From assembly GCA_965644495.1 (NCBI GenBank), contig CBFFSA010000008.1:434001-498000 (forward strand): a stretch of 64,000 bases of DNA, in the 5' to 3' direction. Origin of the DNA: Perkinsela sp. CCAP 1560/9. Lineage: Eukaryota > Protista > Euglenozoa: Kinetoplastea. Shown piece after piece: positions 1 to 64,000 of the stretch (within the stretch, counting starts at the first letter, position 1; every line of letters begins with the position of its first letter). Made by a program: the position numbers and the translations under genes. The notes under the pieces are model-generated. The model ran no database searches, was not told where the DNA came from, and saw only the letters and a list, made by a program, of their open reading frames with translations.

Positions 1-1058
1 GCAAGTTTTTGTATCTGTCTCAGTGTAGAAGACAGAGAAGGGGGCGTGTACAATACATGTAATTGGAGTTCGTGCAACCGTATACAGACGTTCGGGAGGA
101 CACATTCGCTTTCTTTGCGAGCAGCGTCGTTCGATGTAAAATTTAATGCATCTAGAGGAGTTTCCTGTTGAAAGTTCGAAAAAGCGCCTATTCCGCATTC
201 TACAACTACGTTGTAAAGTGGACAACGCGGTTTCTTCGTAGTGTTTTTCCAATTGCACGCATAAGCTGCTTGCAATGCCCGGCTTCCCCCTACCCGAATC
301 AGTGAAGTTGTATCCAAGTGATAGCTCATTTGGCTGAAAGTGCTGTATTCAAGATTTGTGTAGATTTCCGAAGCGAGCTTGTGGTTTTTTGCGGGAGTTC
401 GTATGTAGCCGACAGTCACAAGACTTTTTTGTTTTCTGTTCCGGACAGCTAAAAACCAGCGATACATTTTACACGGTGAGTACGTTGTGCATCCTTCGTC
501 GGGACAGATGGCAACAACGGTTAGGCACAACAGCACATAATTTCCCCACTGAGATTCGCGACCAAGAAACTGTTTACCGGGATGCATAAGAGTCCGAAGT
601 ACTGGAATGGCAAACAGTTGGAGTATTCTACCAAATTGCGCGCTCCTGGTACAATTTACATCCGCAGAATCCAATGTATTGAGTCTATGCTCGTTGTCTA
701 TAGTATAAATTATCCTATCAAACGCGCTACATCGCATCAGATTCGGATAATATTCAGCTAATGAATTCTGTATGCGAAGCCGAAGAATAATTTCGTATCC
801 TTCCGTCTTCCTTTCATAGTCTTCTGGAAAAATCTCCTGAATATTTCTGGGATCTGTAGGAGGCACGATTTGCTCTGTGAGCAAAGCATCAATGTAGATA
901 CAATAACTATCCCGCAGTGCACGCCAATCCGGAGAGGTGTACGAACTAATACGAATTATGTCTAGGACGCCTCCGTTCGGTGTGTTTAGCAAAGCGCATA
1001 TGTATGCAGTAGTTTGACGAATATTTTCCGCTTCGACCAAAAAATGCGATCGAGACAT
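1..1058 (-). CDS. Hypothetical protein, partial (>350 aa, runs off the window start; absent from ORF track)
   Basis: ATG at 1058 (MSRSHFLVEAENIRQTTAYICALLNTPNGGVL...); manual scan found no in-frame stop down to position 1; same strand as all neighbours. Confidence 0.7.
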   Translation of the reverse strand, partial: MSRSHFLVEAENIRQTTAYICALLNTPNGGVLDIIRISSYTSPDWRALRDSYCIYIDALLTEQIVPPTDPRNIQEIFPEDYERKTEGYEIILRLRIQNSLAEYYPNLMRCSAFDRIIYTIDNEHRLNTLDSADVNCTRSAQFGRILQLFAIPVLRTLMHPGKQFLGRESQWGNYVLLCLTVVAICPDEGCTTYSPCKMYRWFLAVRNRKQKSLVTVGYIRTPAKNHKLASEIYTNLEYSTFSQMSYHLDTTSLIRVGGSRALQAAYACNWKNTTKKPRCPLYNVVVECGIGAFSNFQQETPLDALNFTSNDAARKESECVLPNVCIRLHELQLHVLYTPPSLSSTLRQIQKL

Positions 1059-1653
1059 TTCTCAGTAATCGTTACCTCTTTAATCAGAGAGCGCTAGTGA
1101 GCTTTGCGTCTTAAGCCAATGTTGCGTCACAAATCATCCGAGGATAAACGGTGTCACGTAAAAAAATTCATTAAAAAAATATCCATTATTCATTCAAAAA
1201 AATATCCATTATGATCTACAAAGCATGTTTATGTGAAATTTCTATGCGAAACACCAGCACAATACATAAAAATGATGCGACTAAAGTAATGTAGTAATGC
1301 CATGAAGTATTTCTGAGAAATACAAGAAATTTTATTCCGAGAAAGATCTTCCCGGACGAAATGTTCAACGGTTTTTAAAACTACTGACATTTAGAGCTAC
1401 TGTATATCGCCTATTCCTCTAAAGCACCATATACATGATGCACATGTTCGCAAAAAAGAGAATTTTGTACAAAACAAAGAGTAACAAATTCTTCATAAAG
1501 CAGCAACGCCCAATTATCGCCGTTGGCTTGCTAATCAATCTAAAGCAACAATGATTTTGGTGTCCCCTTTTTCTGTAACAATCTTTTCTGTAGCAAATAC
1601 GTCGCCCACGTATTACACAACCATGCAAGAGCCCAATAATTAAGCAAGTACTC

Positions 1654-2796
1654 TTACTCAACAGGTGAAGATCGGGGCTCAAGAGGGGGGGACCATGCAG
1701 GTGTCCGCCGATTCATAATTTGGCTTTCACCAGGGCTGTTGCTCCCAGGCGTGGTCATACCTCCTCGCGTTATTACGCCAGTCAAATGTCCTTCAAGAGT
1801 CGACGTAACAAACTGAAAAGCCTCTTCTACACTGTCCGTAAAGCAAATGTCGTCAATGTCGTCCTGTGAAATGGTTCCAAGATCTGCAAGCGCTTGCCAA
1901 TTCAACACTGTCTTCCAGTAGGACGCCCCAAAAAGAACAATGGGCATTCTCTTTACCTTCCCTGTCTGCTTTAACGTTAGCATTTCGAAGAGCTCATCAA
2001 AAGTGCCAAAACCTCCAGGAGCAATCACTAACGCTTTCGCACAGTACATCATCCAGAATTTCCGGGTGAAGAAATAGTGAAACTCAAATGCGAGGGAGGG
2101 GCTCACATGGTGGTTGATCCCTTTCTCAAACGTCAACGAAATCGCCATCCCCATGCTTTGAGCCCCGGGTACTTGACGTGCCCCTCGGTTTGCGGCCTCC
2201 ATGAACCCCGGACCTCCACCTGTACAGATCAGCAATGGCTGGGCCACGGCATCCTCGGTGGCGTAATCCCGGGCGTACATCGGGGGATTTTGTTCCAGCT
2301 TCCGGCGTAGCGTTTCATTGTTCGTGGCCCACTCCGTGAGTCGGCGCGCGAGTTCCTGAACGCCGCCGTAGAGCTGCCCCATCCACCGTGTGCGCTGCAA
2401 CTTGCGGAGCTCACCCTGCAGCTTTGTCTTCTCCTCCCCGTCGACGGCGTCAATCTTCGCGATGAGATCGTTCTCCGTACGGGCATAGTCCTCCGGGCTC
2501 ATGGCACGTGCGGAACCAAAAAACAGAATTGTTCCCATGACACCGCTCTGACTTAACCGCTGGGCGGGTTCCTCGAACTCGCACATAATTCGAATTTGTC
2601 GTGCCGCGTGGGACTCCATAAAGGAGTCGTTACGGTAGGCCTTTATGGTAGATACCATTCGCTGGGAAGTGGTTTCACTCATGATGTACGGCGCATCTGC
2701 GTCACCAGAACGTGCAATAGTGCTCGTGGTCCTTTCCTCGAGCCCGGTGGCTTCCAATGTGGGAATTAGCAACTCGTCTAGAATGGAATTGCTCAT
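1654..2796 (-). CDS. LOG-family phosphoribohydrolase (lysine decarboxylase-like, type II)
   Basis: FFGSAR, TGGGPGFMEAANRGA, FHYFFTRK and PGGFGTFDE motifs. Confidence 0.9.
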   Translation of the reverse strand: MSNSILDELLIPTLEATGLEERTTSTIARSGDADAPYIMSETTSQRMVSTIKAYRNDSFMESHAARQIRIMCEFEEPAQRLSQSGVMGTILFFGSARAMSPEDYARTENDLIAKIDAVDGEEKTKLQGELRKLQRTRWMGQLYGGVQELARRLTEWATNNETLRRKLEQNPPMYARDYATEDAVAQPLLICTGGGPGFMEAANRGARQVPGAQSMGMAISLTFEKGINHHVSPSLAFEFHYFFTRKFWMMYCAKALVIAPGGFGTFDELFEMLTLKQTGKVKRMPIVLFGASYWKTVLNWQALADLGTISQDDIDDICFTDSVEEAFQFVTSTLEGHLTGVITRGGMTTPGSNSPGESQIMNRRTPAWSPPLEPRSSPVE

Positions 2797-2996
2797 CTCG
2801 TGAGAGAACGTTTAAGAAATACTGAAAAGGTTGACTTCCTTTTACGTCAATAACAAAAATGGCTCTGACCTGTAATAAAGCATACACTTTATTACAATAA
2901 TTTATTATGCCTTATACTTAGAGAATATAAATAAAACGTAATTTAGTATTGCAAATTGGAAATGTACACTACATTTATGTATGTATGCTCGACTCC

Positions 2997-4046
2997 CTAG
3001 GATTTGAAGTAGGGGTCTGACATTTGCTTTTCAATTCGGTAGCACATCAAAAGATTACGAATATCCTGTAGTATGGAATGCAAGTTATCAAGACGCTGAT
3101 GTAAAATACTCGCATCGTGGAATACAGTTCCAAGCCATCGTACAGAATCAGTGGCCAAATTTTTATGCTCTACCTTCCAAAAATCATAACTAGATTGTAT
3201 TGATTTAACAAGCTCGTTGTGCTTTTCCAACTGCGTATATATTCGATCGTATAAGTTGTACAGAGCTTCGAACCTACTTTTGACCGTCTCATATTCGGAT
3301 TCTGAATTCAGAGCAATAGGCATATCAAGAAGGGAATATTTTGTACTGCATGAATCTGGAGAACTTACATCCTCCGTGAAGGGAAACGTCTCCGGAAGAA
3401 TTTGTAAGGTAAGTTCATGTGATCCATATTTGTCGAGATAATTCTCTGTCGGACGTTCCAGACCCTTTGATTTGCACCACTTCGCTAAATCTTCACATGG
3501 ATCAAGCAGATAGTTCCCCTTCCGATTCCTTTCTTCGATCTGTATGTTGTTAGTACATGATTGCTCTTGTTTCATGCTTTGTGCTTGTCTGTTTATGTCG
3601 TTTTCGACAGAATCGCTGATAGTTTCATGTATGCTTGCCACTGGTTTGCCTTCCACGCGGTCTATGACGGCTTGAAGAAAAACACTATCTGCATCGGATT
3701 CGTTGTGGTGATGCACTTTGTAAGAGCTTTGCTGCGTATCACGGCTCTGGACTGGGCGTGAAAGCAGATTTAGAGAAGGTATGTCACTAAGCCACTGTGG
3801 ATAGTTTGTACATTCTTTTGGGGAATGGTCCACCTGTGTAAAAAGGCGGATTTCCGGGTTCCAGGATTTCGATGAAAGATTTTCGAACGACGATACTTGT
3901 TCTACTTCGCCCCGATTACCGACATCAGTGTCACATACTATTATCTGGTACAAGTTTTGTCCGTTCTTTCTTTGCTTCAGGTCAGTAGAAAGCGCTTCGG
4001 AAATACTAGAGATGGGGTCTAATATTACCGAACCTAAGTTGTACAT
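2997..4046 (-). CDS. Hypothetical protein with possible C-terminal Occludin/ELL domain
   Basis: 349 aa; C-terminus EYETVKSRFEALYNLYDRIYTQL...RLDNLHSILQDIRNLLMCY follows the Occludin_ELL helical pattern. Confidence 0.5.
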   Translation of the reverse strand: MYNLGSVILDPISSISEALSTDLKQRKNGQNLYQIIVCDTDVGNRGEVEQVSSFENLSSKSWNPEIRLFTQVDHSPKECTNYPQWLSDIPSLNLLSRPVQSRDTQQSSYKVHHHNESDADSVFLQAVIDRVEGKPVASIHETISDSVENDINRQAQSMKQEQSCTNNIQIEERNRKGNYLLDPCEDLAKWCKSKGLERPTENYLDKYGSHELTLQILPETFPFTEDVSSPDSCSTKYSLLDMPIALNSESEYETVKSRFEALYNLYDRIYTQLEKHNELVKSIQSSYDFWKVEHKNLATDSVRWLGTVFHDASILHQRLDNLHSILQDIRNLLMCYRIEKQMSDPYFKS

Positions 4047-4462
4047 TTTAGCTAGTGCAAAAAAGCAATAGAGTTGAGTCCTACAACTTGTACATTAGGC
4101 TCATTGTTTTAGCACACGCATTAGTCGAAAAGTTGACTTTTGGTTTCTAAGAAAAGGTTCTATGGAGTAAGCTCATTACTGTTAAGATACTATGGGACTT
4201 ACTCATAATAATCCTGTACGACTTAATTAATTTCTCATTTTCGCTATTAACAATATGTATGGCTGACCATATGATAATTACATGGTTGAAACTCATAGAA
4301 TACAATGCAAATAAAAGGTTTCAATAACAGAAATGCGTACGTGTAAACATTTTTTTCGTTTTGGCTACGAAATGTGATACCATTATGTAGCGTATGCAAC
4401 ATATGGGTTTATTACAATACATACCATACATATCTGTTGGGTAAAAAATATATTTATGACAC

Positions 4463-4819
4463 TCATGGAAAAATATTTCGACTGATTGCCACGTCATATA
4501 ATGAATCATCGACTTCATCATTCCACTCGGTAGCAATGGAATCAAGACACTCTTGCAACTTCATTTCTGCTCTTTTTTCTTGCATGTAGTGCAAAAAAGG
4601 AACTTTTGACATGGTATTGCTAGGGCGCATCCAATCCATCACAAGCAACGGAAAAAATGTGTAATATTGCCAGTACCAGTGCATCATTTGCGAAGGAAGC
4701 AACCATGTACTAATTGCGTCCATGTGTCGATGTGGTGTTTGGTAAAGGTTTAATGACTTGGAATGCAGAGGCGTCCTACGCAACCCAATGCGACACATAG
4801 CAGGAAATCGGCGTTGCAT
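4463..4819 (-). CDS. Small hypothetical protein, possibly mitochondrial
   Basis: 118 aa ATG ORF on the cluster strand with an Arg-rich N-terminus and an aromatic hydrophobic core. Confidence 0.45.
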   Translation of the reverse strand: MQRRFPAMCRIGLRRTPLHSKSLNLYQTPHRHMDAISTWLLPSQMMHWYWQYYTFFPLLVMDWMRPSNTMSKVPFLHYMQEKRAEMKLQECLDSIATEWNDEVDDSLYDVAISRNIFP

Positions 4820-4950
4820 TATGAGTTAAAAGATAGGAAAATCTCTGATCACGTTTTCTTATAGATACTTCTTATAAATTTAATACAATGCATACAATGT
4901 ATAATTTAACATCTTATGAATAAAGACAGACTAAAGAACTTAACTAAATA

Positions 4951-5036
4951 CCGTTAGTACCACTTGACTTTGCTGGAAGAACACCGAAAAATCTGGTATT
5001 TGTGCAATGTGAGGGGATGTGCAAAATGAAGAGGGT
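4951..5036. mobile_element. Diverged solo terminus of the CCGTTAGTACC MITE family
   Basis: TA|CCGTTAGTACCACTTGACTTTGC... aligns over about 85 bp with the reverse complement of 15238-15326. Confidence 0.7.
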
Positions 5037-5372
5037 CACTATTAAAGGGGGGTTACAGTATTTACAGGTAAAATATAAATAATAAATACAATGTGGGGGG
5101 CTGCGGGGAGGCTAAAATGAGATCACGCGAGGTCACGGATGTTCAAATCCACTGCACCACCCCATTGTCGACTCCAGCACACAGCTTTTTTCACCATAGT
5201 CGATCGTCATTCCTTCTTTCTGCTCGTCACCATAGTCGAACATCGTCCCTTTTTCCTTTCAACATAAAAATTTACCCAGAGTATTTAAAGAAAGCATAGT
5301 GCAAGTGTAAGATTTGAGTAAGAAATTTTATTAGACAAGAATTTATTCACCTTTACAAAATGCTCAAATTTA

Positions 5373-6491
5373 TTGTCATTAAATTTCCAACACTAACAGA
5401 CTAACTTTACCAGCTTTCTCACGTACATTTGCTTACTTAGCGTCTTTTACTTACGCAGTTCATTCACAAAATCCAATGGAGAACGATATTTTAATTATTT
5501 CCGAGGACGACTGTTCGATTCCAATGCTGTTTTGTTAAATTCACTTTGGTTCAAATTCTCAAAAGATTCGGTTTTCGGATGGAATTGTCGGATCAAACCG
5601 TTTGCATGTTCCACAGACCCTTTCTCCCACGAATGGTACGAAGCGCAAAAGAAAGACTTGCATTTTAATTCTTTGATTACTTCATCATGGTGCCAGAATT
5701 CTGTTCCGTTGTCGTATGTGATCGTCCGAACCTTGTAATTCTTTAACCCGTCTACAATTTGTTTGCTTACCCCCTTCGCGCGCTTAGATTCCAACTTCAG
5801 AAGAACAAGGAAGCGGCTTTTACGCTCGCACAGGGTAAGAATATATCCGATATGTCCTCGGCCGTCGACCAAGTCTGCTTCCCAATCGCCGTAGCGCCGA
5901 CGCTTATTGACTACTTCTGGTCGATTTTCAAGTGGCGTTCGGTTGGGAATCGCGCTGCGATCAGGTCTGGTGCGACGACGGTATGGCCTCTTTCGCCGGA
6001 TCCGCAAATGGGTGTACAACTTGCCGCCCAAGGACGCGTTGCGACGAATGTGGCGATATATGGTGGAAGTCGAGGCGGTACGACAGCTCCGGATCGTATT
6101 TGCATTCTGTTCCGGGCTGTGCTTCTTTTGAAGTCGAGAGCTGAGTTCCTCTTCCAAAAGGTTTTGTATCTTGTGAGGCTTGACTCTTTTACACAAGAGG
6201 CGTATGTGCCCTCATCCCCTCATAGCACTGACCCCTTCTTGCATTACGCGCCAACTCGCGACAAACAGTGCTGTGACTTTTGCCAATTATGCGAGCTATG
6301 CTTCGCCGACTCTCGCCAGATGCGAAGAGTGCATGAATACGATTACGATCGTAAAGACTAAGTCTTGAATAATGGCGGATTTGTAGTGTAGATCCGAAGG
6401 ATATTATAAAATAATACTTCTTTAAATAATTGATGGTGCATTGGATATGAGAATACAGTTTTTAAGAAAAGTGGTGCACTGGAAATGACAA
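5373..6491 (-). mobile_element. IS30-family insertion sequence, decayed
   Basis: About 1.12 kb; imperfect inverted ends TTGTCATTaaattTcCAaCACT (5373) and AGTGgTGcActggaAATGACAA (6491) bracket an IS30 transposase. Confidence 0.7.
5447..6380 (-). pseudogene. IS30-family DDE transposase pseudogene
   Basis: N-terminal HTH YSRLSLYDRNRI...SIARIIGKSHSTVCRELARN, then GDWEADLV, LCERKSR, TITYDNGTEF, SWEKGSVEHANGLIRQF and NSRPRK. ATC stands in place of the start at 6380, a frameshift lies near 6200, and a premature TAA at 5495 precedes LKYRSPLDF. Confidence 0.92.
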
Positions 6492-7097
6492 GAAAAATAT
6501 TTTTTGGGAAAAAACAGTACCCACAGCCCCTTTTGAGGGAAGTATCAAAAATTCGAAAAAGAACTTGATTTTTTAACACGCAAACATTTGTGGGTTTTAG
6601 AAAAAACTGATTATTTTTGTGAATTTAGTGACTGAATTTAGCTCGACATTACTACAGCACTATGCCCCAGAAGAGGGCTTTTTCTGACAACGAAAGGTGC
6701 AGAAACGAATTAGATTAATTTATGCACCTCATGGGCAACTGAGATCCTCTCGTAGGATACTTTTGGTAAAAAATAATTAACTTAATTATTTTTCCGATGG
6801 TTCCTCATCATCAGCAGTTATAATCCCTCATCAGCAGTTCTCAAGCAGCAGTTTTTCCTCTTTAAGTTATCCCCATCCCTCTCTAAAAGCAGAGCTCCGA
6901 GCGTCGACCGTGAAAATACTCGCAAAAGTCCTCTATACTGTACTATGCCCATGCAAAATAGGTTGTCTCGTCTGTTTCGATCAAAAGTAACGATTTGTTT
7001 TGTCAAATAGGAGTGCCGCAATACCTGAGAAAAAAAATCCTTCCATTCCAAAAAAGTAGTATCTCATAGTACGTACTATATTACGTACTAGTCGATT

Positions 7098-7129
7098 ACT
7101 AGTATTTTAGTACGTACTAAAATACTAGT
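7098..7129. repeat. 32-bp perfect palindrome
   Basis: ACTAGTATTTTAGTAC|GTACTAAAATACTAGT. Confidence 0.95.
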
Positions 7130-8118
7130 TAGACTATGATTAAGGAAACGGATTCTTTTCCTGCAGACGCCAAGGCGTTTGGGTGTCACGAGGACACTGC
7201 CAAGCGTTGGGTATGCGTGAACGGTTAGACTGAAGTAAATTTGAACCTTACTTACTTCGCCTCCCCCCTTACTTCACCACAGTTAGTCACTGGACGTGTG
7301 GTGAAGTAAGGGGGGTGTCAGATTTTTCTCCAGGCAACTTACCACCTCTTTACACAGCCGGAGGGGTGCACTGCAACCGACCGTTGCATCGTTGTAAGGC
7401 GAGGCAGAGCCACGCCCAGTGGTCTTCAAGGGGGGACACAGATGGCACACAAAGATCGATGCACAAAGGTTTGTGGTGCAACTTTCTTGGTGACGACGCC
7501 GTCATACCGGGATTTTAAACCACAGTCCGGTTTAACGTTCCGGGGGGAACGTTAACGGCTACAGGAAGGCTACGTAGCTGCAGGAATGATGACTTTTGAA
7601 GATTATCATGGGTTCACCGTACGATTCGTCGACACAACGGGTTAGTAGCAGCACGTTGATGCCGTCTTGTACTAACGAAAACAGGTAGAGGACGTCGGCC
7701 TCGAATCTTCCAAATCTAGCTGTGAAGAGTCTGGCTTGCCAGTGACCGATCGGAGCAATCCGATCGTATAATGACATACAGTATATATATTTATTTAATA
7801 CTGTCAAATCCGAAATGTTTTAGATTCGTTGAACCATTTCTAATTCAGAATGGTTTTCTTCCAAGTCAGTTTCATCATCGCTTTGATCATAAAGTTGCGC
7901 CACAGCGTCTTGTAGTTCTAAAATTTAAATTGGTTCAATGCGTTATGTTCTGCGACATCATTCAAAATTTTACGATGTAAGAAATTTTCATGGGGGGAAT
8001 GTTAAATTCATTAAATTTGTTTATTAAATTGGATATGTATCGTGTTTTGCTCATTGATTTTAGAAGGTACAGCTTTATTTTCCAAAGCTTTCATTTGCTT
8101 GTCTACGGTTTTTACTAC

Positions 8119-8530
8119 ATGAGCAAATCTGAAGAAAGCAATACCCATAAAAAGGCTACGTGGCCCTCAACACAATTTATTAAAAGCAAAGAAAGTCAAA
8201 AATACGGAACTTGAACTTAAAAAGGCAGAAAGGGAGTTGGAGTCCGAGTTCACGGATCTCGACCCCTTTTCGATCACCGTGAAAACTATTTCTGTGGAAG
8301 TGAGCAAGGAAAGTTTTCGAACGTTTTTTTCGTCCTTCGGAACGATAGTCAAAATGACCCTCCTGTCTAACAAACATCTCACCTTTGTTTCTTATGAAAC
8401 AATTGAACAGGCGAAACGTGCTGAACACGCATACCGATGCATGCAAGTGCATCTTAAAGCAAAAAGCGGAAAGAACGGGATTAAGATTGGTAAGGTGTCA
8501 AGGGTTCGAAAGAAGTTTTTTAATGGATAA
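8119..8530 (+). pseudogene. RRM-domain ORF antisense to the gene cluster, frameshifted just after ATG
   Basis: ITVKTISVEVSKESFRTFFSSFGTIVKMTLLSNKHLTFVSYETIEQAKRA fits the RRM pattern; the frame is open from 8123 and the ATG at 8119 is one base out of frame. Confidence 0.6.
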
Positions 8531-9053
8531 ATTTTACTATTTTTCTGGGTTTTTTTCGTGCATATTTCCTTATTTTTTCATCCACTTTTTCCATCTTACT
8601 CTTTTTCTTATTAAACGCATACAAATTTTTGTAGCACGTCACATCGATTGTAGTCATTTAGTATAGGGGTGAGAAAGTAAGAGCATGACCCTACATGTGT
8701 TTCTTTTAGTATATTATAAAAGTGTTGTTAAAAACCTCTTGTTAAACCTCTTGTTTTCAGTGCAAAGCGCACTGCAGTTTATTGGCCTACAGAACGTTTC
8801 TTATTTTATTGGATTTCTACACCTTGTTTAAAAATGATATTATTCCCTATTGAGCGCTTTCTGATGAATTGGTCTGAACTGGGCCGAGTCAACAAATGGA
8901 AATACTAGAAAACACCATTAGGTGCCAGTAACCCCTACCGAGCTACAACGTCAGCTACCTACAACGTCAGCTTCGCAAAGAGGTCTTGTGTGTTCTCTAC
9001 TCAACAAGCGGTTATTTTTGGTCCTCTCGCTTTTCCGCTTTCACTTCCAATTC

Positions 9054-9160
9054 TCTTTTTTAGGCTCTTCGTTAAACGCGGAGGTAGGTTTCAACGCGAA
9101 GCGAGCAGTGACTTCTAAGTTAAAAACAACCACCGCGTTTAACGAACAGCCTAAAAAAGA
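9054..9160. mobile_element. Short hairpin/MITE-like element, copy 1
   Basis: Inverted arms TCTTTTTTAGGCTCTTCGTTAAACGCGG...CCGCGTTTAACGAACAGCCTAAAAAAGA; second copy at 35669-35781 and a third split copy at 9887-12448. Confidence 0.8.
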
Positions 9161-9944
9161 TACAAAACATAATATGATACAAAACTTACACATGGAAAAG
9201 AAAAATGTTTAGTTGTGCTTAATGATGCTTAATTTATTCGGAGCTAAGTCCAGGGTATGTCGTTTTAGGAAAGAAAATTATTTTTTAATGCAAGGGTGGC
9301 GCTTGTGCAAGGCTGTCGTGATCGTGAAGCTTAATTTGTTTGTTTATAAATTTATCCACTATTTTGCATCGCTATTGATGTTTGTACTGAATTATTGCTT
9401 GAGCATAAGAAATTAGAAGACTATTTCAGCCTACACACATTCAAAAAACCCACACAACCATGAAAATATGGAATTTTCACCATGAAAATATGGAATTGGA
9501 ACCATGAAAAAATGGTTCTGTGCACAAAAGACGTCCGAAAAAATCGTACTTTTTGGGCCATGCGGCACCAGGGGGTCTCTATGAAAAAAAGGCGACAAAG
9601 CGCTTCGCTACGGGAACGAGATCTCTTCAACGCTGCGAAAATGAGCGAACACGGATAAGAAAATTAAAATTTCCCAGGAAGGGAACATCAACATCCGCCC
9701 CTGTATGAATACTTGGAAGTGTGTTCGTATATTTCGTATACTGTGCCCCCCCCCCCCCACTTATAGTGCCGCGGGGTACCCCCCCACTTATAGTGCCGTT
9801 TGAAAAAAAATGTCCGAAAAAAAATGACTAATTTTTTTTGACCAAAAAGGACAGTAAACATGGTGGAAATTTCTAATATTGAGAGCTTCGTTAAACGTGG
9901 TGGTTGTTTTCAACTCATGGAAGTCACTCATGCTGCGCGGGGGA

Positions 9945-10098
9945 AAGTCAAGGAATATTGCATAAGTCAAGGAATATTGCATAAGTCAAGGAGTATTGCA
10001 AAAGTCAAGGAATATTGCATAAGTCAAGGAATATTGCATAAGTCAAGGAATATTGCATAAGTCAAGGAATATTGCATAAGTCAAGGAATATTGTATAA
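9945..10098. repeat. 19-bp tandem repeat x8 forming the left Merlin TIR
   Basis: (AAGTCAAGGAATATTGCAT)8; about 4 inverted copies at 12325-12400. Confidence 0.95.
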
Positions 10099-10127
10099 GC
10101 CGTAATTTGTGTTGTTTCTTTTTTTCA

Positions 10128-11938
10128 ATGCCTCAGCGTAGTGTGAACTGGTTTTGTGAGGCTTGCGACGACTTTATTTGCATTGAGCATCTGTCTTTCA
10201 CTAATTTTTGGGAACACGAGTGAAGAAATTCTAGCTCGTTGGTTGCGGAATCATCGGCTGGTGGCACAACAGGTCTGGTGTAACAAAAAAAAGGACCATG
10301 GAAATAAGGAATTATCTTGCGTCTGCGACGGAGAGTTTTGGTATTGCCCTGACCTGGAGACCAACGGTTGCCGGGCTCGGTACAGCATCATGGAACCCCT
10401 TTTTAGTCAGAAGAGCAAACGGGACATCAAAGACACTCTGCAGATCCTGTACAGTTTGGCTCAAGGTATAGCAGTCAAGCATATTTTGCGCGAAAGTACG
10501 CTGAGTAGAGTGACTGTTATGGCTGTCACGCAAATGCTTGAATTCATAATTGCCATGGCGCACGACATGCGCTTTGATGCGGCGGAAGGCACGGTAGTCT
10601 TTATGCAAAAAGACTTGCGTTTCCAAGATTAAACGCATGGGATGTGGGAAAGGGAAAAGAGTACGTCGTGATGGGTCTTCCTGGTACCATACACTTGTGA
10701 ATTGTGATCAAGTGCTTGATACCACCGGAGGGGTGCATTATCCCATGAAGGAAATCTTTGTTCGGTATCTGGAAAAGACGGACGCAGCCACCATGACAGC
10801 ACATGTCCGACACCTCGCCAAAACCTATCGTACCCAAATACAGGGGGGTGCACGAAAATATGGGGGGGGGTCAAAATTCTACTCTAAATATAACTCGACC
10901 AATTTTGGAAAACAATAGCGCATTCGAGAGCTCTCACAGAGTTACGTGTCATGTGATATTACGTTTTACGTAGTTTCCAGGTATATGCCTTCTCCTGAAT
11001 ACAGTGAAAAGGACAACTGCAAGTTTTTTTTCTGGTAAAAAGAAAGTTAGTATCCACAATTTGCACCTTTTTTCTCCAACACAATTTTCACACACGTTGG
11101 AACACTCTTTAAAGTCCTCAAAAATACATCGTATTGCACCCCTTTCAATTTTTCGACCCCAGAAGCGATCGGTCGTCTCAAATCTTCACGATTCGTTAGA
11201 CAAAACGAGTTTTTATGTTCGTCCATATCAGAATCAAGATTTTTTTAACCAAGAGTATCCTGTAAGATGCTTTAAGTTGCCCACGAGGCGAATAACAAAA
11301 TCTACTCCGTTTCTGCACCTTTTAATTATTCGAATATGACCTTTTCTGGGGCAGTACTGTATTAGGATCAAAAAAGTCGATAAATTCATAAAAAAAAGTA
11401 TTTTTTTTCAAAAACCTGCAGAATTTTGCACTTTGAAAAATCATGATTTTTTTAAATTTTTAAAAAAATTTAAAAATGCGGGAAACGCATTATCACATGA
11501 CACGTAACTCTGTGAGAGCTCTCGAATGCGTTATTATTTTCCAAAATTGGCGAAGTCATAAGAATTTTGACCCCCCCCCCATATTTTCGTGCACCCCCCT
11601 GTATATACGGACGGTGCTGCAGCAAGCAAGTGCCTAAGTAGAGAGTGGCGCCATGGTGTGGTAAACCACAAGAAGGTGTGGGTTGCTGCAACTGGTGTTC
11701 ACACGAACACCGTGGAGGCAGCTAATTCAAGTCTCAAAAAGGAGCTAAAAAGTCGGGGCGGTCGCCTTGGCAATGCAGAGGACGTCCGTACCAACCGCAT
11801 GAAGCTCTTTGCTGAACTTGCGAATGGTTCTCTAACGGTCAATGGCAACTCCCGTATTCGTCGCATCTTCCAAGACATTCGCATGTTTTGCGCCCAGTAT
11901 GTTTTTTCCGGGACGACGAAGAGGAAACAGATGAATAG
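10128..11938 (+). pseudogene. Merlin DDE transposase pseudogene, frameshifted and interrupted by a MITE
   Basis: Cys-rich N-terminal region; frameshift at the QKD[ET] catalytic motif near 10615; removing the 10841-11601 MITE plus one TA restores TQIYTDG...HGVVNH...GVHTNTVE. Confidence 0.88.
10841..11601. mobile_element. Tc1/mariner-type MITE
   Basis: TA|CAGGGGGGTGCACGAAAATATGGG... with about 125-bp imperfect TIRs, ending ...GTGCACCCCCCTG|TA. Confidence 0.92.
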
Positions 11939-13174
11939 GATGCTACTCATTCCAGAATTATTTCTTCCAGAATTGTCCACGTTAGCAACACTCATATTCT
12001 TCTACACTAGTATTTGCAAGATATTACATTCCCATATCGTGTAAAAGTATTTCTCATATAACGGTTGTACGTGTTGACATGCTAGAAGTAACATAGGAGG
12101 TCCTAGGACTGTCCTACCTCAGTGGCCCAGCCGGCCCCTCCGTGCGTTCGGCCCCTCATATTCCCCAAAACAACTACCACCTTCCCCCCCTATTTAGCGG
12201 GGGTCGCGCGAGAGATTTAGCGTCGCCGATTTTTTTTTTCGTGCTTCGGATTCTCATTTCACCCCCCCCCCTTTAATAGAGACAAACCACGAAATTTTGT
12301 CTACATTAAAGGGGAAGGTCACAGTATGCAATATTCCCTGGTTATGCAATATTGCTTGACTTATGCAATATTCCTTGACTTATGCAATATTCCTTTACTT
12401 TGGCCTGCTGCGCGCTTAGCGTTGAAAACTACCTCCGCGCTTAACGAAATTTGTTTACGAATTCATATTTCACAATTATTTTTTTTACACTCCCGCCCAA
12501 AAGTATTGTTCACAAAAATAACCGACACACAAAGTATTGTATTTATTAGTCTCGACCTTTTTTTTTTTTGAGTTTTAACCTGAATTTTAGTTGTTTTTTT
12601 CAAATTTTCAGGAAATTAGTATAATGAGTTCTGATATACGCGGCCACTTGATCTTCATCTCGAGGGAAGCTGAGTGATTTCTCTCCTATTTTTATGCTTC
12701 ACTACACGTTTGCACAGATCCGATGTGATAATGTCCAACTTTTTGGAGGCGAGTGGCAACTCGTGGAAATCGACAAAAAATATTGTATTTTCAAAAATAA
12801 ATGAGTTGATATGTTAACCCCCCTATTTATTTTATTTTTATTAGTATCGACCCAAATTTCGTGGTCGATACTAATAAATTACAATACATTTTTGGTGGGG
12901 GTGTAGGGCATCTTTATTTCACATTTTTACGACCACTATACTTCATACACAGCAGTGGAATAGAAACTTCATTTACAGCGCTTAGGCACTCAAAACCGCA
13001 CGATCGAAAGAATTGCGCCGCGAAGCGGGGCGCTTTTTTTTTGAATGTGGAAAAATTTTCACTCTCGACTACCCCCCCACCACACACTAGTGCCGTTTGG
13101 TCGAAAACCGCGGCACTATAAGTGGGGGGCACAGTAAATTCGTCTGCCCGGTCCCAGATAGAAATTACATCACA

Positions 13175-14038
13175 TTATACCGGCTTCATAATTACTATAA
13201 CATGTAATCCTCCGAAGAAATACCGTTTGTTGTACAATATCATACCACCTTGCTCTTCCACAAGCCTCTCAATATCAAGAGTCAAACAAAAGGATGTGTT
13301 AAATTCTTTTTTAATGTGCTGTAGCACGGTATTAATTGGTGTGTACAAAAATTTCCCCCAATCAAGTATCACAACGCAAGGCTTTTCACCCTCTAAGATG
13401 GTACGAGAACTCGGCTTTCCATGCGGTATTCGAGACGACTTTACTATTCGAAGCATTTCCGATATTAATTTGTCGTGTCCGAAAGGGCGTGTTGAAAGCC
13501 CATACGCACAAAAAACAGTATCTACAGATGAATCCACGAACGGTAATTTAGTCCAAAATCGGGAGTTTCTGAGTATCCCCTCGTCTAAAGGTTCTTCAAA
13601 ATCAGGAAATAAGGTTCCACACAGTTTCTGTTCAGTTCGTGATGACTCAATAACAATTCTTGCATCGAATGGGATAGGAGACGAAATAAATTCGGGCGTG
13701 TTGTCCAGCGCATATGCCATTTCTGTATGGTCCGAATCAATAGCGGTGTACCGCGCGATATTAACCATTTGCGTTGTATCGCATCCCCTTTTACGTTCTC
13801 TTGCTTTGTAAGCGCGCATCAGCAGTCTAAATTGTGGGAGTGTAAGTGATGGATGGACGTCAACCACCCAGCCGTGTAGTGCTCGGCAAGCTGTATATCG
13901 AGCTCGCTTTAAAAATATGTTTGGTATCTGACTACAGCCATACATTGTTCCCAAAAAAACGGCGCCGTACATGGCATAAGTAAGTGACTTCGTGTGAAAT
14001 CTACTCCACCCTTCATAATCCAAATGAGGAGCTGTCAT
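13175..14038 (-). CDS. Class I SAM-dependent methyltransferase-like protein
   Basis: KLPFVDSSVDTVFCAYGL...ISEMLRIVK resembles UbiE/Methyltransf_11 motifs; N-terminal hydrophobic segment. Confidence 0.6.
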   Translation of the reverse strand: MTAPHLDYEGWSRFHTKSLTYAMYGAVFLGTMYGCSQIPNIFLKRARYTACRALHGWVVDVHPSLTLPQFRLLMRAYKARERKRGCDTTQMVNIARYTAIDSDHTEMAYALDNTPEFISSPIPFDARIVIESSRTEQKLCGTLFPDFEEPLDEGILRNSRFWTKLPFVDSSVDTVFCAYGLSTRPFGHDKLISEMLRIVKSSRIPHGKPSSRTILEGEKPCVVILDWGKFLYTPINTVLQHIKKEFNTSFCLTLDIERLVEEQGGMILYNKRYFFGGLHVIVIMKPV

Positions 14039-14391
14039 GAAGATTTATATAGGAAAATGAAATGAAATAGGAAAAATAGGAATGGGACGTTTTCGCCACG
14101 CAAAATTTATCGATCCAAACGAATTGAGGGGCTACGGGTGGGGATTGGGTGTGGTCTCGGCGCCGTCTCGGAAATGAAAATTCCATGAATTTCTCCATGC
14201 AAATTTAGGAGAAAAGTTTAAAGGAAGAGAAAAACGCACTGCTGTTAGTAAGAAGGATGAAAAAGATTTAGAAAAAGAAAGGAAAGCTAAAAGAGCACAC
14301 CGAACGTAAAGTTTCGCCAACTTTTTTATCCATTCCCATCAAAATACAAACCGCGGTCTCGTTGCGGTTATTATTGAAAAAGGTGAAATTA

Positions 14392-15326
14392 CCGTTAGTA
14401 CCCCCTGACTTTGCATCCCCCCTGACTTTGCACATTTTTCTGTTTTTGAAAATTTCTTGATGTGCAAAGTCACGGGGGTATCAAAATTTCGAAAAAAGCT
14501 GAAAACTTAATTTTTTTTTTGTAAAGGACATGTAAAAATTTAACCAGTCGTACAAATGTAAATTGCATTGTTTACTTTCTGTCATTTTCAACAATGCTAT
14601 GAATGTCTACAATAGTATGGAAGCGTATGCACCGATCGAAACTTCTACTATTTTAAATCAACTGAAAGATTGTCTAAGCCGAGTTAACTTTGTTGGTACT
14701 GGATACAGCATTGCCCACATTGATTGTCCACAACAACGAATTGGTGATAATGGGTCTGCACTTCATGTCGTCAACAACATGTATCGTACGCTTTTTAAGC
14801 GTACCAGTGATATTATTTCTCGTAAGGACGTATCAAAAACTTGGACGCCACTGTTATAATAATTGATACATGTTGAATGTTTAATTTTTGTAATATTGTT
14901 TAATTCTGTAATACTTATTTCGATTAGCCTTCGATTTTTTTGTTTGTTAATATTCGTACGTCCAGAGCTGTGTCTTGTAGTTCTTCTTTGTATCTGAGAT
15001 ATTTTCCACTGTTTTTTTTCTCAGTGTAGAACAATAACAGATTTTTTTTGAGTCCACAGCAACGGTTTACTTCATTATTGCGCATTATGTATTTGTATTT
15101 ATTCGTATACACGTTCCGTAGGCTCTTTTCGTATTTTCTTTCCTGCTACATCAATGACCCACGAAGAATATGCGAGGAAACATTTATGCGCGGAAGATCT
15201 CACCCCTTTTCACCCATTCTTTTTTACCCCCTCAACCCACCTTCATGACTTTGCACACCCCCTGACTTTGCACAAAAACCTGATTTTTCGCTGTTTTCGT
15301 CGTGCAAAGTCAGGGGGTACTAACGG
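14392..15326. mobile_element. TA-flanked MITE (pogo/mariner-like CCGT terminus)
   Basis: Perfect 24-bp TIR CCGTTAGTACCCCCTGACTTTGCA, TA on both sides, and subterminal CCCCTGACTTTGCAC repeats. Confidence 0.92.
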
Positions 15327-15450
15327 TACGTCCATGTACTTCCAGATGCTGCCAGAGAATGGCAGCAACCGCCAGATACCGCCAGGTACTGCGGCGTCCA
15401 GGTACTGACTGGAAAATTTGTATCCAGGACTATTCATCTGGAACCTATTA

Positions 15451-15741
15451 CCGTATACCTCCCCCCAGTAAGAGAATGGGTTTTGGGTCGAAATGGCCAA
15501 ATCTCTCTTACTGGGGGGGTATGCTTTTTTGGCCAGTTTCCTCTTTTCTCCCAACTTTTTTGACTATTTTTTCTTCTGAAAACGTGTTAAAACGCTTCTT
15601 TGGGTTACCCCCGAGGCCCCCAACATGCAGACACCCACCCCCTACCCCCTATACGCCCCCTGTGGGGCTCCCGAGCCAAATCTCTCTTACTGGGGGTCAG
15701 CCTCAAAAGGGCTAAATCTCTCTTACTGGGGGGGTATACGG
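15451..15741. mobile_element. TA-flanked 291-bp MITE (CCGTATA terminus)
   Basis: TA|CCGTATACCTCCCCCCAGTAAGAGA ... TCTCTTACTGGGGGGGTATACGG|TA; internal AAATCTCTCTTACTGGGGG repeats. Confidence 0.88.
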
Positions 15742-15863
15742 TAGGTCTAAAATCTAGAATAGATAGCCGCGACCTCCGATTGCCGCGACCTCTGATATTA
15801 CGAGTGGTAACAATATCTAAATTCCAGAGAAAATATGCAGCAGTATTGACAAGTTAGCAACCT

Positions 15864-17177
15864 TCACGGACATGTTGGATTGCACTCATCCAAGTCCCTC
15901 ATTGAAAGAATACAATCCTGATATACCTTTCTCATGCTTGGCGTGTCACTAGGAGAGAGATACCAGTCCACTGCAGCCTCACCCAGCGTTACATTCCCAA
16001 TGCGTAAAGTGCGCCACGTATTGTCTTTTTTTCCCTCACAATGCGTAATACATGAGGTGAGAAAACCACCGTTACCGGTCGCGTTCGTAAAGGCGGGATT
16101 TGTCAGTATAGTGTTCAAAAATAATTTTTGATAGTTAACAAAGGGTTGGAACTTTGATACAGGACAATAGTTTAGGTTCATACCGCAGTGTTCGTACCCA
16201 TAGACCGCACTGCAATTTCCATTGACGTCGTAGTCTTGTTGCAGTACCGGCATGGCGGTAAGAATGCAATCTCGAGAATAACTATCCATTGATGAATTCA
16301 GCACGAAGGTCCGCACTTTGGTGTAAGCGAAACTGTGCTCCGCGAAATTACATTTCCATTCTTCGTTCGTACTAGAGTACGCAGCGATACAATGTGGGTT
16401 AAGGCCACCGCGCGCATTCGATAATTCGTAAATGGAGCGCATTTGGTCCTCAAATACATTCATCCCGTAAGTATTAGGGGCCTGTAGAAAAAATCCCGAA
16501 ATGGGAAACGCGTGCACACTTTTTACGGAAGGAATATGTTCTTGTAGCCAGTCAACCACAGAATCACTTTGAAGGTACGTGCTGAGCCCACCAGCGGAGC
16601 ACCCGGTGATAATAATTCGTTCAGCGGTCTTGAAAGAGGTGGTTTCACGTAGGTGGTGCAGTACCGCTTCCTTGATTTTCTTTCCGTGAAAGTATAGTGG
16701 ACGACCGTGTACATTAATAGGTTCTGTTCTGTCCCCAGCGAAGCTGTTGCCGTCACAATATTTCATATACACAAGATTGAAAGTCGAAAAATAGTTCGAC
16801 TTATCTCGTGAAAGAAGACCGCCAAATAAATCAGGAAGAGACGACGGGTAGGATTTACTGCTCCCCAGATCTTCGAAGCTGCGCCCATAGCAGTCTTCCT
16901 TGTTGTAGCACCACCCTCCTCCTTCAAAGTACAGAATCCAGTCATTAGTAGGTGGAGTCAGTGTACGAAGATAATAGGCCGCCGGTGTACCGTCCAAGCA
17001 CCTTCCCTTCGTATCGGATGGTAGTCTATGTAAAATGAGCTCTCCCTCTTCATGAAAAGACTCTGTTATATCGGCTAAAGGGTCTTGGATTTGAGCCTGG
17101 GGTACGGCAATGCAGACAAGTATTTGAATTCGGAATGTTATGCATAAAAGACCTATGAGCAAATCTATGGCTGACAT
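15864..17177 (-). CDS. Pectin acetylesterase / Notum-family secreted esterase
   Basis: Signal peptide; CLDGTPAAYY, YFEGGGWC, YCDG, GCSAGG nucleophile motif and C-terminal CNPTC. Confidence 0.9.
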   Translation of the reverse strand: MSAIDLLIGLLCITFRIQILVCIAVPQAQIQDPLADITESFHEEGELILHRLPSDTKGRCLDGTPAAYYLRTLTPPTNDWILYFEGGGWCYNKEDCYGRSFEDLGSSKSYPSSLPDLFGGLLSRDKSNYFSTFNLVYMKYCDGNSFAGDRTEPINVHGRPLYFHGKKIKEAVLHHLRETTSFKTAERIIITGCSAGGLSTYLQSDSVVDWLQEHIPSVKSVHAFPISGFFLQAPNTYGMNVFEDQMRSIYELSNARGGLNPHCIAAYSSTNEEWKCNFAEHSFAYTKVRTFVLNSSMDSYSRDCILTAMPVLQQDYDVNGNCSAVYGYEHCGMNLNYCPVSKFQPFVNYQKLFLNTILTNPAFTNATGNGGFLTSCITHCEGKKDNTWRTLRIGNVTLGEAAVDWYLSPSDTPSMRKVYQDCILSMRDLDECNPTCP

Positions 17178-17753
17178 GAGGTTAAAATTAGTTCGAGACT
17201 ACTGTATGCGAAAAAATCAAAGTATGCATACTGTACAATGAAATGTATAGTGCTCCTATAGATGGGACAAATTTTGACATCACTCTGGCAAAAAACAACA
17301 CTGATCTCGCTCATGCAGTATGAAAATTCTATACCTCTTCCAGCGTAGACTACCAATCTCTCCGTAGCTGAGTATTTAATCTCGACGTAAGAACATTGTT
17401 AATACATTGAAAAAAAGGCATCAGCAAAGTGGAAAATGAGGTACAATTACCAAACTTTATAAGGAATGATATTTCGTGACGCTACTTAAGTCATGATAAA
17501 CTATTATTTCCGACTGTAATAAGATTCTATAAAAGAAAGTTTCATGTGTAAAACTGTGAAAGTTGCATGTTTATTTTAAATATCGAAGGAAGCAATGATT
17601 CAGCATGCAAAAAAGGGCATGCAATTCAACATTCTCTAGGACGACAAAGAACTAAACATTTCAATATATCCATAACGCTTTCTTTCCCTTTAATTTGCTG
17701 CAACCATTATAGTAAATAAGCAATACATGGGTATACGTCCCTGCGTGAGGGAA

Positions 17754-18353
17754 TTAGTTCACTGCCTTAAAATACTCCTGTGAGCCTACCGGATCAGCCT
17801 TCATGGTACGTTTTCCGGGGGTCCATCCAGCTGGACAAACCTCCCCATGCTTGTCTGTAAACTGGAATGCCTGGACCAGACGCAGAGTCTCATCAACACT
17901 ACGTCCCACCGGGAGATCATTCACGGTGGATTGCCGCAGGATTCCGTTTCCATCAATAATGAAAAGTCCGCGCAGCGCGACGCCAGCCTCCGGACCTTGT
18001 TGCACAAGAACGCCGTAGTCAATTGCGAGCTGTTTGGAGACATCCGCGAGCAGAGGAATGTTAAGCTTTCCTACCCCTCCCTTGGCTCGATCGGTGTTGG
18101 TCCAAGCCAGGTGACTGAACACACTGTCCACACTGCACGCCAGCACGTGACAATCGATCTGATGAAACTCCGCCACGCGATCTGAGAAGGCCAGAATTTC
18201 CGTTGGGCACACAAACGTGAAATCCAGCGGGTAGAAAAAGAGAACCACGTACTTCCCCATGTAGTCCTGCAAAGAGACTTCCCGAAAAGTCCCATCGGGC
18301 ATTACTGCTTGGGTGCGAAAAGCGGGGGCTGGTGCACGCACTTGTACCGGCAT
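17754..18353 (-). CDS. 2-Cys peroxiredoxin (tryparedoxin peroxidase type)
   Basis: [13 protein letters not shown] and GEVCPAGW; the likely start is MPVQVRAP at 18353. Confidence 0.96.
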
Positions 18354-18851
18354 TGATAGGCTAACTAAAGAAAAATGGCAGAGAAAAATAGAAAAATAAC
18401 TGGCTTCATCTACAGCAGGAGTATCTCTAAAAGATACAATTTTACCACATCGCAAGAGAAATCATCGTCGAGTGTACCGATAAAATACAACCATCTAGAG
18501 CGCATTCCCTAGATTGCGAATAATAGATTTATGTTCCGTATTTTCCCAAAGAAACAGGATTGATTCAACACATCTCTGAATGCGTTGCTCTCTAGTGCTA
18601 TAATAAATGACGTGAACAAAAATTTCTACATGTCTTTCCCATAAATGTATGTAGCGCAATGTAACACGATTTCTGCAACATTATTACTAACGTGACCATG
18701 TAAGACTAAAAGCATTATTTCCATATTTCTAAAAGAATGACCCGATATATTCTTACTGCGACCACTCATTTTGCCCAAACCTTTAGAAAACGATATTTGA
18801 CTATGAAAAACGTTTCGTGGCTACCCTATCCACATCTCCTTACCCAAACGC

Positions 18852-20204
18852 CTAATACTCGTCCATGTCATCCCCTTCCATATCCGCCGAGTCCGCCCCA
18901 ACCTCCTCATAATCCCGCTCCAACGCCGCAAGATCCTCCCGGGCCTCACTAAACTCCCCTTCCTCCATCCCCTCACTCACATACCAGTGCACAAACGCTC
19001 GTTTCGCATACATCAAATCAAACTTATGATCAATCCGCGCAAACACCTCCGCGATCGCGGTTGTGTTCGCAATCATACACACCGCCCGCTGCACACGCGC
19101 CAAATCCCCCCCGGGCACCACCGTCGGGGGCTGGTAGTTAATCCCACACTTAAACCCCGTGGGACACCAGTCCACAAACTGGATCGTTCGTTTGGTCTTG
19201 ATCGTGGCCACCGCCGCGTTCACGTCCTTCGGGACCACATCCCCGCGGTACATCAGACAGGCCGCCATGTACTTCCCGTGGCGCGGGTCGCACTTCGCCA
19301 TCATACTCGCGGGCTCGAACACGCTGTTGGTGATCTCATGTACACTTAACTGCTCGTGGTAGGCCTTCGCGGCACTCACCACGGGGGCGTAACTCGATAG
19401 CACGAAATGGATCCGGGGGTAGGGGACCAGGTTGGTCTGGAACTCGGTGACATCGACGTTAAGGGCGCCATCGAAGCGTAGGGAGGCGGTAAGGGAGGAG
19501 ATCACTTGGGCGACTAAACGGTTAACATTGGTGTAGTTCGGTCGGTCAATGTCGAGGTTGCGTCGGGCAATGTCGTAGATGGCCTCGTTGTCGAGCATAA
19601 CGGCGACGTCGGTGTGCTCGAGGAGGGAGTGGGTGGAGAGGACACTGTTGTAGGGCTCCACGACGGCGGTGGAGACTTGGGGGGAGGGGTAGATGGTGAA
19701 ACCCATTTTGCTTTTCTTGCCGTAGTCCACGGAGAGACGCTCGAGGAGGAGGGCGCCGAGACCGGAACCGGTGCCCCCACCGACGGCGTGGAACACGAGG
19801 AAGCCTTGGAGACCGGTGCAGTTGTCGGCGAGTTTGCGGATGCGGTCGAGGCAGAGGTCGACGATTTCTTTGCCGATGGTGTAGTGGCCACGGGCGTAGT
19901 TGTTCGCGGCGTCTTCCTTGCCGGAGAGGAGCTGCTCGGGGTGGAACAGTTCGCGGTAGGGACCGGAGCGGATCTCATCGACCACAGTGGGCTCAAGGTC
20001 CACGAACAAGGCTCGGGGAACGTGACGACCGGCGCCGGTTTCAGCAAAGAAGGTGTTGAAGGCGTCGTCCTCAACGACGGCGCCAGATTCTTGGGGCATG
20101 GTGCCATCGGGGTTGATGCCGTGCTCCAGGCAGTAGAGTTCCCAGCAGGCATTTCCGGTCTGGACACCGGCTTGGCCGAGATGGATGGAGATCACTTCAC
20201 GCAT
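18852..20204 (-). CDS. TUBA: Alpha-tubulin
   Basis: [15 protein letters not shown] and C-terminal DEY; 450 aa. Confidence 0.99.
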
Positions 20205-20574
20205 TGAAAAAAGGGTTTGAGAAAAAGGAGGAAAGAGAAGATATATAGGAAAGTTAGATAGCGGTTAGGATGTAATGATAAAGGCATACTATAACAATTA
20301 TCGATCCGTACATAGCCTTAGTTGTATTCCGACGGATTGCAAAACCCTACGAACGTCCCAGATACCGATCTTAATGATATCGTTTCTCTACTGAAGACCA
20401 CCTTAAGACGTTCATATAGTTTCTTTTGAGGTTCCAGAGTTCAATTAGAAAGCAATAACTCTTAAACAACGGCCGATGCCCATGATCTTCAACACTTGTA
20501 CCTCTCTCAAATTAGCAAAAAAAAGTTCAAAATAGCAACAAAAAATTGAAGTTTTCGGTCTTGTGTTGTATCAT

Positions 20575-22503
20575 TTAAAGATCTTCCATATCATCGCTCT
20601 CCTGATAGACACGCTGTACGATTGGATTCGTAACACCCTGTACGCTTTCAAGTTTTTCCTCGTACTCATCCTTGTCGGCGTCAGGGTTTTCATCAAGCCA
20701 TTCAATGCCGTCGTTCACGGCGTCCATGATGGTTTTCTTCTCATCATTGCTTAGCTTTTTCGCAAGCTTGTCTTCGTCCTTCACTTGGTTTTTCAGGTTG
20801 TAAAGAACGCCTTCCAGTTTGTTGCGCGCCTCAATGCGTTCGCGAACCTGCTTATCTTGGTCGCCAAATTCTTCCGCCTCGCGGACCATGCGCTCAATTT
20901 CTTCCTGACTAAGGCGGCCTTTGTCGTTCGTAATGGTGATTTTTTCCTCCCGATTCGTGGACTTGTCCATGGCGCTCACTTGCATAATACCATTCTCATC
21001 GACGTCAAAGGTAACCTCGATCTGGGGAACTCCTCGCGGGGCAGGTGGGATGTCACTAAGGTCGAATTTGCCCAATTGACGGTTATCTTTCGTCATCGCG
21101 CGTTCACCCTCGTAGACGACGATTGAAACTGTCTCCTGGTTATCTGCGGCTGTGCTAAACACTTGACTCTTTTTCGCGGGGATAGGCGTATTACGTTCGA
21201 CAAGCTTGGTCATCACACCTCCAACGGTTTCAATGCCCAGAGATAACGGTATGACGTCCACAAGCAGGACTTTGTTCTCGACGTCGCTCTCACCACAGAG
21301 AACGGCACCTTGCACCGCGGCACCATACGCCACAGCCTCATCGGGATTGATGCCACTGTTGAGTTCCTTGCCATTGAAGAAGTCCTTCAATAACTGCTGA
21401 ACTTTCGGGATACGAGTGGATCCCCCAACCAGAACGATGTCCTCAATATCGGTTTTCTTCAATTTGGCGTCAGATAATACTGCTTCCACAGGCTTTAGAG
21501 TTCCTTTGAAAAGATCCATGTTGAGCTCTTCAAATTTGGCTCGCGTGAGTTTTTCAGAAAAGTCGTACCCTTCGGTCAGTCCGTCCACTTCAAGTTGAGC
21601 CTCCGGTTGAGAGGACAATTGTCGCTTCGCTGCTTCACACGCCTTACGTAGCCGCGCTAGGGCCTTCTGATCTTTGCTGATATCCGTGCTACGCTTCTTT
21701 TTGATCATGTCTACGAAGTACTTCATCAGGCGGTTGTCAAAGTCTTCACCTCCTAAATGGGTATCCCCATTCGTAGCAACGACCTCAAAGAAACCGTCAT
21801 CGATTGTAAGAAGCGAGACATCAAATGTTCCACCGCCTAAGTCGAACACAAGAATGTTACGTTCGCCTTTCTTGTTCAAACCGTAGGCAATGGCCGCAGC
21901 CGTGGGCTCGTTGATGATACGGGCCACATTGAGGCCAGCAATAGTACCCGCATCCTTAGTGGACTGGCGTTGGGCATCGTTGAAGTAAGCAGGAACAGTG
22001 ACCACAGCATTTCGCACAGGTTGTCCCAAATACCCTTCCGCGATTTCCTTCATCTTGGTTAAGATCATGGCGCTAATTTCCTCTGGGGTAAATGCTTTTT
22101 TCTCGCCTTTGTAGGAAACTTGTACGCGTGGCTCACTGTGCTGAGAGACAATTTCAAAGGATAGCAGTTTTTTGTCGTACTGAACGGTCTTGTCCGCGTA
22201 CTTACGCCCGATAAGCCGCTTAATGGTGTAGACTGTGTTCTCGGGATTCTGTGGTAATTGATTTTTAGCGCCATCCCCGATCAACCGTTCACTTTCAGTA
22301 AAGCCGACCACAGAGGGTGTGATTCGATTTCCCATCTCATTTGGAATAATCTGGACCTCACCGTTTTTCCACACACCGACAACGGAATAGGTTGTTCCGA
22401 GATCGATGCCCACCACAGGACACTCGAGCTTTTTGCTGTCGCCGTCGCGCTGTGTTGTAAACCCAATGCCCAGTAACAGGGTGTAGAAAAGGGCAGTCCA
22501 CAT
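20575..22503 (-). CDS. BiP: BiP/GRP78, ER Hsp70
   Basis: Signal peptide MWTALFY..., [17 protein letters not shown] and DLGGGTFD; ER-retention signal MEDL (kinetoplastid MDDL-like). Confidence 0.97.
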
Positions 22504-22796
22504 GAACAAGATATATTTTAGTGAAGAACTGGCAAGTCTTCTGAAAGAAAATACAAAATTAATTCTTCTGAAAGAGATTACAAATCTACAATGCATTTGA
22601 GACACTCCGGTATCATTTATCACTCCGGTATCACGAACGTTGTGAACGTACGTGCTGCTGTGCGCTATGTGAATAAATATAATTTTATAATGTACATATC
22701 AAACGAGGCACACAACAAGTTTCATGGCTACTAGAAACTGAACTAATCTCTGATTCGGCTACGATTAGTAAAATAGAGTTAATTTCAAGTTGTTGA

Positions 22797-23246
22797 CTAA
22801 TTCCATTGCAAGGCAGCGTAAAATCCCGTCGCAAAACCTGCACTAGAAGGCAAGCCTGTGGTGAGGACCTTCATGAACTTTTTAAGCAGCATTCTGACAT
22901 CTTGAAATGTGAATTTGCCATCACCATCTTGGTCAAGTACACTTTCAATGTCGTGAAGGACGGTTTTCCACTTCACCTCGATATATCCCTTGTAATGTAA
23001 TATCTGTAAGGCTATAAAACTTAGTCCTAAATAGTAAGCAGCTTCTTTGGAAAAACGCTTAGCTGCGTACCCACTGAGAGCTCCCAGTAGGGTTCCCATT
23101 GTAAATCGCTTTCCCACAGATCGTGCTAGTAGGCTTACTGTGGACACCGAAACATTGTTAGCGGTGGTTTCCAATGTTTCCTCAGGTTTCGCACTCTTCT
23201 GATTAGGGCGTTCGGACACCTCTTTTAATTCTATTTTATCAGCCAT
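22797..23246 (-). CDS. FUN14-domain mitochondrial outer membrane protein
   Basis: GALSGYAAKR...FIALQILHYKGYIEVKW...SAGFATGF; internal EF-hand-like DQDGDGK. Confidence 0.85.
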   Translation of the reverse strand: MADKIELKEVSERPNQKSAKPEETLETTANNVSVSTVSLLARSVGKRFTMGTLLGALSGYAAKRFSKEAAYYLGLSFIALQILHYKGYIEVKWKTVLHDIESVLDQDGDGKFTFQDVRMLLKKFMKVLTTGLPSSAGFATGFYAALQWN

Positions 23247-23896
23247 AGTATCAAGAAGAAAGTGGGAACTGATATAGCCCTCAATTAGAATGTGAGTCTT
23301 CAGGAGTGCGAAAATAACATATCGTAGTTTTTTGAGTATAGTGAAACAAACAGTATGTAATTACAAGTAGGTTCAGTAAAATGCGGGGAGATATTCGTCC
23401 AGTAAATACAATGGGGAGATAGACATTTGCTTTGAAGTTCTGGACCCAAGTCTGACTTTAAGCAAAAGTCAGTGAATTTGACTGAACTTTAAATTACCTT
23501 TGACTGTAAAGGGCTCCTTTTTTAACTAAAGGTAAAACCTTACACAACACGGAGAACTTATTCTCCTAGCGCACGCACCAGGACACTTGCATGACAATAC
23601 AATCAGTCACTAAAGGTACATAAACAGTGCAATTCTAGGTTTGTTCCACGAGAGACTCACTGATGGTACATAAAGGCTGCAATTCTTTTTTAGTCCACGA
23701 GCATTCCTGACTGTATGACTATGCTCAATTGGGACGATGCGCACGGCCATCTTATAGAGGGAATTCAGAAAAGAATATGATGTTCTGAAGCTTTCCTCTC
23801 GCGTTACGACTTTGGAAAATTGTCCTTCAGGGATGAATCCGATGAAAAGCACGGGTGAAAGCAGTCTGTGAAAATACCCAAAATGGTCTCGCCTGT

Positions 23897-24697
23897 TTAG
23901 TGCGATGAACCTGTAGTTTCGTTCGTAGTACGTACTCGCGGTGCGATGTCAGAAAAGGACTGACCAACGGAACGCATGTCTGCAAGAACTTGTTCGTAGA
24001 ATCCTCCTATAGAGTACTTCCTAAAATTAAGTGGATTCGATGAGCCACTAAGAAATCGTTTCCCTTTATTGTCCGTGCCGTAGTAACTCGTGAATATATT
24101 CAAATCATGAATAGGGGCATCTGAGAGACAAATGGCACAGTTCTGTTGCCCTGGGTCGCCGAGACACTTCTGTGCGGAATCAAGCCGGCATGTACCCTGC
24201 GGAGTACATGTCGGGTTAAAACCAACTCCCACGGGGCGATAGTCCTTTGAGTGTGTGTAGCGACCATTTTCCAAAGTAATGTTGTATACAAGCATGGTCA
24301 CGATAGCAGGTCCATTACAGCGCTCGTCGTAACTGTCGTAGACCACAACACTGGACTCCGGTGGATGATCCGAGTCTGGGACCTCCGATGATAAACCGGA
24401 GCCGTACAGCCACAGTCGACTACTCGTTGGAGAAGAACTCGATGTTGGGTTAAACAGGGAGCTGAGAGAAAATGAATCCGGTGACCTGGCTAACCAGAGT
24501 GCGGAGCCTCTTAATTCAAAGCATTGGAATCGGTCAATGTCGGCTAGAAAATTGTAGAGTTGTACTTCGTGAGAGTTCGCATCGCGTAGCATCCAGCGCA
24601 CATGTAATTTCGACTGATCGCGTGAGCATGATGAATTCGTCCAGGGGCGACAGACAGAAGTTGCTTGCAGAGAAAGGACAAAATATGAAGATATCAT
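23897..24697 (-). CDS. Hypothetical Cys-containing protein
   Basis: 266 aa ORF on the cluster strand; start uncertain. Confidence 0.6.
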   Translation of the reverse strand: MISSYFVLSLQATSVCRPWTNSSCSRDQSKLHVRWMLRDANSHEVQLYNFLADIDRFQCFELRGSALWLARSPDSFSLSSLFNPTSSSSPTSSRLWLYGSGLSSEVPDSDHPPESSVVVYDSYDERCNGPAIVTMLVYNITLENGRYTHSKDYRPVGVGFNPTCTPQGTCRLDSAQKCLGDPGQQNCAICLSDAPIHDLNIFTSYYGTDNKGKRFLSGSSNPLNFRKYSIGGFYEQVLADMRSVGQSFSDIAPRVRTTNETTGSSH

Positions 24698-24879
24698 TTC
24701 ACAGGTGCAACCTCGATGTAATCTAAAATATGTTTTTAAAAATCCGTCGTAATTGTATGATGTATCTTTTCCATTTTAAGAAGAATAGTTATGTGGCTAC
24801 GTACATTAGCTGCATTTATTGTCCTTTTAACCGGGTCAAACCGGCATGCATGACAATATTCCATACAAAAAGAAGGCTC

Positions 24880-25629
24880 CTACATGCCTATTGTTGTGTA
24901 TCCATACCCTTCCATTCCTCCACTTCCTAGATCTATATCGTCGCAGTCAAAATCGTTCCGAGTGAAGGACGTTTGTATCGTTGGAACAGGTGGATTGCTG
25001 TGAAAATTTGCACTGCTGAAATTTAGCAAAGCTGAATCTGACCTTTTTGCGCTAGTCGTCGTCAAATGCGAACTATAGCGACTCAGGAGTGACTCGTCGC
25101 TGTCATATCCTGCAGTACTAAGCTCGTTGGGCGGTGAACTCCGCTTTCTTGTGGATAATATTTTTTTAATTTTTCGTTGTGGTTCCTCCTGTATGATACG
25201 GTTTTCTGTGGTATGCCTCGGCAAAGCAGGCGCCCTTCCTTTTGATTTATTGCGGTCCACTTCATTTATTTCTGAACTGAAATTAGGAATATCGTTTTCA
25301 TTTAAAAGGACCTCGTCCCACGGGTTAACATCACGAGCTACTCTTTCCTCCCCCGTGTCGGTTTCTTCTTTCCCTAAATATTTTTGGGCATTTATTTGAT
25401 TTTCTACACTTGATAATTTTTTCGAATCTTTTATAAGCTCTTTGGATAGCTGTTCGTTCTCATATCCTACGTCCCTCGCATCTAACTGTGGGGTGCTAGG
25501 TTCACTTTTCGTAGGTTCGACCTCATAACCTCTTTTCAGCAACGGGAATCGTGTTCGAGGCTGAATAAGAGGAGGTGTGCCTTCCGGAATAGGCCTCGTC
25601 AAGTCAAACTCATAGGCAAGAGAAACCAT
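24880..25629 (-). CDS. Hypothetical, largely disordered protein
   Basis: 249 aa ATG ORF on the cluster strand. Confidence 0.65.
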   Translation of the reverse strand: MVSLAYEFDLTRPIPEGTPPLIQPRTRFPLLKRGYEVEPTKSEPSTPQLDARDVGYENEQLSKELIKDSKKLSSVENQINAQKYLGKEETDTGEERVARDVNPWDEVLLNENDIPNFSSEINEVDRNKSKGRAPALPRHTTENRIIQEEPQRKIKKILSTRKRSSPPNELSTAGYDSDESLLSRYSSHLTTTSAKRSDSALLNFSSANFHSNPPVPTIQTSFTRNDFDCDDIDLGSGGMEGYGYTTIGM

Positions 25630-25830
25630 AAGAGATTCCTATGCAGAAGCAAGGCAGAAAGTTACATGCAACTGGACCTAGCTTGTACGCCGGGTATTAA
25701 AAAAATCATTTCATTTCAATTAAAATGTGATGTTTATCCTAAATATATTTTACTAAAGCTAGGGTAGTAAACGTTTTAATAAACAGAATCAGTGAACGCA
25801 AATATAATAATTGGTTAAGCACACAAACGC

Positions 25831-26976
25831 TTACACAGGACGTAATCCAACTCTGCACAGTTGGAGAACGCTGCGACTGATTGCACGATCTCTTGATTGC
25901 TGCTCCCCTTGCGCACATATTCTAGCAAGACAGAATAGAGCGGCAACCCAATTTCGGCCTACATCATTTAACAACCATTGAAGTGATGTTTCAAGGTACT
26001 CTATTTGAAGGGATGGATAAATCGTCAAGTATACACGAGACAAGTCCTTGTCTCTCAAAGCATCGACCCTTGAAGTTTGTTGAGCACTTTCATTCGAAAC
26101 TCCATCTGATGGCGACTTCTTCGGTACCCTACTATGTGAAGTGCGTATATAATCTTGTGGATTAACGCTTTTCAAAATCCTCAAAACTGAAATGTGCATC
26201 CCAATACTTGGGAGAAACTCACTCCTTCGTCTAGCATAAAATGCGCGCGCGTTAAAGCAAGCTATAATGCGCATGCTAGCAACCCATTCTCCACATGCTG
26301 TGGCGGCAGCAGAGGCGCAAGCAAAGGCTTCTTCATGGATAAATTTATAAGTGCTCACTGAAGCGGCGGCTTCACGCCATCGTCCAGCCAGGCGAAGACA
26401 ATGTAACAGAGAAGCTTGCACAGCTAGCACACCACTACGAGGACCAGTGTGAGACTTCAGTAAATGAGACACTCTAATTGCAGTCTCCCAGCAGGCCACC
26501 GCTCCGGGACCTTCACGGCTGTCTAACAGTTTCAACGTGTAGACAATTTGCTCCGTGCTAAGTGTATTCGACTCCCGACACTGTAAAAGGGCTTGTATTG
26601 CGTGACGCCAACTGGTATACCGCTGAGGCTGGTGGTTGGAAAAGGCTTCGTGGGTTTGCATAGTCAGCATAGAGGAGTTCTTATTTCTTTCATGCCGTAA
26701 TAAGCTCTCTCTACGGTCCAAGTTATCCATTCTGGAAACATGAGTAGCATGTACGGTGTCCTGAGAAAGCTTGGTACACCTCGGAGAGGCCTTATTCTCC
26801 TCTTTGGCATTTAATCGAGACACAAGTCCATCAATCAATGAAGATAAATTGCTGGTTTTCGACTGAGCACACGGAAATGCTGTACGTTGTGGCGATGGAT
26901 TATTCTGGTGGGGAAAGCCTACTCCAACACGGGGTCGCGTAGATATTGTCCGCAACGACAAATTAATGTTGAACAT
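25831..26976 (-). CDS. Hypothetical helical-repeat (PPR-like) protein
   Basis: 381 aa with recurring W-x-x-A helices (SWRHA, CWETA, GRWREA, GEWVAS, NWVAA). Confidence 0.55.
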   Translation of the reverse strand: MFNINLSLRTISTRPRVGVGFPHQNNPSPQRTAFPCAQSKTSNLSSLIDGLVSRLNAKEENKASPRCTKLSQDTVHATHVSRMDNLDRRESLLRHERNKNSSMLTMQTHEAFSNHQPQRYTSWRHAIQALLQCRESNTLSTEQIVYTLKLLDSREGPGAVACWETAIRVSHLLKSHTGPRSGVLAVQASLLHCLRLAGRWREAAASVSTYKFIHEEAFACASAAATACGEWVASMRIIACFNARAFYARRRSEFLPSIGMHISVLRILKSVNPQDYIRTSHSRVPKKSPSDGVSNESAQQTSRVDALRDKDLSRVYLTIYPSLQIEYLETSLQWLLNDVGRNWVAALFCLARICAQGEQQSRDRAISRSVLQLCRVGLRPV

Positions 26977-27209
26977 CGTGGGCGGCGCTAAAGAATGGCG
27001 AACTTCGAATAAGCATTGGTTTGCAAGCTTTTAGTCTAAAACGACAAAAAAAATATTCCTTAGTTAAAAAAATACTTATTGAACGACAAGCTTTCAAGCT
27101 CCACAATACACACCCATTTCGACCCTTGATTACGCGTTCAAATTTGCATTAACTTTATCTACTGCCCAAATTACACTGGTGCGCTAACTCGCAGCCGTAG
27201 GAGTGAGCA

Positions 27210-28991
27210 TTAGCTCTCAAGACCGGTCTTAAACGACCATCGGCACTCATTCATTTGATAGGTGCATAATTCGGTAAGAATTCGTCTGAACAGTGAGTTA
27301 GAAATTGATTTCTTCAGAGATTCGTATATGGCAGCAACAATTGTTTCTCTCGAGGCGCTTCCGCTGCGCAACACCCTTATGATTACTCGCCTGTATTCGT
27401 CCAGCTCTGGTTGTTTCCAGGAGCGCAGCGCGGTTGCACGATTCTGCGACAACACTAAGACAAGAGGTTTCAAAGCGGCATAGATCTGAGCCTCAGTCAA
27501 ACCTCGAAGAGAAGAGTTCGGTCGTATCCTCTCTTCTCGAATTATCGGCATGATGCGGCTTCCGTGAATTACACCACGGGACGAATATAGCTCCCGAACA
27601 AAGGCTTCCACCGCAGTTCGTTGTAGCGGTTGAAGATTGAGGTCCTCGGATCCCATCTCGGTCTTTACATTCGAAGAACACGCCTTTTTATCCCCGGATT
27701 TCGCAGAATTCAATGGCGCTTCCCAGCACATGGTCATACTACCATGCTCCTGCTCTCCACAAAGCAGTGCTGAGAAATTCTTCTCGATAGCTGATTCACG
27801 AAGACGCCACTGTCGTTCTTGATTGTGGACTATCTCATCTGGTTCCTCCAAAAAAGGACTTTGTCTCATATGGCTATCATTTTGTCTCGTTTCCCTTAGT
27901 AATGATTTACCTCTTAAGTACCATAGTCGCTGACCCAGATCTTGGTACGCTATAGAAGAAAACGCATGATCGACCATCTCGCCGTACCGCTTCGGAAACA
28001 GCGTCATAACTTCCCCTTTGCGCAAAGCCCCATCACGACTTCGATAAAAAAGCAACATGATGTACTCACGTACAAAATAAAATTCCGCGCCGCGTACAAC
28101 GCAATCTTTTTGGCAAACCCATACCCCGTGTATGAGTACAGAGCATTGTTCCAAGGCTACCAACACGGTACTAATAAGTGCATCCACCCCCTTAACATGA
28201 GTCTCAGGTACTTGAAGAAGACTTCGCAACGTATGCAAGGAAATTACTTGGGCCGATAGCAACATGCCGTAAACTTGATCCTGTATGGAGTACGCCGACA
28301 AGACTGAGATCGTTGGCAAAGTCTTGGAAGATACAAGGGGGCAGTTTTGGAGCAATAAATTAGGAACTACACCGGAGAATTTTCTTCCCGATGGCGGTGC
28401 AAATAGAAGCGACTCCAACTCCCCTAGGGCGTTTAAAAATAATCGCGGTATGAATGAGTAGGAACTTGATCGCTCACACCCCCGTTCGGCGAAAAACAAA
28501 CTTCGTCGTGCCAAACCATTCGCAGAATGCGAGCGACCCTGAATAGACTCGTCGGCATCGGAGACAGACTCGGCCATTTCCCTCTGATTCGTAACTTCGC
28601 GACTATTCGCGACAGAGGTTCCCTCAGGAATCTCAGGTCGAAGTAACTGTACGTAGGAAATCGGGTTTAAGTGTAATTCGCCGCTACGAAAAATCCCTAC
28701 GTAGTTTTGCACTAGCTCTTCCTTCGGAATGTGATAGTTCGATAATTTGAAGGCATGAGTGTCACATGATATAGAAGAGGAGGAAAACGCAGTTGATACG
28801 TCCATTAACTCCTCTAGAAACATGGTCATGCGATGCGTCTCATTGGTGAGTTCAACCCGTGTGACGTGATCTAGTTTATAAGCTCGATCCACGGGGCGTA
28901 GGGGAAACTGCACCAGATGAAGCACCCCCGGAGGGCTTGGATTTATATAAACATCCAACTCAAACTCCACAGGATCTTCGGCGACTTTCAT
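27210..28991 (-). CDS. RPC5: RNA polymerase III subunit RPC5 (Sin-like)
   Basis: ELDVYI, LVQFPLRP, YVGIFRSGELHLNPI...LLRP and LIHGVWV. Confidence 0.85.
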   Translation of the reverse strand: MKVAEDPVEFELDVYINPSPPGVLHLVQFPLRPVDRAYKLDHVTRVELTNETHRMTMFLEELMDVSTAFSSSSISCDTHAFKLSNYHIPKEELVQNYVGIFRSGELHLNPISYVQLLRPEIPEGTSVANSREVTNQREMAESVSDADESIQGRSHSANGLARRSLFFAERGCERSSSYSFIPRLFLNALGELESLLFAPPSGRKFSGVVPNLLLQNCPLVSSKTLPTISVLSAYSIQDQVYGMLLSAQVISLHTLRSLLQVPETHVKGVDALISTVLVALEQCSVLIHGVWVCQKDCVVRGAEFYFVREYIMLLFYRSRDGALRKGEVMTLFPKRYGEMVDHAFSSIAYQDLGQRLWYLRGKSLLRETRQNDSHMRQSPFLEEPDEIVHNQERQWRLRESAIEKNFSALLCGEQEHGSMTMCWEAPLNSAKSGDKKACSSNVKTEMGSEDLNLQPLQRTAVEAFVRELYSSRGVIHGSRIMPIIREERIRPNSSLRGLTEAQIYAALKPLVLVLSQNRATALRSWKQPELDEYRRVIIRVLRSGSASRETIVAAIYESLKKSISNSLFRRILTELCTYQMNECRWSFKTGLES

Positions 28992-29274
28992 ACTACATCT
29001 ACTTTTAGAACTGAAAAGAACGAATGAGCATTTCTTTAATTTATTGTTGAAGATTTCTGTATTAAAAAAGATATTTTATGGAGAGGCAAACACTGTAACC
29101 TAAGTTTAATTCCTGTAGTTCAATTCATGTAACACAACTGTCCAACATAGAGGATTGCAATTAGCTCACAAACTAATCCGCTTTCCTACATAAACTTTTT
29201 CTACAGTAGCGTTTACATTGTAATTTTAGTGCGTATGTTTGCAACACACAAACTTTTTCAGCAAAGAACTTTGC

Positions 29275-31398
29275 TTAAAGACTAAGTGGTCGTAATTCAT
29301 GAGTCCTATTACGAGAAAACACCACACTGGAGACAAACACTCCAATTGCAATGGACAATGCGACGGTCATGACAGAAATAGCGAACGGTCCCCCAGTTTC
29401 TGCCCCTACGATAGACATTGTGGCTCCTCGAACTCCGAGACCCCCGGGCACTAAAAGCAAAATACCGTTCAATACGGGGATAATGCTTGGGCGCTTCTTG
29501 TAGATGGCGTACAGATTGCCGAGGGTCGCAATGACAAACGCCGAACAGGTTGTTGCAATCTCAGGTGAGCAACGCATTTCGCATAACATATGAACTGCGA
29601 ATCCTACGGTAGAAACCACAATCTGAATCGGCAATTGTTTAAATGAGCTATTCAAAAGAATGCCGAAACACAGTGCAAGTATCGGAAAAAGTGCCAAAGC
29701 CACAAGAGGGAGGTCTACGGAGACCACGACATGAGGATGTATATGAAGATTGGCAGTCTCCGCCCAAGCGAGTTGTGATCCGATCGTTATTCCAATGGCA
29801 TACAGGATTACCTTGAACATAGCATAAACCATGCGTGTTGTACCCGTTACTATTTGTCCCTGTGAAAGTTCCATGACTGATGTGGTCAGAGATAGACCAG
29901 GAAGAAGCCACACCATACTTCCAAGCACACTGGGATAAAAGGCAACTTTGTCTGTCACATAGACTTGGATCAAGCGGACGGCCGCGGCACAAATAATTGT
30001 GCTAAAAAATCCCCCAAGCTGATTAAGTTTTGGTGTAATTTTAGCCTCGATACGTTGGTCCATGATTCCAACGAACAACCCGAGACCTGAAGCAAATACT
30101 GCATCCTCCCAACTTCCACCGAACAAAGCGAGTGTGCTTACCCCTCCTGCAAATATGAAGGCCAACAGCGTGACCCACAAAGCCCAAGGGTCATTTTTCA
30201 TCATAATGCGGTCGAGCTCTTGAATACCTTCCTGAAGTCCCTCGCCCACGTACGTCCCCTCCGCACAATTTCGCGCAATGTCATCAATTTTCTCTAGCTT
30301 CGCAAGGTTGTATCCCCCGGTGGTATCGACAAACATGGTTTCATTCGCCCCATGGGTGCCAAACGTAACCAAAACATGGTTGGGCATGGTCTTAAACGTG
30401 GACGGAAGACCCAGCCCCTCGGAGGCCAGTCGCAGACTCTCATCCACGTGGTGGGCGGGACACCCGTAGAGCTGGTACAGCTGCGCCATTCGAATCAGGA
30501 AGTCCTCTTTTCGGACAATCTCGACGGCATCGTTCATGGTGATCGGGCGGTGCATTGCGGCGACCAGGGCGCGGGGGCTTAAGCTGGGGGGGTAGGACTC
30601 GAGGTAACCCCCGGGGTGCTGTTGTTGCATCGCACTCATGCGTTGGGCCTCTCCCAGGTCGAGTTGAAGAGAGGGGAGGGACATGCGGTCGTGTGGCATG
30701 GTATCGGCGCGGTTTCGAGGGGTGGGAGGCTCGTAGGAGTGGGGCATCGGCGAGGACATGGGAGAGGCCATAGCGATCTCTGGTTTTTCCTCGGACTGGC
30801 AAGGGGAGGGCGTCGCGGGTAAGGATTCAGAACTTCGTAGTCCGCTGGTCTCAGGGGTGGAGGAGGGTAGAGGGGGGCTAGTGGGGTCCGTGCTACATGC
30901 GGGCTGGAGGAGAGAGGTCGGTCCGTGTTCATCTGGGGTGTCAGGGAGACTTTCCATAGTTGGCGTGTGTGGAGGACTTCGAATGTAGCTGTGCCCTGCT
31001 GCGTGCAAATGGTTGGCATAGGGTGAAGCGACCGGAGGAGAGTCCGCCTCGTGCCTGCCGTCGAGCATTCGAAGAGAATTGGGTGAGGCCATGGAGTTTG
31101 GCTGTGCATAGAAATTTGAGAAACTGCCTTGGCGTCCAGGGGATTGTGGCATGGCGTAACTGGAGGTGCCCATGACGGGCCTCGTCTGTAAGAGTTCGAA
31201 AGGTGCGGCTGGTGATTGGCCTTTAAGAAGGCTCAACGATGGACTTTTGCGCTTTTTAGAGGAAGTGGACTTATTGGTTTTCGAAGACCCGTTTTTCTCT
31301 ACGGGGAGATCAGCGACACTAGGGGACGGGCTAATGCCAAATGAAGCGACCTCAGACTGCGAAGAAATCTTCTTTTTTGAAGATGCAAGAGTCATCAA
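29275..31398 (-). CDS. ThrE/Prm10-family membrane protein
   Basis: YGCPAHH, NLAKLE, FGGSWED, LLPGL and LLLVPGGLG; about 10 TM helices after a disordered N-terminus. Confidence 0.85.
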   Translation of the reverse strand: MMTLASSKKKISSQSEVASFGISPSPSVADLPVEKNGSSKTNKSTSSKKRKSPSLSLLKGQSPAAPFELLQTRPVMGTSSYAMPQSPGRQGSFSNFYAQPNSMASPNSLRMLDGRHEADSPPVASPYANHLHAAGHSYIRSPPHTPTMESLPDTPDEHGPTSLLQPACSTDPTSPPLPSSTPETSGLRSSESLPATPSPCQSEEKPEIAMASPMSSPMPHSYEPPTPRNRADTMPHDRMSLPSLQLDLGEAQRMSAMQQQHPGGYLESYPPSLSPRALVAAMHRPITMNDAVEIVRKEDFLIRMAQLYQLYGCPAHHVDESLRLASEGLGLPSTFKTMPNHVLVTFGTHGANETMFVDTTGGYNLAKLEKIDDIARNCAEGTYVGEGLQEGIQELDRIMMKNDPWALWVTLLAFIFAGGVSTLALFGGSWEDAVFASGLGLFVGIMDQRIEAKITPKLNQLGGFFSTIICAAAVRLIQVYVTDKVAFYPSVLGSMVWLLPGLSLTTSVMELSQGQIVTGTTRMVYAMFKVILYAIGITIGSQLAWAETANLHIHPHVVVSVDLPLVALALFPILALCFGILLNSSFKQLPIQIVVSTVGFAVHMLCEMRCSPEIATTCSAFVIATLGNLYAIYKKRPSIIPVLNGILLLVPGGLGVRGATMSIVGAETGGPFAISVMTVALSIAIGVFVSSVVFSRNRTHELRPLSL

Positions 31399-31751
31399 TT
31401 GCGAGATTCACGACTCTCTGGATCAAAACTGTGTCAATGCGAAGCTCCCACGAAGCATCCAGCCGAATAGGGAGTTAAATCTATAGAAATGAAACTGAAA
31501 TCTATTGAAAACAACTTATTCCTATTTTTATAACATAGCTAGTGTACGACTTTTTGACATCAAATAATGAATGATTGTTTACAATACTGGGTCTTTCCTT
31601 CCAATATGCTATAAAGACTATTTACAGAGATTTCCAATGCCGTACAGACGTTTTAAAAGTGGTACACATGTTGTAGTTAGTGATAGTTCAAGACACTGTC
31701 TTTAGATACATGTGGGTGATCAATAGTTTATAACTAATAATTTTAAGACTT

Positions 31752-32954
31752 TCAAGAGCCAATAAGCGGATAATCAAGTTTATGTCTTAATTTTCGTATA
31801 ATGAATAAGTTCCCTTCCTGTCTTTTGGCACGTGCGAGGACTCTTTCCTGCATTTGCATGTTAGCAGGCGATATTTTACCTCCTTTCTTGAGGAAAGGTC
31901 GAACCAATTCTTTCTGATGGGTGCGCATATAGGGAATGACTTGTAGCTTGCTTTTCTTTTGCATTTTCTTGAGCTTGTTCTTTATTTTCATTTTTTGTGA
32001 TTGAATTCTTTTTCTATTTGGTAGAAGAGCCTTGGATGTATTTTTCGTTTTATTTGGATTTAGCGGCGGGGGTTTAAGAAATATTCTTAACGCTTCTATT
32101 TGATTCGTCTTCGCAGTAAGTCCGTCCTTTTCCTTATTGTGTGTAGAATGCTTCGCCTTCTTCTTTGTTCGCTTTTTCTTTTTAGTCGGTCGCGGGCCGC
32201 TCCTTCCAATTCCAAGGAGGTGTACCATTGAAACATTCTGTGGGGTTGGAAGCGGGGGTATGGATGGGACCGTTTTTGGTACATCATCAACTTTAGTACT
32301 CGACTTTGCTTGCCCCTTCAGCACTACTTGAGTCTTCTTGTCATTTGAATGACCACTTGCATTTGAGTCTAAAACAGGAACAGGAACAGAAACAAGTTTT
32401 GGAGGATGGAACAAGCGACACGAAGAATTAGCGCACGCCACTCCGTATGGGCAATTAGGATGTTTTTTCGTGCATTTGGTGTTGCGGCACCATTTCCCAA
32501 AAGGACATGGATCACAAGAAAGATTGGGACTTGAGTCAACATAGACGAAGTCTGGCCCTTTCTTTGTCTGTGGCTCTCTGCCTACAACCACAAGAGAGTT
32601 CGTTTTATTTTCCTTTGACGCCAAAGTAGGGTGACTAAACGCGCAATCGGGATCGCGGCAACTTTCGCCACGGAGGCACAGGGGATGTTGTAAGCGACAA
32701 TGAGTATCGGTACATCGGCTTCCCTGGGGGCAAGGAGGGGTAGTGGAGGATGTGCGATACCACCAGGCGGGAACATCTGGCATACGAACTTTCACCTCCT
32801 TACGAGCAGCTTTGGGGGACCCTATCGTCATTACGCACGTTATGAGCTGTCGGCAAGATTCCTTCCATGGCCTGTTTGACTCAACTCGAGCTGCATACGA
32901 ACAAAGCAAGAGCGGAAGCCTTCTCCGCCATGTGCCTACACAAAGATTTGACAT
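31752..32954 (-). CDS. CCCH zinc-finger protein
   Basis: Four C-x5-C-x4-C-x3-H fingers and a Lys-rich C-terminus. Confidence 0.75.
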   Translation of the reverse strand: MSNLCVGTWRRRLPLLLCSYAARVESNRPWKESCRQLITCVMTIGSPKAARKEVKVRMPDVPAWWYRTSSTTPPCPQGSRCTDTHCRLQHPLCLRGESCRDPDCAFSHPTLASKENKTNSLVVVGREPQTKKGPDFVYVDSSPNLSCDPCPFGKWCRNTKCTKKHPNCPYGVACANSSCRLFHPPKLVSVPVPVLDSNASGHSNDKKTQVVLKGQAKSSTKVDDVPKTVPSIPPLPTPQNVSMVHLLGIGRSGPRPTKKKKRTKKKAKHSTHNKEKDGLTAKTNQIEALRIFLKPPPLNPNKTKNTSKALLPNRKRIQSQKMKIKNKLKKMQKKSKLQVIPYMRTHQKELVRPFLKKGGKISPANMQMQERVLARAKRQEGNLFIIRKLRHKLDYPLIGS

Positions 32955-33349
32955 GAACCTATTGATCCAAATATTTCACAGTTCTATTGCTTTTTAACCA
33001 GATTAAAACTGGCATACATTTTTTAAAAATATTTCAGAAATACATGTATGCAATGTATGTCATGCTAGAGGTACATGCTTTATACATTCAACTCTGTACA
33101 ATGCAACTTCTAGTACACTGAGATAGAGTACAATACTTTATGCATGGTATAGTATTGAACTTTCCTAACCGAAGTTGTATGTGACGTGTCGTACAAAGAG
33201 ATGCATGTACACTTGCTTGTATTCCGTAGACTAGAAAACAGAACCTCAGAAAAACGTCTATCTATTGCAGAGTTCAACAAATAAACATCTATCTATCACT
33301 GAGCGCCTGACACTTCCTGTATCACAATTTGCTAGGAACCAGATCACAT

Positions 33350-34672
33350 CTACCTATTAATATTCGTTAGGAAGGAAATCTGTATTTTTGCACGCTCCTC
33401 CAAGAAACCATGATACAAATCAAGATACCCTTCATAATGCTCCGAAAGAAGAGCCCCCGACCACCCATACAAACCATCCCCTCCTTCCTGCGCTCTTCTC
33501 CTTCCACCCTCCCCACTCCCCCCCATCCCCGTCTCCGCCTCCTCCCTTGCACTACTCGGCAGCGACCAAAACGCGTTCTCCTCCACAAACCCCGAACCCA
33601 CCCCACCCCTTCCCCCCTCCCTCCCCACCTCCCTCTCTAGAAACCCTTTCCCTCCCCCGCTCCTCCGCACCCTTCCCTGGGACTCCGCACGTCCTCCCCG
33701 TGAACCCCCCTCCCCCTCCCCCTGTTCCCCCACCCCTCCCGTTCCCCCACGGCGCCTACGGGAGCACACCGTGGGGTCGTGGTACCGCGGGGGGTGACGA
33801 CCACCACCACGGCCAACACGACGGTTCCCCGGGGTCGCACTCGCGTCCCGGTCCCGCATGGAGTCCCCGAGCGGGGGGCGGGGCTCGGGGGAGCCGCACG
33901 GTCCCCGGACACTGTAGGTGTGGCGACCGGGGGGGAGGGGGGGATGCGACCCGACGAGTCCCGTACGACTCCCGGTACTCCGGGCGTTTGAAAGGGGTGG
34001 GGTCGGGTCGAGGGGTCCGGGGGGAGGGGGACTGCCGGGTTTGAGGTCCGACGGGCGGGGGTAGGTGAAACGGGAACGAGGTCCCGGGAAGGTACGGGTG
34101 AGGGGGTCGGGGAGGGGAGGGGAGGGGTGGGGGTAGGGGTAGGGGTAGAGGAGGGGGGAGATGGAGCGTGGGGGGAGGCTGGGGTGTCGGGGAAAAGGGG
34201 GGGAGGGGGTATGTGTAGGGGAGGGGAAAGGGGGGGAGGAGAGGGGGTTGGGTGTGGGTAGGGTGTGGTGGTGGTGTCGTCTTGTGGGGTCAGGGGAAGG
34301 GGTTTGAAGGAGTAGAGTATCGAGTTTGTGCATCATGGTGGTAAATTTGTTTTCAAGAGAGTCAAGGCGCTGATTTAAGGTAACGGTCTGGGGTCCTTGA
34401 CCACGGACACTACTCGCCTCGGCCCCATTCCGCGCGCTGAGGTGCGTGTCTGTGGTGTTCCGCGTGTGGACTTGATTCAGAGGAATGTGCGAAGCAACCA
34501 AAGGCTTTTGCTCACTCAGCACGAGAGAAGCACTCTTTGTGTCTAATATTTCTTCTCTGGCTACATCAGAATGTACAACAGTTCGCATTGATACATTGCG
34601 CGTATGTTGAGGGAAAGCTTCCCGCAAAGTTCTTAGATTACGTTCTTTTACAGATGACGCATCGTCAGACAT
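33350..34672 (-). CDS. Hypothetical low-complexity protein (Pro-rich, then Gly/Glu/Arg-rich)
   Basis: 440 aa ATG ORF; coiled segment LNQRLDSLENKF; composition follows the local skew island. Confidence 0.55.
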   Translation of the reverse strand: MSDDASSVKERNLRTLREAFPQHTRNVSMRTVVHSDVAREEILDTKSASLVLSEQKPLVASHIPLNQVHTRNTTDTHLSARNGAEASSVRGQGPQTVTLNQRLDSLENKFTTMMHKLDTLLLQTPSPDPTRRHHHHTLPTPNPLSSPPFPSPTHTPSPPFPRHPSLPPRSISPLLYPYPYPHPSPPLPDPLTRTFPGPRSRFTYPRPSDLKPGSPPPPGPLDPTPPLSNARSTGSRTGLVGSHPPLPPGRHTYSVRGPCGSPEPRPPLGDSMRDRDASATPGNRRVGRGGGRHPPRYHDPTVCSRRRRGGTGGVGEQGEGEGGSRGGRAESQGRVRRSGGGKGFLEREVGREGGRGGVGSGFVEENAFWSLPSSAREEAETGMGGSGEGGRRRAQEGGDGLYGWSGALLSEHYEGYLDLYHGFLEERAKIQISFLTNINR

Positions 34673-34778
34673 GAGATAAGAAGAAATATTCGTACTTTCT
34701 AAAAATCAATGTAGTAGCATTATTCATGCTTGAACTGAGTTATTCTATTAAAATAATTTTGCCGTGGTTGTATAACTA

Positions 34779-35078
34779 CACCCCCTTTCATTAATAATGA
34801 TAATTGGAAAAACATTTTCACCTCGGACTGTTAAAATTACTCAAAAAATGATCAAAAACATTTCATTCCATCGTTACTCCTCCATGTCACCTCGAGGTTT
34901 TTTCCATCATCTCTTTAATCTTGTCTTGTTTTTTCCCTTCGTAGACAAAGAATCATCCTACACAGATGTATGTTTGTTTCTGATCACCCCTTATTGCGTT
35001 CGTAAATAACGATAATGATAATAATAATAATCTCAGAAAAATTATTATTATCATTATCGTTATTTATGAGAGGGGGTG
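34779..35078. mobile_element. TA-flanked 300-bp MITE
   Basis: TA|CACCCCCTTTCATTAATAATGATAAT ... ATTATCGTTATTTATGAGAGGGGGTG|TA; internal long AT hairpin at 35001-35068. Confidence 0.78.
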
Positions 35079-35668
35079 TACCGCTCTACCCTCGATTAGT
35101 GAAAAAAAAGTGAACAAAAACGGTGAAAATATGAAGAGAAACACAGTAATATAATAGAAGAAAAAAATATAAAAGCGGGCCCCGGTGGTCCAAAACTAAA
35201 AAAAAAATTGAAAAAAACGGGGGTCTAGGGGGGGGTCCATGAGGGGGGGGCATACGTCGCTATTTTTTTTTGGCATTTTTTGTTTTCCAAAATCGAGCGC
35301 AGGGAAGTGGTAGAGTAGGCCGCGGCGATGACTTTCCACCCCCCCCCCACCTGGGGGTACCCCCCCTGGTACGCGCAGGAGGGATCCGACAAGGTGAAAA
35401 TTTCCGAAATTTTTGGGATGACAAAAAAAAAATTGACCCAAAGAAAAGAAAAATATTTTTTTTCCAAAATCGACTCCTAAAACGTATTTTAAGAGTTTTG
35501 GACCTCAGCTACCATTTTACAAAGTTTTTTTCCACAGATTCGCCTCCCACCACTACTGGCAAGGCATCAAAGACGGCCCAAATTTGGATTAAGATTTCAC
35601 AATTTTTGGCGGAAGATCGCGCTTTTTCACCCAAAAAACTAGATTATTCATGATCTTTTGGCGATTTT

Positions 35669-35781
35669 TCTTTTTTAGGCTCTTCGTTAAACGCGGTGGT
35701 AGTTTTCAACGTGAAGCGCGCATCATGGATGACTTCTAAGTTGAAAACAACTACCGCGTTTAACGAAGAGACTAAAAAAGA
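35669..35781. mobile_element. Short hairpin/MITE-like element, copy 2
   Basis: Same arms as 9054-9160 (GGCTCTTCGTTAAACGCGG...CCGCGTTTAACGAAGAGAC). Confidence 0.8.
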
Positions 35782-35893
35782 TATTCATACTTGACCGAAC
35801 ATAAAATATACGCGGTGGAAGAGATGAACTAGTAGAACCATACTTCGACCGAAAGTGGCAAAAGTGTAAATTACCCCCCCACCACCTGAAAAC

Positions 35894-36667
35894 TTACAAC
35901 ATGACATTGGCCGGTGTGACATGCGGTATGGTTCCGTTAATTTTATTGTGTCTGAGATCCAAACTCCACAATGGTGAAGGCAATTCGCGCACATCAACAA
36001 CGCCTTCGAATTTGTTGTTGTGTAATGAAAGAATTGCGAGGTTCTTGGGCAGGTGCTTCAGTATCAGCTCGCCAGAAAACTGATTACGATGTGCTTGAAA
36101 TTCTAAGAGTTCTGGCGGGAGACACTGCAACGTGAGTACCCCACAAAGTAGATTATTGCTCACGTTAATCGCTTTCAAAAGGGGTGGAAATGCGTCAGCG
36201 TCTATACTTCCTGTAAATTCGTTAGCAGAAACGCTGAAAAGTGACAATGTTTGGGGTAGATTCCCACAGCTAATATTTCCTTGAAAGGAATTGCTTCTAC
36301 AATAAAATGTAGACAGGACACGCGGAAGCACCTCCCACTCCACGATTCCACTAAAACGATTGCCCTGTATGTCAATGACCTCCACCGTATCCGGCAGATA
36401 TTGCCACAAGAGAGGTCCAGCAAAACCGATAAGAATCCATTGAATAGATTGTACTAATCTATGCTTCGTACATAAAACTCCTTTCCAAGAACAAGCGTCG
36501 ATATCTGTATTCCAGGACTCGTGCGGGTTTTCAATTTTATGTGTAAATCTTGCCAAATCGTACTCAGTAGGAAGCGTTGCACCTCGCAACCGTCCCACTC
36601 TGCTACTGTTTTCCATTATAGGGGGCAGACCTTTCAAAGTAAAAATCCAGACTATCAAAAGCCACAT
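35894..36667 (-). CDS. Leucine-rich repeat protein
   Basis: ACSWKGVLC cap and LPxxLxxLxxxxNxFxG repeats. Confidence 0.9.
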   Translation of the reverse strand: MWLLIVWIFTLKGLPPIMENSSRVGRLRGATLPTEYDLARFTHKIENPHESWNTDIDACSWKGVLCTKHRLVQSIQWILIGFAGPLLWQYLPDTVEVIDIQGNRFSGIVEWEVLPRVLSTFYCRSNSFQGNISCGNLPQTLSLFSVSANEFTGSIDADAFPPLLKAINVSNNLLCGVLTLQCLPPELLEFQAHRNQFSGELILKHLPKNLAILSLHNNKFEGVVDVRELPSPLWSLDLRHNKINGTIPHVTPANVML

Positions 36668-36810
36668 GAGTTCAAATTAATCCTATATCACCATATTTCG
36701 AAATGATCTACATGTGCACAGTATAAATTCTATTTTACATACTGTAAAATGCTAGCAGAGCAGAAAAACTTCGAATCAGATGCTCTGCGTCTGGAACTTC
36801 AGCAACCTAT

Positions 36811-38541
36811 TCACAAAGGACAAGAACAGCCCATCATGCAATGACGAATGATGGCGCGCATGTACGCGTCCATGAAATGGTCTAGAGGTGTGATCTCCGA
36901 TACCTTTTGTGACAATGATTGGAAAACTTCTTCCGAATCCGATGTAGTATGATACGGTATACCGGAGATCGAAAGCAAATGAAATGTGCCAAAAAATTCA
37001 AAAGACCTCATCAAAGGAGCCATCTCAGGGATCAATAACTCTTGCGGCGTGGCACTTGAGACTCGTCGACAGCGTGCTGGAGAGCTTCTCGTACTCCCAG
37101 CGGGACTGACATCGTTTGAGTCATTTAGGACAGAGTCAGAAATTAGTGAATATGTCACGCGCTTGTGTTTTTCCAGATCACTCCAAAACCACGTTGACAC
37201 TTTGCGGCGAGCTTCCTCCGCGGCTCCTACAATAGTTTCTCGAGCATTGTCGATCGCATTTAACGTGTCCCGAATCAGTTGCCTAGGAGTGTTGTGTCCC
37301 ATGGCGATTCGTGGAAATAAGTCCCCACGGTAGACAAAATGGTGAAAATAGCATGACGCGTTCATAGACTTCACATAGTCACGGAGCCTGTGGTTTCCGA
37401 TCATGGGTGTTCCTGCAGTGACACAGTACAGTTTACCGTAGAGCTCATCAAAATGACGGGAGAGAAGGTGAACCGTCGCCAAGGCAGCGATTGCACCGCC
37501 CAGTGAGTGTCCACAGTAAACTACGGTAAAACCGTCGCGTGCCCAATCGAGTACTTCGGGAATCACCACACGATTGGCTTCGGCCAGGAATCCGCTGTGC
37601 ACTTTGTACCGAGGACGCAGACTTATGCTGTGACAAACCCCAGGGGTGTCTCCTACACAAGGCCTTGCCATACGAACATGCGCCCGACTGATTTGCATAT
37701 CTGTCAGACCCGTGCGTGCGTCATGGGTTCCTGGAAACGCAACATAACGAATACGACCCGGTGACTCAAACACAGAGTAACGTTGACTCGTAGAAATCAC
37801 CCGGAGTTTTGTGGAGGCGGGAAGAGCATGGTGAAGGAGGCATAGCTCTGGGTAGCGCGGGTACTCGTAGCACATGCCGGCACAGATGAGAGATAACGTA
37901 AGAATGCGGTTTACCTTCGGATCTGGAACCAAATTTGCGGTATACAACGTCGGTGGGGGAGTGCGCAGCCGGACATGTGTGTCATTTGAGGTCCCTGTAA
38001 TCGACCTTGAAAGCTTCTTCATTTTCCACCAGGGCTCATTTTCTTCGTACGGTACATCTACGACCCGGTCATCATAGGGTGTGAGTGGGATCGTCGGGAG
38101 GAGGCACTCAGGACATGTCGCAGAGTACGAAAGCGAGGGACAAAGTTCTCGTTGCACACAGCATTTTCCTGCGTCACATACTTCCAACAGAAGCAATAAT
38201 CCACTTTGAGGTGTATCACACAGAGCATGATCGTACATGAGCAGACGCGAGAGACTTTCTCGCATTGCACACCGATCGCAGACATGGGCCGGACTGGCAG
38301 TGATGCCAAGAGAGGTGTACCTAGCGCGAGAGCGACAAGCCGCACACACGGCTTTCATACATCGGGCACAGTGATTTCTTTGTCGATAACTTCGTGTGCA
38401 GACGCTGCAAGATAAGCAAGTACAGCGTCCGACGGTATTGAGACACGTATTGCATTGCATTCTCGTCATGTCGCGCTGCGGAGAACGGGAACCAAGTGAA
38501 AGAAGATCCATTTTCCGTACAGCATAAAATAAATTTCCCAT
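36811..38541 (-). CDS. FYVE-like zinc finger plus class 3 lipase
   Basis: RNHCARCMKAVCAAC...VCDRC; VHSGF and CGHSLGGA; C-terminal DH. Confidence 0.85.
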   Translation of the reverse strand: MGNLFYAVRKMDLLSLGSRSPQRDMTRMQCNTCLNTVGRCTCLSCSVCTRSYRQRNHCARCMKAVCAACRSRARYTSLGITASPAHVCDRCAMRESLSRLLMYDHALCDTPQSGLLLLLEVCDAGKCCVQRELCPSLSYSATCPECLLPTIPLTPYDDRVVDVPYEENEPWWKMKKLSRSITGTSNDTHVRLRTPPPTLYTANLVPDPKVNRILTLSLICAGMCYEYPRYPELCLLHHALPASTKLRVISTSQRYSVFESPGRIRYVAFPGTHDARTGLTDMQISRAHVRMARPCVGDTPGVCHSISLRPRYKVHSGFLAEANRVVIPEVLDWARDGFTVVYCGHSLGGAIAALATVHLLSRHFDELYGKLYCVTAGTPMIGNHRLRDYVKSMNASCYFHHFVYRGDLFPRIAMGHNTPRQLIRDTLNAIDNARETIVGAAEEARRKVSTWFWSDLEKHKRVTYSLISDSVLNDSNDVSPAGSTRSSPARCRRVSSATPQELLIPEMAPLMRSFEFFGTFHLLSISGIPYHTTSDSEEVFQSLSQKVSEITPLDHFMDAYMRAIIRHCMMGCSCPL

Positions 38542-38870
38542 AAAACCAACTTTACGAACGGTAATGTTTCAAAGTCAAACCTTGGCCCCTACAGGGTAAC
38601 ATTCTAAAATGAAATCATTAGAAATAAAGAGACGCATTCCAGCGAATCTTAGCTTATCTACCACTGTTGTGATCCGGACGAAAAAAAATATTTCAGAATC
38701 TCAACGGTAAGGTAATTCTTAAAGATATTACCATCTCCGTTGTGATCGACAATATATCTGTAACTGCAGAAATTCAAAGCTCATTACTGTGTCTACCTTT
38801 TGTAGCATCATACGAATGCGAAAAAAAGAAGTACTCTTTCGAAGAACATCTTGCAAAATACATCTCCCCA

Positions 38871-39845
38871 CTATCGTCGTTTCTTCAGAAAATCAAAAAT
38901 CCTCTCCCACACCCGTCGCGCGACCAGCAACGTCTTATGCTGCGTCGTCGGCGAATCCCGTGGAATCCGCATAATCGCCACATTCCACATCGTCACCGCA
39001 GCCTCCACCTTTTCCTCCTCAAAACACAAATGAAACCCCAGCACACGGCTGAGGATCTCCGCCACACTCAGCTCCCCCCCTTCCCCCTCCTTGGGGAACC
39101 ACCCCGTAAACTGCCACGTCCTCCCCGAGACGAAGCACGCGGCCACGCTCCCCCAGTCCCCCACCTCCCGGGGGTGGTCCACCACGACGAACGGCCCGGG
39201 GCCCGGGACCCCCATCACGTGGGCGGGGCTCACCGCGACCGCAGGGGGGCGGGCCGCGAACCCCGGGGTCGAGGGGGGGGCGTAGTGCCCGCGGGAGAGG
39301 AAGCCGTGGATGTTGGTGAGATTCAGCGCGGTGGTGGTGGAGGGGGGGACGAGCAGTGTGATGGGGGGAGGGGAGGGGAGGGGCCGGGGGGGGTGGGGGA
39401 GCGCTCGTGAAGAAGTCAGTTGTAAAGAAACCGGTTGTGAAGAAGTAGGCTGTGAAGAAGAGGTCCTGGAGAGCGTAAGCTTATCTCCGGTGGTGGAAGC
39501 GGGAGTGGTGAGAATAGATATTGTGTTTTTTCCATGGGTGAGGGTTTCTTGTGGGGCTTCTTGTGTTGGTGAGTGGGTTGTGGGCTTGGTGTGTAGGCTT
39601 TGTTCAAGACGTTCCATAGCGTCGTCGACGAGTTGAAGGATTTGTTTTGCGGGTCCAAGGTGGGCCTCGGTGGCGTTTTCGGGGGAGTGTGTCATGGCAT
39701 AGAGCGGGTCTTTTACGAAGAAGGGTTTTTCGGATGCGGCCAAGCGGTCCGTTGCGGCTTGTTTTAAGGACGGCGTCAAGGTTTGACGACCGAGCACAAC
39801 CTCGCGCCATTCCTGATAAAACGCATCGTCTGTAGAAGGTATCAT
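38871..39845 (-). CDS. CDC73: CDC73/parafibromin-like Paf1 complex subunit
   Basis: PITLLVP...LNLTNIHGFL, ACFVSGRTWQFTGW and GFHL. Confidence 0.85.
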   Translation of the reverse strand: MIPSTDDAFYQEWREVVLGRQTLTPSLKQAATDRLAASEKPFFVKDPLYAMTHSPENATEAHLGPAKQILQLVDDAMERLEQSLHTKPTTHSPTQEAPQETLTHGKNTISILTTPASTTGDKLTLSRTSSSQPTSSQPVSLQLTSSRALPHPPRPLPSPPPITLLVPPSTTTALNLTNIHGFLSRGHYAPPSTPGFAARPPAVAVSPAHVMGVPGPGPFVVVDHPREVGDWGSVAACFVSGRTWQFTGWFPKEGEGGELSVAEILSRVLGFHLCFEEEKVEAAVTMWNVAIMRIPRDSPTTQHKTLLVARRVWERIFDFLKKRR

Positions 39846-40130
39846 GAATAAGAAATAGGAAATCGAACAAATGTCTTCTAAGTGTGCTATGAAAAACTGA
39901 TTGCTTGTTCAAGCGACATAATAAGTTCGTTAGAACAACAGAATGTTTTCTACTTTATACACTTTTAAGCTTTTGAAACAGGTGGTAGTAATAAATGGAG
40001 CCGACTGAACTGATTTACTATTCTAGTATTTTTATAATAAAATGAATCAATAATTCTTCCAACTTCGTTAGCTTATCCTTTAAAATGATCGTCTGCACCG
40101 CGGGCTTCAGTGCGGTCTTACGCTCCGAGA

Positions 40131-40616
40131 TTACTGTAGCATTTTTTGTGTGGTTGGCGAAACGTTCTTTCCCAATACTTTCATAGCGATGCGGTCGCAG
40201 TCTTGACGGGCATTTTTAGTGATAACGCGGCCCCCATCATCGGACTTTGCGAGTAACTTCAGCTTCTCCAGACTGTGCAACACGTGGCGAATCACACCAC
40301 CTGAGGCTTTCCGGAAGTGCAACGGTCTGGATTGGCCCCATGTGTTGCCGAACACTTTACGCAAGCCACCAATGCCAGTGAAGGGGCGGATGTACACACG
40401 GCGAAGTATGGCTGCCGCCTTGACGTAGAACCAGTCAGGGTCTTGAGGGGGGAGAATGCGCGACGTACCGGTCTTTGCGTAGTCTACGAAATCCGGAATA
40501 TCCAGCTGTCCTTGCGCCTTAAGGTGGTCAGCGAAAGCCTTGATCCACAGACTCGCTTCTACATCCTTGATTCCCACGCCTCCACGTCGACGAGTGGTGC
40601 GAATGTTCTTCACCAT
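40131..40616 (-). CDS. RPS19: 40S ribosomal protein S19 (eS19)
   Basis: KDV, AKTG, PQDPDWFYVKAAAILRRVY and DCDRIA. Confidence 0.96.
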   Translation of the reverse strand: MVKNIRTTRRRGGVGIKDVEASLWIKAFADHLKAQGQLDIPDFVDYAKTGTSRILPPQDPDWFYVKAAAILRRVYIRPFTGIGGLRKVFGNTWGQSRPLHFRKASGGVIRHVLHSLEKLKLLAKSDDGGRVITKNARQDCDRIAMKVLGKNVSPTTQKMLQ

Positions 40617-41504
40617 GAATATCCTTCTTTGTTTAAAGTAAAATGTTCTTTGTCAAGTCTAAAAGATTGAACAATGAAAGTTTGCACAAACATGGACATT
40701 TCACTAATTTAAGGGCTGCATGCATTATACGTAGTGAAACCACGTATGATAACATAACAAAAAATATGCAATTCAACTACTAGTAATACTAACTAAGTAC
40801 TAGTAATAGAATAACATGTGGTTCCTTTTTTTAAAAGGTGGTTCACTCATTAACACACCTACATGTATTTCGGTGTGTTAATAAGCGAAATGTGCTAATA
40901 CGTTCATCTCATAGCAGCAGTAATAATTTTTGTAATAGAAATTATTAATAATTTTTATTATTATAAGAAGGTGAATTATTAATAATTATTATGAGGACTT
41001 CTTTAGCCCTCATGGGGCGTATAGTAAGCGTACACATGTGTACATCTGGATATTTCAGAAGAGATTCTCGTCTCCCATTTTGTATGTCAAGCCCATTCGA
41101 TACAGTAGCAAATGATATTCCAGGTTTAACCACGTTAATAAAATTCGTTTAAAAAGGGAAAAACGAGGACAATGATAGGAAAGCATAGAAAAAAAACTTT
41201 GTAAACGAAAAAAATCGAAAACGAAGGTAAGATTCAAAAGAGGTGTACTATTTTGAAATCGCGGTATTACAAAGGTAAATAATTATACGACTCAATGTTA
41301 TGGTCATTGCTTGAGAATTTTAAAGCCCACTGCTGAAAATGCAGAAACAGTTTTTGATTGACTCTCACTGCCAACGTCTAACGTAGCTAAAGAGTTTCTC
41401 TTTTTTTTCGAAAGTCTGTGTGAACGATGCGGATATCCTCGTTCTGCACTACCGCCCTACTTCCTACTTTTAGATTGTCCAAGGAAATACCAGCGAAGTG
41501 TAAC

Positions 41505-42390
41505 TTTTTTTTTTTTTTTTTTTTTTTTTGCAGCAGATCTGTATGTCACGTAAAACGAGCAGCCGAAGAACTAGACGCAACCTGGCACATCTCTTTTTTT
41601 TTTATTTTTTTTATTTTTAAAGATTATATTTTTCTTTATTTAAATCTTTTTCCTCTTTTTAACAACTATATAAAAACTAGCAAACCAACTTTCCCACTTC
41701 CCAACCTTCCCACTTCCCAACTTTCCCACTTCCCAACTTTCCCACTTCCCCTTACCGAACTTCCACCTTTCCAGGGAGGGTAAGGTCTCCCTCTGCCTCG
41801 CCTCGCACCTACGCCACAAGAGGGTTTTTGATGATAAAGAAGGGGGGAGGCGAGGTCTTCTCCAATCCATTCGCGCTCCCATCTTCCTCGTGCATGTTCC
41901 GAACCGGGTCTTTTTTTTTTTTTTTTTAAATAAGACACAGTAAAAATAAAAACAAGCAATCCAGACCCAATCCATTCGCGCATTTTTTTTTTTTGCAGTT
42001 AATAAGGGGGGAGAAGTATGAATCGCGGCATTGCCTCTATATTTTGACCCAGTAGACGAACCAAGTAGGTCCATTGGGGGGGAATACGAGTTGAAAACAA
42101 GTAAATTTTTTTTTTTTTATATGATTTTAAAACAAGCAATCAAATTAGCAATTTCATATTTTGGAGCCCAAAACTAGCAATTCGATCTCCCGTAAGTATA
42201 AGAACATTAAAAACAATAACAATAAAAACAAGCAATATATGCCCAATCCATTCGCGCGTTCCGGACCGGGTCTTTCGACCTCTCCACGGCCTGACTTGTG
42301 AACCCTTCCCTTGTTATATGGGAGGGCGCAGGCGCGGGCCTGTGTCGACAGCGACACGGTCGCGAAACAGGATGCTGGCCGACGGGGAGG

Positions 42391-42421
<31 letters not shown>

Positions 42422-42790
42422 GCAATTAATAAGGGGGGAGAAGTATGAATCGCGGCATTGCCTCTATATTTTGACCCAGTAGACGAACCAAGTAGGTCCA
42501 TTGGGGGGGGTATACGAGTTAAAAACAAGCAATCAAATTAGCAATTCTTTTTGTTTCCACAGAGGTACCTTTTGTTTTTTCTCAGCCCAAAACTAGCAAT
42601 TTAATCTCCCCTAAGTATATACTACAAACAAGAAACAGTAAAAACTAAAACAAGCAATACAGACCCAATCCATTCGCGCGTTCCGGACCGGGTCTTTCGA
42701 CCACTCCACGGCCTGACTTGTGAACCCTTCCCTTGCTATATGGGAGGGCGCAGGCGCGGGCCTGTGTCGACAGCGACACGGTCACGAAAC
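41505..42790 (-). mobile_element. Stack of four related poly(A)-tailed SINE-like units
   Basis: Units 42394-42790, 41983-42393, 41911-41982 and 41505-41910 each end in an A-tract on the minus strand and share GCGCGAATGGATTGG; units 1 and 2 are near-identical in blocks. Confidence 0.75.
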
Positions 42791-42835
42791 TTTTTTTTTT
42801 TTTTTTTTTTTTTCCTTCCTAATCCCATCGCCCAG

Positions 42836-45667
42836 CTAGCCTCGTACCCCGCGGCGGTACCAGTCCTGTACTGCCGCCTGTACAATCTGGGCATTACCTT
42901 TCTGGATGGCCACCCCTATGGCCATCAGAAGGTGGGACATGCATCCGTTCTTGTCGGATGAGTGAGCCCGGGCCACCTTGGTTAGGAAGTTCAAAGTCTC
43001 TGGGCCCGGGATCCCATACGTGGTGAATGCCAAGGGGTAAAATTCCATCCCTCGGGCGGTCGCCATCTCATCGTGTGAGCGCCGCTTGTTGGCCTCTGCC
43101 ATCCTCAGGGTATGAGAGGGCTCTGCGGCCTCCTTCTCCACGTAGGACGGGGCCAGTGGGTTCACCACGGTGACATCAACTAGGGCAGTCTTCCGTCCCA
43201 GCTGGAAGCATATGTCGGGCCCCCGTCCATTGTCGAACCTCGGTTCGTGTAGGTCCGGTTTGAAACCATACTGCACAAGAAGGTTTCGAAAGGTTTCCTT
43301 GACCTCCTTGTGGCGGGAGGCCTGGGTCTTCCCCTTAACCTTTTTGCAATCCAGTGCGTGTACGCAAAACTCCTCATTGCGGAGGGTTGCACCGCACACG
43401 CACTGGAGCTCAGGTTCCGAGGTGGGGGCGACCAAGTACCGGAGACGGGCCGCAGTCTCCCACTGCGGGTCCCGCATGTAATACTCCGGCCTGTTGGGCC
43501 ATGCGTTCATCCACTTAGTGGAGTGAATGTTCTGGGTCTGTCGCATGCAGACCAGTTGGGTGGCCGTCGGGGCTTTCCCCAACGCGGCCTCACAGAGGTT
43601 GCGCCGCTGTTCCTTGGCTGACATGCCTTGGGGTCGGCCCTGTAGGGCGTTCTTCGCCTTGGCCTGCATGTCTTCCGCCTTGTGCGCGAAGGGGATGGTC
43701 CCCAGGAAATCTGCCGTGAAAAGGTTATTGGAGAACGGCGTTTTTCCCAAGGAGCCCATCCCCCCGAGCAAGGCCTCAGCACATGCCAGGACGGCTTTGT
43801 CGACCTGGGTATTGGCCACTTTAGTGACCGGGGGGTCGTGGGTCCTTACGATGTAGTTCCATCGAGGACTCCCACAGAGTCTTAAAAGGGGCAAGGCGCA
43901 TTGCCTGCTAATGTCCTTGAGTTTCCCCAGGAAGGAGATTACCTTGGGGGCCTTGGAAAGCACCCATTCTTCCTCCCTAGCCTCCGACACCCCGATGAAG
44001 GCCCCCAGTAGTTTGACCCCCCCGGGGGAGTGGACCATGCGAGATCCGGAGAACTCGGAGAAGAGGTCCTCGCGTCTGGTAGCTACTTTGCATTTAGCAG
44101 TATTTAACCGTAGCCCAAGATGCTTCAGCTCCTCGCGGAGGGCCTCTAGGGCTTCCGCGCAAACCTTGGGTTCACCAGCAAAGGTGACGTCATCCAGGTA
44201 CGCCCAGACCTTCAGCGTGCCTGTGAAGTTGGCCGCCACTCTGGCGATTGCCCCCTGGATCCCTATGGCAAATAGGATGGGAGCCATGGGGTCGCCCTGC
44301 TTGACCCCCCTTGAGCTCGTGATGCATTGGCCTTCCCCAAGGTGAAGGGTACTGGTGGTGCCGTAGCTGAACAGGGTGATGCCCTCAATGGGGAGGAGTT
44401 TCGGATCCCCCCTTACCGCCCTAAAAATTGCCGACCGTGAGATGCTATTAAAGGCGTTCTCGAGGTCTGCCGCCACGATGACCTCCTTCGGCCTGTCCCT
44501 GAAGTGCTGTCGCACATTATAAATTATGTGCTCACACCCCTGCGTGTATTGGGCTCCAAACTGGATGCCCTGAAAGTAAGTGGGGAGATGTTCCCGGATT
44601 TTCTCCAGGGCAAGGAGCCCCGCCACCTTGAGGATGCACTCTCCCATGGCGATGGGCCTGTAGGAAGAGTGGTGCCCCGCCGGGGAGTCCGGTTTGGTGA
44701 ATAGTTTTAAGGACGCCCCCGTGAGAAGTTCCCTCATTGAGGGGGGGAGGGAGTTGGTCATTATCCCGTGGATTATCCACGTGATACACTCGCGGGGTCC
44801 ATCTTCCATGAGGACTGGGACAAGCAGTTCCTTGGTCCATCCCGTAGGTCCGGGGGCGCGGATAGGGGCCAGGATTTGAGCCTTCCTGGCCACATCGGCG
44901 GGGGAGGGTAGGGTTCCGTGTCGGTCCCTGTTGTACCTGAATTTCCCCGCAGTGTAGGGCCCGCCTGTGGGGTGTAGACGTTTTGCCTGTTCTAGGGCCG
45001 CCGTGGGGTTGGCCGGAGGATTGAGGGGCGCCTCCATCGTTTTGGCCGCCCTGGAGAAGCAACCCGCCCTGCACAATTCCTCGACCCGTTTTTTGACAGA
45101 CCACGGGGGGCCGTTGGCCTGACTCGGGGATGGAGCCAAGGTCTCCGAACCCTCTAAATGGGCGCGCATTCTAAGTTCGCGCGCTAGCTGGCGTTGCGAC
45201 AGCTTGTCCTCGGGGAGGAAAAGGAAACGTTTAACGGCGAGGAGGAGGTTCCAGGCTATCTCGACCTTGCCCTCCACCGACTTATTAATAAAATCGTGGC
45301 ATACACCGGCAGTGTATTCCTTCCAAGCCGGGTATTGGAATGCGTACAGTTTACGTAAGGACCCCCTCCCCAGGAGCTCTGCTAAATTTTCGGGGGAAGG
45401 GGCTTGTCCACGCACCTCAACTGGAGCGCCCTGGGTTGTCGGGGTGGATTGCTTGTTTCGTGTGGTGGAAGACACTCCCCCCACCTCCGATGTCCCCCCC
45501 TGTCCCGTCGTCCGCTGAGAAGTTTTGGGCACATTGGCGGCCGCCGCGATGTGCTCGATCAGGGTCCCGTGAGAGTGCGGGGTTGGCCCCCCATTACAAT
45601 GGGATTCTGGATACGGGCCAGCTCTGCAGCTGCCAGCCTCGGCGCGATCCTCGCTGGCGTCCGGCAT
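42836..45667 (-). CDS. Reverse transcriptase plus restriction-like endonuclease (CRE clade)
   Basis: APGPTGW, YRPIAMGE, DLENAFNS, GVKQGDPMAP and YLDD; CxC...H...C knuckle; RH, PD, D-V-T and K residues of the RLE motif. Confidence 0.95.
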   Translation of the reverse strand: MPDASEDRAEAGSCRAGPYPESHCNGGPTPHSHGTLIEHIAAAANVPKTSQRTTGQGGTSEVGGVSSTTRNKQSTPTTQGAPVEVRGQAPSPENLAELLGRGSLRKLYAFQYPAWKEYTAGVCHDFINKSVEGKVEIAWNLLLAVKRFLFLPEDKLSQRQLARELRMRAHLEGSETLAPSPSQANGPPWSVKKRVEELCRAGCFSRAAKTMEAPLNPPANPTAALEQAKRLHPTGGPYTAGKFRYNRDRHGTLPSPADVARKAQILAPIRAPGPTGWTKELLVPVLMEDGPRECITWIIHGIMTNSLPPSMRELLTGASLKLFTKPDSPAGHHSSYRPIAMGECILKVAGLLALEKIREHLPTYFQGIQFGAQYTQGCEHIIYNVRQHFRDRPKEVIVAADLENAFNSISRSAIFRAVRGDPKLLPIEGITLFSYGTTSTLHLGEGQCITSSRGVKQGDPMAPILFAIGIQGAIARVAANFTGTLKVWAYLDDVTFAGEPKVCAEALEALREELKHLGLRLNTAKCKVATRREDLFSEFSGSRMVHSPGGVKLLGAFIGVSEAREEEWVLSKAPKVISFLGKLKDISRQCALPLLRLCGSPRWNYIVRTHDPPVTKVANTQVDKAVLACAEALLGGMGSLGKTPFSNNLFTADFLGTIPFAHKAEDMQAKAKNALQGRPQGMSAKEQRRNLCEAALGKAPTATQLVCMRQTQNIHSTKWMNAWPNRPEYYMRDPQWETAARLRYLVAPTSEPELQCVCGATLRNEEFCVHALDCKKVKGKTQASRHKEVKETFRNLLVQYGFKPDLHEPRFDNGRGPDICFQLGRKTALVDVTVVNPLAPSYVEKEAAEPSHTLRMAEANKRRSHDEMATARGMEFYPLAFTTYGIPGPETLNFLTKVARAHSSDKNGCMSHLLMAIGVAIQKGNAQIVQAAVQDWYRRGVRG

Positions 45668-46263
45668 GGCCCCCCCCAGAACAGGGGTTGTGGACTTAGG
45701 GCCCGATGAAAAGCTGTGGGGTGTCGGGATGGGCCCCCCATTACAATGGGATTTTGGATACGGGCCCGCTCTGAGGCTGCCAGCCTCGGCGCAATCCTCG
45801 CTGGCATCCCGCTTGGCCCCCCCAGAACAGGGGTTGTGGACTTAGGGCCCGATGAAAAGCTGTTGGGTGTCGGGGTGGGCCCCCCATTACAATGGGATTT
45901 TGGATACGGGCCCGCTCTGAGGCTGCCAGCCTCGGCGCAATCCTCGCTGGCATCCGGCATGGCCCCCCCCAGAACAAGGGTTGTGGACTTAGGGCCCGAT
46001 GAAAAGCTGTTGGGTGTCGGGGTGGGCCCCCCATTACAATGGGATTTTGGATACGGGCCCGCTCTGAGGCTGCGAGCCTCGGCGCAATCCTCGCTGGCAT
46101 CCGGCATGGCCCCCCCAGAACAGGGGTTGTGGACTTAGGGCCCGATGAAAAGCTGTGGGGTGTCGGGTTGGGCCCCCCATTACAATGGGATTTTGGATAC
46201 GGGCCCGCTCTGAGGCTGCCAGCCTCGGCGCAATCCTCGCTGGCATCCCGCTTGGCCCCCCCC
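45585..46263. repeat. 147-bp tandem repeat (about 4.6 copies) encoding a 49-aa unit
   Basis: C-runs start at 45670, 45817, 45963, 46110 and 46256 (spacing 147/146/147/146); unit DASEDCAEAGSLRAGPYPKSHCNGGP... Confidence 0.95.
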
Positions 46264-46421
46264 TGATGCGGGGGTGTGGGAATGGGGTCTGTAATGTGGG
46301 GGTCGGGTAGTGGGGTAGGGGTGTCCTCGGTTTGTGTGCTCGTCTGTCCCGTTACGTTCACGGGGTTACTGTCCGCGGGGCCGGAGGATTTGGGCGTTTT
46401 ATTCTTCCGTTTTGCGCGGCG

Positions 46422-46490
46422 TGGTCCCGGGTTGGCTTCGATGCACCCTCTACGGAGGTTACACCGGACTAACTCGGCCGACCACCCCGA
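46422..46490 (-). other. 2A-like (StopGo) peptide motif
   Basis: WSAELVRCNLRRGCIEANPGP against the consensus GD(V/I)ExNPGP, with D replaced by C. Confidence 0.65.
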
Positions 46491-46822
46491 GTCAGCTATC
46501 AGTCCCTCCGTGGGCGTGAAGCTCCAGCAAGCCGTTCCGCCCTCCGACGCGAACGGGGTCCAGGCTCCTGCAAAGCACTGGGCTATACCAAGGGCGTGGC
46601 ATAGGAAAAAGGGGATATGTTCGCCTGGGAGATCGGACGGCGTCTCTATGCTTGCTCCTGCTCCCGATCCGTCGAAGACTTTGACGTGGGGACCGTGGGA
46701 GGGGCCGTGGTTTGGAGTGAGCAGAGAGGCCCATATGCACTCAGCCTCTCCATTAGACAAATGAATTGTCTCCACCTTGTGGGCTACTTCCCGTTCTTTT
46801 CCCAAAAGCAATTTGCTCCAAT

Positions 46823-47122
46823 TCACCGATAAGGTATTGTATTCCGAAGGAAATGAGTGTCTTCCTCGTGTTCTTTGCGCGCCTTGCGTCGGTTTAGGTT
46901 CTGCGGATCATTAAAAAAGACTCGCACCATACCCTCAAGTAGGTCGTCAGAAAGATGTCTCTTCTTGTTTTCTATGTGCAACATGTGACCAAATTCGCGC
47001 TCCGTGTGTGTTTCGGAAAAGTGAATCCGGTTTATTGCTTGTCTAAACGTATTTTTGAGAAACAGAACTTCGCCAATAGTTCTCCACAACTTGTCGCTGT
47101 GTATCATCAACCACGCGATCAA
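46823..47122 (-). pseudogene. hAT transposase C-terminal dimerisation domain fragment
   Basis: SETHTEREFGHMLHIENKKRHLSDDLLEGMVRV fits SxxxxERxFS...KR..L....LE. Confidence 0.7.
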
Positions 47123-47370
47123 ATTCCGACTCCAACCGCGATGCCTAAAAAAGTTGGATTATCAATTGTAATAATTTATAATAATTATTATTAAAGAAAA
47201 AAATTATTAATAATTTTGCTACTATGGTTCATCTCCTCTTAGAACATTCTAGTCTAATACCAGTGTTAATATCGCGTTGAAACCATTCTCATTACAAAAG
47301 TAAACGGGGTAGGGCGATTTTTTTGGAGTCCAAAAACAAGCATTTTAATCTTTTTATGAAAGCTAAAAAT

Positions 47371-47955
47371 TTAAAGACGTTCTATTTTTGTCCCACTTAT
47401 GATTAAACAGTGTATACCACGCGGTAAGTCATTTGTCACTAACGTACCAGTAAGCTTCGGATTCTCCGACAAACTTAACTGCCGAAGCCCTCGTGGAAGT
47501 TTCGCAAATAATATAGGACCTGTAAAATCATTTCGCATTAAGTGAAGAAACATTAGATTCGGGGGGCAATCGTGTAAATCCAACGAACCACTAAACCTAT
47601 TGAATTGCAATCTCAAAGCACACAAATGACGCGGCAACTCATCGAAAAACACGTTCCCGAATAGTTGATTTGAAGACAAATCGACATCTTCTATAGTTTG
47701 AGGAAGTTGTGACCAGTGTAAATATCCTCGTAGCATTCGACCTTCCCATGAAAGGGCAGTAACTGTTCCGTTGATATTACAAGACACACCAGGCCATTGG
47801 CACGCAGGTTCTTGTTTCGGAAAACGCCAATCGGATTCTTCCACGTCCCTCAGGAAAAGAGCAAGTTCGAATTCTGGCGGTCTTCGAGCACTTATACGAG
47901 CTAAACGGGGCCCGTCGGAGGGATCCTCAGAATTCGCAAACCGGAGAGTAAGCAT
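47371..47955 (-). CDS. Leucine-rich repeat protein
   Basis: ACQWPGVSC cap and LPxxLxxLxLxxNxFxG repeats. Confidence 0.9.
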   Translation of the reverse strand: MLTLRFANSEDPSDGPRLARISARRPPEFELALFLRDVEESDWRFPKQEPACQWPGVSCNINGTVTALSWEGRMLRGYLHWSQLPQTIEDVDLSSNQLFGNVFFDELPRHLCALRLQFNRFSGSLDLHDCPPNLMFLHLMRNDFTGPILFAKLPRGLRQLSLSENPKLTGTLVTNDLPRGIHCLIISGTKIERL

Positions 47956-47960
47956 ATACA

Positions 47961-48002
47961 GTTGTAATAAGTGAAGTTGTAATAAGTGAAGTTGTAATAA
48001 GT
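47961..48002. repeat. 15-bp tandem repeat x2.8
   Basis: GTTGTAATAAGTGAA repeated. Confidence 0.85.
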
Positions 48003-48060
48003 TAGTGATATAGCAATAAGTTTTATTTTAATTGAATAAATACTACACGACTCTTGTATA

Positions 48061-48200
48061 CAGGGGGTGGCACGAAAATATGGGGGGGGGTCAAAAATCG
48101 TATAAATTGTCCAATTTTGGAAATTAGCACCGCATTCGAGAGCTTTCGCAGAGATACGCTTTCGCAGAGAGTACGTGTCACCTGCTATTGCGTTTCCCGT
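48061..48200. mobile_element. Solo terminus of the Tc1-like MITE family seen at 10841-11601
   Basis: TA|CAGGGGGTGGCACGAAAATATGGGGGGGGGTCAAAA...GCATTCGAGAGCT...TACGTGTCA. Confidence 0.85.
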
Positions 48201-48642
48201 GCTTCTAATTTTTTTTAACTTTGGACAAGAACATACGTTTCCGGAACTTGCAATTTTCTTCAAATTCATCGATTTTTTCGATATCTTAGGTATCTTCCTT
48301 ATAAATCCTTATTACCCAAACCCGTTTCCAATGTTCATGATCGCCTTAGAGAATAGATAGATCACGCGATCAAAAGAGTACTAAGTTAAGCGCACCAAGT
48401 AAGTTCCACAGTGATAGTATCCCGATCACAATGCGAAGTCCCCACCGACCTGAACGTCCTCATTGAAGCTCTTGTGCCATCGCAAAGCATCGTGAAATAA
48501 TTTCCTATTCTTTGGGAACGCCAAGCGCACATTCATGGTGTTTACAAGAAGGAAATGCCCATACTCGAAATGGAACAGCCCTCTCCAGGTTCCTTCTGGA
48601 AATGGAAATATTTTCGAACATAACCAACTGCAACACACTACA

Positions 48643-49512
48643 CTAAGAGCCTTTATAACACGGTATCCGTTTCTCGATGAATGCATTTATTCCTTCCAAT
48701 CGGTCTTTGCTGTTCAATATAGAATGGTAGCACGCGCGTTCTATTCGCATATGCGCATCAGCATCTACTTCCGTTAATGCGGATGCTCTTAATGCCTTTT
48801 TCGATGCTCTAACAGCGAGAGGTGCGTTATTAGCAATAGTACGACCAAGGTCAACAGCATTTTCTACGGCTTCACCGGAAGTCACGACCGCGTTGACTAG
48901 GTTTATGCTGAGTGCCTCGCGTGCATTTATCTGTCGTCCGGTGAATACAAGTTCACATGATTTACTATAGCCGACAATCAGGCTCAAATGTTGCGTACCA
49001 CCTGCACCTGGAATAATACCGAGTTTAGTTTCAGGTAGTGAGAAGACGCTCTTCTCACCCGCAACACGCATGTCACATGAAAGTGCTAACTCGAATCCGC
49101 CGCCGATAGCCGGCCCCTCTATAGCAGCAATTGTGGGCATTGGTAATCGTGATATTGACACGAAAAGGCGACGCAAAATGTCGACAAAAAGAATAGTTTC
49201 CTTGTTTGACATTTTCTGTCGTTCATGTAAATCAGCTCCTGCACAGTACACCCCTTCCACTGCGCTTGCAAAAATTAGGCATCGACATTTAGAATTCACG
49301 CTCATTTTGGTTACATGCTTTTGTAGTTTGTTCACCAATGACTTGCTCAGAGCATTCCTTCGCTCAGGACGGTTCAATTCTAGGACATAAACACCGTTCT
49401 GTCCGATTTCCAGTCTACATTCGTGCTCAATTGATTTCTTAGTACAGGGTGCATCAACAGCAGAAAGAGTGGTGCGACAACCTTTTGCACATCTTACAAA
49501 CGATTTAAGCAT
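48643..49512 (-). CDS. Crotonase-family enoyl-CoA hydratase, methylglutaconyl-CoA hydratase (AUH)-like
   Basis: LNRPERRNALS, CAGADL, GGGFELAL and LPETKLGIIPGAGGTQ. Confidence 0.92.
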   Translation of the reverse strand: MLKSFVRCAKGCRTTLSAVDAPCTKKSIEHECRLEIGQNGVYVLELNRPERRNALSKSLVNKLQKHVTKMSVNSKCRCLIFASAVEGVYCAGADLHERQKMSNKETILFVDILRRLFVSISRLPMPTIAAIEGPAIGGGFELALSCDMRVAGEKSVFSLPETKLGIIPGAGGTQHLSLIVGYSKSCELVFTGRQINAREALSINLVNAVVTSGEAVENAVDLGRTIANNAPLAVRASKKALRASALTEVDADAHMRIERACYHSILNSKDRLEGINAFIEKRIPCYKGS

Positions 49513-49808
49513 TTAATATTTACTTTCACGCTAAATTCCGAAACCCAAAATTACTTTTGAAAAGAAGGTTTAAACGACAAGTAGTTCGGTACCCGGCGTT
49601 CCTATTTCTGACTATGCGTCATAGTTACTCCACGCATTTTCAAAACCGTCTTTTAAAAACGGTTTAAAAATTTTATAAGCAAAAGAGGGGTTGTCGGAAC
49701 TTAATTTGACATCATAAAAGCCCGAGTACTCCAATGGCAATCTGTACCACAATAAATTTCATGGGCATTGCATGCTACATGTGCTGAATACGGATGCATT
49801 GATAAATG

Positions 49809-50489
49809 CTAATCACGATGTTCAGGATGTTCTTCGTGTACGTATTCGCCTTGTTCATTTCCTTCGTCGAGAATTTCATCATTGCGCATTGAAGTAGTTC
49901 CGTATCCGGCATTGCAATTCCCTGCGAGTAGACCCGTAAGTCCGAATCCTGCAATAGGGTCATTCCACTCTGCTTCCTTTTGTATTTGCTGAGCAATTTG
50001 CTCAAGGTAATTTCCCATAAGAACTTTCTCTGGAGGGCGAACCAAATCGTTCGTAAGTGTAGCAATGTTTTCACACAATGTTTGGGGTAATTCTACCACT
50101 GACCTCTTCGGCATACAAACCTGGACATATTCAGAGGTAGTTGGTTTATGATTGCAAAGCTCAATTCTTTCCGTAGGTGTAAGCTCCGGTAAGTCACGGT
50201 TCTTCAGTAATTTATCCACAGTTACTAAGTATTCCTTCAAAATATTAGAAGGGGGAAATCCAGCAGGACTCCTTTCATCTACCTCAAACTCATTAGCGTC
50301 GTTCTCATCGCTTGTGAGGTAGGGTCTTTCTGATCTCAAAGCGCACAGTAGATGATGCTCCAATGTAACCACATTGCTTGGTAGCGGGACTAAATCGCGC
50401 GATTCTAGAAAGGACTGTCTTTGCTCTCTACGCTTGAGCAATAGCTTAAGCATTTCGAGATTAGTTATGGGGACTGATGCGTCGGACAT
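49809..50489 (-). CDS. RNA polymerase III subunit RPC9/C17-like (Rpb4 fold)
   Basis: ITNLEMLKLL and LTPTERIELCNHKPTT. Confidence 0.7.
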   Translation of the reverse strand: MSDASVPITNLEMLKLLLKRREQRQSFLESRDLVPLPSNVVTLEHHLLCALRSERPYLTSDENDANEFEVDERSPAGFPPSNILKEYLVTVDKLLKNRDLPELTPTERIELCNHKPTTSEYVQVCMPKRSVVELPQTLCENIATLTNDLVRPPEKVLMGNYLEQIAQQIQKEAEWNDPIAGFGLTGLLAGNCNAGYGTTSMRNDEILDEGNEQGEYVHEEHPEHRD

Positions 50490-50809
50490 GTAGCGTGCCA
50501 GTAATAGTAAGTTCTATAAAAACATGGCCTTGGTAAATGATTTAAAAATTTGATCGAAAGAGAAGGCCTGAAGACATAACGCAGTACTCGGCTTAAAATG
50601 ATAGTAACAGTGGAGAATTATCCAGTGTCCCGGTTTTTTGTATATGATAGCTGGAAAAGGATATTTAGACTTTTACCTGAGAAATGAGAAAGAAAACTAC
50701 GTTTTGAATCTAGTGTGATTAAGCGCTTGAAGCACAAAAAAGTCTGAAAACATCAGTTTGCAGGCCTTCTCGTTCCAGGAAAAGGCCCACGACGTGTATT
50801 AACGCAGCT

Positions 50810-51058
50810 CTAGGAATTCCACCCAGCCTTTCGTTGATACTTCTCCCTCATTTTTTTCTTCTCTTCTTCGCTCAACGGAGGATTCATGTAGAGCATAATT
50901 CCTAATGCCACAGGAACTATAACCAGCTGCATCCGAATCATTTTCTTGCCCTCCAATTTGATTTTATTCCATGTAGATTCGTCTATACAGGTAGGTATTT
51001 GAAATGGTGTTCTCCATGAAGTATTTCTTTGGCACAAGAGTCGGATCGCAGCGCGCAT
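50810..51058 (-). CDS. Small single-TM protein, possibly mitochondrial
   Basis: 82 aa with an Arg-rich N-terminus, one TM helix and a charged tail. Confidence 0.55.
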   Translation of the reverse strand: MRAAIRLLCQRNTSWRTPFQIPTCIDESTWNKIKLEGKKMIRMQLVIVPVALGIMLYMNPPLSEEEKKKMREKYQRKAGWNS

Positions 51059-51359
51059 ACCAAAAGAGGATATTCTATACTTTAAAATTTATATATTGTA
51101 GTTTGTATTGCTTCTTTTGTTGTTTGTATTACTATTTTGCACTCTGCCGCAATATAAAGAAAAATGCACTCATTTAACTGAGTGTCTCAAAAAGTGAATG
51201 ATCAACGACGAAGAAACAGGGGACAGCGAACTCTACCGAGTAGTAATTGTAAACAAGATCCGTCAAAAAAGAAATAGAAGAAACGAAAAAATCCGAGCAA
51301 GACCGAATGTTGTCGTCACTTGGCAAGTAAATTTTTCATGCAAGTTTCTCTACTCAAGT

Positions 51360-51731
51360 TCAATATAATCTGAAACGACCGCATGATTTACACCGAATTG
51401 TGTATGCCTCGTTGCGGTTTCGACACTCAAAATAAGAGCAGTACCAAGGTACTCGCACTGTGGGTGTCATTTCCTTCCACTCTACAGGACGAGACGCTGA
51501 GCAAGACCAACAATTTTTTTGGGCATTATTGCTGCACATTCCGCAACCCTTACAGTGCCACTGTCCAAAAAGCAAAGGTTTTGCGGGACGTACTCGAGAA
51601 CAGTTCTCACATTCGCCTTTTCTCTTCTCGTTCAATCTATTACATACACAAAGCCAGTCTCCACATCGGGGTCTTTTGATGGTCCAGGGTCGCAGTAACA
51701 CACGTGGCCAAGGAGAGGATATTATTTTCAT
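51360..51731 (-). CDS. RanBP2-type zinc-finger protein
   Basis: Three W-x-C...C...N...C-x2-C fingers (GDWLC, QWHC, PWYC). Confidence 0.75.
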   Translation of the reverse strand: MKIISSPWPRVLLRPWTIKRPRCGDWLCVCNRLNEKRKGECENCSRVRPAKPLLFGQWHCKGCGMCSNNAQKNCWSCSASRPVEWKEMTPTVRVPWYCSYFECRNRNEAYTIRCKSCGRFRLY

Positions 51732-51955
51732 TTCGATGTCATGTAATACGGTTCACAGCGCAAAGGTCGTTCATGTATTTCGAAACCTGTAAATAAGGAG
51801 GAATTCGCATGAGGACAAAAAACATTTTTATCTGCATACAGAAATGAAACTGTATTTCTAGGCCGGGTGGTTTGCCAAAATAAATCTATTCGCAACAGGA
51901 CTTAATCAAAAAAAATACTAACCTATATTTAAAGATAATCTCGGGTACCCGCTTC

Positions 51956-52588
51956 CTATTCAAGAAGACAAGTCAAATCCTCATCATTCATATCCACCTC
52001 TTCCCCCTCACCTTGTGGCAACCTCTGAACAACATTCCCATGCCTGTGTCGTTTATGTATCTCCCGTTCCACCCTCTCCTCCACCCTCTCCTCACGACCA
52101 CTCTCCTCACGCCCACTCTCCCCCGTTTCACTTTCCGAGTTTTCGAACCCACCCTCGCGCCGCTCGCCTCCCCCTTCTCCCTCCTCCTCCTCCTCCTCCC
52201 CCTCGCTCCTCCCCCCACTCGAGCGACTCCTCTCACTCCCCGACTCCGCCTCGCGGTCGACGTACCGCTGGGCGTGTCGCGCGGCGCGCTGTCGCGCCTT
52301 CTGCTTTCGCGCCCGGCGCGCGAGCCCGCGCTCGCTGACGTAGCCGGTCGCCTTGTGGTAACGCTGCAGGGTGCGACGGGCGACGTGCTCGAGTCGCCAC
52401 GGGAGCTCTGCCGCGGGGAGGTCCCGGTTGGTGAGCACCGCGCGGAGACCGCGACGGAGCCCGGGGTGGTAGGCGGGGGGGATTTCCTGCATCTGACGGA
52501 GCAGAGCAAAGAGGGTCTCCGGGGGGACGGTGTCCGGGGTGAGGTCGACGGCGATGCGGTCGTTGTAGTGGTTGGGGAAGGGAGGCAT
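51956..52588 (-). CDS. Hypothetical protein with an acidic/Gly-rich tail
   Basis: 210 aa ATG ORF preceded by a polypyrimidine tract on the coding strand. Confidence 0.6.
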   Translation of the reverse strand: MPPFPNHYNDRIAVDLTPDTVPPETLFALLRQMQEIPPAYHPGLRRGLRAVLTNRDLPAAELPWRLEHVARRTLQRYHKATGYVSERGLARRARKQKARQRAARHAQRYVDREAESGSERSRSSGGRSEGEEEEEEGEGGGERREGGFENSESETGESGREESGREERVEERVEREIHKRHRHGNVVQRLPQGEGEEVDMNDEDLTCLLE

Positions 52589-52891
52589 GGGTGAGGGGGG
52601 AGGAAAAGAAAGAAAAAGTTTCTTGGAAAAGACGCTTCTACACTGTAGGTTACCATTGTAAGTTATAACTTTTTTGATCCTTTTTTTCCCTTTTGCAAAA
52701 ATAAACCTCTAGAAGAGCTTCGTCTTGTGTGTGACGGAAGGAGATGTGAAATGCCATGGAAAGACGCGAAAAGAATAACGTGTGAAAAGTAACATGTGAG
52801 CTCCTTACACTGTTCATACATTGTAGTTTTAGGAAGTCGTAGAAGTGTAAAGGAAGAGTAAAAAACGGATAGGGTAAAAGCTCCACACAGA

Positions 52892-53677
52892 TCATGCATT
52901 CTCTGCACTAGGTATGGACAGTCTGCGTGGTTTCTTGGCCTCTTTTGCTTCCGCATCCGCAAGAGTGATTCGTCGTCGTCGAGGGCGGCAGGACAGAGGG
53001 TTGGGTCCCTTTGATTTTCTTTTTTTCCGTGGCTGCACAAATTCTGTGGAAGCGTCGCTGGTCTTCCTTTCCATAAGATTTTGTTGTTTCGCAGACATCG
53101 GTTCTCTACCAATAGTTTTAGGGCTGGACATATCAGATTGCCCCGTAGTCCGTGATTGTCCACTTGCATTCGGGGGTCGAATTCGTAACTCGGCCAGATT
53201 TCGGTCAAAAACAAGGACTGGTACCTGAGGAAACATTCGCGTAATATCGGGTGCGTGCAAGGAAGAAGTACAAATCATGCAGCTCTTTTTTCTGTCCAAA
53301 TATTGAAGGTTCATTCTTATCCAGCGGTCAAGCAAATCAGTGCTGTTTTTTATTTGCTCAATCTTCACCTTTTCTCCAGACTCGTCCATTATGGAAACGT
53401 ATTGAAGCTTTTGACCGAGACGGAGCGCCGCCTGATGACCGCTTTGCTTAAGACTTTCCAATGTCCAAGTATGCGTACATACTGAAAAGAGTGTTGGTTT
53501 GCCCAATGTGGTTAAGAGTCGTGTAACTGCTTCTCTTGGTGTAGTCTGTCGCGAAACGCATTCCTGCAAAAAGTCACTCTCAACCCATACACGATACGGA
53601 GGCCGATGATTGTGACATATTTCGTAGTTAAGAAGCGCCTTTTTATTGTCCTTCCTGCGATGTACGCGTGATTTCAT
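52892..53677 (-). CDS. UTP23: UTP23-like rRNA processing protein
   Basis: N-terminal RPPYRVWVESDF and C-terminal KKRKSKGPNPLSCRPRRRR. Confidence 0.82.
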   Translation of the reverse strand: MKSRVHRRKDNKKALLNYEICHNHRPPYRVWVESDFLQECVSRQTTPREAVTRLLTTLGKPTLFSVCTHTWTLESLKQSGHQAALRLGQKLQYVSIMDESGEKVKIEQIKNSTDLLDRWIRMNLQYLDRKKSCMICTSSLHAPDITRMFPQVPVLVFDRNLAELRIRPPNASGQSRTTGQSDMSSPKTIGREPMSAKQQNLMERKTSDASTEFVQPRKKRKSKGPNPLSCRPRRRRITLADAEAKEAKKPRRLSIPSAENA

Positions 53678-53843
53678 TTAAAAGCGTAAGTCTGGGGTAT
53701 AGAAGATAACTCTCTTCCTACGGTGACATAAATAATATATCTAAGTATTACATAAGAGCTTCTTTAGTCAACCATTTTATTCCAAAATTTGTAACTACAT
53801 GCGTACCTCTAATAAACAGATAAGACTTTCAATCTCCGAACTG

Positions 53844-54839
53844 TCATCGATCTTGCTCGGCTGCTTCTTGCTTGAACGCGATAACTTTGCGCAACGCAGG
53901 TATTGCACAGTGGGCGATTAGCAAAGGAATTGTAATGGTTGGGTCGGCGTGCACTTTGATGTGCCTCGAACCCGGTGCCAGTTTACCCCAAGACACGGCC
54001 TCATCGGGGGAAGCTCCGGAGTCGCTCCCGTCAAACTCTTGTAACGTACTCAAATAAATCGCCAGATCAGCCCCATTACGCATCAAATTGGCGTTACAGG
54101 TATGATGTTTCACGACTCCGCCGCCGGCAATAATCATTGCGGTGCGTCGGGCGTCCATCGCTATACGGTTGATTTTACAAATATCCGAGACAAGATCAAC
54201 ACAGGGCATAGGGGTGTGCTTGGACATAAGTTCGGCCATTGTACTGTCAGCCCAGGCTGGGATAAAAATGGGGATGTCATGTTGGGCGGCCCAATAGACA
54301 AAACTATTTTCGCATTCTGGCTCAGACATTGACATAACACACTTTCCAATCATTGTAGCCAGTACTGATGGGGAATACTTCATGTTAGGGATCATCGTCG
54401 CAATAATTTCTTTTGCAAACCACTCATCAAATTTCTCTCGATCACACAACACTCTTGATATGTCGCGTTCGATGGAAGCCCCCGATACGACAAGGACATG
54501 TAATAGTTTATGTTGCGTAAGAAACACTGCCGCATCATGTACGCAGGTATCTACGAAATTGTCAGAAAAAGCAAAGAAAACCGTGCTCTTCGTTTTGAAC
54601 CCAACTTCGCTCTCTGAAGCTGTGTCTTTCTGAGTACTCGAGTCATCGTTCTTCCCGAGAGACCAGCCGATCATTTCTTTAAATATTATGAATGCCTGAC
54701 CTAGATTTGAAGCTTGAAAGCCGGTGGTCAGATATCCATCTAGAAGAGTGCAAAGATCTGGAGACAATACCCCATTGACCTGCAAGTAGTCAAATGTAGG
54801 ATCTGAGGGTTGAAAAACTGCAGAGTGAGCATCGTCCAT
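53844..54839 (-). CDS. DHS: Deoxyhypusine synthase, catalytic-lysine subunit
   Basis: TTGFQASNLG, GGGVVKHH, NANLMRNGAD and DGSDSGASPDEAVSWGK; the likely start is MDDAH. Confidence 0.92.
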   Translation of the reverse strand: MDDAHSAVFQPSDPTFDYLQVNGVLSPDLCTLLDGYLTTGFQASNLGQAFIIFKEMIGWSLGKNDDSSTQKDTASESEVGFKTKSTVFFAFSDNFVDTCVHDAAVFLTQHKLLHVLVVSGASIERDISRVLCDREKFDEWFAKEIIATMIPNMKYSPSVLATMIGKCVMSMSEPECENSFVYWAAQHDIPIFIPAWADSTMAELMSKHTPMPCVDLVSDICKINRIAMDARRTAMIIAGGGVVKHHTCNANLMRNGADLAIYLSTLQEFDGSDSGASPDEAVSWGKLAPGSRHIKVHADPTITIPLLIAHCAIPALRKVIAFKQEAAEQDR

Positions 54840-55293
54840 CACGAATGGAAAAATAAGCTTAGAATTTTCGTACACGAGCTGTGCAACTTGAAATGAACAT
54901 GTATGTAACAGAACAGTAAGCTTAACTATGATCGAAAAAAATACTGTTCTCCCCATATACTTATAGTCGAAGAAAACATTGCTCGTTAAACCTCCAATTC
55001 ACGATTCCTTTAATCGCGAAAGAGATGTGATTGAGCATCTTTGAGACAACCTTTTGAAAAGTAAGACGTAAAGCAAAAAATAAGTTAAATCAATTCATGC
55101 CTCTTTAAGGATCAATACACTAAATCGGCAAGGTTATCACACGTGTTCCGTCTTCTATGCTTATAGCACTAACACATGCGCAGTACTCCAGTAGGTATGC
55201 TTAGTAGATGCCTCTAATTCTATCCACACTTCGTTTCCTTGGACTCACAGACCACGCCGATGCTCGTAAACGTAGCTCCGATGTTTCGTTAGT

Positions 55294-55644
55294 TTATCTT
55301 TGGCTACGAAGAATATAGTACAGGAAAAAGAAGACAAAGGCAACAAACATAATTAAAGTTCGCATGGGGTGAAAGTTAGTGTGTCGGTGCATCACAACAT
55401 TGATATGGTGGAGACTTCGTTGAAGCGCTCCACGTGACTTTAGCATCAGTTTATCCATTCCAGATAGAATCGACGTCTGTTCGGAAACTTCTTGTTGTAG
55501 AGATTTGCATGCACCATGTAGTTGGGAGACTTGATTAGACAACGCGCGTAATATGGCCTCATTTTCTTCGAGGACGTATTCGCCCAAGCCTCCACTGGAA
55601 GCCGTAGTTCTTCTCTTGTCGGTGCTTACTGTGGTTGTTGGCAT
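55294..55644 (-). CDS. Bet1-like Qc-SNARE
   Basis: LEENEAILRALSNQVSQL...QEVSEQ SNARE heptads and a C-terminal TM. Confidence 0.8.
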   Translation of the reverse strand: MPTTTVSTDKRRTTASSGGLGEYVLEENEAILRALSNQVSQLHGACKSLQQEVSEQTSILSGMDKLMLKSRGALQRSLHHINVVMHRHTNFHPMRTLIMFVAFVFFFLYYILRSQR

Positions 55645-55938
55645 AATCTCACACTCGCTCTTCTTAGTTTCATTTCTTCTTTGGAAAATGCTAATTTATT
55701 AAAAGCGAATAAAGAGGAGGTTCTTTAACGTAGCGAATTATAGTATTCAGAAATAGGTCTCAGTATAGTAGTAATTTAGAAAATATACGATGAACGGAAA
55801 GCTACAAATAGTATTTTGCTTAATTTTTCTTTGAGAATGCTCAACCACTAAAATTTCAGATTTGCTTCAGTATCAATAAATGCTGATACAACTTTTCACT
55901 TTCTTTCTTGCTACTTGCTCTTGACTTTGTATGTGACC

Positions 55939-56664
55939 TCAAATAAGGCGTTTGACGAATTGATTCATATAGGCCTCACGGTTCCCAAAGTCTCCCCCTT
56001 CGATAAAATGTCGGCGTTTCTTGTTAATACCACCACGCGGAGCGCTGAGTTTAAAGGGCCACAGCGTAGACGATACCTTGGTGAAACGAGGTCCGCACGT
56101 CGCTAGCTCGTGGACTATATCATCAAAGCATTGAATCGTCTTGCAGTAGGGCAGCGCCTTGCGCACCACCTCATTGTCAGTGAGCCGAATTCGCTTGCCT
56201 CCGATCTTTGCGTAACCACGTTTCAGGACGAGCTTCTGCACGGTACTCGGGCTGAGCTGACCATAGGTTACCCAGGGTTCAATCATGCGCAGCATCGGCA
56301 TTGTGGCCTTGTTAAGACGAAGGAACACTCCGTTGTAGATTTGACGCAGCCGGAACAGAGTCAAGATCTTACGGGGGCGGGGAGGGACCTTGTGAATCCC
56401 TCGGGTACGTACAACGAAGGCTACCTTCGGGCTTCCCTCAGTGACGTATTTCCCCTCGCGTTCGGCGGTACGCTTCAGGGCAGCTTCAGATCGCTCCACC
56501 TGTTGGCGTTTTCGGGCATTCGTAACGGCTCGTTTCAGTACCGTCGCGCGCTGTTGGGCCTCTCGTCGGGCTACCTTGCCCTGTGACTGAGTCACGGCCT
56601 TGACGCGGTCCCGCTTCACCTTTTCCTTCTTCAGTTTCGATTCCGGTACGCGTTGGGTAGTCAT
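55939..56664 (-). CDS. RPL7: 60S ribosomal protein L7 (uL30)
   Basis: VPESKLKK, FVVRTRG, RLRQIYNGVF, LWPFKLSAP and GGDFGNRE. Confidence 0.97.
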   Translation of the reverse strand: MTTQRVPESKLKKEKVKRDRVKAVTQSQGKVARREAQQRATVLKRAVTNARKRQQVERSEAALKRTAEREGKYVTEGSPKVAFVVRTRGIHKVPPRPRKILTLFRLRQIYNGVFLRLNKATMPMLRMIEPWVTYGQLSPSTVQKLVLKRGYAKIGGKRIRLTDNEVVRKALPYCKTIQCFDDIVHELATCGPRFTKVSSTLWPFKLSAPRGGINKKRRHFIEGGDFGNREAYMNQFVKRLI

Positions 56665-56874
56665 AACGAACGTAATTTATAGAATATACAAGACTGAAGT
56701 AATAGGTCTGGAAGATACACCCCGTCTCTGTTGTCGAGAAACTATGCGTAAAAACAGTACCAGGTATACCTGATGTACAGTGTAACTGGATATAAATTCT
56801 GCAACTGGTTGTACATGCCCTTACCTTCGAAAAACCCAAAATTTACTTATGAACCCTACATCCCACCCTCTTAT

Positions 56875-58200
56875 CTACTCCAGTAACCGCCACGAGCCCT
56901 CACCCTGGGGTGTGTGCCGCGTGATCCGGGCATTGATCTCATCCACCTCGTACCACGCCTCATTCTCATCCTTCCACGGCTCGTACGGGTTGTCATAGTA
57001 CCCCTCATACATCGGTTTCTCCGCCTCCTCTACGCGGGCCGCCACCTCGTCCTCTACCGTTACCGGAGCGGCGGTCATCAACCCCCGCGCAGGGAGCTGA
57101 TTCCGAATATGCGGCGGCAGCTCGGTGTACTTCGCCAGCAGCACCTCCTGCTGCATCTGCAGCACCGCCCCCTCGGTGAGCACCAGCCGGTCATGCTGCA
57201 AACAATCGTACACATTAAACCGATTCAACGGAACCGGGTTCTTCGGTCCCTTCGGTCCAAGATACTTCAACCGCTGCCGCTGTCGGTTCCAATCCACCGG
57301 CTCCGGGCATTCCACGATCGGGCGCACCGTCTTCACCCGTCCCTGGGCGAAGCTGCCGTAAAAGAACGACCGGTTAAACTCCTTACTCGGGGCGACCCGG
57401 GAGCCCCCGTCGAGGAACAGCACCCCGGCGCCCGTGTGGCGGGTGTCCCACCGCATGCGCCCGCAGAGCGCGCTGAACCCCCGCGGGGTCGGGCGGGGCA
57501 GCGCGAGGCGCTCCACGACCTGGAGCTTCCCCTGGAGCAGCTTGGTGGTGAGCGCCATGGCGTTCGCGATGCGCCACTTGTGGGGGTTCTGCGGGGGCAT
57601 GCGGCGGGTCCAGGGCTTCATCGGGTTCGAGAGCGCCCCCCAGCCGTACTTGGCCCCTTTGCGGGGTCCGGCGCGGATGAGGCCGGTGCCGGTGTTGGGG
57701 TAGGGCTTCTTGTTGCTGAGGTAGAGCTCGCGACAGCCGTGGTCGGATTGGATTTTGAAGTTCTGACAGCGCTGGTCCCAGTAGTTCCAGGCCCAGTGCA
57801 GGTGCTCCGTGTTGGGGTAGCGCCCGAAGAGGTAGGGGTCGAGCTCGGTGGTGTGGCTGATCTCGTTGTCGAGGGTGAAGACGGGGACAATGAGGGGGAC
57901 GCGGATGGTGTTGTGGGTGTAGACGGGGGTGACGGAGCATTTAAAGTGGGGAAGCTCGGGGAGGGGCTCGGTGAAGTAGGGGTGTACACGTTGGGGGGAG
58001 GGGGCATAGGGAGAAATCAGTGGCCAGCGCAGGGAACTCATGACCGCCCCTCGCAGAGGCAGGGGGTGGGCTCCCGGGATCACTTGGTCGGGGTGCTCGA
58101 GTTGAAAGTCGACCCCCGCACGAGGAGCCAGGGATTGTCCCTGGTCCATTTTCTTCATCTTACTAACAAAGCGGTGGGCAACCCAGTTGCGGTGTAACAT
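56875..58200 (-). CDS. Mitochondrial ribosomal protein uL4m, extended form
   Basis: KKPYPNTGTGLIRAG loop and NVYDCLQHDRLVLTEGAV. Confidence 0.8.
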   Translation of the reverse strand: MLHRNWVAHRFVSKMKKMDQGQSLAPRAGVDFQLEHPDQVIPGAHPLPLRGAVMSSLRWPLISPYAPSPQRVHPYFTEPLPELPHFKCSVTPVYTHNTIRVPLIVPVFTLDNEISHTTELDPYLFGRYPNTEHLHWAWNYWDQRCQNFKIQSDHGCRELYLSNKKPYPNTGTGLIRAGPRKGAKYGWGALSNPMKPWTRRMPPQNPHKWRIANAMALTTKLLQGKLQVVERLALPRPTPRGFSALCGRMRWDTRHTGAGVLFLDGGSRVAPSKEFNRSFFYGSFAQGRVKTVRPIVECPEPVDWNRQRQRLKYLGPKGPKNPVPLNRFNVYDCLQHDRLVLTEGAVLQMQQEVLLAKYTELPPHIRNQLPARGLMTAAPVTVEDEVAARVEEAEKPMYEGYYDNPYEPWKDENEAWYEVDEINARITRHTPQGEGSWRLLE

Positions 58201-58474
58201 GGTGGAAGAAGGGAGGTAACGTTAACGTGTGAAGAGCTATCGAAAAACAACTGGTTGTACAACTAATAAAACAGGGGCATGGCCCTACACTTCACAGTAT
58301 CCTATGCAACAAACACTAATAAACCAGAGGCGCCCGTGCGATAAAATAGGTGAGCAAGAGTAACTCAATAATGTGACCTCACTCATCTTCTATGAGCTCA
58401 CTTCTACTGCAGTTCTATTATTTCTCTACTGCATCTCTCTACTGTACAGAAGACTGCTGTAGTAGTTTAGTGCT

Positions 58475-59188
58475 CTATCTTTCTTCATCGTCTCTACTAA
58501 GCGAATCCCATATTTCAATGTTGGGTGGTATTAATTTCGGTAATAGAAGTCTGCGATGAGTACTGATAGTAATAGTTACTCCAGATATGTCGGCGCCGGG
58601 CGTCAATAAGAACTTTCCGTAAAATCTATTGTAGTGTAGCTGAAGATCGCTAAGGGTACGAGGAAGCATGTCTAATCGAAGGTCTCCGCTAAATCGATTG
58701 GCGAATAAATGAAGAGTATATATTTCGAGGGGCAGGTTTGTCAGATCCACATGGCCTCTGCACCTGTTCCACGAAAGCGTGAGAGTGTCCAGCGTACTTG
58801 GAAGTTCAGCAAAGGATAATGCTCCAGAGAATTTGTTCATATCCAATACAATCTCCACGAGACCACCAGGTAAGTCTGGTACACTCACGATGCCGTGCAG
58901 CGAATTCTGACGTATGTTTAGAAGCCGCGTCTTCTCCGGCAGATACATCCACTGAAGCTCACCTCGCAATCCCCTGAAACACCAGGAGATCCTGATTTCA
59001 GTGTTGTATGTATCTATGCCCGACCAATTCTGTACAGGAGTATCAGCGTTCCATGAACTATGTACATTCTCAAGACGTTCTACAAATTTGCAAAGAACAT
59101 ATTCCGCAGGTAGAGTAGCCCTTCGCACTCTCCCAGGTCTAACTGCAAAAGTGTCGCACGATTGGGCCGCATACAAGCAGAAACTCAT
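58475..59188 (-). CDS. Leucine-rich repeat protein
   Basis: NWSGI cap and LPxxLxxLxLxxNxFSG repeats; paralog of 35894-36667. Confidence 0.9.
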   Translation of the reverse strand: MSFCLYAAQSCDTFAVRPGRVRRATLPAEYVLCKFVERLENVHSSWNADTPVQNWSGIDTYNTEIRISWCFRGLRGELQWMYLPEKTRLLNIRQNSLHGIVSVPDLPGGLVEIVLDMNKFSGALSFAELPSTLDTLTLSWNRCRGHVDLTNLPLEIYTLHLFANRFSGDLRLDMLPRTLSDLQLHYNRFYGKFLLTPGADISGVTITISTHRRLLLPKLIPPNIEIWDSLSRDDEER

Positions 59189-59382
59189 CGTTAGGTGACT
59201 AATTTCAAATGCTTTTTACTTCTACAGTAATTTGACATTACTAATTTTTGTTGTACGCCTTAAGAAATTCGGATACAACATATTAATTCGATAAAACGTC
59301 CATTCGATGCCTCAAAAAAAGTAAAATTGGTAAATTTCATTAACCTACCGAGGAGTTTAATATACACCCATATTTGCGGTGT

Positions 59383-61848
59383 CTAATTGCGATGAAAATG
59401 TCTTTTCTTCTGCATCATTTTCTTTTTCGCCTTGTTTTCAGCAGAGCGCATGTGTTGTTCTAACTGCTTGCCTCGGAGGCGCTTCTTTTTCCCTTTAACC
59501 ATAGCGAATGGACTAAAGCAGGTTTGATCGCCTTCTGGATAATTCCTCACATGTTCCTTCTCACCCACATCAGGTATCTGCATTTTTGTTTTCAGCATCC
59601 ATTTTGAAAATGTCTTCCTGTCGGTTTCAATCTTTATTTTGGATCCCGCCTCGTTCCTAAGACCGCGAAGCATAAGCTTTGCTCGACCAACGTCTTCCTT
59701 AACATATTTCTTCGTTTTCTTATTCCACGCGTATACTGAGCGAAGACTGTTCATTGCCTCCGCCGAGTCAGCGCATAGGTCGTCCGCAACATTTTCTAAG
59801 GTGTCTTCCACTGCAGTAACACACGGTTCGGAAGAAATGTAGTACGCTTCCTCGGAGCTACGATTCCATTTCTTTTCATTTTTGGGGATACTTGACTTCT
59901 TTCCGGTTGGCCTTACTGGAATCTTTTCGTGTTTTCCTATTTTTGTGTCTAACATTCCATGGAGGTCAGTTTTATTGTTAGTGGTCTCAGTTGTGTTGGG
60001 AAATGAGGCGCCGGTGACTCCATCTTTATGCTTACTCTCAGTCAAATTAGATATGAACTTCAAGGCTTCGCGAAAACTATTCTTTTTTGACTCTGAAAGA
60101 TTTTGCTGATTTTTTGCTTGAAATATCGCGCCTCCTCCCCGAAAGGATGAGACATTCTCCACGGCTACATTTTTCTCAGTTTGGTGCTCTCTGATTCTTT
60201 CTAGCTCAGAATGAATTGCCAGTTTGTGCATGAGCTCTCTTCCCTCGGCGTAAAGCGCATGAGCGCAAACCGGTCTAGATCGTTTGTATTGCTTGTACCC
60301 TTTATTTGCGGTGTCTCGAAGCGACATCAGCTCAGCATGATCTCGTAGGGTCATTTCAAGCCATTCGTGCTCGGGTTTCAGGAAATTCGCTGGCACTTTA
60401 CCATACTCGACAGAATGACTCATGTTTTGCTGCTCACTGTTCCCTTTTTCGGAAGGTTCCAGTTTCAGTTTGTTTCGGACGTTCATAAGATACGGGAGCT
60501 CATCAGAGGCGACAAAGGAAAAGGCCACGCCTGGAGCGCCCGCCCGTGCCACGCGCCCCCCTCGATGGATAAACAACTTTTCGGAATGCGGAAAAGAAAC
60601 GTTCAGCACATAGTCTAGGGCGGGAATATCGATCCCCCGAGCTGCGAGGTCCGTTACAAGTAAAAGTGTTGTGTGCTTTCGAATGAATTGACCCATGGCT
60701 TCTTTCCTCGCCTCTTGATCCATGGACCCGTGCAACGCTGAGCATTGATAGCCGTAGAGACGCAACAATTCACTGCAATACTCCACATGATACTTTGTGG
60801 GGAGAAATACGAGAGCTTGTTTGTGGTTGGAAGCAGTATTAGGGTTCGGGTGCTTAGTCTGTTTCCCGAGCAGTTTATTGTGATGAGATGGCGAGGTCGT
60901 AGATGCGTTTTTGTTAGTCTCTCGCTCTATGTTAAGTACGTGCTGTAACAGATAAAGTAGTAATGGAATCCTTTCGTCTTCACGTATGACAAAGAAAGAT
61001 GAAGAAAGTGTGTCGGGTAATTTGGTCTCAGATTCTAAACGAACAAACGTAGCATCGCTCAATCTCGCGGTTGCAAAGTCAGAGAGAATAGATGGCATTG
61101 TGGCCGAAAAGATAGCTTTTTGACAATGTTGAGGAACACGATACATTATTTCTGTGATTTGCGACTGAAATCCTTGCTCGAAGAGACGATCACCTTCGTC
61201 AAGTATCAGCATTTCGATAAGGGAAAGTTGCAACTTTGTTTCGCTTAGTACATGAAGAAGCCGACCTGGTGTCGCTACTACAACATCGGGATTGTTCGCC
61301 AGATTGGTGAACTGCTCCTCCAAGGAGTCACCACCCACTAGAACACAATTACGCAAACTGGTAAACTTCGAAAGATCACGGAGAAATTTTGCCGTCTGAA
61401 GAGCTAATTCTCGTGTGGGAGATAATATCATGCCGCGAATACCGCATATTTCGGAGTGACTGCTCAACAGTTGTAACATTGGGATGAGAAAGGCGGCTGT
61501 CTTACCGCTTCCGGTACGTGCCATTACAATTGCATCCTTACGCTGAAGCAAAAGAGGTATGGTACGTCTCTGAATGGGCGTCGGGTTGCTGTATTTTCGA
61601 TAGGCAATTCCGCGCGTAATTTCGTTGGACAATCCAAACTTTCCAAATCCAGTCATGTTCTTACGAATCTTTGATTGTAGCCCTACAGATACTTCAGCTA
61701 TGGTTCCTTCCACACCTGGAAACACGGTAAGCCGATCGTGTTGCAGAGACGTAAGACATGCGTCTGCTGTTTCCTTTTTATCATCGGAGGATGCTCCTGT
61801 GCTCTCCAACTTCATAAATGTAGGATAAAAATTTAAAAAATGATGCAA
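59383..61848 (-). CDS. DBP10: DEAD-box RNA helicase DBP10/DDX54
   Basis: PTPIQRRTIP, MARTGSGKTAAF, DEGD, SAT and HRGGRVARAG; C-terminal WNKKTKKYV and RNEAG; the true start may be about 33 nt downstream. Confidence 0.92.
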   Translation of the reverse strand: MHHFLNFYPTFMKLESTGASSDDKKETADACLTSLQHDRLTVFPGVEGTIAEVSVGLQSKIRKNMTGFGKFGLSNEITRGIAYRKYSNPTPIQRRTIPLLLQRKDAIVMARTGSGKTAAFLIPMLQLLSSHSEICGIRGMILSPTRELALQTAKFLRDLSKFTSLRNCVLVGGDSLEEQFTNLANNPDVVVATPGRLLHVLSETKLQLSLIEMLILDEGDRLFEQGFQSQITEIMYRVPQHCQKAIFSATMPSILSDFATARLSDATFVRLESETKLPDTLSSSFFVIREDERIPLLLYLLQHVLNIERETNKNASTTSPSHHNKLLGKQTKHPNPNTASNHKQALVFLPTKYHVEYCSELLRLYGYQCSALHGSMDQEARKEAMGQFIRKHTTLLLVTDLAARGIDIPALDYVLNVSFPHSEKLFIHRGGRVARAGAPGVAFSFVASDELPYLMNVRNKLKLEPSEKGNSEQQNMSHSVEYGKVPANFLKPEHEWLEMTLRDHAELMSLRDTANKGYKQYKRSRPVCAHALYAEGRELMHKLAIHSELERIREHQTEKNVAVENVSSFRGGGAIFQAKNQQNLSESKKNSFREALKFISNLTESKHKDGVTGASFPNTTETTNNKTDLHGMLDTKIGKHEKIPVRPTGKKSSIPKNEKKWNRSSEEAYYISSEPCVTAVEDTLENVADDLCADSAEAMNSLRSVYAWNKKTKKYVKEDVGRAKLMLRGLRNEAGSKIKIETDRKTFSKWMLKTKMQIPDVGEKEHVRNYPEGDQTCFSPFAMVKGKKKRLRGKQLEQHMRSAENKAKKKMMQKKRHFHRN

Positions 61849-62190
61849 AACAGCTAAATATGTAAAGATAAATAAATAAATGTGGTTTTTTTTTAAACTT
61901 TTATTCTAAAACAAATGTGAAACAAATATGAAATGAAAATCGAGGGACTAGTAGCCATACTTACGTGGTATCTAAATGCGAGTTGTATGAGCAGCAGTGC
62001 CGTGTGGAATCCTCTATGGGATTCCTGCATCAAGTTATTCTTTCTTACATCATCAGATTACTGGTCTAGTAATTCCAGTCTGGAAGCTTAGATGCAATTG
62101 GGACCAGATTAGATTTCTGGAAGAAACCTACCAGAGCAGGTAGGCATAGTTCCATCTCCACCGCTAGCCATCTCTCCAAACACTGTGACT

Positions 62191-63213
62191 CTACGTACTC
62201 TCTTTCGGGGCTTCTTGATTTGAAGCCTCTAAATATTTAACCCACAACTGAGCCATTTGACAAAGTTTAACAACTGTCAACTTCCACATCGGCAGGGATG
62301 GGTCAACCGCTACCTCTTGTGAGATGTATGCCGCGACTTCCGGAGGCATAGCTCGAGTGAGACCTTTGTGCACCGCCTCCTTGTGACGACTACGAATAAC
62401 CATTTTTAAAAACTGTGAGAGCGCCGCACCGTCCACAGGCACCAAAGGAACGCGTCGAGGACGGAACGCAACAATGGCTGCAGGAGCTTGTGATGAGGGA
62501 TAAAATGTTTCCTCCACGAGCGTTTTCTCAACCCGGGGTGCGAAATAATTCTGACACATGACGGAGAAATATCCAAACGAGTTTGTATCCGATGCAGCAC
62601 ATATTCTCTCGGCCACAGGTTGTTGGAAAAGGGCACGAAATGGCACGGCACCAAGTGAAAAAAGTCCCGTCCGCCGACTCGCTCCCACACAATATCTAAA
62701 AAGCAGTTTGTCTACAGTGTCAAACGGAACGTTGACGAACAAGGAGACCTCTGGATCGGCATCCCACGGTGAAGACCAATTCCGCTCTGGGAAGGTTTCG
62801 GCAATTAGAGCGGCTTCGTCGCAATTCAAAATGTCTGCATTAATCCACCGGAATCGATGCCCCGTTGTCCGCTGAATTCCTTCCAAATAGGTGTTATATT
62901 TTGTGTCCCCCTCAATACCCAATATTCCTTGACATGGTCGAGTGAGCAGACTTCGGGTCAAAGTGCCGGGACCGGATCCCACCTCCACAATAAGTTTCTT
63001 CTCCTGTGGGTGAATTGCCTGAACTAAAGTATGAGTTAGCTTGAGATTCATCATGAAGCGATTTCCTTTGTGTAGCTGGGGAAGCTCGTGTGATTTATGC
63101 ACTTTATACATGTATCGCACGTCCCCACCGCGCATGCGAGGGCCACCCGGACAACGGAGCGTGTCCACCCATTGTCGTCCTTTTTTCGTGAGGGGGACGC
63201 GCCGAACGTCCAT
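62191..63213 (-). CDS. rRNA adenine dimethyltransferase (KsgA/TFB1M-like)
   Basis: VEVGSGPGTLTRSLL, NVPF, FQQPVAERI and FYP. Confidence 0.85.
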   Translation of the reverse strand: MDVRRVPLTKKGRQWVDTLRCPGGPRMRGGDVRYMYKVHKSHELPQLHKGNRFMMNLKLTHTLVQAIHPQEKKLIVEVGSGPGTLTRSLLTRPCQGILGIEGDTKYNTYLEGIQRTTGHRFRWINADILNCDEAALIAETFPERNWSSPWDADPEVSLFVNVPFDTVDKLLFRYCVGASRRTGLFSLGAVPFRALFQQPVAERICAASDTNSFGYFSVMCQNYFAPRVEKTLVEETFYPSSQAPAAIVAFRPRRVPLVPVDGAALSQFLKMVIRSRHKEAVHKGLTRAMPPEVAAYISQEVAVDPSLPMWKLTVVKLCQMAQLWVKYLEASNQEAPKEST

Positions 63214-63453
63214 GAATTACATAAACTTTTATCTGAATATCAATTTGCCTTGTGGATTTGGTTCTGTCTTTATGTCACCGGTTTTCGGTAGTACGAAAAG
63301 TGTTGCGAGCAATACATCTTCAAAAAAATCATTTTAGGGAAATAAGATACATGATTATGACTACATGCAAAATCTTAGTAAAGTTATAAGAATGATTACG
63401 CGCATGTATCATTGATGCAATAATTCGTGCCAGACGCCTTTAGGAGTTATTGT

Positions 63454-64000
63454 TTAAATGGCGCAACCCCACAGACGAAGCACACAATCATCACATCCGG
63501 TCATGAGAGATTGCTGTGTTGGTGAAGCCTCAAGACTACGGGCAGTACCTGGGTGAATGAGGCGGCACAATTGCTGCTCAGAATGAACGTCATATCCTAT
63601 TACTACGCAGTCCTCGGCGTCTGCATTTGTCACAATGACGTTCTCGCGGAAAAGGAACCGTGCGGTCGGTCGTTGAAGTGCATTCAGTTGCTGGGGCGTG
63701 CCATAGGTTCTTACCGCTGTGCAGAATTTTCGCAAATCCCACAAAATACAACGGTTGTCACGCCCGGCACTTAGCAAATAGTTGCCTGTACGTGAAAATC
63801 GAACACTGGTGACATCCACTCCGGAGTGCGCCTGTGTGTTGTTGTGCGTAAGCTCCGCACTCGCACCGTCCCACACTTTCAAAGTGCCATCTGCACTACC
63901 AGTTGCGAAGAGATCCCCATCCGGGTGCAGCGCAAGATCCCAAACCGTGTGTTGATGCGCGTCGGATTCGGAGACGGCACTGGTCAACGTGGCGCTGGTC
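63454..64000 (-). CDS. WD40 protein, CstF50-like, 5' partial
   Basis: ATGSADGTLKVWDG...AHSGVDVTSVRFSRTGNYLLSAGRD; the frame is open to the window end. Confidence 0.75.
   Translation of the reverse strand, partial: TSATLTSAVSESDAHQHTVWDLALHPDGDLFATGSADGTLKVWDGASAELTHNNTQAHSGVDVTSVRFSRTGNYLLSAGRDNRCILWDLRKFCTAVRTYGTPQQLNALQRPTARFLFRENVIVTNADAEDCVVIGYDVHSEQQLCRLIHPGTARSLEASPTQQSLMTGCDDCVLRLWGCAI

What the first reader, a model, noticed from the sequence alone, without database searches (positions are those of the whole stretch)
18852..58200. Recurrent roughly 1-kb GC islands with a sharp C-to-G skew inversion inside genes
Seen: at about 19.35, 30.55, 33.85, 39.25, 52.35 and 57.5 kb (weaker at about 2.3 kb), the DNA is C/A-rich to the left, CpG-rich in the centre and G/T-rich to the right, fading to background within about 0.5-0.8 kb. 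In conserved genes the change is synonymous. Alpha-tubulin switches from C-ending codons (ATC TCC ATC CAT CTC GGC) to G/T-ending codons (GAG GGG ATG GAG...GGG GCG), and uL4m does the same. In weakly constrained ORFs it rewrites the protein (Pro-rich, then Gly/Glu/Arg-rich). The pattern is strand-symmetric, so one-way transcription or codon selection does not explain it. Inference: the footprint of positionally fixed bidirectional events every 3-13 kb, such as replication origins (same polarity as a bacterial ori) or double-strand-break hotspots with GC-biased conversion. I know of no description of this in kinetoplastids.
Basis: partly seen in the sequence, partly recalled or inferred. Interest (0 to 1): 0.85.

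Follow-up and report, generated by a model that had tools for sequence, protein, structure and literature searches.

The report
Strand-polar GC islands inside symbiont genes
In a kinetoplastid symbiont of a marine amoeba, roughly one gene in ten carries a 1.2-kb patch whose freely changeable letters have been pushed to C on the left and G on the right; these look like scars of fixed DNA break-and-copy sites that favour one base on one strand, which would expose how GC-biased gene conversion works.

Summary
Real. All six islands are confirmed at fourfold sites (p 2e-4 to 6e-19); the 2.3-kb site is borderline. In 264 kb there are 17 clear islands plus one weak, irregularly spaced, all C-left/G-right, all centred inside coding sequence. 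The organism is a Perkinsela-type symbiont of Paramoeba atlantica or very near; orthologues in three other Perkinsela lack the islands. Corrections: no CpG excess and no keto skew at fourfold sites. One rule fits: G beats A, T and C equally on the strand running outward from the centre, fading by about 650 nt, equally on both arms. No motif, hairpin, repeat or long-range skew. New clue: two unlinked alpha-tubulin copies differ at 25/62 fourfold sites at the ends but 5/133 in the island core, a gene-conversion signature. Best reading (0.5): fixed break sites repaired by recombination with a strand-aware bias, where the broken strand keeps its C, a case Li et al. 2019 conjectured. Rival (0.25): origin-focused mutagenesis. 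The conversion evidence is one gene pair; no reads were available. The scan already noted these islands on other pieces of this genome.

The parts
18852..20284 (.). Island 1, centre about 19,380, inside alpha-tubulin (CDS 18852-20204, - strand). An unlinked paralog on C1 carries the same island, and the two copies are homogenised in the core
30059..31330 (.). Island 2, centre about 30,450-30,500, inside a ThrE-family exporter gene (29275-31398, -); the right arm is stronger than the left
33243..34393 (.). Island 3, centre about 33,870, the strongest in the window, inside a 440-aa ORF with no Pfam match (33350-34672, -): Pro-rich, then Gly/Glu/Arg-rich
38507..39785 (.). Island 4, centre about 39,220, inside CDC73 (38871-39845, -); absent from three Perkinsela orthologues
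51874..53005 (.). Island 5, centre about 52,340, inside the 210-aa ORF 51956-52588 (-). This frame, not 51988-52656, has homologues in three Perkinsela
56817..58282 (.). Island 6, centre about 57,490, inside mitochondrial uL4 (56875-58200, -); fourfold GC 0.92; absent from four relatives' orthologues
1755..2833 (.). Borderline, possibly weak or decayed island in the LOG/lysine-decarboxylase-like gene (1654-2796, -); not significant
   Evidence: LLR 4.8; p 0.013

Best explanation
Each island marks a stable site where both DNA strands break, repeatedly over evolutionary time, and are repaired by homologous recombination (most simply SPO11-type hotspots; recurrent mitotic breaks would do the same). 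Breaks fall within about 250 nt of the centre, and heteroduplex runs outward up to about 600-800 nt on each side. On each side the strand pointing away from the centre is copied from the donor, and the strand pointing inward is the broken chromosome's own 3' overhang. Mismatches normally go to the donor, but a C on the recipient strand is kept. In the population this drives G on the outward strand against A, T and C alike: C-rich left, G-rich right, and GC-rich in the middle where the two sides overlap. It is non-adaptive drive: silent sites shift almost fully and amino acids shift where they can. SHOWN: the one-base, one-strand rule, its shape, mirror symmetry, lineage specificity, and homogenisation of one paralog pair. 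INFERRED: breaks, meiosis, heteroduplex geometry, and the C-restoring repair step. Why centres sit in coding DNA is unexplained.
For: (1) Folded fourfold profile: G:A, G:T and G:C log-odds are about equal (about +2 at 200-300 nt); A:T, T:C and A:C are near 0 beyond 200 nt. A G-only model fits as well as one with free C and T terms (0.9 log-likelihood for 2 parameters) and better than symmetric GC bias, keto bias, both together, or strand-blind mismatch recognition. Equal shifts for one transition and two transversions suit a transmission bias better than one chemical lesion (inference). (2) The bias peaks at 2.6 at 0-100 nt and decays to about 0 by 800-900 nt, like tract coverage; there is no robust skew beyond. 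(3) Unlinked alpha-tubulin copies: 25/62 fourfold differences at the ends versus 5/133 in the core. Local fixation bias, protection or hypermutation alone predict 18-52 (P 2e-4 or smaller). The homogenised zone (nt 318-1260) is shifted 3' as the island centre is (26 versus 5 differences in mirror zones, p 2e-4). (4) Amino-acid changes at sites conserved in three Perkinsela go to C in the 5' half and to G in the 3' half (33:12 versus 22:28, p 0.006). (5) A SPO11-type domain, two full Rad51-family genes and five MutS homologues are present; Perkinsela keeps SPO11, DMC1 and HOP1 (PMC5601477). (6) Li et al. [quoted passage not shown] (7) ~1-kb GC peaks mark stable dog hotspots (PMC4053742).
Against: The conversion evidence is a single pair. 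Homology ends alone lower conversion near gene ends, and the two linked beta-tubulin CDSs are identical with no island. Polarity is not independent support: a break model fits either polarity, depending on which base is kept. All 18 centres lie at least 150 nt inside CDS (P about 4e-6), whereas non-PRDM9 hotspots are usually promoter-like (own knowledge; abstracts). The effect drops sharply in flanking intergenic DNA (G 0.25 versus 0.48-0.52 at matched fourfold sites; background 0.18-0.20). Sex has not been shown in this vertically kept symbiont. Conserved residues are not replaced faster in uL4m than in a non-island gene (0.24 versus 0.26). Centres were placed with a template drawn from the same data, which favours the G-only fit somewhat.
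Confidence: 0.5

Rival explanations
1. Fixed replication origins with origin-focused, strand-biased mutagenesis: error-prone early synthesis, or lesions on the exposed lagging-strand template bypassed by inserting C, make G a sink on the outward strand within about 600 nt. Breaks at the origin could also cause the paralog conversion.
For: Polarity equals bacterial and human origin skew jumps (PMC2817419). Human constitutive origins show ~1-kb, transcription-independent mutagenesis with T>G, C>G and T>C excess, strand bias inverting at the centre, raised GC and G4, linked to breaks (PMC9645720). Arms are symmetric. One site per about 15 kb is a plausible density. The G bias starts about 250 nt before the centre. 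Three Y-family polymerases are present. A faint same-sign tail reaches 4 kb (z up to 2.2).
Against: No robust skew between islands. [quoted passage not shown] Leishmania initiation zones are AT-rich and mildly depleted in CDS (PMC12890776). Hypermutation predicts 43-52 paralog differences in the core; 5 are seen. Gaps of up to 39 kb next to 2-kb spacings.
Confidence: 0.25
2. Internal bidirectional transcription start or R-loop sites: the non-template strand on each side becomes G-rich by mutation or by selection for G-rich promoter DNA.
For: Polarity matches G-rich coding strands at T. brucei start regions (PMC5579346). Chromatin G4s in T. brucei are enriched in CDS and start sites (PMC13316426). 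G4 motifs cluster on the outward strands.
Against: Islands lie inside one unbroken minus-strand gene array, with no strand switch. Sense and antisense arms are equal although the sense arm is heavily transcribed. T is depleted, not enriched. It does not explain paralog homogenisation.
Confidence: 0.08
3. A selected DNA or mRNA structural element (G4/i-motif pair or fold-back) written into coding sequence.
For: G4 motifs are abundant in the arms. Low paralog divergence could reflect constraint. The effect is largely confined to CDS. Two islands fold better than local shuffles (z -3.4 and -2.8).
Against: No arm-to-arm complementarity beyond composition (mean z 0.25; mean MFE z -0.75). The G shift is as large without a neighbouring G. 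No shared motif, no Rfam match, not conserved in relatives.
Confidence: 0.07
4. Codon selection, gene-position gradient, transposon remnant, or chance.
For: Alpha-tubulin is highly expressed, and highly expressed genes here have somewhat raised GC3 (0.54-0.61).
Against: No gradient in 98 other genes. Beta-tubulin, BiP, uL30 and eS19 lack islands, while uL4m and gamma-tubulin have them. Centres fall at 0.25-0.84 of gene length. Islands are single copy, and changes in conserved genes are synonymous.
Confidence: 0.02

Closest known systems
GC-biased gene conversion at stable PRDM9-independent hotspots (dog 'GC peaks', PMC4053742) and the recipient-strand GC-restoring pathway of mouse non-crossovers (Li et al. 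2019, PMC6715734)
   Same: About 1-kb local GC peak, tract-like decay, bias at silent sites that spills into amino acids, lineage-specific positions, signs of conversion.
   Different: Bias is for one base on one strand, so a strong mirror skew appears; centres are inside CDS of a polycistronic array, not at promoter-like CpG islands; far stronger (fourfold GC up to 0.92 on a 0.42 background); no recombination map exists here.
Human constitutive replication origins with focal mutagenesis (Murat et al. 2022, PMC9645720) and CpG-island/origin skew jumps (Polak and Arndt 2009, PMC2817419)
   Same: About 1-kb, transcription-independent footprint, raised GC, skew inverting at the centre, G4-rich.
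   Different: No long-range skew here; no CpG excess; paralogs diverge slower, not faster, in the core; the effect size is much larger.
Trypanosomatid origins (T. brucei stranded SNS-seq, PMC13179062; L. major DNAscent, PMC12890776)
   Same: Same class of organism; strand-specific G4 arrangement around a centre.
   Different: Those are intergenic or AT-rich, with plus-strand G4 upstream; these are intragenic, GC-rich, with plus-strand G4 downstream.
GT-rich RNA polymerase II start regions of T. brucei (PMC5579346)
   Same: G-rich strand pointing away from the centre.
   Different: Those are broad regions rich in G and T at the heads of gene arrays; these are 1.2 kb, T-poor, and inside genes of a one-way array.
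Strand-asymmetric mutagenesis around human meiotic breaks (Hinch et al. 2023, PMC7615360)
   Same: Mirror-symmetric footprint around a break centre.
   Different: That is loss of C and A on resected single-stranded DNA over about 2 kb, a small rate change. By my geometric inference it would remove C from the inward strand, the opposite of what is seen here.

Membership tests
Recombination hotspot with gBGC | Short (about 1 kb) local GC rise at neutral sites with tract-like decay | tested here: met
   Fourfold GC 0.61-0.92 versus 0.42; back to background by 650-900 nt
Recombination hotspot with gBGC | Strand-symmetric weak-to-strong bias (canonical gBGC) | tested here: not met
   The symmetric model fits about 400 log-likelihood units worse than the G-on-outward-strand model
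Recombination hotspot with gBGC | Locally raised gene conversion | tested here: inconclusive
   Strong core homogenisation in one unlinked paralog pair; no second pair found; linked beta-tubulins identical without an island
Recombination hotspot with gBGC | Directional fixation at constrained amino-acid sites | tested here: met
   To-C versus to-G changes 33:12 in 5' halves and 22:28 in 3' halves, p 0.006; the rate of change is not raised
Recombination hotspot with gBGC | Break and strand-exchange machinery encoded | tested here: met
   TP6A_N/SPO11 hit, two full Rad51-family hits, five MutS hits; which gene is DMC1 or MSH4/5 was not determined
Recombination hotspot with gBGC | Mapped breaks, LD decay, or high-frequency derived GC alleles | not testable with these tools
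Recombination hotspot with gBGC | Promoter-like or intergenic location of default hotspots | tested here: not met
   18 of 18 centres lie in the CDS interior
Bidirectional replication origin | GC-skew switch from negative to positive | tested here: met
Bidirectional replication origin | Skew persisting along the replicated arms | tested here: not met
   Right-minus-left skews beyond 750 nt have |z| up to 2.5 over 30 tests, mostly below 1.5
Bidirectional replication origin | Kinetoplastid origin anatomy: intergenic, AT-rich, plus-strand G4 upstream | tested here: not met
Bidirectional replication origin | Raised local substitution rate (human constitutive origins) | tested here: not met
   Paralog core divergence is lowered; one pair only, and conversion could mask a raised rate
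Bidirectional replication origin | Nascent strands and ORC/MCM binding | not testable with these tools
   no data
Kinetoplastid GT-rich transcription start region | G- and T-rich coding strand at the head of a gene array | tested here: not met
   T is depleted; islands lie inside one minus-strand array
Kinetoplastid GT-rich transcription start region | H2A.Z and primary transcripts | not testable with these tools
   no data
CpG island | CpG observed/expected raised over a depleted background | tested here: not met
   About 1.0 inside and outside; no PF00145 methyltransferase hit
Dispersed repeat or structured RNA | Shared sequence, inverted arms or family match | tested here: not met

The most novel reading that the evidence does not exclude
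This lineage has a few hundred to about a thousand stable, intragenic, possibly self-reinforcing recombination hotspots at which gene conversion is biased for one base on one strand (recipient C kept). The hotspot map, break zone and tract length could then be read from a single genome sequence, and GC bias here would be a by-product of a strand-aware repair rule. It would also be sequence evidence of long-running recombination in an obligate eukaryotic endosymbiont.
Probability: 0.4. Interest if true: 0.9.

Novelty: new variant of a known kind. Interest (0 to 1): 0.78.

Why it matters
The molecular cause of GC-biased gene conversion is still open. Mouse data allow a pathway that restores only recipient C or only recipient G (PMC6715734), and such a pathway predicts exactly a mirror skew around stable hotspots. 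This genome shows such a skew at extreme strength, so it makes the idea testable with population sequencing alone. If the origin reading is right instead, it gives a sequence-readable origin map unlike any mapped in trypanosomatids. Either way, a local non-adaptive force is rewriting codons and amino acids of core genes (tubulins, importin alpha, spliceosome, proteasome and mitoribosome subunits), which would bias phylogenies, codon-usage studies and binning of this lineage. I found no description in nine literature searches, which cover only open-licence papers and bioRxiv.

Tried and rejected
Gene-position or expression gradient: none in 98 genes. CpG island: observed/expected about 1. Keto (deamination) skew and symmetric GC bias: poor fits. 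Strand-blind poor repair of C-containing mismatches predicts T and A over C on the outward strand, which is not seen at fourfold sites. Hairpin or quasi-palindrome: no excess. Shared centre motif: none convincing among 5-7-mers. Repeat family: islands are single copy. Rfam: none. Sigma-70 scan: uninformative. Periodicity: spacing CV 0.88. Strict gene-boundedness: arms fade inside long CDSs at about 550-600 nt, and a reduced G-over-C skew continues into intergenic DNA, so islands are attenuated outside CDS rather than set by gene ends. The parametric tract model was degenerate in shape and strength, so I rely on the knot fit. A second island-bearing paralog pair was sought and not found. Gene models are longest-ORF calls.
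Full report
Source. The window is G000:C8:434001-498000 of a 21-Mb, 110-contig assembly. Genes are intronless and lie on the minus strand across the 264 kb that I could read. uL4m is 64% identical to Perkinsela sp. CCAP 1560/4 and branches as sister to three Perkinsela with modest support. A protein labelled Paramoeba atlantica in EukProt (MMETSP0151) matches the C1 alpha-tubulin copy at all 11 sites where the two copies differ. The organism is therefore the Perkinsela-type symbiont of that amoeba, or very near it (inference).

All six islands show a GC peak and a negative-to-positive skew flip, significant at fourfold sites (p 2.5e-4 to 6e-19) against a best chance value near 1e-3 in 77 island-free genes. 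The 2.3-kb site is borderline. Over 264 kb, 15 step scores reach 120 and 17 islands are clear, all C-left/G-right; the opposite-sign peaks are side lobes. An 18th, in Cbf5, is GC-rich with no significant flip. Spacing is irregular, 2.3-39 kb. Islands are discrete: 98 other genes have no gradient. Most host genes are ordinary conserved ones: importin alpha, a proteasome subunit, an SF3B2-like protein, SKIP, CDC73, uL4m, alpha- and gamma-tubulin.

Anatomy. On the strand running 5' to 3' away from the centre, fourfold G reaches 0.54-0.68 within 300 nt (background 0.21), while A, T and C all fall. G:A, G:T and G:C log-odds are about equal, and the other three contrasts are near zero beyond 200 nt. 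A model with one G term fits as well as a free model and better than symmetric GC bias, keto bias, both together, or strand-blind mismatch recognition. The term starts about 250 nt before the centre, peaks at 2.6 and fades by 650-900 nt. The central GC peak is simply the overlap of the two arms. CpG is not enriched beyond GC. The two arms are equal whether the outward strand is sense or antisense. There is no motif, no arm complementarity, no sequence shared between islands and no robust long-range skew. All 18 centres lie inside CDS (P about 4e-6). Arms fade inside long genes; where they cross a gene end, only a weak G-over-C skew continues. This last point is not explained by any model I tested.

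Lineage specificity. uL4m and CDC73 orthologues in three Perkinsela genomes, and uL4m in a further relative, have no island. In 31 kb from each of the three genomes the step score never exceeds 78. The fourfold scan gave maxima of 26 and 19 in two of them, with reverse-polarity maxima of 16-17, as expected from GC-rich genes; weak islands there are not excluded. Amino-acid changes at otherwise conserved sites follow the island polarity (p 0.006), without a higher rate.

The paralog clue. Alpha-tubulin has two unlinked copies that share only the CDS. The C8 copy is missing from the syntenic place in the three relatives. Both copies carry the island at the same codon position, so it travels with the gene. 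They differ at 25 of 62 fourfold sites at the ends, but at 5 of 133 between nt 450 and 1260. Composition does not explain this: models of local fixation bias, protection or hypermutation tuned to the ends predict 18-52 differences. The low-divergence zone, nt 318-1260, is significant by permutation and is shifted toward the 3' end, as is the island centre at about nt 830 (p 2e-4). This is what conversion tracts starting at the island would give. Caveats: it is one pair, homology ends reduce conversion anyway, and the linked beta-tubulin CDSs are identical without an island.

Mechanism (inferred). After a two-ended break, the heteroduplex on each side pairs a donor-copied outward strand with the recipient's inward strand. 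If repair normally favours the donor but keeps a recipient C, then G wins over A, T and C on the outward strand and nothing else is biased, which is the observed rule. Li et al. 2019 proposed a recipient-strand GC-restoring pathway in mouse and noted that it might act on only one of G or C (PMC6715734). They also found the bias lost when mismatches are clustered, which could account for the weak intergenic signal if that DNA is more polymorphic (untested). SPO11-type, Rad51-family and MutS genes are present, and Perkinsela keeps meiotic genes (PMC5601477). The polarity itself does not favour this model, since keeping G would give the mirror image. I give it 0.5.

Rivals. Origin-focused mutagenesis (0.25) has a real precedent in human constitutive origins (PMC9645720) and the right polarity (PMC2817419). 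It conflicts with mapped kinetoplastid origins (PMC13179062; PMC12890776), with the lack of long-range skew, and with the slow paralog divergence. A hybrid, with breaks at origins repaired by conversion, remains open. Internal bidirectional promoters (0.08) fit the G polarity (PMC5579346) but not the T depletion or the arm symmetry. A selected structure (0.07) lacks specific pairing or conservation. Codon or positional effects are refuted. About 0.08 is left for causes not thought of.

Novelty. It works like a biased-conversion hotspot, but it fails the canonical tests of strand symmetry and promoter-like location, and direct tests were not possible, so I do not file it as a known hotspot type. 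I found no description in the searchable literature. The scan has noted the same islands on many other pieces of this genome; those notes are not independent support. One claims that islands are where genome copies differ most, which I could not check and which lowers my confidence.

Limits. Island centres were placed with a template from the same data. Verdict: observation confirmed with corrections; interpretation partly supported; new variant of a known kind; interest 0.78.

Noticed in passing
window 5457-7739: A 2.3-kb element with a 98% identical copy at C8:381577-383859; it holds a broken-looking transposase ORF (5495-6196, -) with a weak integrase-core hit that resembles bacterial IS30 (from memory, not tested).
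   Followed up: partly
window 35079-35785: Dispersed repeat of about 700 bp with at least 40 copies at 80-89% identity across many contigs, with an internal inverted segment near its right end.
   Followed up: no
window about 15450-15745: Short dispersed repeat with at least 40 copies at 85-96% identity.
   Followed up: no
window 42836-46826: Reverse-transcriptase retroelement with 147-bp-spaced internal repeats; GC-rich (about 0.6) but with no skew flip, so not an island. A related 81% piece lies at C8:311387-312668.
   Followed up: no
window 13175-20204: Alpha-tubulin, peroxiredoxin and a pectinacetylesterase-family gene lie between BiP and the LOG-like gene here, but not in three other Perkinsela: a lineage-specific inserted block, or one lost from the others.
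   Followed up: partly
L005:1501-2832 (G000:C2): Gamma-tubulin carries a strong island centred near its 3' end; the two beta-tubulins (L003, L004) have none and are identical over the CDS.
   Followed up: yes
L007:4572-6456 (C8:248572-250456): A 36/72-bp tandem repeat array inside an alpha/beta-hydrolase gene abuts the right arm of an island.
   Followed up: no
window 35894-36667, 47371-47955, 58475-59188: Three dispersed leucine-rich-repeat-like genes, judged by eye from the translations.
   Followed up: no
G000, whole assembly: No PF00145 DNA methyltransferase hit; three Y-family polymerases.
   Followed up: no
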